A stretch of 64,000 bases of DNA from Ginglymostoma cirratum (lineage: Eukaryota). The DNA lies in assembly GCA_024137785.1 (NCBI GenBank), contig JAHRHZ010000016.1, positions 33,879,339 to 33,943,338 of the forward strand, in the 5' to 3' direction. The notes under the pieces were generated by a model that made no database searches, was not told the DNA's origin, and saw only the letters and a list, made by a program, of their open reading frames with translations. This document shows positions 1 to 64,000 of the stretch, in pieces; the first letter of the stretch is position 1; every line of letters begins with the position of its first letter. The translations under genes and the position numbers were made by a program.

Positions 1-481
1 CTTAAAAATAGTGATGAATTTTACATTGTTATTTACCTGTCCATGCTTGATCATACATCCTACAAAGTTACTAGATCCAGTCCTTTCTTTGATCTCTGCA
101 GGAGCAGCTGAGATCAGTTGACCTTGCTAGGTTAAGTTGACCAGGTTAGGGAGAGGAAAATAGTTTATCAGTCTTGATCATCCTTCACCAGCTCCTAATG
201 GAGTCTGCAAACGTCAGGTGAAGTTTGGGCCTGTGACATCTGTAATGGTGGACAGTCAGCCGGTCACAGTCAGTGTCTCTGTCAACAAAGCATGGCTAGT
301 TGGAGGACTGTTTCATGCTTTGAAACTGTCTCACAGAAAATTGTGACGCCCTCAGGAAAATTGAAGAAATTGAAGAATGATTTTCATGGATGATCGATAG
401 AACAAAAACATCAAATGTGTTTGCAGTTTAGATATGCACCAAGAGCGCAATATACTGACAGATTCCTTTTTGTCTTTTCAG

Positions 482-590
482 GTACCACTCCTTCCTTTCC
501 TACCTATTGTCAGTATGTTTATAAATGTTTACCTGATGGTGATGTTGGATTTGGGCACCTGGATCCGGTTTGGAATTTGGATGTTCATAG
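482..590 (+). CDS. SLC7A3: Cationic amino acid transporter (CAT/SLC7A1-3 family), penultimate coding exon; probably SLC7A3
   Basis: Polypyrimidine tract + AG at 480-481, GTAAAT donor at 591. Translates [36 protein letters not shown](G), the CAT C-terminal TM region. Family is secure; paralogue is inferred from the neighbouring CHORD/melusin-like gene. Confidence 0.8.
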
Positions 591-1875
591 GTAAATATAC
601 ATCTACAATTTTGTGCCTGCCCTAAAATAAAACTGGTAATTGTACACTTAACACCTCAATTAAAATAGTGGTTAAATACAAAAAGCAGAGAATACAAGTC
701 TCCCTGCTGCCACTCGGCGCAATCAGTTCGGTCTTGAATAATGTGCCTTATTGTACCTCTTGATAAAACTTGTGTTCAAATCTCCAAGTTTATCGAGCAG
801 AACTCCATAATACTTTTTCATACTTGCACCTCTATGCATCATTGTTGAGGTCTAATCCACTTCTTACTTGCAATTCACCCAGAACAAAAGATAAATCATT
901 GTGGACTATTTGATCACCCCTGAAGTCGAGGTTAAAATTCACCTTCAGTCTTTTCCAATTCAACTGTACTAATTTGATTTCAAAGACCAGAAATTCTTCA
1001 ATTAATTTATATTATTTTAGTTAAAATTGGATTTACTTCACAATAGTTGTCCATGCATAGTTGAATAACTTGGTCAAGTGGCCTCAGGTTGCACACCATT
1101 TTTCAACTAGCTGTTTGGTTTGATTGGATGCTTTTAGTGATGGTCAGCAATCATACCCAGACTTTTGCTTTTATGATCATGATTACATAATGAATTTATA
1201 ACATTTCACTTTAATTTATATATTGCCACTGAAACAGCAAATTAAGTAGGGCTGGGGAATGTGTAAATTCAGATTGGGGACAGGATGCTAGAAGTACTGA
1301 TGCACATCAATGATTCCAAACAAACGTTATACTTTCAATCTCCCCTGGACTCCATTGACTTCCAACATCACTGTGGCATCAGCATTGGTGCCGTGAACCT
1401 CAAATGTAAAGCAGTCACCTGCTTCCTAAAGATGGGTAACATTTCTGTGCTTGCTCTTAATTATGATGATGAGGGATAGAAATTCACCATAGCTCCTATC
1501 TTAAACCCGCTATTCCTATGGGGAAAGGGAAAATATTATTTACCCCTTGTTCTTCGGTGTATCTTCCTGTTGCTGTAAAGTGTTGCGGGATGTTTTATCG
1601 GAATATCAGGAGTACAATATACATACAAGATGTTTGTGACATTGAGGTTCTGGTAAGATGATTTATGTTGCTGATGTGTTTTATCTGTAGATAGAATTTT
1701 TTAAATAAATATCAACTAGATTTGCATGAAGCACATGTCCTTTAAAAATATATTTTCATGCTTTATAATTATTTGGTATTTCTCCATTAAAATTCTGTAT
1801 TTTGACATCTCCATCTGAGAAAGCGTCTGTAAAATTTGTACTGTGAAATTACATTTATCTTTTAATTTTCCCTAG

Positions 1876-2036
1876 GTTTTGTCATCTACTTTGGTTATGG
1901 AATGCGGAACAGCTCTGAGAACCAGCGATCCTCTTTCACTCCTGTAGACTCGGATAGTCAAGAAAAAATGGATAAAATGCTTGACTGCAACATTTTACTC
2001 CCTACAGAAAAAATGAAGGAAATATCAACAGCATAA
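1876..2036 (+). CDS. SLC7A3: CAT/SLC7A transporter, last coding exon
   Basis: ttttccctAG acceptor at 1874-1875, phase 1 matching the previous exon. Gives (G)FVIYFGYGMRNSSENQRSSFTPVDSDSQEKMDKMLDCNILLPTEKMKEISTA, stop TAA 2034-2036. GFxIYFGYG is the conserved CAT motif. Confidence 0.8.
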
Positions 2037-4043
2037 AAGAGAAAATATTGAAAGGAGTGATCCCTAGTTACATTGACATTTATATATCCTTGCTAATTGC
2101 ATTTATTACTTTTTTTTTGTAATAGAATGTTAGAAGTTGAGATGACATATTTTGCCTTTTTTATATTCCATTGTTGCCCACTTAACATAACATATTTGAG
2201 GAGTTATGCGATCCACCCAAGGTGAGGGATCACAGGAAGTTTTATTCCCACTGACAACTCATTAGTAATAAAAATGCTACTTGACTTCTGTTGGTACTGC
2301 TTGACATCATGACTACCAGTCTATTGTGAACAAGCTCTCATTCTGTCTACACAAATTGAATTTTAAAATGTCAAACTATCAATAAACATTCTCACTGTTT
2401 TGCGAAAGTTCAAGACCCGCGTGAGCAAGTTAACATTGCTATTTATGTTCATTGGATCTGGTAACGTTACATCAACTTTACAATAAAATAGGGGAGAATG
2501 GGTTTCGTAATGTCAATGGATTGTTAAGTAGAACAGTGTCATCTCAACCCATTTAACTGTTTATTTCCTTGAATTATAAGTTCAAGCCTTTCACTGTTTG
2601 CATAGAAGAGGATTCATTGTTATTTATTGGCTCTGTATTTTATTATGTAATTAAACAGGCATTGATGTATTTCAGTTAAATCATTAATATAGAGAATTCA
2701 CAGCTATTTTACAGTAATGTAAAATGTGTGTCTTTGTGAAACAAAGTTGTTGATTGATAAAATATTCACTGCCAGGCTTATATGTTGATAGACTGTTGAT
2801 ATTCTCTCCGCTGTACTATAGTAATAGTAAAAAGCATGAAGAGCGGTGATGAAAATGTCTTGTCAGTTTGTAGTTGTAATGATGATCTAGGCCTGCTCCA
2901 CGTGGTTATTTCTTATTTCCCCTTTTTTATTGTTTAGAGTGCAGAGACACCAGCTTAGTTGTATATATTTTTATGTAAATATTCTGTATTTTATAAATAC
3001 TGTCTTTCATTATACAGCTAAAAACGTGGTTGGGGTGGAGGGCAGTTGGTTTTCTTTAAGAAAGCACTTGAACTTGCTACCAGCATGTGAAACTGCCGTT
3101 GCAAATTAGCTGTCTGTAATAGAAAGTGCCTAATTTTCATTTCCACTTGTCGTTGAAACTGAGAATTAGGAGTTTTCTTAATAAGCAGCTAATCTCTAAT
3201 ATCAGTTTGAGACCTGGATAGCAAACTGAAAATTTAACCCAGTGTGTCCATGAAACTCTGGAAGATTTACAGTTGTAACGGGTGTTACAGATGACAAAAT
3301 TGTGGACCAAATAAATGGGTAAAATAATTTTCATGTTAGCTGAATTAACATAGTATTAGACCTATAGTGAAAGGGACTATGTTCATTCAGAGTTCATGTT
3401 GGACAACATTTCACAACAAACTCAGTGTGAAATCTTGTCCCGCAATCTTCATTTTAAAATTGTTCTTTGCCTGTCTCAGTCCAATTGATTTCATTCATCT
3501 ACTTTTTTTGGGGGTAATTATACTTCCTTGGCATTGCTTTGAATGTGGATCATTATTTGAACATTTTAATGCATTTTTTAAATGACAGAGAACATAAATT
3601 GATTTGAAAAGTTAACATTGCTAACTCTGAAAGTCAAATGGTAATAACTTCCTCTTAATTCACCCTTCACTAAAGTGGATGTAAATAGGAAGGTGTATCT
3701 AATACTATTTGTGAAACTGCATCGTGACCAATGAAAGGAAAATATTGTCAAATGACAATTTTATTCCTTTGGAGTATTTACATATCAAGTTGTGTCTTCC
3801 ATAATGAAATTTTCAGTTATTTTCTCATAAAATTTAAACGATGGTAAACTGAATTGTTTTTATTAGTTTGAGGGAATAATAGTCAACATTCAGATTTTTC
3901 TCTGAATAGTACTGATAAAAATGAAAGAAAATGCCTGTAAATATTCCATGCTCTGCTACGTGTCTCTGTGTATAAAACTATATTATTTGTCAATCAACGT
4001 TCACCTTGTACATATGTATTTTTGGAGTAAATTGTTTTGAACC

Positions 4044-4049
4044 AATAAA
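4044..4049 (+). terminator. Probable distal polyadenylation signal of the SLC7A gene (about 2 kb AT-rich 3'UTR)
   Basis: AATAAA preceded by TGTA elements (4007, 4015) and followed by T-rich sequence; repeat-like sequence starts soon after. Proximal AATAAA also at 2267, 2381 and 2482. Confidence 0.55.
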
Positions 4050-4289
4050 AATATTAATAATTGATTCTTTAATCTATGAATTTCTTTCTTAAATGACCTA
4101 TTTATGCATTCTGCTTAATTTTTGTGCATCCCCAGCTTATTTTAAAGAACATTGTATATGTGCAGAACATTCTACTTCAAAAAATAGCTTAATACCCTAA
4201 CTCCAAGGAAATGATGGTAAGCTAAAGAGCAAAACAGCCACTTTTACAATGAAAAGCATTAAACAGAATCATCCCAGTCCCTGAGTGAT

Positions 4290-5990
4290 GTGGGCATTGA
4301 AGCAAAAGTTGGGAAAGTCGGGTGGGATCAGCAGTGATGATATTCTTGACATCAAGAGCAGAATGTTCCATTCTGCAACAAAGGGCAGTACTCTACTAGG
4401 CTTTGAGCAATGTAGGCTATGGTGAGATGAGCAGTAGCATTTGGTGAGATGGCCATCTCGACATCAAAATCATCTTGCCACAACTTCCCTACTTTGGTCA
4501 AGCAGCATGAGGATATTCTTGCCAGGGAGCAGCAAGTAGCCAATTGACTTGTTCTTGGTCATTCAGCAATTTGCTAATGGTGAAACATGCTACATACTGT
4601 AATCTTACCAAACTCACTATAGGAACACTCAACATGGAAACTAGAGCAGGTTCTTAGGGGGTTCAACTTGCTGCTTGCTCCAAAAACCAATCCCCCATAT
4701 TGGATACAAGGCACCTCCATTTCAGGACATGTTCCACAGGCACCAGCCACATACACCTCAAATCCACTGACTCTGGCATCTGACGTGCTAGCCTCTTAAT
4801 CCACAATGCAAATCTTCAGTCCAGTTCCAGGATGTTTCTGCACCACAATGGTTCACCTCCAGGCCAGCAATCCCTATCATTCAAATGCTGTGGCAAGAAC
4901 ATTGTGAAACAAACTTAGGTCATGTGCTAGACCAGGCCTCATTTCTGGGCTGAACGCTAACTCATAGCACTCACTCTCTCAGTCTACCTAGATGCTCACA
5001 ATATCCGTGCCTTTTTGTGCTTTGCCTCCTCAGCCTGAATAGTTGGCTCATATAGCATGGCAAGACTGTAGCAATTTCACACTGCCACAAATCCAGAAAG
5101 TTTGCCACAGTAGTCAGCAGACCTCAGTCCAGTCGAGGAAGATAATCTCATGGGTTCCAGGCACAGTAAATCAAACATAGCCTGCGATACCAGTCCAGAC
5201 CCTGCTCAGGGCAGTTAGATTCAGAATCCTCATCTCATAAGGGCTAAGGAGATGAATAATGTGGATCACACTACTTGATTTGACTCTTTCTGCCTTCGTG
5301 TGGGCTGTTTTGTTTCTGGAATGAGAGAAAGAGGTATTATGTGAGATAAGTGGATGGCACAGCTATTAATGTTGGTACAAATGGGAAGATTTCCTGAGCA
5401 AGTGAGTAGGCTACACCGAGGGCATGCAGGTTTTGTGGTACTGCAGTATGGGCTGGGTGAAGTTGGGTGCAGAAGATGTTGCAGCCAATAACGAGTGGTA
5501 CAGCATGTGCCTAGGTGGGAGGCAGATGCAATAGCAGAGGTAGAATGAGAGTTATTGGAGAAAGTGGTGGCACACTGGCAGAGTGGTGAAAGACATTCCT
5601 CCAGACAGGTTGTACTGCTTCAACACTGGCTGGTGTGTGCCGATTTGGTGGTCTCCACTGTTGGTTCACAGGGAAGAGAAGTTCCTACCTATACATCACC
5701 TCATCCAGCAGGATATCCAGAACCACACCCTCAAAGCAGGACACGGATTTCCCCAGTCTGGATTGTTGGTGCTTGTTCATGTTCACGATGACCTTTTAAA
5801 TAGGGTGGTGGTGCCTCAGAGGCTGGACAATTCTGGGATCTTCATTGAAAACTTGAGTTACCATGGGAGTAACACACGGTAAAATGGGGCAAACCCTATT
5901 AGAGAAAACCCACAGCCTTATAGGGAGATTTACTCCATCAAACTTGATGCAATTCGCACTTAGCCAAAAAAAGGTAAGATTCCATCACAA
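4290..5990 (-). mobile_element. Possible old PIF/Harbinger-type DNA transposon remnant
   Basis: Minus strand near 5745-5640 reads VSCFEGVVLDILLDEVMYR*ELLFPVNQQWRPP, resembling the Myb/SANT-like protein of Harbingers; a weak LKWRCL transposase-like patch lies near 4710. Boundaries are approximate. Confidence 0.3.
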
Positions 5991-6057
5991 GTGCTAAAAT
6001 CTCACTGTTGAGTAGCAACAGGCCTATTTGCATACATCTCACTATTAGCTAATGTCA

Positions 6058-6593
6058 GAGATAGTAGAAACTGTAGATGCTGGAGAATCCGAGATAACAA
6101 AGTGTAGAGCTGGATGAACACAGCAGGCCAAGCAGCATCAGAGAAGCANNNNNNNNNNNNNNNNNNNNNNNNNNNNNNNNNNNNNNNNNNNNNNNNNNNN
6201 NNNNNNNNNNNNNNNNNNNNNNNNNNNNNNNNNNNNNNNNNNNNNNNNNNNNNNNNNNNNNNNNNNNNNNNNNNNNNNNNNNNNNNNNNNNNNNNNNNNN
6301 NNNNNNNNNNNNNNNNNNNNNNNNNNNNNNNNNNNNNNNNNNNNNNNNNNNNNNNNNNNNNNNNNNNNNNNNNNNNNNNNNNNNNNNNNNNNNNNNNNNN
6401 NNNNNNNNNNNNNNNNNNNNNNNNNNNNNNNNNNNNNNNNNNNNNNNNNNNNNNNNNNNNNNNNNNNNNNNNNNNNNNNNNNNNNNNNNNNNNNNNNNNN
6501 NNNNNNNNNNNNNNNNNNNNNNNNNNNNNNNNNNNNNNNNNNNNNNNNCTGCTTGGCCTGCTGTGTTCATCCAGCTCTACACCTCATTATATC
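6058..6593. mobile_element. Penelope-derived fold-back mini-element spanning the assembly gap (6149-6548)
   Basis: Left arm gtgtagagctggatgaacacagcaggccaagcag is the reverse complement of the right arm ctgcttggcctgctgtgttcatccagctctacac. Direct repeat agctaatgtca at 6047-6057 and 6594-6604 (TSD). Confidence 0.8.
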
Positions 6594-6919
6594 AGCTAAT
6601 GTCACCTCATTTATATGTACTTTTATATTCTCCCACCCACTAGATAGAAAACAATTGGTGACAATTACCCACTTGAACGTCAAGAGTGGTTACCTGGTGA
6701 TTCCAGCTAATAACTGTTCCTCCAACCATCCATCTTGGACATCCATCACCAACATCTCTTGGCATGCCCCTTGGGCAGCAGCCATTCACACATTTGAATT
6801 GATACACACCGCCCTTCCAGTACCCTTGTGGCACATCTCTGATGTACTTAGCAGATGGTTCTGCATTTAAAGTCTGCACCTTACAATGTAAATCTTCAGA
6901 ATGTTGCTGCCACTATACT

Positions 6920-7160
6920 TTGTGTACAGTGACAGGCAGATTTAAGAACAGCTTCTTCCCCAGTGTTATCAGACTTATGTATGAACCTCTCATATTAAAA
7001 TGGACCTTTCTCTGCACCTTCTCTGTAGCTGTAACAATATATTCTACATTGTGTTCCAATACCCCAATGTACTTACGTAAGGTATGATTTGACTAGTTAG
7101 CAGAAAATACAATACTTTTCATTGTCTCAGTACATATGAAAATAACAAGTCAAGTCAAAT
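6920..7160 (+). mobile_element. LINE 3' end (Rex1/Babar-like)
   Basis: ORF end TGRFKNSFFPSVIRLM is typical of the C-terminus of this LINE group; followed by a 3'UTR and a short (caagt)n-like tail. Confidence 0.5.
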
Positions 7161-7796
7161 CTCGTGGCTTAGACCAGGATGCATCTTAAGACTCCTTACT
7201 TCACACTCACTTTATCTCAACTTCAATACTAATAGCAACACAGCCTCACCTTTTTATGCTTTGCCCTCTCTGCTGGAGTTTAAAGTCCCTCACCATGTTT
7301 CAAATCAAGTAACACTTACAATTTCCTCCTGTATTTGCACAAACTAGTTTGTGCTACATTCATCAAAATAAAGATCCCCATGTCAAATATCCATGCAGAG
7401 TCATCAAATGGCCCTCCTTTCAGAGTCTTCCATATCCCACTGCATGGAGGACTATGCTAAACCTTCACATTACTAAGGACCCATTTCTTTCTCTATATTC
7501 CTGATACAGATTCATTAGAACAATGACCTAATGATCCAGTTACAATCTCTCAGGCTACAGTGCAACAAAGGCACAGAGACTGAGGAACATCAGATGCAAG
7601 AGCAATCTCAAGACCAGCAGCAACCTCAACCAGCTGTTGGATAGCTTCCATTAAAGAAGTCACCGCTGAATCTTCTAGCAAGGAAATGTTCAACTGACAT
7701 GGAAATACCACCGATATTCAACTAGATATAAGAAAATATCTGGAAAAATATTTGTAATTCAGACACTTATGTTACAGTTGTTCAAACTGAACACCT

Positions 7797-7802
7797 TTTA
7801 TT
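7797..7802 (-). terminator. SNRNP35 polyadenylation signal
   Basis: TTTATT on + (AATAAA on -), about 700 nt downstream of the SNRNP35 stop, with a TGTA element just upstream on the minus strand. Confidence 0.6.
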
Positions 7803-8506
7803 CAAATTTGACAATGTACAAAATTATAAAGTTTGTTCTCCACGAAACAAAATAAACATATTGAGTACGAAGTTATTAATGTGCTGTTTCAGTGAGAATT
7901 GCTAGTGCTGATGGAAGATAAAAAGATGAATTTCTACACAATGATTCATCAAATTAATATACAACTTAGTACTGAATGACATAGACAAGATCCACATTCC
8001 TGATCGGTACTAATAGTATACCTGTAACAGTTGAATTGTCACAATTAATCGCTGTTCTCTTGTGCTGGGTGCTAGAGCTTAGATATAGTTCCTGCTTTTG
8101 ATCACTATTAGTGACCCATGCTAGACTGTTAACCATTTGTGGATGCTAGGTGAGGACAGACCATCTGAACACTCTCTAGAGTCCTTCAAGAACAGACAAT
8201 CAAGAGAAGACCTAGAGGGTGGCTGGTACCCCAGGAGCGAATCAGAAGGCAGAAAACTGTTGAGAAAAACTAACATCACATTTGTTTTTATTTGAAAGAG
8301 CAAACCTTCACAGAACCAAAACAATCTTTGCTCTCAAATAACATAACAGTTTATCAGCAAGTTGTGAATATTATATATACACCACTGATGCTGACAAGGT
8401 ACTTCATATTTCAGTTGTACCATAAAAGTAATCGAAGACTTCAGTGGAACAGAGCCTAAAAAGATACTTCTACTTTCATTAGGAAGGTAAACCCCTAGTA
8501 CAGCTT

Positions 8507-9292
8507 CTATCGTCGAGTTTTATGCCTGTTTCTCCGTTGGTGTTTATCTTCCTCTGTATGTCGACCTTCATCTCTTTGTCGTTTATGATCTCTTTCCCTA
8601 CTTCTGTATCGCACTCTATCTCCATCACGCTTTTGTCCTTCCTCACCTCTCTGCTCTCTTTCCCTTCGCCTTTCCCAGTCTCGACTTCTCTCCCACTGCC
8701 GACTCTCCCTCAACAGTTCTCTGGAACTTGACCTATCTAGTTTGTCAGCTTGCCCCTCTGTGTATAGTTCTGCCTTCAATGCTGGGAGACTGATAGGTTT
8801 CCTAAATGGACGATCTCGTCCACCAAACCGTAGCTGGCCAGATTCTTTTTTACCGCCTAATCCCCCTCCCAGTCTCCTTGGGACCCATCCTTTCAAAGAG
8901 CGTTCTAATTCAAAATCCACAAATATTTCATTCTGGTCTACCACTAATTTATTGCTGTCACGATGTGCTTTTAATAATGAACGTTCATCCTTATATTCAA
9001 TGAAAGCATAGCATTTGGAAAAGCCAGTGACAATGTCACGCACAAGTCTCAGTCTGCGGACATCCCCAAATCGGGAAAAAGTGTCTTTTAACTTCTCCTC
9101 AGATGTTTGGGGATTTAGCCTGGCGACAAAGAGTGTCAGGTGAGGGTCTCCTAGTACTCCTTTGTTTGGTCTGTACTTGGCTGCAATTGCCCTTGACACA
9201 GCTCGGTCGTGGGGTTCCTCATCAGTGCCATCAATACTTCCAGCTTTCAATGGGTTGTACTGCTTCGCAATAGGAGTCCAAACTTCATTCAT
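8507..9292 (-). CDS. SNRNP35: U11/U12 snRNP 35 kDa protein (minor spliceosome), 261 aa, single coding exon
   Basis: MNEVWTPIAKQYNPLKAGSIDGTD, RRM (TLFVARL...YAFIEY), GWVPRRLGGGLGGKKESGQLRFGGRDRPFRKP and an R/E/D-rich tail. True ATG at 9292-9290, four nt after an acceptor (gtgtttcAG|aacaATG); the ORF-track start at 9337 is intronic. Confidence 0.96.
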   Translation of the reverse strand: MNEVWTPIAKQYNPLKAGSIDGTDEEPHDRAVSRAIAAKYRPNKGVLGDPHLTLFVARLNPQTSEEKLKDTFSRFGDVRRLRLVRDIVTGFSKCYAFIEYKDERSLLKAHRDSNKLVVDQNEIFVDFELERSLKGWVPRRLGGGLGGKKESGQLRFGGRDRPFRKPISLPALKAELYTEGQADKLDRSSSRELLRESRQWERSRDWERRREREQRGEEGQKRDGDRVRYRSRERDHKRQRDEGRHTEEDKHQRRNRHKTRR

Positions 9293-9904
9293 TGTTCTGA
9301 AACACAACCAGTTGTGAATTATACCATGAGAAGGCAAGATTTCTTTTATGTGCTTCCTTCATCACAAATTAAGGCTGTTAACAGTGTCACCCTCAATCAT
9401 AGCTTTGTACTTATGATCCAGGTCTGAGAAATCTGGTCCGAATAGAAGGAGCAAAACAGCATCATGCTGATACATTAACTGCTTACTGTATTAACCAGTT
9501 CACATATCTGAACCTTGATTCAAGTGTGCATTTTAAATGTCACAGCTGAGGCCAATATTTTTCTCATGAGACCAACATACTGTCCAGCCAGGACAGTCAC
9601 TGCAATAAACAATGAGCAGGAATGTTGGCCTTTTTTTCCACTTCTCCAACTCAAGGGCAATGGTCAGTTGCAGCATCCACTGAAACTGGATCAAAGTTCG
9701 AAACTGAGACATTCTTGTTATCAGCAATTCAGTTTATTGACGGCATTGAGGATCAGTTTGAAATTACTGTTTTCCATTGATTGCCGTGTTTGGAGGGGCT
9801 GCTTTTATGATTTGCTTTCAATTCACAATGCGTTGCTGCATATATCATTTGCTAAAATAATTGAATGTGTCTGAGGTAGCACATAACAAATGGCACAACC
9901 TACA

Positions 9905-11662
9905 GACCTATCTATGGATGTAGAACTGTACAGGGAAATAATGTGATAAACTTCAACAAGGTTCTGTGTGGTAGACTAATTAGTAAAGTTAGGTCACACG
10001 GGATTCAGGGTGAGCTTGCCAATTGGATACATAATTTGCTTAATAGCAGGAGACAGAGGGTGGTGGTGGAGGGTTGCTTTTCTGAAGAACAGACTGAAGG
10101 CCTGTCACCAGTGGTGTTCTACAGGGATTGGTTCTGGGTCCTCTTTTATTTGTCATTTATGTAAATTATTTGGATGAGAAAATAGAAGGCATGGTTGGTA
10201 AGTTTGCAGATGACACCAAAATTAATGGCATAGTAGACAGTGAAGAAGGTTTTCTAAGATTGCAAAGGGCTCTTGATCAAGTGGGTCAATAAGCTGAAAA
10301 ATGGCAGATGGAGTTCAATCTGAATAAATACGACGTATTGCATTTTGGTGCAACAAACAAAGGTTAGGGTTTATACAATTCAGGGTAGTGCCTTGGGTGG
10401 TGTTGTAGAACAGAGGGACCTAGGGGTTCAGGTACATAATTCTTTGAAGTTTGCATCACATATAGAGAGGGTGGTTAAAAAGGCACTTGGCAGGCTTGCC
10501 TTCTGTGCTCAGGCCTTTGAATAGAGGAGTTGGGAAATCATTTTGAGGTTGTACAGGACACTGGTGAGGCCTCTTCTGGAATACTGTGTCCAGTTCTGGT
10601 CGCCCAGTTATAGGAAGGACATTATTCAAGCTGAAGATGGCTCAAAGAACAAAGAAAATTACAGTACAGGAACAGGCCCTTTGGCCCTCCAAGCCTGCAC
10701 CGACATGCTGCCCATCAGAACTAAAACCCCCTATCCTTCCAGGGACCATATCCTTCTATTCTCATCCTGCTCATATTTGTCAAGACGCCCTTTAAAAGTC
10801 ACTATAGTATCTGCTTCCACTACCGCCTCCGGCAGCGAGTTCCAGGCATCCACCACCCTCTGTAAAAAACTTGGCTTGCACATCACCTTTAAACCTTGCC
10901 CCTCGCACCTTAAACCCTGCCCCTCGCACCTTAAACCCATGGCCCCTGGTAACTGACTCTTCCACCCTGGGAGAAAAGCTTCTGACTGTCCACGCCCTTC
11001 ATAATCTTGTAGACCTCTATAAGGTCACCCCTCAACCTTTGTCGTTCCAGTGAGAACAAGCTAAGTTTCTCAAACTTCTCCTCATAGCTAATACTCTCCA
11101 TACTAGGCAACATCCTGATAAATCTTTTCTGTACCCTCTCCAAAGCCACTACATCCTTCTGGAAGTGTGGCAACCAGAATTGAACACAATGTTCCAAATC
11201 AGAAGTTCAGAAGAAATTTACCAGGTTGTCGTCAGGTATGGAAGGTTTGAGTTATAAAAAGAAAGGCTGGGACTTTTTTTGACCGGCGTGTTGAGAGGTG
11301 ACTTGATTAGAAGTTTATAAAATAAAGAGGAGTATAGATAGAGTTAATAGTAGTCGTCTTCTCCCTAGGATGGGGGTTTTCAAGACTAGGGGCACATTTT
11401 TGAGGAATGTCATTTAAAAAAAAGACATGGTGGCAATTTTTTTTTAAATACAGAGGATGGTTTGCATGTGGAATGAACTACCTGAGGAAACGGTGGATGT
11501 GGGTACAATGACAGCAAAGATGTTTGGACAAGTAGATGAATAGAAAAGGTTTGGAGGGATATGGGCCAGGAGCAGGCAGGTGGGACTAGCTTAGTTTGGG
11601 AACATAGTTGGCATGGACTTGTTAGACCGAAGGGTCTGTTTCTGTGCTGTATGACTATGACT
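9905..11662 (+). mobile_element. CR1-type LINE 3' portion (decayed RT + 3'UTR) in the SNRNP35 intron
   Basis: RT motifs KFADDTK (aagtttgcagatgacaccaaa near 10201) and [19 protein letters not shown]; ends in a (tatgac)n tail near 11650. Confidence 0.85.
10644..11199 (-). mobile_element. Second CR1-type 3' fragment nested in reverse orientation
   Basis: Minus ORFs MEHCVQFWLPHFQKDVVALERVQKRF and [17 protein letters not shown]; tail aaagaacaaagaa on +. Host reading resumes at gttcagaagaaattt. Contains a 21-bp tandem duplication at 10891-10932. Confidence 0.8.
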
Positions 11663-12678
11663 GAAAAATAAGGTCAGATTTTTAATTCTTTTTGTGCCCA
11701 GATTTGTAGCTAATTTCTGATTAATCTTCATTACCGTAAACTTATTGATACCTGGCATTAGATGGCACTGCAGCTCAAATGACAGCAATATTCACACACA
11801 TCCAGCTCCAAAACATTGTGAATTCAGAATCCAATGGATAAAGCTCTCACAGTTGCCTCCATTTTTCAAAACTACAAGCAATTAGTTAAAAAAAATTCCT
11901 GTAGAAATTTAAGACTCAGTAGCACCACATTAAGGATCTTGAATGTTTTGCAATGCAACATTATTTCATCCTAACAAGGATCTTTCTTGCTAACTCCTGT
12001 TTTCTCCTTTTTCTACACCATTATCTTGAAGGTGCAGACACATGCAGGAATCTATATCCACAGGCATAAAACATCATTTAACGGACATCTGACTTCTATT
12101 AGACTCCCTCGACTTGGAGTGTTAGCACACAGTAAGCATCACAACTAAGCTTGATAAACAGAAGTACAACTTCCAGCTGAAACCAACTAAGTGACTGATA
12201 ATCCTGGATAATTTCCCACTTCCTAAACTCCTCCGTTAAGACCAATTGTAACGTCACCGTTCAGATCAGCGAACTCCGCTTAAAGACTGATTCGGTATTG
12301 CAAGAAATATAAAAGACTGCGTGTGATTGATGTTAAAATAAAAACAAAGTGCTGGGGAAAAAAAACCTCCAAGTCTGGAGAGAGAAAGAGAGTTAACGTT
12401 TCGGGTCGAGCATCACTTCTTCAAGAAGTAACTGCAATAACTGTTTCTCTTCACTCGCTTGGGAGTGATCCCACCAGACCGAACAGTGGAGGAAATACAG
12501 TGGAGTCGAGGCACGATTCCGGCTCCAGTCACCGGGCCGAGGCCGAACCTAAATGTTTCGAGGAAAGGGGCAAGCTGTGGGTGAATCCGTTCCCATTGAG
12601 GAGGCAACGGAGAGGAAATTCTGCATTAAAATCCGAGACCCTCACAACAAATTCAATAAATCAAACTGAGAAACCGAC

Positions 12679-12845
12679 CTGCCCTTCCCCACCACATTAG
12701 TGAAACAATACTTTATCTCTCCACCGCAGAAAATATCCGACTTCCCAACCCCGGTGTCTCCGAGCACTAGCTGTTTCCGGTCCGTCTGGTTTAGTGCTCC
12801 GGCCTGTTCAAGTTCCAGGTGGCTGCAAATGGAAGTTCCGACTTT
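12679..12845 (-). promoter_or_regulatory. Probable SNRNP35 non-coding first exon and CpG-rich promoter
   Basis: Local CpG enrichment at 12480-12840, ETS-like sites (ttccgg 12775-12780; ggaagttccg 12831-12840), and a minus-strand donor CAG|GTCGGT with the exon ending at 12679. Confidence 0.5.
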
Positions 12846-13069
12846 TACTTAAAACTCCCTTTACCTTGGCCTGGGCTTTATTGTATCTCCCAGGGAGAAT
12901 GTCTGATTCTTTCACAGCGAACTTGACTTTTTGAATCAAAAACAAAAACAGAAATTGTTGGAAAAGTTCAGCAGGTTTGCCAGCATCACGCACACCAGGC
13001 CTTGTTATCACATAGTCAGGAAATTACACACAACCTATTGTTAGCCACTAACAATCTCCATTAGTAGCT

Positions 13070-13375
13070 GAGATAAAAGGTACTGCAGATGCTGGAGAAT
13101 CCGAGATAACAAGCATGGGGCTGGATGAACACAGCAGGTCAAGCAGCATCATAGGAGCAGGAAAACTTGACGTTTCGGGCCTAAACCCTTCATCAGAAAT
13201 GGGGGAGGGGAAGAGGGTTCTGAAATAAATAGGGAGAGAGAGGGAGGCAGATAGAGGATGGATAGAGGAGAGGAGGCATTTCTGATGAAGGGTTTAGGCC
13301 CGAAACGTCAAGTTTTCCTGCTCCTATGATGCTGCTTGACCTGCTGTATTCATCCAGCCCCATGCTTGTTATCTC
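13070..13375. mobile_element. Young Penelope-derived palindrome nested in the outer element
   Basis: 99-bp arms at 13103-13201 and 13277-13375 are reverse complements with one mismatch, separated by a purine-rich spacer. Direct repeat atctccattagtagct at 13054-13069 and 13371-13386 (the right copy overlaps the arm end by 5 bp). Confidence 0.9.
13282..13309 (+). ncRNA. Minimal type I hammerhead ribozyme motif (Penelope-associated); mirror copy at 13169-13196 on -
   Basis: CUGAUGA-A-GGGU(UUAG)GCCC-GAAA-CG-UC: conserved core, extra A before helix II, ACGU palindrome in place of helix III, helix I auuu/aagu. Confidence 0.7.
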
Positions 13376-15278
13376 CATTAGTAGCTATTCACCCTCCTAC
13401 CTGGATTGTTATCCTCTCCTTTGTCTGTCCATCTGTTCTTCCCTATCTTTGGGTTCTATCCCCACCGTATCATTTATTTTTTACCCCCTCCCCAACCCTA
13501 TCTTCTGTGACATTTTCCTAGCTGTCGTCAGTTCTGAAGAAGGATCGCTAGATCCAAAACTTTAATTCTGATTTCTCTCTACAGATGCTGCCAGACCTGC
13601 TGAGCTTTTCCAGCAATTTCTGTTTTTATCCTCATTCTTTCCCGGGCCTCTATGTCCAAAAGTGTTGTTGTGAATGACACTTGTTGGTCAACAATGCCTG
13701 GGTCAGGGAGGTAGCATAGCAAAACAGGGGGACAGTGCATTTGGTTGACCAGGGATTAGGAATCCTGCAGGCCTGGGACTTGTATGTTGCATCACTGTGA
13801 GCCATGTTATTTCCCTTTAAGATCCCTCACACACTGCATCTTGCATTCCCTCCCTCCCACAAGCAGAAACACTTTGTAGCTATTTTCTTCCCTGTTGCAT
13901 TCTCTCAATTTTCAGCACAGTGAAAAGAGACAGTGAGCATGGTCAGTGGCTTACAGGTTCTATGTGATGGTGTGCCCCAAATCTGTTAGTGCCCTCCAGT
14001 GAACCCTACAGGCTTCACACCTCCCCATGTTCCTTTCCAACCTGTTTACAGAAGCCTGTGCCTGCCCATCTTTCTCCCTCCTCAGCCATGGGCATGTGAA
14101 GTAACCATGGTCATACATTTTCATGCCCTTGAAGTCAGAGTACTCCTGACAGTGGAACAAAGCACCCTACTGCATGATCCCTTTCCCATCCATGCTTTAC
14201 CTTATCCCCCCTTCACAGTTGTTATCTGCCACTTCCCCCTCAGCCTGCAGTCCCCACTCTTGAAGAATAACTTGCTGTCTCCTCCTGCCACCCTGCTTTC
14301 CCTTAGTTTCTGTGGATGGATCTGAAGGACTGACTATGGCCCACCCACTTTAACAACCAAAGAGGACAGTCCCAGACAAGAATTACCTAGATGCTTGAGT
14401 GATGGCTGTATATCATCCCAACAACATTAGCCCAACTGCCCAGACTGGCCACTGTACAGCCACAGGGCTGACTGTGACTCACTCCCCAGACTCTCAGTCT
14501 CTCATTAGACAGAGAACCCCTGACAGCAAACACCCCAATTGGACGACTGATTGTGACCAATCCCCTGGACTGGTGTCAGAGGCTGTCCTTAACCTCCCAT
14601 GCTGGGACCACCTGACTTATGATGCTTCCATGGACTTCAGTGGGGACCATGCCCCTAAGACTTTGAAACAAGGCTTCCTGCTTGCTGCACCTGCAGTGTG
14701 TTTGCCGTATAAGCTGCTGGCACATGGAGCAGCGTGAGACTGACATCGCAGACTGCCATACAACAAAGATGTATGCCCCCATGATTGAGGATTGCTGACC
14801 AGCAAGGCAAGCTGTATGATTGAGTGACTGTGCTAATTGGCACAGCAAAGTATTGAAATCATAGGCAGTGCAAACATACTGATGGGTGCTAACTGATGAG
14901 GTCTTCGAGAGTAATTGAGCAACCATGAGAGGCAACTTTGTCCAATCTATGAGCTGGGTCCCTGTCCATGCTCACAAATTGTCCCTGCAGCAGCCTTTTA
15001 ATGCTAGTTACTGGTACACACTGCAATGCAGGTCAGTGCTTTAGTAGAATCCTGCAAGTATATTGGAGAGCTACCAGGATGTCACAAGAGATTGGCAAGT
15101 GCTAGTAATCAATATTGCTGGGTGAGGCATCTGTTAAGTTGATGCCTGTGGATTGTGTCTTGAGATGCTGTTTGGTACTACACTACATACAGGCTGTATG
15201 AATCAAACAGTGAGATGAATCTACCAGGTACCCACCCTGATACCTATGTCAAGTTTTCTCAATGGCTAGCTTCTTTGG

Positions 15279-15547
15279 CATAACAAGCATGGGGCTGGAT
15301 GAACACAGCAGGTCAAGCAGCATCATAGGAGCAGGAAAACTCGACGTTTCGGGCCTAAACCCTTCATCAGAAATGGGGGAGGGGAAGAGGGTTCTGAAAT
15401 AAATAGGGAGAGAGGGGGAGGCGGATAGAAGATGGATAGATTCCCTCAGGTTTGTCCGGAGGGAGGAGGGTAACTTCTTCAGGGTAGGCATCCTTAGAAG
15501 AGGCTTCGCAGTGGGGTTAAATTTGTATCAGAGATAAAAGGTACTGC
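15279..15547 (-). mobile_element. Penelope terminal-repeat fragment with intact hammerhead core at 15343-15370 (-)
   Basis: Nearly identical to the 13103-13260 segment; gacgtttcgggcctaaacccttcatcag; ends by restarting the repeat (gagataaaaggtactgc). Confidence 0.8.
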
Positions 15548-15867
15548 TTTTTGGTTAGATAGGAAGGTGAATAATAATGGAGTGAGTTGGACCATTAATA
15601 AGGTTATTAACCAGCAATAATCTCCCATAATTCACCACACTGCTCATCAAAAGCATAAAAAGTGGTGTGAGATTCTCCCAAAGTTGAGGTCAGCCTTACT
15701 GGTCATCTTGTGCAACCTGTCACAAATCTTGCCAAAGCCCATGTTACTTAGACCACTGTAAAATTCTGCACAAAGTTTCAGTCAGGGATCTTTCATCAGG
15801 ACATGGAAATTTTAAGGAATGTAATTAGTTTTGAGCTGTGTTAAAGCCAAGAGGAAGACCAGTGATA

Positions 15868-16680
15868 CAGTGAAAAACAGTGGAGAGCCCGAGGCATGGT
15901 ATATTGGCGAAACCGTGCAGATGCTATGACATGGATGAATGGACAGCGTGCAACAATCACCAGGCAGGAATGTTCCCTCCCAGTTGGAGTACACTTCAGC
16001 AGGTAAGGACATTCAGCCTCCGATCTTTGGGTACGTATCCTCCAAGGCGGCCTTCAAGAAACACAACAACACAGAATCGCCAAGCAGAAACCAATAGCCA
16101 AGCTCCATATCCATGAATGTGGCCTCTACCGTGATATTGGGTTCATGTCGTGTTACATGTGACCCCACCATACTTCTCTATCTGTAAAATCTTCCTTACT
16201 GTCCTGTTTTGATGCCAGCACCTTGGTAAATTCTTATGATCTCTCTACATTAATTAGTTTGTAGTGTTTTGGATTACTTATTACTCTGGTTAGACCTTTG
16301 GCATGCGACTCTTCTACCTTTCATGTTATTCCAGTCAACTGGTTTGTCCGCAGTACCATTTTATTTTTAATTTTTTGTAATTATCTCTCTACCTCATTTA
16401 ATTGGATTATAGGTCATCTCTTCGCTTGCTATTCAGCTGTTGACACTTTACTCACACCGTCTGACACTCTTGACCACCGGCAGAGACCTATTATTTGGCC
16501 TGTCGACACTCCATTTTGTATGATCTTTTGATCTCTCTGCCTATTGACCTCTTTGCCTGTAAATTCTGTGCCTATGTGCTTCTCTCTCACTTCACCTGAC
16601 AAAAGAGCAATGCTACGAAAGCTGTGATATCAAATAGACCTGTTGGACTATAACCTGGTGTTGTCTGACTTCTGACATTG
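15868..16680 (+). mobile_element. Penelope-like element 3' part (GIY-YIG remnant plus terminal repeat)
   Basis: tat att ggc gaa acc = YIGET near 15899; degenerate hammerhead cac-ctgacaaaagagcaatgctacgaaagct-gtg at 16593-16626, then the cctgttggactataacctggtgttgt tail. Confidence 0.65.
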
Positions 16681-16699
16681 TTTTATAGAGCCAAAAGTA

Positions 16700-17250
16700 A
16701 TGGGAATAGGGCAAAAAATAAACAAAGAAACAAAAGCTATACCTGGGGCTATGCTATATGAAAGTAAAAATAAGAGACAAACCAAAAAAGACAAGTTAAA
16801 AAAATGGGCCAGAGATCATGGCCTGAAATTGCTGAACTCAGTGCTAAGTCCAGAACGGTGTAAAGCATATAATTGAAAAGTGAGATGCTGTTCCACAATC
16901 TTTTATTGAATTTCACTGGTACAGTATAGCAGACTGAGAACAGAAATGTCAGCGTGAGAGCAAAGTACAAACTTAAAATGTCAGCCACCAGAAGCTTGGG
17001 GTCATGCTTCCAGATTGAAAATAGGTGTTCTCCAATCTGCATCGAGTCATTGGTCTTCCCAATGTGCAAATTACCACATTTTGAATGGCAAATATAATAT
17101 GCATAAATTGCTGGTTCACCTGAAAGGAATGTTCAGGATCCTGGATGGTGAGGAGTGAGGCAGTAAAAGGGTAGGTAATATGCACCCTATGTTTGCATGG
17201 AATGGTGTAATGAGAAAGGGATTGGGTATTGGAGGTGACTGAGGAGTAGA
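16700..17250 (-). mobile_element. Penelope-like GIY-YIG remnant
   Basis: Minus ORF MHIGKTNDSMQIGEHLFSI resembles YIGETKxRLGDRFAEHL and parallels 50560-50700. Confidence 0.55.
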
Positions 17251-17983
17251 CCAACACTCCGTGCCCACCTGAGTAGGACTTTGTCTCTCCTCCATCCTCC
17301 AAGGGAGGACTGAACACAGTTGATCCTACCTCTAGCCCTTCTCGTACATACTTGTGCTTTGGTCCACACTGTAGCCACCTGATCTAAATGCTTGGGACAT
17401 TGAGGGTGAAGGAATCGGTTTCCTTTCTCTGAGCTTCGCTACTGTGAGAGACATACAAAGTGATTACGGGAGATTGGCTTGAAGAGCTGTAACATCTGCA
17501 GAACTGAAACTTCCCCAGTGAGACTTGGTTTCAATTTGCTGTCAGACAGAGTGGAGTGCAACACACCAACTTGCTGAATGCATTCAGTACCATTTCCACC
17601 ATGAATGTGCATCCCACATTTCCCAACGTTTGCTTGTTCTGCAACCGTCAAGACGTTCATGACTTCCTCCTCCACTGTGGTGATAATGTGAAGATAGGGA
17701 ACCTGCCTGCAGTCTTTGCACTGTCCCGGCATTGTGTGAATGTTTGTCTTCTAAGGAAAAAAAAGAGATAAATGGCATTGCTGTCCTCTGTGCTGGTTGC
17801 TCCTATGTTCAATAAAAGCTACATGACTGAATTGTTACAGGTTCTTAGCCATTTTGAGCCATTCTGAGACTCAGAGTAGCCTGTGCACATCCTGTTCCCA
17901 TATTTAGGAGCAACATTCACCCCGAGATTCCTGAATATCCAGAAGCCTATGCTGAGAGTTGAGGCGTATACTCACCTTGCCAG

Positions 17984-18219
17984 TGTTCTGAATGTAACAA
18001 GGTCAGCCAGGTGGGCGTCATAGAATATGAGTTTGCTGATTAGGGCTGTTAATTTGGTCGAATCAGAGAACCCTGACTGACAGATATAAAAAGGAGTGTC
18101 AGAGGTTCTGTTCCCTCTGAAAGCTGGCTGTGAGAAAGCTGGATCAGTGTCAGGAATGCTCCATGGGTGAATAAAGGGACACTCAGTGACAGGATACCAG
18201 CCGCTGTGGAGTTATTTCA
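17984..18219 (+). mobile_element. Solo LTR
   Basis: TG...CA ends (tgttctgaatgtaac...gttatttca), internal TATAAAA (18085) and AATAAA (18170), 5-bp TSD gccag at 17979-17983 and 18220-18224. Confidence 0.8.
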
Positions 18220-18780
18220 GCCAGAATCTTATTCTACATTGGATCGAATCTATATACACCATTTTCTTGCATCTGACTGTCAACTAGCCCCAACCAGGTT
18301 TGTTTAGTCTGGTTGAGTGGACTCATCCTTCCCTGAAGGAAAAGAACCTTCCTCCTCTCATTTACAGAATTAAAGCGGCCTTCCAGGTCCACATTCAGAA
18401 GTCAGATGCTGCCCTGTTCTTGTTCCAGGCCTTTGCCTTTCTTCAGACATTCCATGACTTTCTCAGTCTATGTGAAACAGTGAAATGGCAGCCACTCACC
18501 TGCTCTAGTTAAATATGGCCCACACTTGAACAGTCCTGCCTACATTCTCTTCCCTGTACCTGTTAAGTCACTGCCAAACCTATCTCCCAGCCAAATAAGA
18601 GTGCTTGCCAGTCAAAATTAGGGTGCTGATCTAACTTCCATTTCCTGCCCATCCAAGGAAAATCCTGCCTAACAGTCTCAGTTTTTCTCACCAAAGATGG
18701 CCAACTGAATAAGGTACTAAAATCAACCATCTTTTCTGGAACTTTTTTCCTACAAGAAGTAAAAATGTCTAGCAAAGAAA

Positions 18781-20644
18781 TTCTTGGAGAAGCTGGTACA
18801 GTGATTGCTGGGCCCCTTGCTGAGATACTCATATTATTGATAGCTACAGGTGAGGTGCCGGAAGCATGGAGGTTGGCTTATGTGGTGCCAATATTTAAGA
18901 AAGGTGGTAAGGGAAAGCCAGGGAACTGTAGACTGGCAAGACTGACATCAGCGGTGGGCAAGTTGTTGGAGGAGATCCTAAGGGTCAGGGTTTACCTGTA
19001 TTTGGAAAGGCAGCAATTGATTAGGGATAGTCAATATGGCTTTGTGCATGGGAAATCGTGTCTCACGAACTTAATTGAGTTTTTTTGAAGAAGTAACAAG
19101 GAGGATTGATGAAGGCAGAGTGGTGGACATGATCTATATGGACTTCAGTAAAACTTTTGACATTCTGCTTGACAAGGTTAGATCACAAGGAATACAGGGA
19201 GAACTGGATACAGAACTGGCTGAAGGTAGGTGAAAAAGAGTGGTAGTGGAGAGTTGCTTTTCAGGCCGGAGGCCTGTGACCAGGGGTGTGCCACTAGGAT
19301 CGGTGCTGGGTCCACTGCTTTTTGTCATTTATATAAATAATTTGGACATGAACATAGGAAGTATGGTTAGTACGTTTGCAGATGACAACAAACTTGATCG
19401 TGTAGTAGACAGCCAAGAAGGATATCTCAGAGTACAATGGGACTTAGATCAGATGGGATACTGAGCTAAGGAGTAGCAGATGGAGTTTAATTTAGATAAT
19501 TGTGAAGTGCTGCATTTTGGAAAGGCAAATCAGGGCAGGACTTATACACTTAATGGTAAGGTCCTGAGGTGTTTTGCTTAACAAGGAGACCTTGGAGTGC
19601 AGGTTCATATATTCTCGAAAGTAGCAGGTAGGCAGAATAGTGAAGGAGGCATTTGGTATACTTGCCTTTACTGGCCTGTGCATTGAGTATAGAGTTGGGA
19701 ATATATATTGTGGCTGTACTGGACATTGGTTAGGCCAGTTTTGAAATAATGCGTTCAGTCCTGGTTTCCCTGCTATAGGAAGGATGTTGTGAAATTTGAA
19801 AAGATTCAGAAAAGTTTTACAAGGTTGCCAGGGTTGGAGGGCTTCAGCTGTAGGGAGAGGCTGAATAGGCTGGGGCTATTTTCCTTGGAGTATCAGAGGC
19901 TGAGCAGGGACCTTAGAGAAGTTTATAAAATCATGAGGGGCGTAGATAGGGTAAATAGCCAAGATCTTTTTCCCGAGGTGGGGGAGTTCAACACTAGAGA
20001 GCCTAAGTTTAAGGTGAGAGGAGAAAGATTTAAAAGGGACCTAAGGGGCAACTTTTTCACACAGAGGATGGTGCATGTATGGAATCAGTTGTCAATGGAA
20101 GTGATGGAGGCTGGTACAATTGCAACATTTAGAGTGATACAGATATACAGGACAGAAACAACTCATCCATGTTGACCAGATATCCTAAATAAATCTTGTC
20201 CCATTTGCCAGCATTTGGCCCATATCCATCTAAACCCTTCCTATTCATATACCCATCTAGATGCCTTTTAAATGTTGTAATCATACCAGCCTCCACTACT
20301 TCCTCTGGGAGCTCATTATATACACGTACCACCCTCTGCCTGAAAAGGTTGCCCCTTAGGTCCCTTTTATATCTTACCCTTCATACTTAACCCTATGCCT
20401 TCTAGTTATGGACTCCCCCATCCCGGGGAAAAGACCTTGCCTATTTACCCTATCCATGCCATCATGATTTTATAAGCTTCTCTAAGGCCCCAAAAAGGCA
20501 TCTGGATGGATACATGAATGGGAAGGGTTTAGAGGGAAATGGACCTAATGCTGGCAAATGGGACAAGAATAATTCAGGATATCTGGCTGGCATGGACAAG
20601 TTGGACCGACGGGTCTGTTTCTATGCTGTATATCTATGACTCTA
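18781..20644 (+). mobile_element. 5'-truncated CR1-type LINE (RT domain + 3'UTR)
   Basis: ORFs WRLAYVVPIFKKG, QYGFVHGKSCLTNLIEFF, GVPLGSVLGPLLFVIYIN, FADD; ends in atgactcta. Confidence 0.9.
20131..20490 (-). mobile_element. Inverted CR1 3' end nested in the 3' end of a same-family CR1
   Basis: Minus ORF MVRVYNELPEEVVEAGMITTFKRHLDGYMNRKGL. Host is broken at acattt| and resumes at aaaaaggcatctggatgg (20491). Confidence 0.8.
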
Positions 20645-23486
20645 AAGCACAGCAGAAAAACCAGACATGTGTAAGAGAGACTTTAAAACAAAAATACAAA
20701 CAAGACATAAAGGTAATTGTATTTGCATTATATTGATTGTACAATTAATTAAATTTAACAACACGAATTTGTTACTTCTGCAAAGGAAATCCGGTATTCA
20801 CTGATAATGGAGGTTTAATGGATTTTCCTGGCTCATTTCCCAAATCCTGAACATTGAAGTCAGTCCAAAGTAAAACGATAAAGAGCAAGCAGCTTTCAGG
20901 AAGCAAGAACATTGCTCTTTTGGGACAGATTATCCTCCAGAAAAAACTTCCACTTAGTATTAGCACCAATGATAGGCATAATAAATGGCTTAATCTTAAC
21001 TTTACATACTTAAATATATTAGCACTTTGTATCTGATATAATTATATCTTATTATTCATAACAAAGCTAATTTTGTCAGTGAAGTTGGATTTTAATTCTA
21101 ATTTGAAATGAAATTAAATCACATATCAGATTTTATAAATGCCACTACTGATGGCCATGTAATACAATCCTCATATGACTGTACTGTGACAATCCAAGAC
21201 AAACTAGTATTTTAACAATTACTAGTCACTCCAGGGGTTCAATGTCATCCTAACTCTCATTGTTCACCCAGCTAAACAATGAGTATTGGTAGGCATTTAA
21301 TTGTGGCAGCACCTTATTCAAACCTTGTCCTGACTTCATCTGACGCTCGCATTTTTACTTGTCAGTTGATGATTTAAGTACTGACCACCAGATAGAGGAA
21401 GGAAAATAGATGAAAACATAGATTTGAAAAGAATGCATAAATATTAAGGCCACAATAATGGACAATATATAGATATAAGTTATACTGGGATAAAAGTAAA
21501 GTTAATGTAACATAAGAGAAGGGGTTTCTACAGAGCTGATTTCTAGATCAATTCAACAATGTGGGGAGTGCAGAGGATATATTTTTATCATAGAGTGTTA
21601 TTAGGACTAGAATATTCTGCCAGAAGCATAGGTGGAAGCAGAATCTGGGAAGAGCATAAAGAAAATTTTAAATTGGTATGGAAAGTGACTGATGTTATAC
21701 CACACAGGCTTATTTTACATTATTTTTAAGGGCCTGTGCATGATAGCCCAGCAAATGCACATTTGGTATTGTATATCGATACTGAAAAGTGGATGCCTGT
21801 GTCCAAAGGTCGAAAAGTGTAGAGGCAGTTCCCTTATTCACGTGAAGCAAACAGATACTCAGCTACTTGGTGGATAAATGAGGAGATAGCAATTCAGCTG
21901 AGTGTACCTTTTATCTCTGCACACTCTGGGTTGCTTTTCCAACAAGCCTTCTCTGGATCTACTGAAAAGCTTCAGGTTGGAAGAGACAAACGAAAGTAGA
22001 AAACTTAGGGTGTGTAGATCGTACAACTGGAAAAAGTGACGGAAACAGAAATAACTCTAGCTTTCAAAAATTAAGTGTATAAATATGAAGAAAAAATATC
22101 AAGAGTATTGGGAAAGTGTAGGGATTTGAAATAAGGAGGCACCTCCTAAAGTGAGGCAACACGGGCATTAAAGACCGAATAGCCGCCTTCTGACTGCAAA
22201 ATTCTTTGATACTTGTGCCTCTTCAGTCTAAAATTTCAAGTCACTGTCCCAACTCACAAGTGAAGAATTGGCTGCTGTTTGGGTTACTCAAGAGTTGCTG
22301 TTGTCCCAACCCTAAATTACAAAAATCCCTCAAAAACTTTAGTTGAAAGTGAGGAAAAAAAATGTTTTTTTAAAACTTCAGCAATTTATAAAATGAAAAT
22401 GCAAGTTGTAACACATTAACCTATATATCACTGAAAGTTCAGTGTGATATATTATGTATGTAAAATTAATGACTATTGTTTATAACAATGAAAGCTTTAT
22501 TTATCTCAGTTGGATGAATGCTGTCTCTGTCCGAAATATTATGAATGAACAATACTTAAGTACACAGGATCATTTTTGTTCAGTCACTGTTTCATTATAA
22601 ATCATACTGTTTGTAATAATTTAAATATATTAAACTCTTATCTGTCTTTTCTGTTGCTGTTATGGATTTGATTTAACAGCATTTCACTAAGCTCATTACT
22701 GCTATCCCCTCTGGAAAATCACGGTTCATACTCAGATGAAAAACTTGATAATATTGCAATTTTCAATACACTACACCATATACAATAACAGAGTGATTTG
22801 AGTGAGCTGTGATGTTAGGTGACTGTGTCCTCGAAATGATGGCAATGTAAGCTAGGTGCACTGAAATTCTAAAATAACTGGCAGAGAGTGCATGATAAAT
22901 TAATGTTGTCTGGCTGGGCAACATTATAGTAAATAAACAGAACTATTCTGCATGAATAATATTTAATCTACAGATATATTAACATTGGGTGAGTGAGCCA
23001 AATGAATGTTGCTTTTGTCAACAACAGGAAACTCATGGCTACATTTTACAATTTCCAATTTAAATAAATCCCTTCAAACCATTTGGTTCAGATACTGGAA
23101 GTTTGACAGAGATATACTATCCAGAAAGACTAGAACACTGCATTAATGAATTATATCAGAATTTATTTATTATGAACAATATAATAATCCATTCAATCAA
23201 ATAATTAATCAGTTTACTCAATGAACTAAAATTTGTCAACTATAACTAATTGAGTAAGAATAAAGATTAAAAAAAGCCAACAACCTCTACAAATTTGATC
23301 CTCATGCGAACAGAAAACTTTTTCTGTCCCCCAAAGGCCAACTATCTCAACAGTTCATACTGACAGGTATTTATTATCTGTGAAGAACACTGCATCTTCC
23401 TGCAATCCATGCTGACAGGAATCTTTGTTTCTGGTTCTGGCGCTATATGCACAATCTCCAAACTGACACTTTTTAGATACTCAATG

Positions 23487-23698
23487 TTGGGTTGGCTGGA
23501 CAGCTGGTTTGTGATGCAGAGTAACTCCAACAGCAAGTGTTCAATTCCCATATCAGCTGAGGTTGCCATGAATGTCGCACCTATTGAACTTTGCCCTCAT
23601 CTGAGGTATTCTGACCATCAGGTTAAACCACCATCAAGTTGTCTCTCCCTAATGAAAGAGCAGCCCTATGGTTCTCTGGGACTGTGGCGACTGAACTT
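23487..23698 (+). mobile_element. tRNA-derived SINE inserted in a pseudo-exon
   Basis: B-box-like gttcaattccc at 23539; 9-bp TSD tactcaatg at 23478-23486 and 23699-23707. Confidence 0.7.
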
Positions 23699-24125
23699 TA
23701 CTCAATGCTGAGGTTAACTTCCTTTGATTAAAAATTATTGTTGAAATTAAATTGTTAATAATGTGGGAATAGTCAATTTGATTGAATTTATCCACATACT
23801 TGAAACAATGGAGTGTTTTACATGTTCATTTTACCTTTAAGAATTAGTCAGCATCTATTCACTAGTACCTCTATAGTATGAAATCCAAAGCAGTCCATGA
23901 TGATATGATTCTGGATGTGTCTTACCACTACCATCACCGCAGTCTTTTCATGGTACTCTTAAAATGCAGTCATTAACTACTGATTATTATTGATTTATCT
24001 TCAATTACAAAGTAATTAGTAACTAACAATGACATTTCTACTATTACAAAGTAGTTGAGGTACTCCTTTAATACTATTGCTACCTAGTACTTTAATAAAT
24101 CATTGAGTTTCTGTACCTGAATTCA

Positions 24126-24195
24126 GAGATAGTAAGAACTGCAGATACTGGAGTTGGAGATAACACAGTCCTTCAGCTCCAAACTGTGTTATCTC
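24126..24195. mobile_element. Minimal Penelope-derived hairpin insertion
   Basis: Same 5' end as the other copies (gagatagtaagaactgcag); stem gagataacacagt/actgtgttatctc; direct repeat tacctgaatt at 24114-24123 and 24198-24207. Confidence 0.7.
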
Positions 24196-26247
24196 TATAC
24201 CTGAATTATTTTGTTTTGGAGTGTCAGTTAGTTTGTGTACTCAACACAGTACAAATATCGGATGGGCACAAGATGGATTTTTCCATTCAAGTATATTACG
24301 AAAGCAAAGACCTTGTTGAACTTACTAAAGTGAATAGATTTTGGGCTGAATCTTAGATTTTTTTGGTTAGGTGCAAGTTGTGTCGAGTTGGTCAGTGATG
24401 TCTGGGACAGGGAGGTACACAGCCAACAAGGGGCCAATGTATTAAGATAACCAGGATGACTATGGACCCTGCAGGTCTGTGTCCCATACAATACATGGGT
24501 CTGGGTAATGTTCTTTCCTTTAAACACCCTGGTGCTTAATCACAATGGTAAGTCTTGCAGCCCCTTCCTCACGAGTCCCTCACAGGTCAAGAAATTCACC
24601 AAAGCCACTCCAAAAGTGATCTTGGCCATTTCCTTCCCCATTGCACACATTTGATTTCCCAGCCTAATGGAAAGTGACATAGAGTGAGCGATCCTTGGCC
24701 ACTGTGTGTTTACGAGCTCCAAGTTTCCAAATTCCTTTCCTTGTCACTTTTCCTGTAAACTCTATAGCCTTCACACCTCCCCAGGTCCCCAGCCAACCTG
24801 TCCATATGACCCTGCACCAGCCCAAATTTCACCCCCAGCATATGAGGTGACTGTATCACATCATACACTCACCCATCGCTTGAAGTCAGGGTACTTCTGA
24901 CTGTGGCTAAACCCAACCCTCCACCCCCACCACATGATCCTCTTTTTCACATGCTTTACTGTACATCCACTTGCAAATACTATTGCCTCCTACCCCAAAC
25001 CCACCACCCCTTCATAACTGTCATTCCTATAGCCCCCAGCCAGGGGTTCTGAAGAATAACTTGCCTGTCTCCTTCCTGTGGCAGTGGCCCCTTGTCCACA
25101 CTGGTGTCAAGCTGTTGGAGCTGCATTCATCCAGACGACTGGGGAGTATTTTATCACATTCCTAATCTGTGCCTTGCAGATGTGGCGGGCTTTAGGGAGT
25201 CAAGAGATGAGTTACCTTCTGTGGAATTTCTAGCCTCTGACTTGCTCTTGTAGCTACAGAATTTATATGATTATTTCTGTTACTGATCAGTGGTAACCCC
25301 CAGGATATTGATAGTGGGTGATTTAGCAATGGTAATTGGATGGCCATTGAATGTCAAGGCACAATGGTTAGAATCACTCTTGCAGGAGATTGTCATTGCT
25401 GGCAGTCACGTGTTGCAAATGCTTCTTGCTACTTATCAGCCCAAAACCGATATATTGTTTAGATTTCACTGCATTTGGTTATGGAGTGCTTCAATATCTG
25501 ATGTGTCACAAATTCTGCTGAATAGATATAGATAGAAATAGATATTTAAAGTTCTCTAGAAAATGGCCATATTATGTAAACCTGCGATTAGACAAAAGTC
25601 TAAAGTAGTCATTTGGTAACATTGAACTTGAGTATTGGTAGAAAAAGACATATTTTGTTGAAGCTTTTGTCTTGTATTCAGGATATCTCACAAGAAATAC
25701 AAGAAAAGGGAAATCAACATTAATACCAAATGAGAAAGAGTGCTGATTTGTGAACTTTGATTGGTAGATGCATTGCAATACAGAATGGATCAGTTCATGA
25801 TGACTAACAAATACATGCCAAGCTTTGTTAATACTTAATTCAGCGGTGTTGATGCTGATTGGTCAAGCCATTATCCTAAGAAGTGAAGCAAGGAGTGGTT
25901 TGCCACTGAAAGTCAAAGGATAATGGTTTGATTCTTTCTTGTTGGAGGTTGTCAGTTTCTCGTACTTTTGTAACACTGTTGTTATTCACCATTTGTCAGC
26001 CCAAACCTGGATATTTTCCAGGTTTTGCTGCATTTGGACATGGACTGCTTCAGTACAGTTCGATTGGTATATTATGGTCAGGTGCAGAATGAGCTCCAAT
26101 TCCTATGGTAACTTTTAGAAGCTCTTAATGAGATGGGCAAACAGCCTGGTGAATCATAAATTCTGTACTAGAATATTGCAAACCTGCCTGCATAGTTTTT
26201 TAAAATCAGATTTCCATGATGTACTAATAAAATTGAACTATATAACT

Positions 26248-26926
26248 GTTGCCCCTTGACATTCAATATCATTACATCACTAAATGCACCACCAGAAACA
26301 TCCTGGTGGCTACCATTGACCAGAAACTGCACTGAACTATCTATATCAGTACTGTGGCTACAAGAGCATGTCAGAGGCTAGGAATCATATGAGTAATTCA
26401 CCTCCTGACTCCCCAGAACTTGACCACAGGGCACAAGTCAGGGGTGTGATGGAATGCTTTCCAATTGCCTGGATGACTACAGCTCCATCAACATTCAAGA
26501 AGCTTGACACCATCCCGAACAAACCAGCTAACTTGATTGACACCATATCCACAAACATTCACTTCCTCCAACACTAATGTTTAGTAGTAGCAGTATGTAC
26601 TATCTAAGAGCACTGCAAAAATTCACCAAGCTCCTTAGAAAGCACCTAACAAATCTACAACCACTAGTATCTAGAAGGGCAAGGGCAGCAGATACATGGG
26701 AATACCACCATTTGCAAGTTCACTTCCAAATCATTCTTAGAAATAAAGTGCTGTTCATTTAATAAGACTGGATCAAAATCCTAGAATACACTCCCTAATG
26801 TCATTGTGGATCTACCTACAGAAAATGAACTGCAGTGGTTCAAGAAGTCAACTCACCACCACCTGCTCAAGGGCAATAAATACTGGCCCAGCCAGTGAAA
26901 CCCATATCACATGGATGAATAAAAAA
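26248..26926 (+). mobile_element. LINE 3' fragment (same family as 34460-36585, 61380-62075 and 63040-63385)
   Basis: RAQVRGVMECFPIAWM..KKLDTI (post-RT region) and the shared tail gggcaataaatactggcccagccag...atgaataaa. Confidence 0.7.
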
Positions 26927-27437
26927 AAAGTTGATTTGATTCCAATGCATCACACCAACAGCACTTTGGAACTATCCCTAAGAGATGCCAAGAAAAGTTG
27001 CAATTAGGTAGTCATTATACTAACTAGGTTTGACACCTTGTTAAGTGGACAACAGATGCCAGAAACATTTCAGGAGCAGCACAATGAACTTATTAGTATT
27101 GTCTTCCAGATAAACCATAACGTGGCCGTACACAATGAATAGTAGCACAATTGAAGTTTGTTCCACGGCATCCAACTATACTTCTTTAATAAGGCAATAT
27201 ATTTATAGATACTGAGATGATAATGAGGATATTGCCTTTATTAAAGAGTATGGTACAGTTACAATAATTACATCCTGAATAAGGGTCACTGAACTTGAAA
27301 TGTTAACTCTGTTTTCTCCGCAGTGATGCTACCAGATCTGCTGAGTTTCTCCAGCGATTTCTATTTTTGGTTCAGATTTCCAGCATTTCTTTGTTTTAAT
27401 TGTATTAATCTCTGAGTGTTGGAGTTCAGGGAGAATA

Positions 27438-27498
27438 GACTACAATTCCCAGCTTGCCTGGGCAGACTGAATGACACGTGGTTTCCGGGCGCCATGTT
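27438..27498. promoter_or_regulatory. Housekeeping promoter module upstream of UBL3
   Basis: GACTACAATTCCCAGC (ZNF143/THAP11 motif) 27438-27453, E-box CACGTG 27475-27480, ETS TTCCGG 27483-27488 and YY1 CGCCATGTT 27490-27498, at the edge of a CpG-rich stretch running to about 28060. Confidence 0.7.
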
Positions 27499-28135
27499 GC
27501 TGGGTGCCGGTTATAATCATGAGGGAAGGTGAACCTGTGGTCATGGTTCATCTGTAGCTCACTGTTTATAGAGGGTGAATGGTTTTAAATCTAACTCCGA
27601 TTAATTGTGCGCGACAGTTGTCAGCTAGCGACAGGTTTTGTTATCAGGAAGAAGTGGTGAGAGGTTGTTCGCCGGCTGGGGCTCGGGCTCGGGCTCGGGC
27701 AGGCGGGCAGGGGGCAGGCTACGCTGAGGAAGGGGCTTGTACCAGTGCGGGATGCGATAGGACACAGCCCCCAGGCCAGGCTAACTCCTCACCCCCTTAT
27801 ACCAATACCTAATGATAAGGTGTATTTCGGAATTCACTGACAACGCCGCTTACTGTAAAAGGAGGAGATCGAAATCTGGGAATTCCCGGCGGCGATCGGC
27901 AGGTTGTTTCCAGTGTCAGGGCAGAGCACCTGCCCACAAATTGGCCTTTCAGAGTGAGAGACTGCGGGCAGCTGCGGATTCTGTGCCTTCCCAAGTCTGG
28001 ACTCTTTTCAAATATTGGAGGACCCTCCCAGTTCCGATTAAAGACACTCGTCTTCTGGCCGTTCCCCTCCCTCCAAAGAAAATAAAATCAAAGTTAGATA
28101 TTGGGTGCTATAGTTAATTAACAAACGTCTCCAGG

Positions 28136-28159
28136 ATGGCTTCTACATCTAATGATAAG
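28136..28159 (+). CDS. UBL3: UBL3-family protein, coding exon 1 (MASTSNDK)
   Basis: Kozak aggATGg, donor AAG|GTGGGT, phase 0 matching exon 2; lies at the end of the CpG-rich region. Confidence 0.8.
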
Positions 28160-29599
28160 GTGGGTTGCTGTATATAGTTTTAACTTGGTTGACTAATTGT
28201 CAGTTTTGTTTTATTTTCAGATTTGATAAACTTACTTTGGTTTGTTGTTTGAAGGTACTAATGCTGTTGGAATGGTTCAACAGCTGCTCTTGGAAATAAT
28301 CTGCATGTTTGAGTTTGTGAGTATTTATGGTTCAGCCATTGACAGCATCTGGGAGGAAGACAGATGCAATAATAAATGTGTGAAATGAAAACAATAGCTT
28401 TGGTTGCCCATTGTGCAGCCATGAAATTTGGAAGTTCTCCTGACTGGATGTTGAACAAGGAGTCTGACGTCTCTGGAAGGAAATGTGTGGGTCTAAGTGA
28501 GATGGTGACCTTGTAGAATTGAATGATTTGGTGGCTGTTTGTTTGTTTGTTTAAAGCAGAGTGTAGGAAGATGTAACAATAGGCAATTTTGTTCTATCTC
28601 TGAGGCTGAGCAGAGGAAGTCATTTACAGTGTGCATGAGCATGTGAAACTGGGTACTCATCAAGAAATTGCTAACAGTGATAGAGAGGTCAAATAGGAGA
28701 AGGACGTAAATCTAAACCAAAACTGGAAGCGTGGCCTGGTGCGGAATCTGATGCTGAACCTTTACCTAGGTACATTTGTACCCAAGACGGTACCATGAGT
28801 GGTGACTTTGTAAACTTGTCACTGCACTCGTGAGTATGTTTCTAATTCCTAATTCTAAATTCAATGTAGCAGTTAGCGGATATATGGCTTTCTGGGGGCA
28901 TAGAAGTAATAGATGCTACTGATATGTTTTTTTGTGTGAAAAAGTAATTATAAACTGCTTGTCCTCTGAGGGGAAAAGTGATGAATGTGGTAGTTGATAT
29001 TGGAGAAAGGAAGATGGTGGTTATTTATCAATTTTGATTAATCCTAGTGTAGCTGGCAATTTTTGCAAAGGAATTAAGTCTAATAGTTTAATGTAATCCA
29101 AGCTGATTGTGTCTTGGATAGCTAAACCACTGATACACTGGATGCGTTCCAATCTTGGACTGCAGGGTAATTCTTGAGGAGGTGGGTGGTTTGGCTAAGT
29201 AGATTGGATGGCAAACATGCTGGATTAACACCGACATGCAATTCAATCCTTCTTCTGGTGGCGATAGATTGTGTCCTTGCCCTTTTTAAATTTTAGGTGA
29301 AGCCTGGATGTCATTTATCTTTATTTGCAATTAGATAATGAAATGCTGAGCACCTTTATTCACTTGTTGGAGGAAAGCCAAGTTACTCAACAGGAGTGAA
29401 ATGACAGTTGGAATGTGTTGATGAGAGTGGCAAAACATGTGCATGGAAAGGAACATGGCAAAGGATCGAGGATTGTGTGGGCAGATAGCATATCATGTGA
29501 ATGGAGACAGGTAGTTGGATTGAATGGATGAGATAACTACTTGTTGCAACATACTGCATCTCTGATCAGAAGATAGGTGAATCTGGCTCTAACTTACCA

Positions 29600-30270
29600 T
29601 TGCCCTTCTTGGATCCTTTGTCTTCTTTTAAATTATCAACTACTTGTCTCGTGCTCACTCAGTACTGAACTAAATATTAGTAAAATTGAGACCATAACCT
29701 TCAATTCATTCTGCAAACTCTGTTCCTTAGCTGTTGATACCATCTTTTTCTGGCAACCTGTGAGGCTGAATTAGATCCTTAATAACGTTGGTGTCATTTT
29801 GATCTCGAGGTGTGCTTCCAACCTCTCACGTGCCATCACTAAGATCACCTATTACCGTCTTGGTAGTCAACTTACTTTGGCTCAATCTGTCTGCCCTGAA
29901 ATCCTAAACAGTGCCTCTGTTACTTCTAGGCCTGTCTATTCCACCCCACTCCTTGCTGCTATTTTATCCCCTGTGAACTTGAGGTAATTAAGAACCCACC
30001 TTGTGGCCAGTATTGTCTCTTGGTTAAGCAGTGCCACAATTATCAAATTCACTTCCGTGCTTTTGAATATCTCCATATCCCTCTCTACCCTTGTATTGTT
30101 CTCTAGCTTATGACTCTCTGATATATCTTCATTCTTAACCCATGCTCAAAGTCATAATTATCTATTGGCCTAGCTTTTAATCATCTGCCCTAAAATACCT
30201 TGCGTGGCTCAAATTTTGCTTTAAAGCATTTTGGGACACCTATTAAAGACATATGTAAGGTTATACAAGT
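29600..30270 (+). mobile_element. Old L2-type LINE remnant
   Basis: LNISKIETITF and VTSRPVYSTPLLA resemble the L2 motifs LNxSKTE and VTSRLDYSNxLL. Confidence 0.5.
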
Positions 30271-30499
30271 ACAAGCTGTTGATACAAAGTAGTCCAAAAT
30301 TATAAACTGTGGAGAGAGAAACAGTAAGGTTTTCAAGTCTGAAAAGACTGTTCAGAACTAAAGTCATATCGGACTCAAAACATTAACTTTGTTTTTGTCT
30401 GCACTGATGCGCCAAACCTGCCGAGTTTCCCCAGCATTTTGTTTGCTTTATATCACCTGACATTAGCATATGCACTAATGAGCGGCATATTCTGCCCCA

Positions 30500-31440
30500 A
30501 TCAATGTAGCAAACTTCCCGTCAGTAACATCAGGTGGCTTGTGCCACAATTGGATGAGCTGTTCCACAGGGACGTCGAACAACAGGCTGATATAGCCATA
30601 CTTGCTGAATCATATCTTGCAATCAATGTTCCACCCTATCCTGACTAGTCCTATCCTACTATAAGTAGGACAGCTCACCAGAGGCATATAGTTAAAAGTA
30701 GTGGCTGGGGGAATTCTTAACTAGACTATGGATTCCATGAAGCGTCATGGCATTGGGTGAAACATGAATGAGGAAACCAACTGCCAGTTACCAACTAAGG
30801 CCCTGCCTCTACTGATGAAATGATGCTCTTCCATGATGATTATTACTTGGATGTAGCACAGAGGTTAACAAAGACAATGTACACTAGACATGCATCTTCA
30901 GGCTTAGTTAACACAAGGTGCTCTGTAGCACTAGTACTGACCAAACTTACTAAATCATAAAGGATGGCCGCTACTCTGTCCTGCAGCAGAGGGTGAGAAA
31001 GGCAGCAAACGAGCATATATATGTCATTGTCCTCACTGCTTTATCTGTTACAGATGCACCTGTCCATGGTGGTATTAGTAAGAATTCCCACCACATTGTC
31101 ATTGCAGAGATGAATTGCTGTCTTCGCACTGAAGATAACGTGGCATTGTACTAAATGAGACAGATTCAGAGTAGATCTCGCAGCTCAAAATTGGGAATTT
31201 GAGACATTATCAGCAACAGCAGAATTTTCACAATCTGTAACCTTCACTCTACCATTGCCATCCAGCAATAGATCTGATTCTGGCTCAGTGAGGAATATGG
31301 GAGGAGTCAGGAACAGCATAGGGTGTGCCAAACTAATAAATCCACAGCACAAGGCTACTATGCATGCTAAACAGTAGAAGAAAAATGCTAGCAACAGAAC
31401 TAAGTGATCCCATAATTGATGTAGCTGGTCAGAGCACTGT
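30500..31440 (+). mobile_element. LINE APE-endonuclease remnant
   Basis: NIRWLVPQLDELF..DIAILAES matches the APE N-terminal motifs; homologous to 34790-35720. Confidence 0.6.
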
Positions 31441-32539
31441 AGGTTTGGATTGTGCTGTTGGAGGAGCCATGGTGCGTTGCTGCGTGCATCTTGTAGGTGA
31501 TATACACCACTGCCACTAAAATGGTGGATGGTGTATCAATCTAGTAGGCTGTTATTTATGGTGTTGAGCTTCTTGATTTGCTGATCCTGCTGTAATCCAG
31601 GGAAGTGATAGTATGTCCATCACACTTTGAGCTAGCGACTTGTCAACAGTGGACAGGATCTGGGGACATGCGATTAAGCATAATTTAAAAACTCTGCCAA
31701 CTCTGCATCAACCTTGGCATTTGATTCGGATACATGCATGTGTAGGCTATCAGATGCCACAGAAACAACTTCCTTTGCATCTCTAGCTACTTGTGCCAAA
31801 GTTGAGAGAGCTGTCAGAGTTGAGCAGAAGTCTGTCATGATCATCATACGCTCAGAATCATAGCTGTCAGCCAAATGCCGGTTGCCTATGTTTGTCATCT
31901 CTTAGTAAGTTTTACCTTACTGGTGGTAACATACTGTCAGTCAGGGGTGGCCCTGGAAGTCTGCACCACTGATTGCAGAGCCCCTTATATCTTGTTAAAT
32001 TGGGTCAGAAGTGGGCAAAGCAATCTCTGGGTGATAAATTAGCACTCCATATTTGAACTGCATTTGGAAGATGCACTGCGGATAGCAAGAGCTGCCAGAA
32101 TGTTGGCCAGCAGCTACAAATCATTTTGCAAGGTGAAATTAAAGCATTGAATCTCTTATAGCAACACTTGTAGTTGATGGCATATGTCCTTGTTAGATTT
32201 ATAAAACTGTGGTCCTAAAGTTTATTATTAATCATTGCCTTTATAGTGTAATGAGGAATATATTAAAGTAACAAAGAATGTCATGCTTATACTGGGTTTC
32301 CAGTAGTCTGATTGCTGATGTAACTAACAAAGAGAGTAATGGTGAAAAGGGAGCTCGTACTTTCAGCACTGTAAACATGATATTTAATCATTCCAGCTAT
32401 TCTCTTCTCTGTTTTGTCCATGAGAGCAACTCTGATATTTAACTTTGGATCAGATTAGAAGAGGAAATCAGAGCTTTGTGAGCAGCACATCTTCCAAAGT
32501 GTCTAACTTTTTAAATTGTAAGATTAGAAGTCTTATTTG

Positions 32540-33010
32540 TATATTGGAAAAGGTGCAGAGGAGATTTACCAGGATGTTGCCTGGTCTGGAGCGAAGGTCT
32601 TATGAGGAAAGGCTGAGGGACTTGGGTCTGTTCTCATTGGAGAGAAGAAGGCTAAGAGGTGATTTAATAGAGACCTACAAAATGATCAGAGGATTAGATA
32701 GGGTGGACAGTGAGAGTCTTTTCCTAGGATGACGACGTCGGCTAGTACGAGGGGGCATCGCTGCAAATTGAGGGGTGATAGATTTAAGACAGATGTCAGA
32801 GGCAGGTTCTTTACATAGTGGTAAGGGCGTGGAATGCCCTGCCTGCCAATGTAGTTAACTCAGCCACGTTAGGGGCATTTAAACAGTCCTTGGATAAGCA
32901 TATGGATGATGATGGGATAGTGTGGGGGGATGGGCTTAGATTAGTTCACAGGTCGGTGCAACATCGAGGGCCGAAGGGCCTGTTCTGCGCTGTATTGTTC
33001 TATGTTCTAT
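32540..33010 (+). mobile_element. Young 5'-truncated CR1-type LINE
   Basis: [35 protein letters not shown]; CpGs retained; (gttctat)n tail at 32997-33010. Confidence 0.85.
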
Positions 33011-34459
33011 ATGCTGAGGATTTCAATGGGTAGTTCAGCTATGCCAGTTGGAACCTTCAGTATCGCTGCCTTTTATTCTGATGCAATCCAAATTTATCAC
33101 ATTTATGTTCCCCTTTTTTTGTGTTCGATTGCAACTACAACAGCGATTCTAATCTACATTAAAATCATTCTTGTAATGCAAAGGAAACGTCATCTATAAC
33201 CAGGAGTACCCCCAAAAGCTTTCTTTTTCTAAAAATATTGTCATGAGCAAAGGGACTGTTTTGTCTGACTTCTTTTGAAGGGCCATTGTTGTACAGTGTC
33301 TGGGCGATGTCATTGACATTGATCAGAATATTTGCAGTTATTCTTGGGGGGTGATTGGTTTGTACGTGGAATCACTTTTATGAAGCTGGCCATCCATGAC
33401 ATTTCAGGTTTTTGTGTATTTTATTGATACTCTTTGGAACGTAATGTGAGTTTTCTATCTCAAAGTGGGTCAGTTCTGTTAATGACCATTTTAATTTCCT
33501 TAGCTGCCATATTGTCCATGTTGCTAACTAAATTGAATGACATTTTGTGTCAACATTTATGCTCGTTTCATTTTTCTCTCATCCCTGTTTGCGGACTGAT
33601 TTGTGATTTATGTGCAGTTGTATGGTTTCTCACTTACATTTAACATTCTGCACAGATGGACCTTCATTCATATAATGTTAGTGTCAAGAAAGAAGTTGAC
33701 AAATGTAAATCTGGTCCATTAGAATGCATATGAATTATTGTTGCTCTGCTAGATTAAGTATGTTATATGATGCAAAATAATCATTCAGTCCATGTAGCAT
33801 TGGAAGTGAGATTGCCAAATTGAGGGGAATGTTGTGATTTGAACTTGTTTCTGTCAGTAATTTAATTCCGAATGTAAATACTATCAACACTTGAAGTTAC
33901 AGCCAACACTGGAAGTGCAAGTGTCATTGCATGTGTCAGACAATCTGTATGGGCCGTGTTTTAACCTACTACAACTTTTTAAAACTTGACTTGTCGTGTG
34001 CTAGAGTGTGTTTGTGCAGTTTGATATTGCTTTTAATTAAAATGCTAGCTGTGTTTCTCCATTTATTGCTGTTCCATTTTTCACTCCGAATGTGTAATTG
34101 TATTCCAGTCTGAGAGTATCCCTTGTCTGGCTGTAACAGATGGCTCTGCAAGGACCAATGGCATGAACTCTGACTTTGACTTTGCTTGTACCTATTGTTC
34201 CCAGATATTTTGCTTTTGTAGCTGTCTGTAATCAGTGGCACCAGTCAGTTGCTTAGCTCTATAACTTGTAATCTATACTTCCCCTGCATTTTTCTTTTGT
34301 TTGTCTACTTTTCACATTTGTCATCCTTTGTACTTTTTACCCCAAACTTCTAATCCTGAAAAAAAAACTTTCTTTGCAATGTAACTGGTGCTGCTGGTGG
34401 AATATCTGCAGTTGTTTTAATATAGCATCCAATGCCTTAATTTTAGTGTACACTTCATC

Positions 34460-36585
34460 GGAAGATAATCTGGAGACCTGGGTTTAAAAACCACCATGGC
34501 AGATGAATTGGAATTCAATTAAAAAAAAAAAATCTGGAATTAAGAAACTATTTGTCAGTTGTTGGAAAAGTCTATCTGGTTCACTAATGCCTTTTGTAGG
34601 GAAGGGAGTAATGTGATTCCTGTGACACAAGACTAATGTGATTTAACTTGCAAGGCCATCTCAAAAGCAATTAACAATCATGATAAAGTTTTTAAAGAAA
34701 AAATGAAACCTGACGGACCACTTGGCATCTACCTAAGCACTGAAGAAGACCATGACGAGCACAGTCGTGTCAAACCAACAAAGTCCATTCCTAACATTGA
34801 GAGGTGATTGGTGGCAAAATTGGGAGAACTCTCTCAGACTAGCTGAGGAGCAGTCATACCCACAGAATCATGTCTTTTACAGACAATGTCCTGTATGCTA
34901 CCATCACCATCCCTGGATATGTCCTGACCCACCGGCAGGACAGTCCAAGCAGAGGTAGTGGCACAGTGGTAAACATTCATGAGGGAGTTTCCCTTGTTTT
35001 CATCAACATTGTTTCTGGACAGTGTGTAATCTCATAGAACCGGATAAACATAGGCCAGAAAATGTCATGCTAATTAACACATGTACCATCCTCCCTCCGC
35101 TCATGAATTGGTACTCCTCCACTTGGTCTAGCAAGCCGCACTGTGGATCTACCACCAAGAGTAGCTCGGCAGCAGCACTGATATTGGACATTGCTACTAG
35201 ACTAGATTTGTGGCAGGTGGTGAGGGAACCAACAAGAGAGAAGGACAAACTTGATCTCCTTAATATTCTGGCTGCCACAGATGCATCTGTCAGTATTGGT
35301 AAGAGGACTACTGTACGCTGTTGTGGAGCTGAAGTCTCACCTTTAAATTGAGAATCTCTTCCATTGTGCTGTATGGTTCCATCACTTTGCTAAATGGGAC
35401 AGACATTGATGCAACTGGACATTCATGAGGCACTCTATGTTGTCAACAGCAGAATTGTCCTCCAATACAATCTGCAGTGTCATGCACTACACCTTAGCTT
35501 TATTATAATGGTAGAGTGGCAATCAACCCTTCTTCAGTGAAGAACCAGGGAATGGAGGGCATGCCAGGTGCAGTGCCATGCATACCTAAAAAATGAGGTG
35601 TCTACCTGGTGAAGCGCATTTCAGGATGACTAGCATGGCGACTAGCATGGCAACTAGCATAAGAGGAAGTGAAAAGAGATGTATGTGATTTCCACAACCA
35701 GTGGATCAGGTTTAAGCTCTGCAGTTCTGCTACATCCAGTAGTGCATGGTGAACAACTAAATTACTCTCTGGAGGAGGAGACTACACAAACACTCCCATC
35801 CTTAGTGATGGGAGAGCCCAGCACTTTGGTGCAAAATATAAGACTGAAGCATTTGTCAAACCTTTGGCCAGAAGGGCCGAGCAGATGATCTATCTCTGCC
35901 TTCTCAAGAGGAGCCCAGCATCATGTACCAGTCTTCACCCAATTTGATGCACTCCACATGAAGCTCCAAAACATGCTATAATCCCAGCCAAGCTGTTCCA
36001 GTACAGCTACAACACTGGCATCTACCTGACAATAAGGATAATTGCCCAGGTGGGTGTCGTGTGCTGTCTGCTGTCACTAATCAGTTAAGTGATGGAATGG
36101 GTTATCAATAGTGCTATCCAGCAGCACATGCTCAGCAATAACCTGATCACTGCTCAGTGTGAGTTCCGCCAGTACCGTTCAGCTCCTGACCTCAGTACAG
36201 TCTTGGTCCAAACAGTCGAAGGAACGGAATTCCAGTGGTGTGGTAAGGTGAAAGTGACAGTGCTTGACATGAAGGCTGCATTTGACCAAGTGTCACATCA
36301 AGAAGCTCGAACAAAAATGGAAATTGGATGAGAAAGCTTTGGCACAAAGGCTGAATATGGTTGGAAGTCGGTCATCTCTGCTCCAAGATATCTTTCAGCA
36401 GGTATTCCTCTACCCCAACCATCTCTAGCTGTATTACTAGGCCAGAATCCTGGGACTCCCAAATGGCACTATGGATCTGCTACACCAAATCGGCTGCAAT
36501 GGTTTAAGAAGGCAGTACACCTCCTTCAATGGTAACTAGGCCATAAATGCTGTCCCAGAGTCAGCAATACCCCATCCCATGAATT
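34460..36585 (+). mobile_element. Decayed LINE (EN-RT) whose 5' end matches the local tRNA-derived SINE head
   Basis: 5' gacctgggttt..ccaccatggcagatg..ctggttcactaatg as in the SINEs at 39405 and 40432, then APE and RT remnants (VLDMKAAFDQVSHQ), and the shared 3' tail. Confidence 0.6.
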
Positions 36586-36827
36586 TTTACAAAACAAGGT
36601 TCCAAGGTAACCAAATATATGAATCCAAACAACTTTTGTCTTTGATTTGTATCTGTTTTGTGTTTTTTTTTTATTTCCATACTGTAAAATTGCTCCCTTG
36701 CACAATTACAAGGATCACAAAGCTTTTTTTGTCAGCCCTCTTGTATTCTGTTTCCAGCAGAACTCTATAGAAGCCATTAATATTTTACAAGCTTTGTCAG
36801 TTTGTCCTATAATTAACAAAGACAAAA

Positions 36828-36917
36828 GATGAAGGGTCTAGGCCTGAAACGTCAAGCTTTCCTGCTCCTATGATGCTGCTTGGCCTGCTGTGTTCATCCA
36901 GCCCCACAACTTGTTAC
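36828..36917 (+). mobile_element. Penelope terminal-repeat fragment, truncated inside the hammerhead core
   Basis: gatgaagggtctaggcctgaaacgtcaagctttcctgctcctatgatgctgc...; same family as 13277-13375. Confidence 0.75.
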
Positions 36918-37606
36918 CATGTCACCTGAGTTTGTTTTTCTTGAGTCATTTAAAGAGTGCAAGCACTTTTTTTTTTTGAATGTAGTTAGCCTGGAAAATC
37001 TATTCTGTGAATTGCACTTAGACTCTGCTCAAAAGTACTTTTCTCTTAAGGTATTTTTTTTTTTCTTGCCACTGACGTATGCAGTACTGTAACTGTTGTG
37101 TAGTTGCTATTTAACACGTCAGCAGGTTACTTAACTGCTGTGCTGGGAAGCATTATGACTGATTCTTGTCTTCCCTGTCATCTATAAATACACATTTCCA
37201 GTGACTATCCATACATAGAAAGCCTTGCTTCTCTATTTTAATTACTATCTCCTTCTCTTGACCCCATCCAAGCACCACTGTCATTGATTCATGGCTCACT
37301 CCATTGAAAAAATTGCAAACCAACTACATCACCCACACAGATTAGCTAACTTATAGTTTAAAATACCATAATTTTGTGCAATTTAATTGTACTGGATTAT
37401 GCAGCTATGTGGACGTCTGGTGAGAATTTTGTTTTCATTTTTCAACTGGTCACTTTTTTTTTGTCCAAGATGAATCTTGCTGAAATGTTTGAGGCTTGCA
37501 GTCTCCTGTGGTCTGAGAGGGAGATTTGTTTGAGTTGTACTGGATACTTTTCTTTGTTTTGTAATTAGCCACAGTTTCATTTTCTCTCGTTTTCTATTGT
37601 CTACAG

Positions 37607-37715
37607 GTAAACCTGCGCCTTATTCTAGTTAGTGGGAAGACGCAAGAGTTTATGTTTTCACCGAATGATTCTGCTGCAGATATTGCCAAATATGTTTATG
37701 AAAACTGGCCCATGG
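37607..37715 (+). CDS. UBL3: UBL3-family exon 2
   Basis: ctacAG|VNLRLILVSGKTQEFMFSPNDSAADIAKYVYENWPM(D)|GTAAGT; 109 nt. Confidence 0.95.
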
Positions 37716-38339
37716 GTAAGTGTTCTAGGTATTTGTGATAATGTATGTATTAAATTTCCAGGGAACACATTTCACAGGATGTTGGATCTAACTTGGAATG
37801 AAATCGTGAACCATGGGAGCAAAACTAGGAACATCAGATAATTTGTTACTTTGAAATAACTTGTTGCTTTTTAAATGCAGTTTTTTTTTTTTTTTTTGTT
37901 CAGAATTTTGATTTTTATCTTTTCAGGCTAAGCAACCAAACTGAAGGGACAATGTTGAAAGCCAAGGTTACAACTAATTAATTGGCGGGGCTGGGAGGCA
38001 AAATTCAGAAGATGCTGGTTTGATGATATTTGAATTTCACAAAAGAAAAGGCTAAACCTAGTAGATTAAAGATCTCATTATTCTGAGATTCTAAAGAAGA
38101 GAGAGGGAAGTGTTAAATGTGTCATTAATTCAAGAGAATGTAGCGAGGTGAGAATGTAGACTGATGTATTTCAAGCTTAAGAGGTAGAAATTTACAGATT
38201 TTGAGAGAAACCCTGAATATAACCACAAATATCCTGGTGCAAGAATCTCATTGAAAGATTAGTTTCAATTTATTCACTTTACAGAAATTTATAAAATGTT
38301 AGAAATTCTATTCCATTTTTAATAATGATTTTAAGACTC

Positions 38340-39390
38340 CTTTTCAGGAAGCTAATAGAATGTTATCATTTATAGTGAAGGAAATTTAATGCGAAGGTCG
38401 GGAGGTTATGTTTCAGCTATAAAAGGCCGATGAAAGACCACATCTGGAGCGTTGTGTATGGTATTGGTTTCATTATATAAGAAATTATGTTAATACTTTG
38501 GAAGCAATTTATAGAGAGTTTACAAGATTAATACCCAGAATAGTAGTCTTGTGAAGAAAGCTTAGATAGCCAAGGCTCATCTAAAGTTTAAAGTCAGAAT
38601 TGACTTGTTTGAAACATTTAAAATCCTGAATGTCTTGACAGAGTAGAATGGAGAGGATATTTTGAATAGATAAGGCAAAATGTTTTCTGAAGATTTAGTC
38701 TTTGGAACTTTAATCCTTTAAAATATGATAGAAGCAGAGGCTTTGAATATTGTTAAGGTAGAAGAATAAAGATCCTTATCAAGCAAGGGAGTGGTTATAG
38801 GGGATAGTTGGGAATGTATGTATGTCCCCTAATTCAAAATTTCCCCCACTAGTGGAAACCTCTTCTCAGCATTTACCCTGTCTAACCTCCTCAGAATCTT
38901 GTACGTTTCAATAAGATCACTACCTCTTAATCTTCTGAACTCTAATAAGGGCCTGACCTGTTTAGCTGTTCTTGATAAGTCAGCCCCTTCATCTCCAGCA
39001 TCAGCCTAGTAGTAAAAGAGCACTTAAAACTGCAGATGCTGGAAATCAAAGGCAGAAAACAAAAGCAGAAATTGCTGGAAAAACTCAGCAGGTCTGGCAG
39101 CATCTGTGGAGAGAAAGCAGAGTTAATGTTTTGGGTCTGTTCTGAAAAAGGGTCAATTGGACCCACAATGTCTGCTTTCTTTTCGTAAATGTTGTCGGAT
39201 CTGCTGAATTTTTCAGCAGTTTCTGCTTTTGTTTCTGACCAGCCTAATAAATATTTTTTGAACTGCTTCCAATGCTAGTACATCTTTTCTTAAAACCAGG
39301 GATCAAAGCTGTACACTGTACACCAGGTGCTGTCTCAACAATACTCTGCAGTTATAACATAATTTTCCTATTTATAAACCCCAACCTCAA
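38340..39390. mobile_element. Old CR1 fragments (both orientations) with a nested Penelope palindrome at 39012-39239
   Basis: CR1-like RPHLE..WxPY and RFTRLIP remnants. Inverted arms aaaagcagaaattgctggaaaa / ttttcagcagtttctgcttttg, flanked by cagcctagta and cagcctaata. Confidence 0.6.
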
Positions 39391-39404
39391 CAGATGTTAT
39401 TAGC

Positions 39405-39730
39405 TGGGGACACTGGCTAGATTATTAATCCTGAAACTCAGCAAATGTTCTGGGGATCCAGGTTTGTATTTCACAATGGTAGAGCGTGGAATTTGCATTC
39501 AATTAAAATATCTACAATTAAAAATCTACTGATTTTAAAAACCATTGTCGATAGTCAGAAAACACATCTGGCTCACTAATGTCCTTCTGGGAGGGAAATA
39601 AGCCATCCTCAGCTGGTCTGACTGATATGTGACTCCAGATCCACAGCAATGTGATTGACTCGACTGGCCAATTTAGGGATGAGCAATGAATGCTGGCCCA
39701 GCCAATGACACCCACATTCTGTGAATGAAT
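39405..39730 (+). mobile_element. tRNA-derived SINE with LINE-shared 3' tail
   Basis: Homologous, in inverted orientation, to 40432-40750; 3' end tagggatgagcaatgaatgctggcccagcc..atgaat is shared with the LINE tails. Confidence 0.7.
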
Positions 39731-40182
39731 TTTGAAAGTAGGTCTGGAAATCTAAACCATCTTAATCTAAGGGCGAGAGGGTTTGTAGAAGTATGTCTTG
39801 CCGATAATGATCGTGCTTGTGAAATTGAGATGAAAGCTCTGCTAATATAGGATTCTTGCTTTGCTGTCAATGAACGTGGAACAGCATATTCCGGAACTCT
39901 GTAGCTATGTAGTTCCACAAGTCTGCAGTAATGTGGGTAGTTGTGTAAGGGGTTTCTGTATTTACTATTTTTAAAGTGAAATTTATTTTAATTGAAGTAT
40001 TATTTGCCTGTTAATTCCTGTTTACACAACTCCAGCCCAATAATTAAAGCAAGACTTAAGGGTGAAACTTTGTTGACAGCATTGTCATTTTAGGTGGGAT
40101 GTTCTGTAAATTTTGGTTATGGTTTTCCCATAGGGATCTCAACAAAGGCAAAATGTGGACTGATTCTTCAGAGCCCATTCTT

Positions 40183-40238
40183 TGTGTGTGTGTGTGTGCA
40201 TGCGTGCGCGTGTGTGTGTGTGGGGTGGGGGGGGGGGG
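40183..40238. repeat. (TG)n/(CG)n microsatellite followed by a G-run
   Basis: tgtgtgtg...tgcgtgcgcg tgtgtgtgtg tggggtgggggggggggg. Confidence 0.9.
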
Positions 40239-40431
40239 TTCGTGGTGGTGAAGAGAAAAGTGTGGTAGAGCATTGTTGGGAAGAAACAGCCAAACTCAAT
40301 TTTGAGTCCTACCTCTTTGGTCAGCATGTAATTAATACCCAGGGTCATTACAAAGTGATTTAAGAAGTAATCAAACTTGGGATCTTCCTATATCCATGGC
40401 TGACAATTGTACTGAATAATCAGAAGGCTTT

Positions 40432-40750
40432 TTCTTTCATATTCGTTTATAGGATGAGGGCATTGCTGGTTAGGCCAGTATTTATTGCCCAGAGGATAGT
40501 CAAGAGTCAACCACATTGCTGTGAGTCTGGAATCACATGTAGGCCAAACCAGGTAAAGATAGCAGTTTGCCTTCCTAAAGGACATTAGTGAACCAGATGG
40601 GTTTTTCTGACAATCGACAATGGATTCATGGCATTAATTAGACTCTTACTTCCAGATTTTTATTGAATTCAATTTCCACCATCTACAATGATGGGATTCA
40701 AACCTGGGTCTCTGGATTAACAGTCCAGCAATAATACCACTAGGCCATTG
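40432..40750 (-). mobile_element. tRNA-derived SINE (reverse orientation)
   Basis: Minus strand reads ...gacccaggtttgaatcccatc (B box)...ctggttcactaatgtcctttagg...gggcaataaatactggcc. Confidence 0.75.
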
Positions 40751-41139
40751 CCTATCCTATCATTTTACAAAAACATACTGCTCAACCATTTTTATGCCAC
40801 CTCTCCTCGTTGACCACCACGCCTTTTTCTTCCCACCCTTTGTGCTTTAAAAATTAAAGTAAAATCATTCCTCCAACTGAGTTGTTTGACAAATCTTTTT
40901 CCTTTCTGATGATATTCATTTTCCCCCTCCCTGTTTCCCTGTTGTGAAAATTTGAGCCAGATTTCTTTGAAACTGTGGAGAAAGTTTTTTTTTGTGCTTG
41001 CCCTGATTTTTACTTAAAGCAATGTTTTGGATTTTTGTTGGTATTGCTGTCCATTTTCAAATGCTCCAGTGTTAAATATTGGATGCAGTATTGTATTTGG
41101 ACAGCATACTTTTTGAGATGTTTATTTTTCAATTTGCAG

Positions 41140-41226
41140 ACTGGGATGAAGAACAGGTCAGTAGCCCCAGCATTCTCCGACTCATTTACCAAGGAAGGTT
41201 TTTACATGGAAATGTTACCTTAGGGG
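41140..41226 (+). CDS. UBL3: UBL3-family exon 3
   Basis: ttgcAG|(D)WDEEQVSSPSILRLIYQGRFLHGNVTLG|GTAAGT; 87 nt. Confidence 0.95.
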
Positions 41227-42336
41227 GTAAGTTGGCAAACTTTGTTGAATACTTTACCCAAACTTTCCAAAATCTTTTCATTTCTAATGTGTTGCTCCAG
41301 CATTGATTTTAATAGAAATCGTAAATATAACCTCTATGCTTCCTGCAACTTAGTCTCCGAAAGTGGATGATCAAACACTGAAAGGCCTAATGTATGTTTA
41401 CTGTATATTCTCTCTCTTTGAGTATGTTAATCAACACCTTGTGTTCTCATTTAATCATGGTTGATTTGTACCTCAGTTACTTTATCTGCCTTTTATTACT
41501 GATAAATTTATTTGACAAAAGCTATCAATCTCAAGTTTCAGTTGATCTAACATCCACAGTCTTTTGGAGGATGGGAATACTATACTTCTACTGCCTTTGT
41601 GTGCAGAATCTTTTTTGATTTCGCTCCTGAATGGCCTGGCTCTAATTTTAAAATTGTATTCTGTTTTTCCCACAAGAGGAAATACTCTTTCTGCATCTAT
41701 GCTACAAGTACTTTTTAACTTAGTGCTTTGATCACAGTTGGTCTTTTAGACCCCTGGAAATGCAAGAAAACTGTATGCAAATGATTTTATTTCATAAGCC
41801 TGGCTATTGTTCTGATGAATTTGTATCGTACCTACCATAAAGCTCTATACAACTGTATCTCAGCCCTCTTGAGGTACTGACCAAAAGTCTATTAAACTTA
41901 TATGATTGCTTTTCATCTAATTGACTTTAGTGATTTGTGTATGCAAATTTTGAATGAGTTTGCTTCTCCACAGTTCCTAATTTTGCATCAATTGGATAAA
42001 TACTGTAAACACAAGAAAGGGGAAAGAAAGCAAATTGGATGACCTTGCCCTGTGTCCAAATTTTACTTATGTCTGTATGTAACTTCTGATTTCTATCCAT
42101 ACAAGTTCAGTATATTCTCACCTCCTCCAAATAATTGATAAATATGATGATGAGAAGCTAAGACTTTCAGTGCAGATCCCTGGAGAGCATTACTTGTCTC
42201 ATCTCCAGAATCAGAGTGCATATCCCTTTATCCTACTGAAATACTACCTTCCCACTAATTTTGCGAGATTGCCTTTGGTTTTGTGCATGTCTGTTATGCT
42301 AATATATTCTGAAAACGTATGTCCTGTCTTTCAAAG

Positions 42337-42414
42337 CTCTGAAGCTTCCTCCTGGAAGAATGACAGTGATGCACTTAGTTGCCAGAGAGACGTTGCCAGA
42401 ACCCAACTCCCAAG
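42337..42414 (+). CDS. UBL3: UBL3-family exon 4
   Basis: AAG acceptor|(A)LKLPPGRMTVMHLVARETLPEPNSQ|GTGAGG; 78 nt. Confidence 0.93.
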
Positions 42415-43622
42415 GTGAGGCTGAGTCATGCAATGTGTGTACTCAGAGCTAACATTATTGAAGTGGTTACGTACTTCACACTTTTTTCACAGTAGAATAG
42501 TAATTGGCAATGATAATATAAATTCTTTATTTCTTAATTTTTGTTTATCTGAAAGCAGAATTCCTGTTGAGGTATGATTCCAGGATACCAACAAATGTCT
42601 GGTAAATGATTCAAATAATTATTCTTTACGTGTAAGCCTCATCTACAAGATTCACAGGTTGCTGAACCATGGAGAGTATTACGTTGAAGTTATAATCTGT
42701 TGTTGCTCAGTGCCCACACTTGTGTCCTTGCCAAATGTGATCATTAGATTAGAAGTACTAGAAATCCTAACTGACTGTCTGCTTCAAGCCATTTATAACA
42801 GTTGTCCTACTTTGGCATTTGCACCTGGATTTCCAGGTCAGACTAGCTCAGTGTTAACTAGGCACTTAGCTCCCAGCAAACTCTTTCATTTTTAAGGGAA
42901 AAATATCATTTAACTTTCACATAGTGTGTCTCTATGGGGATTTGGGAAGGTTAATAATATTTGAGGAGAGGAAGTTATTGTGTGGTCAGTTGGCCTAGCT
43001 GAAGTATTATATCAGGATTGGCAGAAATAGAGAATTTTAGCAAAGGCAAAATCTACTTAGCTGCTAGTCTTGATGTTCTTCTGTGTCTTGAAATGACTGT
43101 ACTGCTTTGGCCAAAAAAGTTAGTTAATACAAAATATAAAGAATATCAGATCAGCCGTGATCCTATTGAATGGTGGCGCAAGCTCAAAGGGCCATATGCC
43201 CTACTCCTGTTCCCATTTCACATGGTCTTATAGTCTTAATGACTTTTTCTCCCCCATGTTGTCATGTCTGTCCCCTCCTGTTTCATTTCTATCTCCATAT
43301 TTCCTAACATCTAGGCTTAATTTGGGTTTTTATTTGCTGAAGTTACATTCTGATTGGATATGTCATAGGCATGTTAGGACAGATTAAAAATCTGCAAGTT
43401 AAGACTAGCAGTTCACTGTTGCACTTGACATTTACCCGGTTAAACTATTGAGACCGATGCAAGGGTAAAAGAAAAGTGAAGAAGTTTTAATGTCCTTTGT
43501 ATTATCCTGCAAAACATTATCTAGCCAAATAGGTTCTTAGAAAAACTGTTGTTTATTGTTTTAGTCACCTTTTCTGTTTTTGTTACAGATTGTCTGTCTG
43601 TTTGTGTTTTGTTTTTGTTTAG

Positions 43623-43675
43623 GTCAAAGAAATCGGGAGAAGACAGGTGAAAGCAATTGCTGCGTGATATTGTGA
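43623..43675 (+). CDS. UBL3: UBL3-family exon 5 with CaaX motif
   Basis: ttgtttAG|(G)QRNREKTGESNCCVIL*; total CDS 24+109+87+78+53 = 351 nt = 116 aa plus stop. Confidence 0.95.
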
Positions 43676-44950
43676 GACCTGCTTCCCTTTATGACACAGC
43701 TACAAATCAAAAGAAAATCTTTTTTCTATATAGCATTTGCAAGCATTATCTCAATCCTCCTGTAAAACAGATTGGGATGTAACTGACTGGCAAGTTGTCA
43801 CTTACTAACTTGAGAGTATTCTTCATCAATGCATAAAATTCTACTGTGGTATTACACACAGGATTTGTATCCTGCCAAGGCAGAACAGTCTAGGAAGAAC
43901 TTATCTACTCCTATAGAAAGTAAAGGAGTGCTCCCGTTACACAGAAGCAGCGGTTACATTGGAGCCAAATCTTTCCATTGTAATTTTTATTTTCTAATAA
44001 TTTTTTTATTTTTTCTAAGCTATAGTTTGGATATTTACAATTTTATTCCCTTCCATTTTGGAAGCATTAATCTCTTGTTGGACACAGCTCCATGTGTGTC
44101 AACCACTCTCTGGTGCCTTGTCCTAGAGACTTCCTCGTGTGTGTCTTGACACTATGTATCAACGGGCTATTTGACCATTGGGGCATCACAGCTGAGCCTG
44201 ATCATGTTATAACCTGATGTCTGGTCAAGCACTTTATAAACAGCATCACTAATGATATTTAAGGTAACCCTGGCTGCCAGTTTTCCCCTCCTTGATTCAG
44301 ACACACTGAGGCGGCTTTTGGCTGCTTTAAGTAAAATCTCTAACAAATCTAAGTATAAATCATAATGATGTCTCCCAACCTTTTTAAAGTGGAAGGTAGA
44401 CATTTTAACTTTCTGCAATAGTAACCTTGGTTGGGGAATATGGGATACCCTTGCTGTTATGTTTAGCTGTGGTGAAAGTATCCATTAACAGACATTTTCA
44501 CTTGTTTCAGCATGTCCTTTTTAATATTGGGTCCTTTGTATAAAAAAAAANNNNNNNNNNNNNNNNNNNNNNNNNNNNNNNNNNNNNNNNNNNNNNNNNN
44601 NNNNNNNNNNNNNNNNNNNNNNNNNNNNNNNNNNNNNNNNNNNNNNNNNNNNNNNNNNNNNNNNNNNNNNNNNNNNNNNNNNNNNNNNNNNNNNNNNNNN
44701 NNNNNNNNNNNNNNNNNNNNNNNNNNNNNNNNNNNNNNNNNNNNNNNNNNNNNNNNNNNNNNNNNNNNNNNNNNNNNNNNNNNNNNNNNNNNNNNNNNNN
44801 NNNNNNNNNNNNNNNNNNNNNNNNNNNNNNNNNNNNNNNNNNNNNNNNNNNNNNNNNNNNNNNNNNNNNNNNNNNNNNNNNNNNNNNNNNNNNNNNNNNN
44901 NNNNNNNNNNNNNNNNNNNNNNNNNNNNNNNNNNNNNNNNNNNNNNNNNN

Positions 44951-45102
44951 TAGGAGCAGGAAAACTTGACGTTTCGGGCCTAGACCCTTAGGCCCGAAAC
45001 ATCAAGTTTTCCTGCTCCTACGATGCTGCTTGACCTGCGGTGTTCATCCAGCCCCAAGCTTGTTATCTCGGATTCTCCAGCATCTGTAGTACCTTTTATC
45101 TC
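44951..45102. mobile_element. Penelope-derived palindrome abutting the second gap (44551-44950), probably in the UBL3 3'UTR
   Basis: taggagcaggaaaacttgacgtttcgggccta mirrors taggcccgaaacatcaagttttcctgctccta; the right arm continues to ...gtaccttttatctc. Confidence 0.8.
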
Positions 45103-46825
45103 TAATATACTAGTGATGTCTGGTAATCGGTAGAAAACTTCAATGGAATCTTTTCCCTCTAGAGGGAAATGTGCAGTAGGTACATGGGAATCCTGTCACT
45201 TGAGTTTTCTTTCAATTCCCATCATGTCATGACTTCGACTCAGTGATGAAGGATTGGTGATAACTGAAGTACTGGAACATTCTCTCTGTAACAGAGGTTA
45301 CCTTCACTGCATGGTCTGCAACTGTTTAAGGTGACGATTCATCAACAAATTCTTCAAGGGCAGTAGGAATGGGCAATAATGCAGGCCTTGGCAACACCCA
45401 TACCCCATGCAAAATTAATAACTGCATTGCTGTAACTAGACCCTATTCTAATTTTTAAAAAATGGTTTTAAACCAATGTCTGTAAATAAGAATGATAGAT
45501 CTGACTGTCATCCTAGCTGCTGAATAAGTTGTCTACAAATGCAGAAATATTTACAAGTGGGTGATCCATTTTACATGAAAGAGAAGGTGAGTACCTCATT
45601 TTGGGGAAGTGATTTAAATTACCTGCTTGTATTTGCTGCTGCAGCTAATTTGTAATCTTTGCTAACCTGATTCCATATTTAAAGTTCCACCAGTAGTTTT
45701 GTTGGTATCTGTGATCAAATCCTTCCCCAGATGGAGTCTTGCTATTCATAATGGAAGCAGTCAACCTGAGTATTTTTTTAAAAATATCCTTATTTCCCCA
45801 CTTCCCTTCCGCATCTTGTCACCAAACCCACCCATTTACGTGATGGTTGCTTCAATTTTAATTTGAGCTTAATTTCAAAAATTCTTATACCACTTTGCAT
45901 CAATGGTAATGCAATCGAAACATTAATATTTGGTGTCAGTCTTAAAAGTATGTATTATGTGAGAAGCCTTTTCGCTTGATTGTGTAAATGTATCATTTTA
46001 AATTCAGTGCCTGAACTCATTTTGAAAAGAAGAGTTAGATATCCTGGAGTACTTTGCAGAGTTGGTTTTTTTTTTTTAAAACCCTAGCTCCATGTTCATA
46101 CGAATATGAAACAGAAACTGCTTCACACTAAATTTATAGTGGAACTGTATTCTGTCTAGATTGTCAACCTGCTTTTTTGTTTTGTAGCGCAATTTTTTTG
46201 TCTAAATGTAATTTATTTTTGTAAAGAATCACCTTAATGAATAAGGAAATGTCCATCTTTGAGTTACATAGGACAGTCAATTAGTATCTGGTTTTTATCC
46301 CCTTTCTAGATTGAATTAGCAGTTTTTACATTGGATGATAGAAAGTATACAATTTCTGATGCACTTTGCAGTGGTGTAAGTGGAAGTCTATTTTGGGATC
46401 TGATCTTGCCCATTATACTTGAGGCCCGAATTGTGAAGTCCGTGACCCATTCAGCTGGACTTTTTAACCAGAACCTTCTGAAGGCCATTCAGGATAGGTA
46501 TCTGACTTTGCCAGCAATGCCTGAATCCTGTGAATTCATGAAGTAGAAACTGTAAATGTTTGGAATCTGAAATTAAAAATATGCTGATAGGCACACTCCT
46601 TCAGAATCTGAGGAAAAAGCAAATTTTGGTTTTTTTTTTTGTTTGGATACCCTTGATCCAACTGGACTGTTATTGATAAATGTATATTCATTATCTATTA
46701 AATTTTAGGATTGTTTGTTCAGCATTGTTCCATCTGACTCTCAAAATAGATTGATCCAGTTAAATCATGCCATGGCTTTTTAAAAACAAGCTGCTTTGTT
46801 GATGGCAAACTCTGCAGCAGCAATT

Positions 46826-47008
46826 AATAAATAGAAAATAGGTCATAAGAGACAGATGGCTGCAACTTTGAACACTTTCCGGTAACAATGGTCTATGAAG
46901 TCTCAAAACTTGTTTCAGAAACTGATATGTTGAAGCTCTTTCCACTTTCTGCATCAGTAACTTTTAACTATAGAATGACTGTAGGGGAAAGAACTATTGT
47001 ATAATAAA
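46826..47008 (+). terminator. Candidate UBL3 polyadenylation signals
   Basis: AATAAA at 46826-46831 and 47003-47008 after an AT-rich, largely repeat-free stretch. None noticed in 43676-44550, but the gap hides 400 nt. Confidence 0.35.
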
Positions 47009-48974
47009 CTAAATCATGAATAATGTATGGCTTTTAACAATTATGATCTAAATTAACAGGTGTACAGGAATGTGTTCTTCTGTAGATGAGTTGGTTATGC
47101 CTGCTATTTAAAAAAACTTATTCAAACATTTGAATTTGCTTAAATGTATGAAAAATTTAAAGAAATAATAACCAGTGTAAAACGTGTAGTGAAGATTCTT
47201 TAAATTGTGTGTACCTATATTGTGTTGTATGCTGACACTCCAACCTTCTGGTTTCAGACATGCTGCTGCGCAAACTTGCATAATTGAGTGAATCAACTTT
47301 TATTTTCTCCTCTACTAGATTTTGAATTTTAAGCCAATGAGCTCTATCCATTCAAAAATCATGATAGACATCAAAGCTGAGAATGATCAATCCTCACCAG
47401 TGTCCAATATGTGCAATTTCCAGTTTACCTGCAGTGTAAACTGCAGTTTGCTATTCTGTATCAGATATGATTAACTAATGGCAACATGTCAAACATGGCA
47501 CCAGTATGGTCTGTATGACTCAGCTTCTTATTGCTTTAATTAGCTGCCTTTTTTTTTCCCAGATCATTTTTATCATCATTCATTATCTGGCACTTTGTTC
47601 TCCCTTTTTAGTTACATTGTGTATATGAATAGTGCCCTTGAAGATAGCTTCAATTCCACATATGAACAGAGTGTGATGACAACTCGGATTGGATAAACAT
47701 TAAATGAGGCAAGAAAAGAAGCTATTATTGCAGTTCCTCGTTCTGGTTTGAACTCCCGCCAGTACATCCATAAGTGAATCTAAGTTGCTCCCCCCTTTTT
47801 TTTATTCTTTCTTTTTGTTATGTCATCATAGCAAGTGTATGAAAGCGCACAGTATTAATAGTGACCTAATTTAGGTCTAGTACAAGCTCAATGTTACCCC
47901 ATTCAAACTCTTCTCCTCTGTCCACCCCTATTCCACACCCACATCAAGGTTGAAAGTGCCTTCTCCTATATTTAAAAATGTAATAATTTCAGATGCACTT
48001 ATATATACATACCTTCCTTCCACATGTATTCTGGTGGCTGTTACCCAATTCAGCTGTTGAATTCAAAGTCTCACGATGACAGCGTCTACACTTTAAACTT
48101 CAAGGAAGTACAGTTCAGGGTTATATTTCTAGAATGAGTTATATTGAAGTTTTGTCTGCTTGCTCAGATGGATGTGAAAGGTTCAATAGTACTAATTGAA
48201 CATCAAGGATCTCTTCAAATCCCCTAACCGATGTTCCTTCTGTCAATCAACATTAAAGTGCTGTTTTTGATTCTGGCTTCCCAAGGAAACGTGACCCTAA
48301 AGCCACAGTAGTGGGAGAAAAAGAAACAAAACAAAAAATTTGCTACCTTACTATTTTCTAATATCCTTAACATTTGATTCAAAAATTCTACTCTAGTTGA
48401 AATCATACATGGCACATAAGATGTTTGAGGTTGTTGAAGACCATCTATCTTTGCTCTAGAATGTCTGTGTAGAAGTTCTTCCTCATAGTAGATATGCCCT
48501 GGAGTTGCTGTGACTTGAACCTGAGCCTTCTAGTGCAGAAGAAGAGATACAACCACTGTACTTACAAAGCTTTTGGTCCTTGGGCTGGATATTTTCTAAT
48601 CAAACTGGCCTGAGCTGTTATTGCACACCACCTAAAGCAGGTGCAGGTCTCCTTTCTGAGGTAGAAATCACCATTCTGGGCACTATCATTGTGCAGAAAT
48701 TGACTGGACTCAACATGTAAATATTGTGGCTACAAGAGCATATCAGAGGCTGGAAATGCTGCAGTGTGGGTAACTTGCCTCCTCCCTCTGCTCGGCCTGT
48801 CTAAGATTCATGAAGTCCAACTCGGGCATATAATTGAATAACCCCCACATGCTTGAATGACTATAGCTCCAACAACACTGAAGAAGCTTGACACCAAACC
48901 AGGGCAAAGCAATCTGCTTGATTGGTACCACATTCACTCTCCATAACTAACATTCTGTAGCAGCAATAAGTACT

Positions 48975-51218
48975 ATTGTCTTAATTTCTCTGCCTCCCTC
49001 ACCAATTTGTACTCCTCTCCCTCTGAACTGACTGCACTCTCTTATCAGATTCAATCCTGACTTTGTCTTCAAGCCTGCTGACAAGGTAGTGTTGTTGTTA
49101 TCTGGGGTACTGACCTCTACATTGCAGATGCTGATTTTTACCAGCTCTCGGACACCGTTTCATGCCTCCCCAGACCATGACCACTGTTGGGCCTCAGGTC
49201 ATTGTGTTCACGAGTGTCACCAATCTCATTTCAGCTGGCGATTTCCCCCTGACAGCCTCCAGCTTCTATGTTTTTCCCAAAATCTACAAACATGACTGCC
49301 GAGGCAGACCTATTGTTTCTCCCTGTTCTTGCCCATGGAACTTATTTTTTTTTTCTTCCTACCCTGACTCCTTTTTTTGTGTTTTTTTTTTTTTTTTTTT
49401 TTAATCATTTTTCTCTCAGTTTGAAAATTTCCAGTGTGCAGGCTTCAGTTGCCTTCTCTTCACCATGGATGTGCAATCCCTTTTACACATCCACCCAGCA
49501 GTCTTAGGACTCCCTGCTTCTTTCTGGAAAAAGGCCTCAGCTGTATTTTCCATTTTCCATTTTCCATTTCCCACTCCTGTACTTGGCTGAGCTCGACCTC
49601 AATGAACAACTCCTTTTAACTCCTCTTGCTTTCTTCAGGTCAAAGGAGTAGCCATGGGTACCCAGATAAGTTCCAATTATGTCTGCTTCTTTGTGGGATA
49701 AATGGAGAATGTCTTGTTGCAGTTCTACTCTGGTCCTTCTCCCTAACTCTTCCTCCAGTATATCAGTGACCTCATTGCTACAGCTTCCCTCTCTCTTGTT
49801 CTGAATTTATGAAATGAATTTATCAATTTCATTTCCAATTTCCACTCCGTCCTCCCCTTCACCTGCTCCATTTCTGATTCCTCCCTTCCCTTCCTCAACA
49901 TCTGTTTCCATTTCTAGGGATAAGCTGCCACTGCTATCCATTGCAAACTCACTAGCTCCCACAGTTATCTTGACTATATACCCTCACAATTTGCTTCCTG
50001 TAAAGATTTCATCCATTCTCCCAGTTTCTGTTTCTGTTGCTACCTATTACATGGTTGCCTCAGAAACATCCACCTCTTCCTCAACTGACGGTTCCCTGTA
50101 ACTTTGGTTGATAGGGCCCTTCGACATGCTTGACCCATCTCCCGCACTTCTGCCCTCACTCCTTTCCTTCCCTCCCTCAGTGATAGGATCCCCGAGTCCT
50201 CACTCACCTCACCACACCCTTCCTCCCAGCCTCTGCGTCCAAAAAGCAGAAATGGCACTTACAGTCACTTCTAACGAGGTGCTACAGCCAGACACAAATT
50301 CCAACCCTCTTTCCCCCCCCCCCCGCCCCCAAACCTTGTCAGCATTCCTCAGGGTCTGTTCCCTTCAGGACACTCTGGTCCACTTCTGCATTCCCAACAT
50401 CTCATATCGTGTGTAATTGCAGAAGGTTTAACATGCATGTTTCCTGCCTCCATCCTCACCATCCAAAGCCTCAATCATACCTTCCAAGTGAAGCAACAAT
50501 TTGTCTGTACTTAATTTTATCCTCTAAAACAGTATTCACTGTTTGCAATGTGATCTCTACATTTGGGGGAAACAAAACACAGACTAGGTGACTGCTTTGC
50601 AGAGCACCTACGTTCTGTCTGCAAAAATAACCCTGAGCTTCCAGTTGTCTGCCACTTCAACACACTACTACCATGTTCCCTGGCCAATGTTTTTGTTCCA
50701 GCAAACTTCCATACCAGCCCAAAGCACAACATTTCATCTACCACTTAGGGGCCCTACAGCCTCTAAGACTCCACATTATATTCAATAACTTCAAGCCTGA
50801 TTCCATCCTTCTATTTTTTTTTTGCTCACCTCACACCTGGTTTGATTAATCATAGGGATAGCTTTTAGCACAGTTACCCATTCTTACATACCCCATATAA
50901 CATGGGTTGCATTCAATACACTCGTTTTCTCCTACTCTTGGCTCTTATTACTTACTCAGCTTTTCTTCTTTCCTTGCCTATTATCCATAATTTCATTGTT
51001 TACCCATCCCTTGCATCTCTCTCATGCTGTCTTGCTCTTTTGCTGTCTGGGCTGTATCTCACCTATCAGTTCACTTGCCTGCCCTAACTTCAGCTTCATT
51101 ATAGATACAACTTCTTCCGAGCTGCTAACAGACCTGATGAAGAGTCACCAAACTCGAAATTTTAACTCTGCTTTCTTCCCAAAGATGCTGAGTTTCTCCA
51201 ACAATTTCTGTTTTTGCA
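48975..51218 (+). mobile_element. Long decayed Penelope-like retroelement (RT + GIY-YIG + terminal repeat with hammerhead)
   Basis: KPADK (49071), PKIYK..GRPIVS (49277-49320), MDVQS (49465), KGVAMGT (49642), GETKHRLGDCFAEHL (50566); ctgatga-a-gagt(caccaa)actc-gaaa at 51134-51159. Confidence 0.85.
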
Positions 51219-51746
51219 TACTATCAACAAGATCTACAGCAGAAATTCATCAAGGCTCCTTAGCGCCTTCCAAATACGATAGCAGTACCATCTAGAAGAG
51301 CAACAGTAGCAGCTATGTGTGAATGCCACCACTTGTAAGTTCCCCTCCAAGTCACTCACCATCTTGACTTGGAAATAAATCAGAGTCTTTGTAGTGTTGC
51401 TAGGTCAAAGTCTTGGAACATGCACACAGACTATTGATGGTATTGAGTGTCTATCTATGCCAAATGAGCTACAGCAAGAAGGCAGCCCACTTTCTCAGCA
51501 GCTAGGAAAGCCCAATCCTGGTCCAACTAGTAAAGCCCTACTTGGCCAAATGTTTTGTCCCTGTTTGCTTATCTATCTGAAAACAAAATATCTCGAAAGC
51601 TGTTACACATGTTAGGACATGGAGAACTTGGCCTTTTTAGGGCATATGCTGACATGGCAGCAATGCTTTGAAACAAAGCTAGCTCAAGTCTATTAAGATG
51701 TCAGATAACTTGCCAATGAACCTGAGCAGTGATTTACAGTCATTTT

Positions 51747-51774
51747 CTGAAGAAGGGTCCTGACCCGAAACGTC
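51747..51774 (+). ncRNA. Minimal hammerhead motif in a Penelope terminal fragment (51741-51842)
   Basis: CUGAAGA-A-GGGU(CCUG)ACCC-GAAA-CG-UC; helix II is retained with different sequence relative to 13282-13309. Confidence 0.65.
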
Positions 51775-52971
51775 AGCTTTCCTGCTCCTCTGATGCTGCC
51801 TGGCCTGCTGTTTTCCTCCAGCTCCACATTGTGTTATTTCTCACAGCCTTAACTAATTTATTGGTGCAGCTAAATTTTAACATAAAGGGACAGATTTTCT
51901 GCCAGCATAGGTAGGAGTTTTGTATGGGTACCTTGCAGAGTCTCCATCATAGCACGTTCTGAAGAAATTACCCAGAAAACTGAATTTTCTGCTGGGGAAT
52001 TCATCTGCAATAGGCATCTCTTACTTGTGCAAGATTCTATTTACATATATTTGAGGCACCAAGAGGGTTCAATAACTGAACAAACCTCCATTTACTTTGG
52101 CAAAAGGACATCAGACAGTGATCTTTCCTCACTATGCTTTGGTCGCAGCTGCCTAAACTCCAATGTTTGTTTGTTCTTTCATACACTACTGTACGGAACC
52201 AAATTGCTTCAGTGACTATGTATATAAAGTATATCTGTATGAATAAAGTATATTTTTGAAATAAAAAAAATCTTCTACAAAAGGATTCCTTTGAAAGAAG
52301 CTTCAGCATTGAAACAGAGATGACTCCTCACTCAAGTTTGGATGTATGTAAGGTTGTTGTTGAGACAAAATAAATGCATCTTTCTTCCTGATAGTTAGAT
52401 TGACTTTGTTCCAATAGGTTTTTTTTTGTCAATGTGATAAAAGCTTTTTTACGCAAAGGAGGGAAAAAGTTGTTCTTTTGTTGAAAGCAGGTTCTTGTGA
52501 ATTAGTTCAGTGACTGACCACCACTGTGAAGAAAAAAAAGTCACCTGTCAAACCAGCTCTCGGTGGAATTTTACTCGTCCACTATTACAATAAGCTGTGA
52601 TAATAATATTTCAGGGTATCAGTGAAAAACTTTGAGGAAGAGCTGGGGGACTTCTAACCTGGGGGACTTCTAACCTAACCTTAAGGTTAGAGGGGAAAGA
52701 TTTAAAAAGGACGTGAGGGGCAGCGTTTTTACACAGAGAGGTTAGTGTGTGGAATGAACTGCTAGAGGAAGTGTTGCATGTGGGTACAGTTACAACATTG
52801 TCCTGTTGGCAACTCTGAGAATGTCACAACCACATCAGTTAGCAGTTAGAGTGGTCTGTGAATGGAAAATTGGTATAGTTCACTTAGCTACCTTTTCAAT
52901 TTTTTTGTTGATCTAATGTAAACATAACCAGCAGCAGAGCCTTGGTCTGAAGAATGGTTAATTTATTGTGC

Positions 52972-53065
52972 GATAAAACGTTGTGGAGCTGGATGAACAC
53001 AGCAGGCCAAGCAGCATCAGAGGAGCAGGAAAGTTGATGTTTCGGGTCGGGACCCTCTTCAGAAA
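52972..53065 (-). mobile_element. Penelope terminal fragment with hammerhead core at 53036-53062 (-)
   Basis: Minus strand ctgaaga-gggt(cccg)accc-gaaa-catc; 13-bp TSD taatttattgtgc at 52959-52971 and 53066-53078. Confidence 0.8.
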
Positions 53066-53814
53066 TAATTTATTGTGCAACTATTTCTGGAAAATACCAA
53101 GGGAAAATGTGATACAGTTGTTGCTGACAATACAAAGATTAAAAGGTAGATTTGGGATAAGATCAGTCAGCTACTTGCTTGAATGATAAGTTGACCAAGA
53201 ATTTTGTCAAATTGTGGTTGAATCTGACAACTCATTGTACTGCTTTTGCACCTATTGGTCACTGTATCACTGCTACAATTCTCATGTTTTCATGTGATGT
53301 TGGAAGAATTTTTGCTGTCAGGTCAGCCCCAACATAGTCGTCATTATAAAACCGTCCATTAAAATAGCAGATCATCCACCGTAGCTTCCATTCTGGGAAG
53401 GTCACTAGCTATCTCTTATCTGTGTTACTATTCCTCTGGAGCAGTGGATATACCAAATAGCATGTACAACCGCCTGTATCCCCTGAAAAAGCATCTAGAA
53501 CGTAGTTAGCAAACTGATATTTCCATTCAGCCGCATGAAATGAGTGGTATAGTTTTTATTTTCGTGCAGGTGGAGAGCTGTGCTGAGCTAATGAGTAGGC
53601 AGCCATCAGGGCATTTCAGGTTCGAGGTGTTGGGTGTTGGGAGTGGGTGAGAACATGTGAGGGAAGAGTTTGCAGGCAAATTTTCTGATTATGCAAAGAT
53701 AGAAAGGAAAGCCTCATGCCAATGACTAAGCTTACGTATTTAGGGTAATGAAGATTTTTGCCTTTGCAAATTGTAGGAAAAGCATTGTTCTCACTCTAAA
53801 CTGTGTTTAAAGTT

Positions 53815-54070
53815 TTTCAGATTTGTAGCTCGGGTTGTGGATGAGGTTGTAGACTTGCTCGCTGAGCCGGTGTGTTTGATTGCAGACGTTTCGTCACCCT
53901 GCTAGGTCTGAACTGGAGGTAATGCCAACCACTCCAGAAAATCGAGGCATATAAATAACAAGCAGGACAGAACACCGATGCTTCACTGGAGGCACACTGA
54001 TGATGTTACCTAGCAGGGTAACAAAATGTTTGCAACCAAACACACTCATTTGGCAAGCAAATATACAACT
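53815..54070. mobile_element. Fourth-family Penelope-type fold-back fragment with hammerhead-like core at 53997-54030
   Basis: tgcagacgtttcgtcaccctgctaggt mirrors acctagcagggtaacaaaatgtttgca; ctgatga-t-gttacc(tagcag)ggtaac-aaaa, while the left arm preserves GAAACGUC. Confidence 0.65.
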
Positions 54071-54716
54071 AAATTGTGTTGCACGCAAGTGTATGTCTAC
54101 AAGGAGACACAAGAAACAAGTGCAGAATCACTGGAGCGATATCATATGAAAAGACTGATGAATCACTTGTCCACCACACAACAAATTAATTCAGGCAGGT
54201 CAACAGGTGATACATGGTCCATGACTGTTGGAATGATGACTGCAGAAGGAGTACATAAGGTCAAAATAACATGTCACATAAACACCAATATGTTATGTAA
54301 TTTTCACAAAGATGTGTGAAGTGGCTTAACTTTGTCATCCAAAAATGGTACCCTCAAAAGTAAGGTTCAGGCTATGTATTAACACATACTTGTGCGAAGC
54401 GGACAGATTATGTTGCAAACCTACTGCAATACCATGAAGGAAGTAGTCCAGATAACAGATGGCAATTAAAAAGCCACTCATTTTAACTAGAGCAAGTCTA
54501 AAGCTTGGACTGGTAACTGTCAAAATATTAAGATATTTGCACTGTGTCACAGCACATTAAACCTTTGCAAACAGATCCTAGTGTAGTAAAATGATGTGTT
54601 CATGGGGTGAGAATTCTCCAGGAGAATATCATCTTGAGGTAAAAGGAAGTGTGAGATGAATTCAACATCAGCTGAGGAAAGGTATAGCTGCCCTCAACAA
54701 GACTACATGCTCCTGA

Positions 54717-54902
54717 GAGATAGTAGGAACTGCCGGTGCTGGAGTCTGAGATAACAAGGTGTACAGCTGGATGAACACAGCATGCCAGGCAGCATCAGAG
54801 GAGCAGAAAAGCTGACGTTTCGAGTCTGGACCCTCCTTCTGAAGAGCTTTCCTGCTCCTCTGATGCTGCCTGGCCTGCTGTGTTCATCCAGCTCTACACC
54901 TA
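54717..54902. mobile_element. Penelope-derived palindromic mini-element
   Basis: Arms ggtgtacagctggatgaacacagca.. and ..tgctgtgttcatccagctctacacc; 13-bp TSD tacatgctcctga at 54704-54716 and 54903-54915. Confidence 0.85.
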
Positions 54903-57515
54903 TACATGCTCCTGAACTAAACTTACCTTTCTCATTGGACCAAGGTCATCCTCGAGTGTGGGACAGTACACAAGTACCAAGGATTAAGCCCATCAGGACT
55001 AGGGGATTTGTCATCTTTTAACTCCAGTAGTTGTTTATCAATTCACTTTTCCTGCTGAACGTAATTGTTGTAAATTCCTGCCACCTTTACACCTCCAGAA
55101 GTGCTACAACTTTAGTATGTGGGAGTTTTTGGATGCTAGTGTGATCCATGACAAATGTGTCAGCAGTATATGTTTGCAGCTTGAGGAGCTGTGGGTCAGA
55201 GTCAGTGAGATTTGCGCTGATCTGTACACATCATAACACATTAGGGAGGGAATATTTTGTGTGGATACTTTATTTTGATCAGCAATATTACAGTCCTCAA
55301 TTTTATTGATATAAGCCGCAAGAAATTTGAACCTGTAAGACAAGGGCTGACGCTCATCCACCCTCACTTATGCAATCCCCTTACTTGCCTCACTCATGGT
55401 AACACCATCCTTTCCCTCACCACAGACCAAATCAGAAGATTATATTCTAAGGGGTGTGACAACCTCCTGAAATAAACATGACGCATGGTGTACATTGCGA
55501 AACATTCAAATGGGGGAATACAGGCAGGAATACAACATTAGTAGGTGACAGCATAGTTCTCTGCAGATGAGATCAAATTATCAGACTGCTGTGTTGCTAT
55601 GTGATGCCAGGGTTCAGCCCATTTGCTCAAGGCTGGGGAGGAACTTGCTGTGAGGAGTGGATCCAGTGGTTCTGGTCTGATTATGTGCCAGTGACATAGG
55701 TGGCATTAGGAAAAAGGTTCTGCCTAGGGAGTATGAGCAGCCAGGACCAAAATTAGAAAGTGGAACATCAAGATAATCTCTGCGTTATTACTTCAGCCAT
55801 GAGCATAGTAGCAGTAGTTAAATAAAATTACAGATAAGAATGCATGACTCAAAAGATTGGTGTTTGCTTCCTGGGGCATTGGCCCCAGTACTGGGGAAAG
55901 AGAGATCTGTACTAGTAGGACAGTTTTCACCTTAACTGGGATGGATGCAGTGCTCTCGTTAGTCATATAAACTGCCGAGCTAGACAAACTTTAATATGAC
56001 GATGGATCAAGTTTCTGAAGATTAGGTAGAGAAAATAAGGAAAGACAAGGTAGCAAGAAGTGAAATGCTGATCAGAATGCAATAGGGAGGGACAGAGTGT
56101 ACAAACCTCAGAGTACAAAAAATAGATAGTACTGGTGATCACAAAAATAGTAAAAAGAACTAAAGATTCTTCATTTGAATGCATGAAATATGCTTGACTG
56201 AATATAAAAGTAAATATGTATGGTCTGACCATCATTACATGACTACACAATAGCAAAGGTAGAGATCTGAATATTCAAGGGTACATTATATTTAGGAAGG
56301 TAAAAGTAAACAGGGGAAGTTAGAAAGGTGCTCCGTTGATTAAGGATTATATTGGTACAATAAGACAGATATGAACTTAACTCTGTGAATCAGGATGTGG
56401 AATCAGTTTGGGTACAGATGAAACATAGGAAAGAAGTTACTTATGGGTAAATGTGATTTTTAGGTTTCCAAATAATGATCACATTGTAGAGTCGGGCACC
56501 CAGGCAGAAATAATAAGCACTTTTGAAAACGATATGCCTCTAAACATGGCAGATTTTAATCTGCATATAGAGTGAATAAATCAGAGTGACAAAGATAGCC
56601 TATGTGCTCCTGAACTAAGGTCATCTCTTTTAATTGTACCAAGGTCATCCTTAAATGGAGAATGCAGGAGGGTACACCAGAAACTGCACCAGACATACCT
56701 AATAATGAAATGTTGACCTGATGAACAGGATTATTTCTGTGCCAAGCAGCACAAGCAACTAATTCTGGGCTGAGTGATTCCATAACCAATGGATCAGATC
56801 TAAGCACTACAGTCCTGCGCCATCCTGTCGTGAATGACGTGCATTTAGATAAGTCACTGGATGAGGAGGCTGCACAAACTCTGTGATAGGGAAGCCCAGC
56901 ACATCAGCGCAAAAGATAAGTGCTAAGTGGATGATTCATCTTTGCCTCCTCCAGTGGTCCCTTGATAGCATTCTTCACTCCATGTGATATCAAGATAGGA
57001 TTGGAAACAATAGACACTACAAAGGCTCTGGGCCCTGACAACATTCCAGCAATAGTACTGCAGATGTGCTCCAGAACCAGATCACCCTTAGCCGAGCTGT
57101 TCTGTGCATCTACAACACTGGCATTGATACAACAATGTGGAAAATTGTCCAGGTATGTCCGGTACTCAAAAGGCATAACAAATCCTATGCAGCCAATTAA
57201 CCTCCCACAACAAAAGCAGAAATTGCTGAAATAGCTCAGCAGGTCTGGCAGCAGCTGTGGACAGAAATCAGAGTTAACATTTCAGTGATCCTTCCTCAGA
57301 ACGGTCATACTTCTGATAAATCCATTCCCAATCATCAGTAAAGTACTGTTGGAGGTTAGTCATCTCAACTCTGAGACATCTGTACAGGAGTTCCTCAGGA
57401 TAGTTTCTAAGGTCCGCTTATCTTCAGTTCCTTTGTCAATGATTTTACCTCCATCATAAGGTCAGAGTGTAACTGTAGATGATTTATCTTTCTCTTCAGT
57501 AAAACTTAGAAAAAG

Positions 57516-57730
57516 TCAGGAACAAATACAGAAGTTGCTGGAAAAACTCAGCCAGTCTGGCAGCACCTGTGAAGAAAAAATCAGAGGTAACGTTTCAGGT
57601 CCGGTGACCCTTCCTCAGAACCAGTTCAGAGGAGGGGTCACTGGACCTGAAATGTTAATTCTGATATTTTTCTTCACAGATGCCGCCAGACTGGCTGAAC
57701 TTTTCCAGCAACTTCTGTTTTTGCTCCTGA
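57516..57730. mobile_element. Penelope-derived near-perfect palindrome with back-to-back hammerhead cores
   Basis: Arms of about 105 bp centred near 57622; ctgaggaagggtcaccggacctgaaacgtt on - (57589-57618) and a degenerate mirror on + (57627-57656). Confidence 0.85.
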
Positions 57731-58559
57731 TTAATGGCATCCACAGATCTTTTGGTTTTTAATTAGAGAAAGTCAGCTTATTTTTTCTCACCAGCTGTGG
57801 TCTTTAACCAACAGATAAGTCACTGGAGAAGGAGGCTCCACAAACTTTCCTATCCTCTGTGATAGGGAAGCCCAGCAAATCAGTGCTGAGGATGATTCAT
57901 CTTTGCCACCTCCAGTAGTCCCTAGGATCACAGATACCATTCTTCACTCCATGTGATATTTGTAGTTTTTACACTTGGTAGTTCGTGTAATAGTCATCTG
58001 AATCTCCTGTGAAGAAGTGAAAAGAACCCAGGAAAAAGAGTTTGAAGAACAGAAAACTCGACAAACAAAAAACTCATCTCAGTAAACCCTATGAACTAGA
58101 ACCATTGACCTGCTTCTCCAGATGTATTTTCTCTCCACCCAAACGACTGCTTTTGTTTGTCTGTCTGTGTCTATCTGTGTGGGCGCGTCGAAGCGAGGGG
58201 AGGGGGGTGCTTACAAGTACCCAGTGCTTACAAGTTGACAGTTCATCGTTGTTTACCTATAGTTAGAATAGTTTTACTTGTAATAAATATTAATTCTTGT
58301 TCAGCAATGAAACCTGACCTGTGTTCTGTTATCCTGTGTCTATCCGACAGGCAAATTGCGGACTTTGCATACTTTGATAAAATGTTTCCGTTTTGTGATG
58401 ACTTCAGGTAAAGCGGGGCTTGATTTGCAGTGTTGGCCCAAGGAGGTGTGACGCTACAGACGCTGAAATTTTCCAGCATTTTCTGCTTTTATTTTAGATG
58501 TGCATCTGCCACAGTATTTTACATTGAAAGTGGCAGTACAGATCTAGAGAGAGAGAGAG

Positions 58560-59150
58560 CATTTAATAAAGCATACCACATCATGGACGTTATTCATAGG
58601 GCATATAGTACAAAAGTAAATAAGCCTGTATAAAATACTTGCCAGGTCTCAACTGGAGCATTGCAACCAGTTCCGGGCACCACACATTGAAAAGAATCTG
58701 AAGGCTTTAGACAGGATGCAGAAAAGATTTATGACAATGTTTGCAGGGCTGAGGAATTCCAGTTACAGACAAAGGTTAGGGAATCTGGGACCGTTCTAGA
58801 TCAGAAAGTAGGGCGGAGATACAATTGAGGTATTCAAAATCATTAGGCGTCTTTTCAGAGTAGATAAGAATACATTGTTCCCAGTGGAGCAAGGATCAAG
58901 AACCATAGGGTATAAATTTAAGGTAACTGGCAACAGTAGCAAAGTTGACAATGAATGGTTAGGATCTGAATGCGCTACCCGTGAGTCTGGTGGAAGCAGA
59001 TTCAGCTGAAGTTTTTTTAAAAAATGGAATTTAAAAAATGCAGAGCTGGGGGGAAAGGGCAAGGAATGGCACTTGGTGAATTGCTGTTTCAGATAGCCAG
59101 CATCAGCGCTACGGGCTGAATGGCCTTTGCCAGTGTCACCATTCTACCAT
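58560..59150 (+). mobile_element. Old CR1-type 3' fragment
   Basis: RSQLEHCNQFRAP and ALDRMQKRF-like remnants, plus a 3'UTR gggctgaatggcct with a (ccatt) tail. Confidence 0.6.
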
Positions 59151-59301
59151 TATATAGAATTTCTTTGGGGATTAGGCAGCATTTCGGCTGTTACCTGTTA
59201 CCAGACATATCAGAACACAGTTTCTGCTCTAACGTTAACTCGGAATAAAGTTTTTTTAAACAGCTTCCTTGTTTAAGCTCTTCCTGCAGTTCGGCTCCTG
59301 T

Positions 59302-59351
59302 CTATCTCCATGTCCCTGACAGATAACAGCATGTGCTGTAACTATTTTTGG
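59302..59351 (+). promoter_or_regulatory. Muscle-type promoter module upstream of the CHORD gene
   Basis: GATA sites (ctatct 59302-59307; agataa 59321-59326), E-box catgtg 59330-59335 and MEF2-like CTATTTTTGG 59342-59351, about 130 nt before the ATG. Confidence 0.5.
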
Positions 59352-59481
59352 CCGACTCCCTCTTGCTGTGCACTGGGTAATTTCTTCCAGACGACACAGG
59401 ATATTTCCAGAATATCCGATTCTCCCTTTTCCTGAGGGTGCAGAGAAGCGGCTGCTGTCTGCTAATCGCGAACGTGTCCTG

Positions 59482-59545
59482 ATGGCGGAGCTCTGTTATA
59501 ACCGAGGTTGCGGCCTGCGCTTTGATCCCCAAAACAACCGAGAGG
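59482..59545 (+). CDS. ITGB1BP2: CHORD-domain protein exon 1 (melusin/ITGB1BP2 favoured over CHORDC1)
   Basis: MAELCYNRGCGLRFDPQNNRE(D)|GTAAGT, 64 nt, CHORD-I N-terminus CxNxGCG; CpG-rich surroundings. Family is secure; paralogue is inferred. Confidence 0.72.
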
Positions 59546-61136
59546 GTAAGTGACAAACTTATACACAGCTCTGCTGCTTCATCAAGCTGCCTCTGCCTTC
59601 GGACGGTGGCTGGAGGCTCGAGGTCAGATCATTTTTTTTGCTGTACGAAACTTTTTTTTTAGGTTGAGAAGCTTGTTTAGTCCCATTAAGGCAGGGCTTT
59701 GGAATATTTCTTTCCAACCTTTCTCTGCTGATCCTCGCCGTGCCAGGAAAGTAACGCCTTCTTTTCCTCCATACGTAACCAAAGATATTCTACCCTCCTA
59801 TCGGTCACTTATCTTACTCACAAAGGACGGCATCTTTATCCCTCTAACCCCCGCGAAATCACACTGCTTGGTTCTGTCTGAATCGCTCCCTAATACATAT
59901 ATTGCCATCTACTGTACTGGCCTGTGAAAACACACAAGTTTCCAGTATGAGAGAATCAGCCCATCCTTGGCTCTTTATTAGTGAAAAGCAAGGCCATTCC
60001 CCATGCTCTGCCCCTAGCCTGCAGCTGCTTCAAATTTTTATCTACCTTCCCCTTGGAAAATTTGACTGTCCCTCCTCACTCTGCCAGCCAACACACTCCA
60101 TACCTTCTCAAGTTTCTGTTCCAATGCATTCCTCTTAATTACTTCAGTGCCAGTTGAAACTTATAACCTCCGATCACTGATTCCCACTGCTCACTGGAGG
60201 AATTACTCTACACTTGGGTATTTTCCCAAACAACCTGTTCAGAGATGTTATTGTACAACTCTGGAGGAGACAGGACTTGAACCTAGACTATCCAGATCAT
60301 AGGTATGGACATTACCGCCACACCAGAAGAATCCCATTCCTCTAATCTTAGTCACCCTTTCAAAGCCTTCATTAAGTCTCTAGTGAAGATCTTCACCTTT
60401 TCTCTGGTCCACTGTCTTAGATGTTGTCTTTTAATTCTGGAGCCTCATTCCTGACACTATCTGATAATTTGCACTCATTAAAATTTCTAATCTAACTAGT
60501 AACTCCTAGAAGTGCACCATTACTTTGCTATTCTAAGTCCTTGTTTGCAAACCTATGTGTCAGTGGCTTTTTATGGCTTTATCTACATGTACTTGAACTT
60601 TCTCTTCATCACACCCTTGAGTTCATTTTCATTGCCAATATTCTCTTCATTTTCCTGCTAAAATATTTAATCTCTGCCTTAAATTGCATCTGCCACCTGC
60701 TCACCAATTCCTTTTAAAGGCTCCAACATTTTTACCGAGTTTGTAAGGTGTTGTATTCCTAGAATTTATTTACTTAAATTGAGAAATAAATTTGATGGAC
60801 CAATGCATATTATGTACAGCATAACTGAGTTTGGAAGAAGAGGTGAGGTGAATCGAAAGATCTGATTAAGCCACATTTTGGACCAAGCCTATTGTCTATA
60901 GAAGGAGGAAGAAAGCCATTGGAAGAAGGAAATGAGTTTGAGGAGCGAGTTTAATGCATTTCATTTCATTACTCTGTTGGTATGGGAACCATGGGATAAA
61001 AAATAAGAACAGGTACATCTCCTAATGGCCTGTGTCAAGGAACTTTGCACAATTTTAATCTGATCTTCCCTTTCCACCATTGCATGCTCTTGTTTAAAAT
61101 ATGTTCAAAATAAGCTTTCAATACTTCTTCCAACAG

Positions 61137-61186
61137 ATGATTGCTGTTACCACCCAGGAGTTCCAATCTTTCATGATGCACTCAAG
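61137..61186 (+). CDS. ITGB1BP2: CHORD-domain protein exon 2; gene continues beyond the window
   Basis: ttcttccaacAG|(D)DCCYHPGVPIFHDALK|GTAGGT, 50 nt, phase 1 matches. CC and PIF match melusin as I recall it (SCCHHPGVPIFHDALK) rather than CHORDC1 (ACTYHPGVPVFHDALK). Confidence 0.75.
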
Positions 61187-61379
61187 GTAGGTATAAATGC
61201 GTAATCTATTTCCAGAAATAATTAACTTGAGAAAAAAGAGGGATTTGAATAGCATCAGAATGGGTATGATCTAGATGCATCTTCTTAATCTGACTTTGTG
61301 GCCTGTTTCTTTACTCACCCTCCAAAATGATTCTCCCATTCTTTAACCTTTCATGCCAATGTCATATTGCTAGTGTCAA

Positions 61380-62075
61380 ACCATTCGACCAACCTCTAGA
61401 GATGAAAGTGACACACATTTACGCCACACAAATGCCAGGCAATATCACTGACCAGAAACTCAACTGGACTTGCTACATAAATACAGTGGCTACAAGAGTA
61501 GGCCACAAGCCAGGGATACTGCGGTGAGTAACTCAATTCCTGACTCCCCAAAGCCTGTCTGCCATCTATGAGGCACAAGTCAGGAGTGTGGTGGAATACT
61601 CCCCACTTGCCTGGATGAGTGCAGCTCCAACAACACTCATGAAGCATGACGTCTTCCAGGACAAAGCAGCCCGCTTGATTGGCACCACATCAGCAAGCAT
61701 CCACTCCGTCCACCACTGATGCTCTGTAGCAGCAGTGTGTACTATCTACAAGATACACTGCAGAAATTCACCAAAGACCCTTAGACAGCACCTTCCAAAT
61801 CCATAACCAATTCCATCTAGAAGGACAAGGGCAGCAGATACCTGGGAACACCATAACCTGCAAGTTCCCCTCCAAGCCACTGACCATCCTGACTTGTAAA
61901 TATATCACTATTCCTTCATTGTCACTGGATCAAAATCCTGGAATGGCCTCTTTAAGGGTGTTTTTTTATTGACAACACATGGACTGCAGTAGTTCCACCT
62001 TCTCAAGAGCAATTAGGGACCAGCAATAAATGATGGCCCAGCAAGTGACTCTCACGTCCCAAGACTGAACTAAGA
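61380..62075 (+). mobile_element. LINE 3' fragment (another at 63040-63385)
   Basis: DQKLNWTCYINTVATRVGHKPGILR, YEAQVRSVVEYSPLAW and the shared 3' tail. Confidence 0.75.
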
Positions 62076-63390
62076 AAAAACCTGATCTTTCAGCAAACAT
62101 TTGAATTGCTCATGGCTTCACCTTCAATGCCACTCCATTGGTAATACAAATAGCCTGCAGGTGAGCATTTGCAGTTATGAACCTATGTTCCACTACTCTG
62201 AATTATTCAGGGGAATTGAGAGTTATCGGGTGTAGATGGGAATGTAGAATTTGAAAGTCAAACAGACGATCCATGATCTAATTGAATAGCAGTGCAGGAA
62301 TGAGTGTCCAAATGGTTTTCTTCTGTTCTTATTTTGCATGTTCACATATTGAATGAACCTGCCTCTACCACTCTCTGGGAAGAGAATTCTATATACTCAT
62401 AACCATCCAAATGAAAAAAAAATCCATCTGAAAGGGGGGAAGCCCAGTATTTTCAAACTGTGTCCTCTAGTTCTCGTCTGCCCCCCACAAGAAATATGTA
62501 CCTGTCAAGTCCCCTCAGGATATTATATATTTCAATAAGATTACTTGTCCTTCTTCTGAACTAAAATGAATATAGTTCAGCTTGTCTATCCTTCCTGCAC
62601 AAAGTAAGACCCCCATCCCAAGTGTTCATCAAATAAATTTTCTGCGAGCACCTTCTAATGCATTTACAAGCTTTCTAATGTAAAGAAATCAAAACTGTGT
62701 AAAGTACTCCAGATATGGTCCCACTAATGTTCTGTGTAACTGGAGGAAAACATCTTTACTTCCATATTCTATTCCCCTTGCAGAAATTGACAACATTCTA
62801 TTTTTCTTCTTAATCACTTCCTGTACCTGTATGTTAATTTTGTGATTCACATACCAGCACACACAGATTCCTCAGTACCTCTGAGTTCTGTAATCTCTTT
62901 CTAGTTAAATAATATGCTGCTTTTCTGTTCTTAAATTTACCGCCATGTGTGTCCAATGATCCCTACTGCAGACTTTAGAGATTCTCGGTACCAAAGTATG
63001 TACAAATTAAATGCCTTCTCTATCTGGACATATTTACACTTTGTGCTGCAGAAATTCACCAAAGATCCTCAGACAGCACCTTCCAAACCCACAACCACTT
63101 CCATCCAGAAAGACAAGGGCAGCAGTTATATGGGAACACCACCACCTCCAAGTTCCCCTCCAAGCCACTCACCATCCTGAGTTGGAAATATATCGCCATT
63201 CCTTCACTTTCACTGGGTCAAAATCCTGGAATGACCTTCCTAATGGCATTGTGGATCAACCCACAGCAGGAGGACTGCAGTGGTTCAAGAAGGCAGCTCA
63301 CCATCACATTCTCAACGGCAACTAGGGATGGGCAAGAAATGCTGGCCAGCCAGCGACACCCACATCCTACAAATGAATAGAAAAATAAAT

Positions 63391-64000
63391 TAGCCAAATT
63401 CTTAGATGCGTACGCTATTGGGCCTACCTCTCCATTGGGCCACCTATGTGCTAATACTACCCCGATGCCGTACAGGGAGGCATCGCATGTCAGTATCACA
63501 TCTCAGTTGGGGCCATATTGAGTCAACTCCTTAGAGGATGATAACTGTTTCTTCACTTCCCTGAAAGTTATGGCTTGGCTACGCAACTATTTCCAAGGCT
63601 GACCCTTTTTTAAGAGTTGATGCAAAGGTGCTAGGATGGAGGCCAGGTTATGTATGAACTTTCCGTAATAATTCAGCAACCCAAGGAAAAACCTAAGCTC
63701 TGGTACAAACGTGGGAGCTGGGGCACCTTTGATCAACCTCAGTTTATCTTCCAATGGCTGTACCTCGGTCTTGTTGACTCTGTAGCCCAAGTCGGTCACT
63801 TAGGGTGCCTGGAACACCAGTTTTCTTTTCTTATGTGTATGCCCGCCTGGGAGAAATATCTAAGGACTATGCCCAAGTTCTCTAAGTACTCCTTATTGGT
63901 CTTCGTGGTTATTAGAAAGTCATCTAGATAGATGTTGACCTGAGGTAGACATTGTAAAATTATCCGCTGAAATAATTGCACAGGCTGACGATACCCCAAA
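63391..64000 (-). mobile_element. Ty3/Gypsy LTR-retrotransposon pol remnant (RT-RNase H)
   Basis: YLDDFLI, ELRFFLGLLNYYGKFIHNLASILAPLHQLLKK and LTCDASLYGIGVVLAH..PIAYASKNL, with frameshifts. Confidence 0.9.

Follow-up and report, generated by a model that had tools for sequence, protein, structure and literature searches.

Minimal hammerhead ribozymes (min-HHRs) of Penelope-like elements (PLEs) were described by Cervera and De la Peña (2014; PMC4209133), who also noted opposite-strand motif pairs 100–700 bp apart in Schistosoma; cartilaginous fish do not appear in the searchable part of the supplement of that study. In published work, min-HHR monomers are inactive and dimers weak, and the Anolis ribozyme needs protein (PMC11167929). 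A CX2-5CxxC Zn-finger linker is a marker of the Neptune and Nematis PLEs (Craig et al., 2021; PMC8557442). Retrozymes derive from PLE pseudo-LTRs (pLTRs) and have been found in one chondrichthyan (Li et al., 2026; bioRxiv 10.64898/2026.07.22.740005). Apart from that chondrichthyan, no paper on min-HHRs of shark PLEs was found in a literature search that left most subscription papers, Repbase/Dfam entries and preprint supplements outside.

We analyzed a stretch of 64,000 nt from the shark Ginglymostoma cirratum, referred to below as the window. The hammerhead-like motifs in it are very probably minimal type I hammerheads in the pLTRs of several shark Penelope-like retrotransposon families, and the copies seen in it are insertion products that were dead on arrival. 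The observed part of this explanation consists of motif anatomy, PLE context, target duplications, inverted arms, and neutral decay. Overall, 27 motif or tail arms were assigned to 19 insertions (Table 1).

Table 1. Hammerhead-bearing and related insertions in the window (positions are those of the window; "." marks insertions with arms on both strands)
Position	Strand	Feature	Details
6057..6597	.	Family A inverted insertion	400-N gap at the expected HHR place; 15-bp duplication, 1 mismatch
12334..12430	-	Old family B stub	Degenerate HHR
12927..13640	.	Family B inverted insertion	Tail arm 12927-12988(-); 3'UTR, degenerate HHR (C3 13534+, G12>A) and tail
13070..13375	.	Young head-to-head inverted family A insertion	98/99 identity between arms; 16-bp target duplication; long tail left, short tail right; nested inside family B insertion
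13164..13201	-	Family A min-HHR, intact	Left arm of inverted insertion; C3 13196, cleavage predicted after 13169
13277..13314	+	Family A min-HHR, intact	Right arm, start 5 nt before C3; C3 13282
15282..15549	-	Family A insertion	Distal end of the tail and putative ORF start (putative ATG at 15491), joined to 70 nt of 3'UTR, HHR and short tail
15338..15375	-	Family A min-HHR, intact	C3 15370, cleavage predicted after 15343
15850..16675	+	Family C PLE 3' remnant	GIY-YIG C-terminal piece 15953-16126, 3'UTR, degenerate HHR at 16596 (G8>A, AGCU palindrome); outer bounds approximate
27270..27390	+	Family B stub	Degenerate HHR (G8>U), start at C3
30342..30454	+	Old family B stub, degenerate	Weak inverted arm may sit at 30307-30339
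36826..36916	+	Family A stub without C3-U4	UBL3-like exon ~700 nt further on
39029..39240	.	Family B inverted insertion	Located between UBL3-like exons 37607 and 41142; each HHR degenerate or truncated
44951..45103	.	Family A inverted insertion adjoining N gap	Both arms start within HHR
48975..51218	+	5'-truncated, frameshifted PLE, RT to GIY-YIG	Protein matches 48980-50792; ends in family B HHR and tail
51129..51168	+	Terminal HHR of the 48975-51218 element	C3 51134; core kept, helix II GAGU/ACUC, palindrome lost (GAAAUUUU)
51744..51838	+	Family A (subfamily A2) stub	Core and palindrome intact, 2-bp helix I, start 3 nt before C3
52972..53065	-	A2 stub	13-bp target duplication; palindrome lost (ACAU; GAAACAU at 53062-); start 3-4 nt before C3
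53808..54068	.	Family D inverted insertion	Degenerate HHR 53997+ (helix II GUUACC/GGUAAC, G12>A), half HHR 53907-; ATG at stem II start; 12-bp duplication, 1 mismatch
54717..54902	.	A2 inverted insertion	Flanked by 13-bp target duplication; left arm stops 2 nt short of C3; right arm (54845+) starts at nucleotide 1.1, just past the predicted cut site
57209..57302	-	Family B stub	Part of helix II missing
57505..57732	.	Family B inverted insertion	Intact core 57618-, U4>A copy 57627+; both arms start ~3 nt before C3
58457..58500	+	Family B tail fragment without HHR	

Motifs were searched on both strands with a strict descriptor (CUGANGA, 0–1 extra nucleotide, fully paired helix II of at least 4 bp, GAAA), and 200 dinucleotide shuffles served as the null. 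Core plus helix II was matched eight times in the window, against a shuffle mean of 0.1 (maximum 1). The ACGU palindrome was present in five of these matches (13196-, 13282+, 15370-, 51747+, and 57618-) and in none of the 200 shuffles. The match at 57427- belongs to none of the repeat families and is probably due to chance. In the five intact copies the cut-site triplet (NUH) is GUC or GUU, and the extra nucleotide between A9 and 10.1 is always A. The G10.1-C11.1 pair occurs in four of them; in 57618- a G.U pair closes helix II and helix I has one mismatch. Helix I of 51747+ has only 2 bp, and G-C closure together with a 4-bp helix I is found in just three copies (13196-, 13282+, and 15370-).

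All 16 coordinates cited in the first-pass annotation fall on a motif copy, those on the minus strand marking nucleotide 17 (C3 equivalents 13196, 15370, 53062, and 57618). Its seven palindrome-bearing cores are reduced to five, since the copies at 51134 and 53036 have no palindrome. All helix II variants that it listed occur in the window; of its two forms of helix III, ACGU is the one in the five strict matches, and AGCU is confined to the degenerate 16596+. The motifs fit the metazoan min-HHR consensus CUGANGAH G...C GAAAN-palindrome-NUH (PMC4209133 supplement), in agreement with the initial identification, which had overlooked the copies at 6057-6597, 12334-12430, 12927-12988, 30342-30454, 57209-57302, and 58457-58500. 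A weak CUGAUGA site (15799-, E 0.6–0.9) and the weak arm 30307-30339 were left out of the counts. An Rfam search of the window with E up to 10 gave no match to hammerhead models; the top hits, hairpin and miRNA models, were below the gathering score. miRNA identity was rejected for these look-alikes because the matching sites are the inverted insertions. No motif was found in the viral contigs searched.

The proposed RT and GIY-YIG element ending in a motif (48975-51218) was confirmed by tblastn protein matches; it is dead and 5'-truncated. Remnants coding for GIY-YIG lie directly upstream of the motifs at 51134 and 16596, and the family C piece matched homologue P0006 in a local tblastn search (E 4e-6). 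Homologue P0005 contains RVT_1 and GIY-YIG domains. A C-X4-CxxC linker is present in homologues P0003–P0007 and decayed in the window copy. Pfam gave no hits for nine read-through frames of the window or for one further frame; the PLE call therefore rests on tblastn. The window contains no full-length element, and a hammerhead in a 5' pLTR was accordingly not observed.

Of the at least four Penelope families claimed earlier, four sequence groups are present. Families A and B are related (70–73% identity, common tail), and family D is without protein evidence: its short frame (30–43 residues, a weak query) found no protein match. Families C and D are represented by a single insertion each, show no DNA similarity to A or B at E<0.05, and have paired helices differing in sequence from those of the other families. 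The core and palindrome are retained across families whose helices and tails are unrelated. Families A and B appear to be Neptune-type PLEs. Family D is probably Poseidon-like, its identity as a PLE coming from structure alone. The motif lies 3' of the coding region in families B (51134) and C (16596), and tail homology to B suggests placement in a pLTR for family A.

Eight of the 19 insertions are head-to-head inverted. Target duplications of 12–16 bp flank five of the 15 insertions examined and were not seen in the other ten. One long and one short tail were found in the insertions at 13070, 6057, 54717, and 39029; family A tails end at about +90 and +126. Among the 25 arms with a visible 5' end, 11 start within -7..+2 of C3, the 5' edge of the ribozyme, and six reach at least 70 nt upstream into the 3'UTR or ORF. 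Snap-back self-priming was considered as a possible origin of the 54717 junction, which contains three extra bases. The site of the 15282..15549 insertion is empty in a second organism ("organism B"), with one record spanning the empty site. These inverted, tailed, and 5'-truncated insertions are as described for PLEs (PMC8557442), which upholds the assignment to PLE terminal repeats.

Published biochemistry suggests how such copies could arise. The RT-endonuclease would nick the target and begin copying its own RNA in the tail, at either of two sites immediately 3' of the hammerhead. Synthesis would stop early, most commonly at the 5' edge of the ribozyme, and two cDNAs primed from opposite strands could join head to head. 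The products would be 90–130 bp stubs and hairpin insertions, and since nearly all of them would carry the motif, motif density would be high. Selection on the ribozyme would act in the parent elements and not in the dispersed copies. In the parents the ribozyme probably works only protein-assisted or as a dimer, on element RNA, and cleavage of host RNA by the dispersed copies is unlikely. The dimer proposed in the first-pass annotation finds no source in the window, which contains neither tandem motif pairs nor direct tandem arrays of units: the paired motifs are inverted and therefore cannot supply it.

Within families, cores showed no excess conservation over the tails. Departures in core versus tail were 6/77 versus 9/217 in family A and 10/87 versus 25/235 in family B; the copies therefore decay neutrally. 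Helix II, said earlier to vary while staying paired, does covary between families, but much of the helix variation within families is decay and not selection. In the small sample of window copies, 40 of 40 helix II cells were paired, with two-sided change at two of four pairs. The covariation score, not controlled for relatedness, was matched by one of 500 shuffles, and four of five whole-structure measures were matched by 33–72 of 500. Helix I was paired in 67.5% of cells of the window copies, many of which are truncated at this strand. A metagenome scan gave at least 120 loci; their tails are unlike those of the shark families, so these loci test the motif class and not families A–D. Helix I outside the query had on average 2.55 bp paired versus 1.47 in shuffles (0/2000) across 60 distinct contexts among the matches listed, and 26 of 122 metagenome motifs among the matches listed had a PLE protein match upstream on the same strand. 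For the family A monomer, the hammerhead fold is predicted at -4.0 kcal/mol versus -9.3 for the minimum-energy fold. RNAcofold of two monomers did not return the catalytic dimer, which its energy model cannot score.

About 0.27% of the reads of a polyA RNA run match one family. No pile-up of read starts or read ends at the cut site was detected among 34,187 RNA reads of this single polyA run, which is not a cleavage assay; a second run (X22) gave 25 reads only, too few to be informative. A depth drop at 15338 was rejected as a cleavage signal: it is a subfamily indel, as the loose ends run on through the ribozyme. In the RNA run, the six opposite-strand joints listed each reach 15373-15377 on one side, 3–7 nt before C3, and joints with an end at 15337-15341 are likewise present. 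A-to-G changes on the sense strand, including the catalytic A14 and A15.1, look like candidate ADAR editing.

The clustering of 11 of 25 arm starts at the ribozyme edge and the six joints ending 3–7 nt before C3 would also be expected if the stubs formed a non-autonomous family, comparable to SINEs or retrozymes, whose own short transcript started at the hammerhead and was copied by the PLE enzyme. An initiator-like consensus, YYANWYY, with A at -4 was found in three of six copies checked, although this pattern is highly degenerate. Retrozymes are moreover derived from pLTRs and present in one chondrichthyan (Li et al., 2026). However, the window has no tandem array of units, six of 25 arms run at least 70 nt upstream into the 3'UTR or ORF, and autonomous element RNA starting at the hammerhead would give equal clustering; we consider such a family unlikely. 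Dead insertion products of PLEs also have to be weighed against motifs being chance or non-catalytic sequence in ordinary repeats, such as palindromic MITEs or SINE tails. The Rfam matches, with hairpins and miRNAs below the gathering score and no hammerhead, would fit this, as would the arms folding little better than their own shuffles, one family D arm excepted. The retention of core and palindrome across families with unrelated helices and tails, the position of the motifs 3' of GIY-YIG, and their fit to the published consensus largely refute it; in addition, the inverted arms are asymmetric and have 13–16 bp flanking duplications, unlike MITE ends. Its probability is minimal.

Intact dispersed copies could also be catalytically active within host RNA: by pairing with a nearby same-strand copy via the shared ACGU palindrome, they would cut or regulate host transcripts. 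Five intact cores lie in 63.2 kb, two of them (15370- and 13196-) on the same strand 2.2 kb apart; arm 54845+ starts at nucleotide 1.1, as cDNA of cut RNA would, and the RNA-read joints ending at 15337-15341 point the same way. Against this stand the lack of a read-end pile-up in the polyA run, the depth step at 15338 being a subfamily indel, core conservation without excess, and the published inactivity of monomers, weakness of dimers, and protein dependence of the Anolis ribozyme (PMC11167929). Furthermore, the hairpins predicted for inverted insertions (-89 to -201 kcal/mol) enclose the motif, so the ribozyme would be buried by its inverted arms, and all five intact cores fall outside the span from the first to the last UBL3-like coding exon found. 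Cutting of host RNA is thus highly improbable, and neutrally decaying PLE insertion products are the preferred explanation.

A wider joint reading is tentative and rather doubtful as a whole. The shark would have one of the densest vertebrate hammerhead populations, with intact cores on the order of 10^5, provided that the window is representative; PLE RNA would start at the ribozyme and be reverse transcribed from the tail just behind it, giving ribozyme-sized stubs and hairpins; these would account for ~0.3% of polyA reads and, like Alu repeats, serve as substrates of ADAR, with editing at catalytic A14/A15.1; and a minority of arms would record true cuts in vivo. Young copies are abundant, and the 5' ends of stubs could record where the template RNA began or was cut. 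Most stub 5' ends at the ribozyme edge with a discrete minority at 1.1 would, if true, be genomic evidence for the RNA start site and for in vivo cleavage. The editing lead, if true, would make the hairpins a major source of double-stranded RNA in the shark.

The shark motifs share with the min-HHRs of PMC4209133 the CUGANGA with extra nucleotide, G10.1-C11.1, GAAA, the palindromic 15.2-16.2, and a short helix I, as well as several families per genome and mostly single motifs on truncated PLEs. Helix II is 4–5 bp in families A and B versus 7–8 bp there. The local density of 79 intact cores per Mb (95% range 26–185; five in 63.2 kb of a selected window) exceeds the genome totals of that study, ~9,000 in Xenopus and ~4,000 in coelacanth, the shark figure being that of a selected window. 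With Neptune-clade EN+ PLEs (PMC8557442), the elements share RT followed by C-terminal GIY-YIG, the Zn-finger linker in the nearest homologues, heavy 5' truncation, an inverted 5' copy, a 30–40 bp tail at one end, and assembly gaps, whereas the window has no full-length or partial-tandem copy and its linker is decayed.

The two reverse-transcription start sites of the Poseidon PAc element of Anolis (Frangieh et al., 2024; PMC11167929) match the long and short tails found here, and for PAc, too, no RNA-seq reads stop at the cut site. In family D an ATG where stem II begins precedes the cut site by 28 nt, against 26 nt in PAc, but in family A the putative ATG follows the tail; PAc has been studied biochemically, the shark elements by their sequence. 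Metazoan non-LTR retrozymes (PMC7229834; bioRxiv 10.64898/2026.07.22.740005) are also short non-coding type I hammerhead repeats related to pLTRs; they form direct tandem arrays, often with canonical hammerheads, whereas the shark copies are solo or inverted with minimal cores. The RNA class known since 2014 is thus extended to shark repeats, whose copies are new members, unusually dense here and mostly dead as insertion debris.

The strict descriptor (CUGANGA core, helix II, and GAAA) matched the window eight times; 200 dinucleotide shuffles averaged 0.1 matches. The ACGU palindrome, reduced helix III, was present on five of the eight matches and in none of the 200 shuffles. Seven palindromic cores had been claimed in the first-pass annotation; five do carry ACGU, but those at 51134 and 53036 are without a palindrome. 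Its nine "degenerate" sites proved on sequence comparison in the window to be true family members without exception. G10.1-C11.1 together with a 4-bp helix I occurred in only three of the five intact cores. A DNA profile search of the window recovered 24 arms (motif/tail units) of families A and B at E<0.001, two weak matches being excluded; with one arm of family C and two of family D, the 27 arms were grouped by us into 19 insertions, eight of them inverted (two arms head to head). A covariance model from 11 copies re-found these copies and five more at E<0.001, and the Rfam search of the window gave no hammerhead matches. The motifs have the testable properties of minimal hammerheads of Penelope-like elements (PLEs), as originally read. 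Intact-core density, 79 per Mb (5 in 63.2 kb; Poisson 26–185), is biased upward because the window was chosen for these cores; published genome totals correspond to roughly 1–6 per Mb, obtained with a different descriptor.

Intact hammerhead cores (position of core nucleotide C3) and exons of the presumed UBL3-like gene
Feature	Position	Strand	Basis
Intact core with ACGU	13196	-	strict descriptor
Intact core with ACGU	13282	+	strict descriptor
Intact core with ACGU	15370	-	strict descriptor
Intact core with ACGU	51747	+	strict descriptor
Intact core with ACGU	57618	-	strict descriptor
UBL3-like exon	37607-37714	+	Pfam Rad60-SLD_2
UBL3-like exon	41142-41225	+	Pfam Rad60-SLD_2
UBL3-like exon	about 42340	+	
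UBL3-like exon	43634-43672	+	

Among neighbouring genes, the SNRNP35 coding sequence forms a single ORF (8507–9358, −), 91%, 90%, and 79% identical to the Carcharodon, Heptranchias, and Callorhinchus proteins, respectively, which identifies the host as a shark; the CpG-rich stretch at ~12500–13000 may be its promoter. Four coding exons of a gene that we take to be UBL3-like were found in the window, where its first exon was not located; a CpG island (~27500–28000) was noted with it. A cationic amino-acid permease exon (Pfam AA_permease_C) lies at 482–589 (+). Other dispersed repeats (9985–11660, 18630–20650, 26240–26930, and 61440–63390) contain RT fragments that, by eye, resemble CR1.

The RT and GIY-YIG element annotated at 48975–51218 was borne out by matches to RT/GIY-YIG proteins from 48980 to 50730, among which P0002, a protein named from Chiloscyllium punctatum, scored best (E 3e-41); a weak match reached 50792, and the homologue P0005 has both RVT_1 and GIY-YIG domains. 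This copy is frameshifted, has many stops, and begins some 240–300 residues into the 837–899 aa homologues; the element is therefore dead and without a 5′ repeat. Its homologues contain the C-X4-CxxC linker, a mark of Neptune/Nematis in the published excerpt (PMC8557442). A C-terminal fragment of GIY-YIG (local E 4e-6) ends ~470 nt upstream of the family C hammerhead, and family A is linked to PLEs by its 70–73% identity to family B. A protein search with the family D sequence found no match; family D has an ATG where stem II begins, a feature shared with Poseidon of Anolis (PMC11167929). A third PLE remnant (16800–17350, −; linker/GIY-YIG, local E 5e-8) faces the family C remnant, and no hammerhead was detected after it.

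In ten distinct A/B copies (families C and D were excluded because they misaligned), all 40 helix II cells were paired, two of the four pairs showing two-sided change, and 67.5% of helix I cells were paired. The covariation score, in which relatedness of the copies is uncontrolled, was equalled by 1 of 500 shuffles, and the other four structure measures by 33–72 of 500. Departures in window copies numbered 6/77 in the core vs. 9/217 in the tail for family A and 10/87 vs. 25/235 for family B. The covariation anticipated at first pass was seen in helix II, but the core was no better kept than the tail within families; conservation accordingly holds from one family to another, at the level of the parent elements. 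At least 120 metagenome loci, found by a core pattern that left helix I unspecified, do not belong to the shark families. Among the matches listed, helix I averaged 2.55 bp in 60 distinct contexts vs. 1.47 bp shuffled (0/2000 shuffles), and a PLE protein lay upstream on the same strand at 26 of 122 motifs, downstream at one, and on the opposite strand at two; 40 of 120 loci have only short flanks. These contigs, probably host-animal DNA, share the core and have a varied yet paired helix I, often ~100 nt past the GIY-YIG end; L006 and L046 contain inverted motif pairs.

Target duplications occurred at 5 of 15 insertions examined (16, 13, 13, 15, and 12 bp, the last two with one mismatch each). 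The 16-bp one, which includes ATT, the motif at which the Anolis enzyme preferentially cuts, belongs to a young family A insertion (13070–13375) nested in the 3′UTR of an older family B insertion. Family A tails stop near +90 or +126 from C3, with one of each in inverted insertions; this fits the one-sided 30–40 bp tail (PMC8557442) and the two reverse-transcription start sites of the Anolis Poseidon element (PMC11167929) described in published excerpts. The 15282–15549 insertion is missing from the matching site in another species, where a contig spans the empty site, and is 97.5% identical to the 13196 (−) copy; family A is therefore young. Its distal tail and putative ORF start (15440–15549, −) are joined straight to the 3′UTR, and three runs have loose ends at 15440, which suggest a junction peculiar to this copy. 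Two 400-N gaps (6149–6548 and 44551–44950) each adjoin a family A arm, as expected from failure of short-read assembly at hairpins.

The 5′ end was visible in 25 arms, two others falling in a gap. Relative to C3, 11 arms start at −7 to +2, six within the ribozyme (+6 to +29), two in the tail, and six at −70 or farther upstream; none of the 25 starts between −8 and −69. Seven ends are fixed by a duplication, symmetry centre, or close reference, and those of four solo A2/B arms may reflect divergence. In the polyA RNA run X21, each of the six opposite-strand joints listed (139 others lie outside the listing) has one end at 15373–15377. For ends just beyond a whole motif, the 5′ end of an RNA is a better explanation than a stall, and we lean slightly towards a transcript beginning ~4 nt before C3. 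Arm 54845 (+) starts at nucleotide 1.1 and may be a copy of cut RNA, or else a deletion. Stubs, the short solo insertions, would be cDNAs started in the tail and stopped early, and inverted insertions two tail-started cDNAs joined.

The motif pairs cannot function as dimers, and no tandem array of hammerhead units was present in the window. Whichever strand is read, the antisense arm of a head-to-head insertion is transcribed first; five such insertions have predicted folds of −89 to −201 kcal/mol. For the family A monomer, a non-hammerhead fold (−9.3 kcal/mol) is predicted to be preferred over the hammerhead (−4.0 kcal/mol). According to excerpts of earlier work, minimal hammerheads show no activity as monomers and weak activity as dimers (PMC4209133), and the Anolis ribozyme cleaves only with the element's own protein, is dispensable for insertion in vitro, and lacks RNA-seq ends at the cut site (PMC11167929). 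In the 24% of X21 examined, 34,187 of 12,895,792 reads (0.27%) matched a 461-bp family A stretch at 88% likeness; they derive from other copies, since the flanks have almost no depth, and read starts or ends pile up nowhere on the stretch.

At least nine sense-strand adenosines were read as G in 10–19% of X21 reads vs. 0.03–8% of contig depth in X9, including catalytic A14 (10.4% vs. 0.03%) and A15.1 (10.5% vs. 0.35%). The changes enriched in X21 span 15323–15426. After removal of two subfamily differences, 21 adenosines of 15282–15440 were considered; among the matches listed, 4/6 were changed after U, 3/4 after A, 1/6 after C, and 1/5 after G, which fits ADAR depletion of upstream G. Penelope is strongly edited in a lizard, according to a published excerpt (PMC5625713), and A-to-I (ADAR) editing is a possible, unproven explanation. 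Against it, X9 is another species represented by contigs only, a further run (X1) gives about 2% at A14/A15.1, the changes are equal in both mate directions, and X21 is strand-asymmetric, with no matching excess on the opposite strand (four T>C places lie outside the listing).

In the literature accessible to us, largely as excerpts, we found no published account of shark PLE hammerheads; the nearest is a 2026 preprint that reports retrozymes from one chondrichthyan (bioRxiv 10.64898/2026.07.22.740005). The window motifs differ from non-LTR retrozymes in forming no direct tandem array of hammerhead units. According to excerpts of Cervera 2014, fish genomes carry single motifs by the thousand, as do those of coelacanth (about 4,000) and Xenopus (about 9,000), and opposite-strand motif pairs also occur (PMC4209133; see also excerpts of PMC6155905, PMC7229834, PMC8455134, and PMC2377424). 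The motif class is already known, and the copies in the window are further members of it, from a shark.
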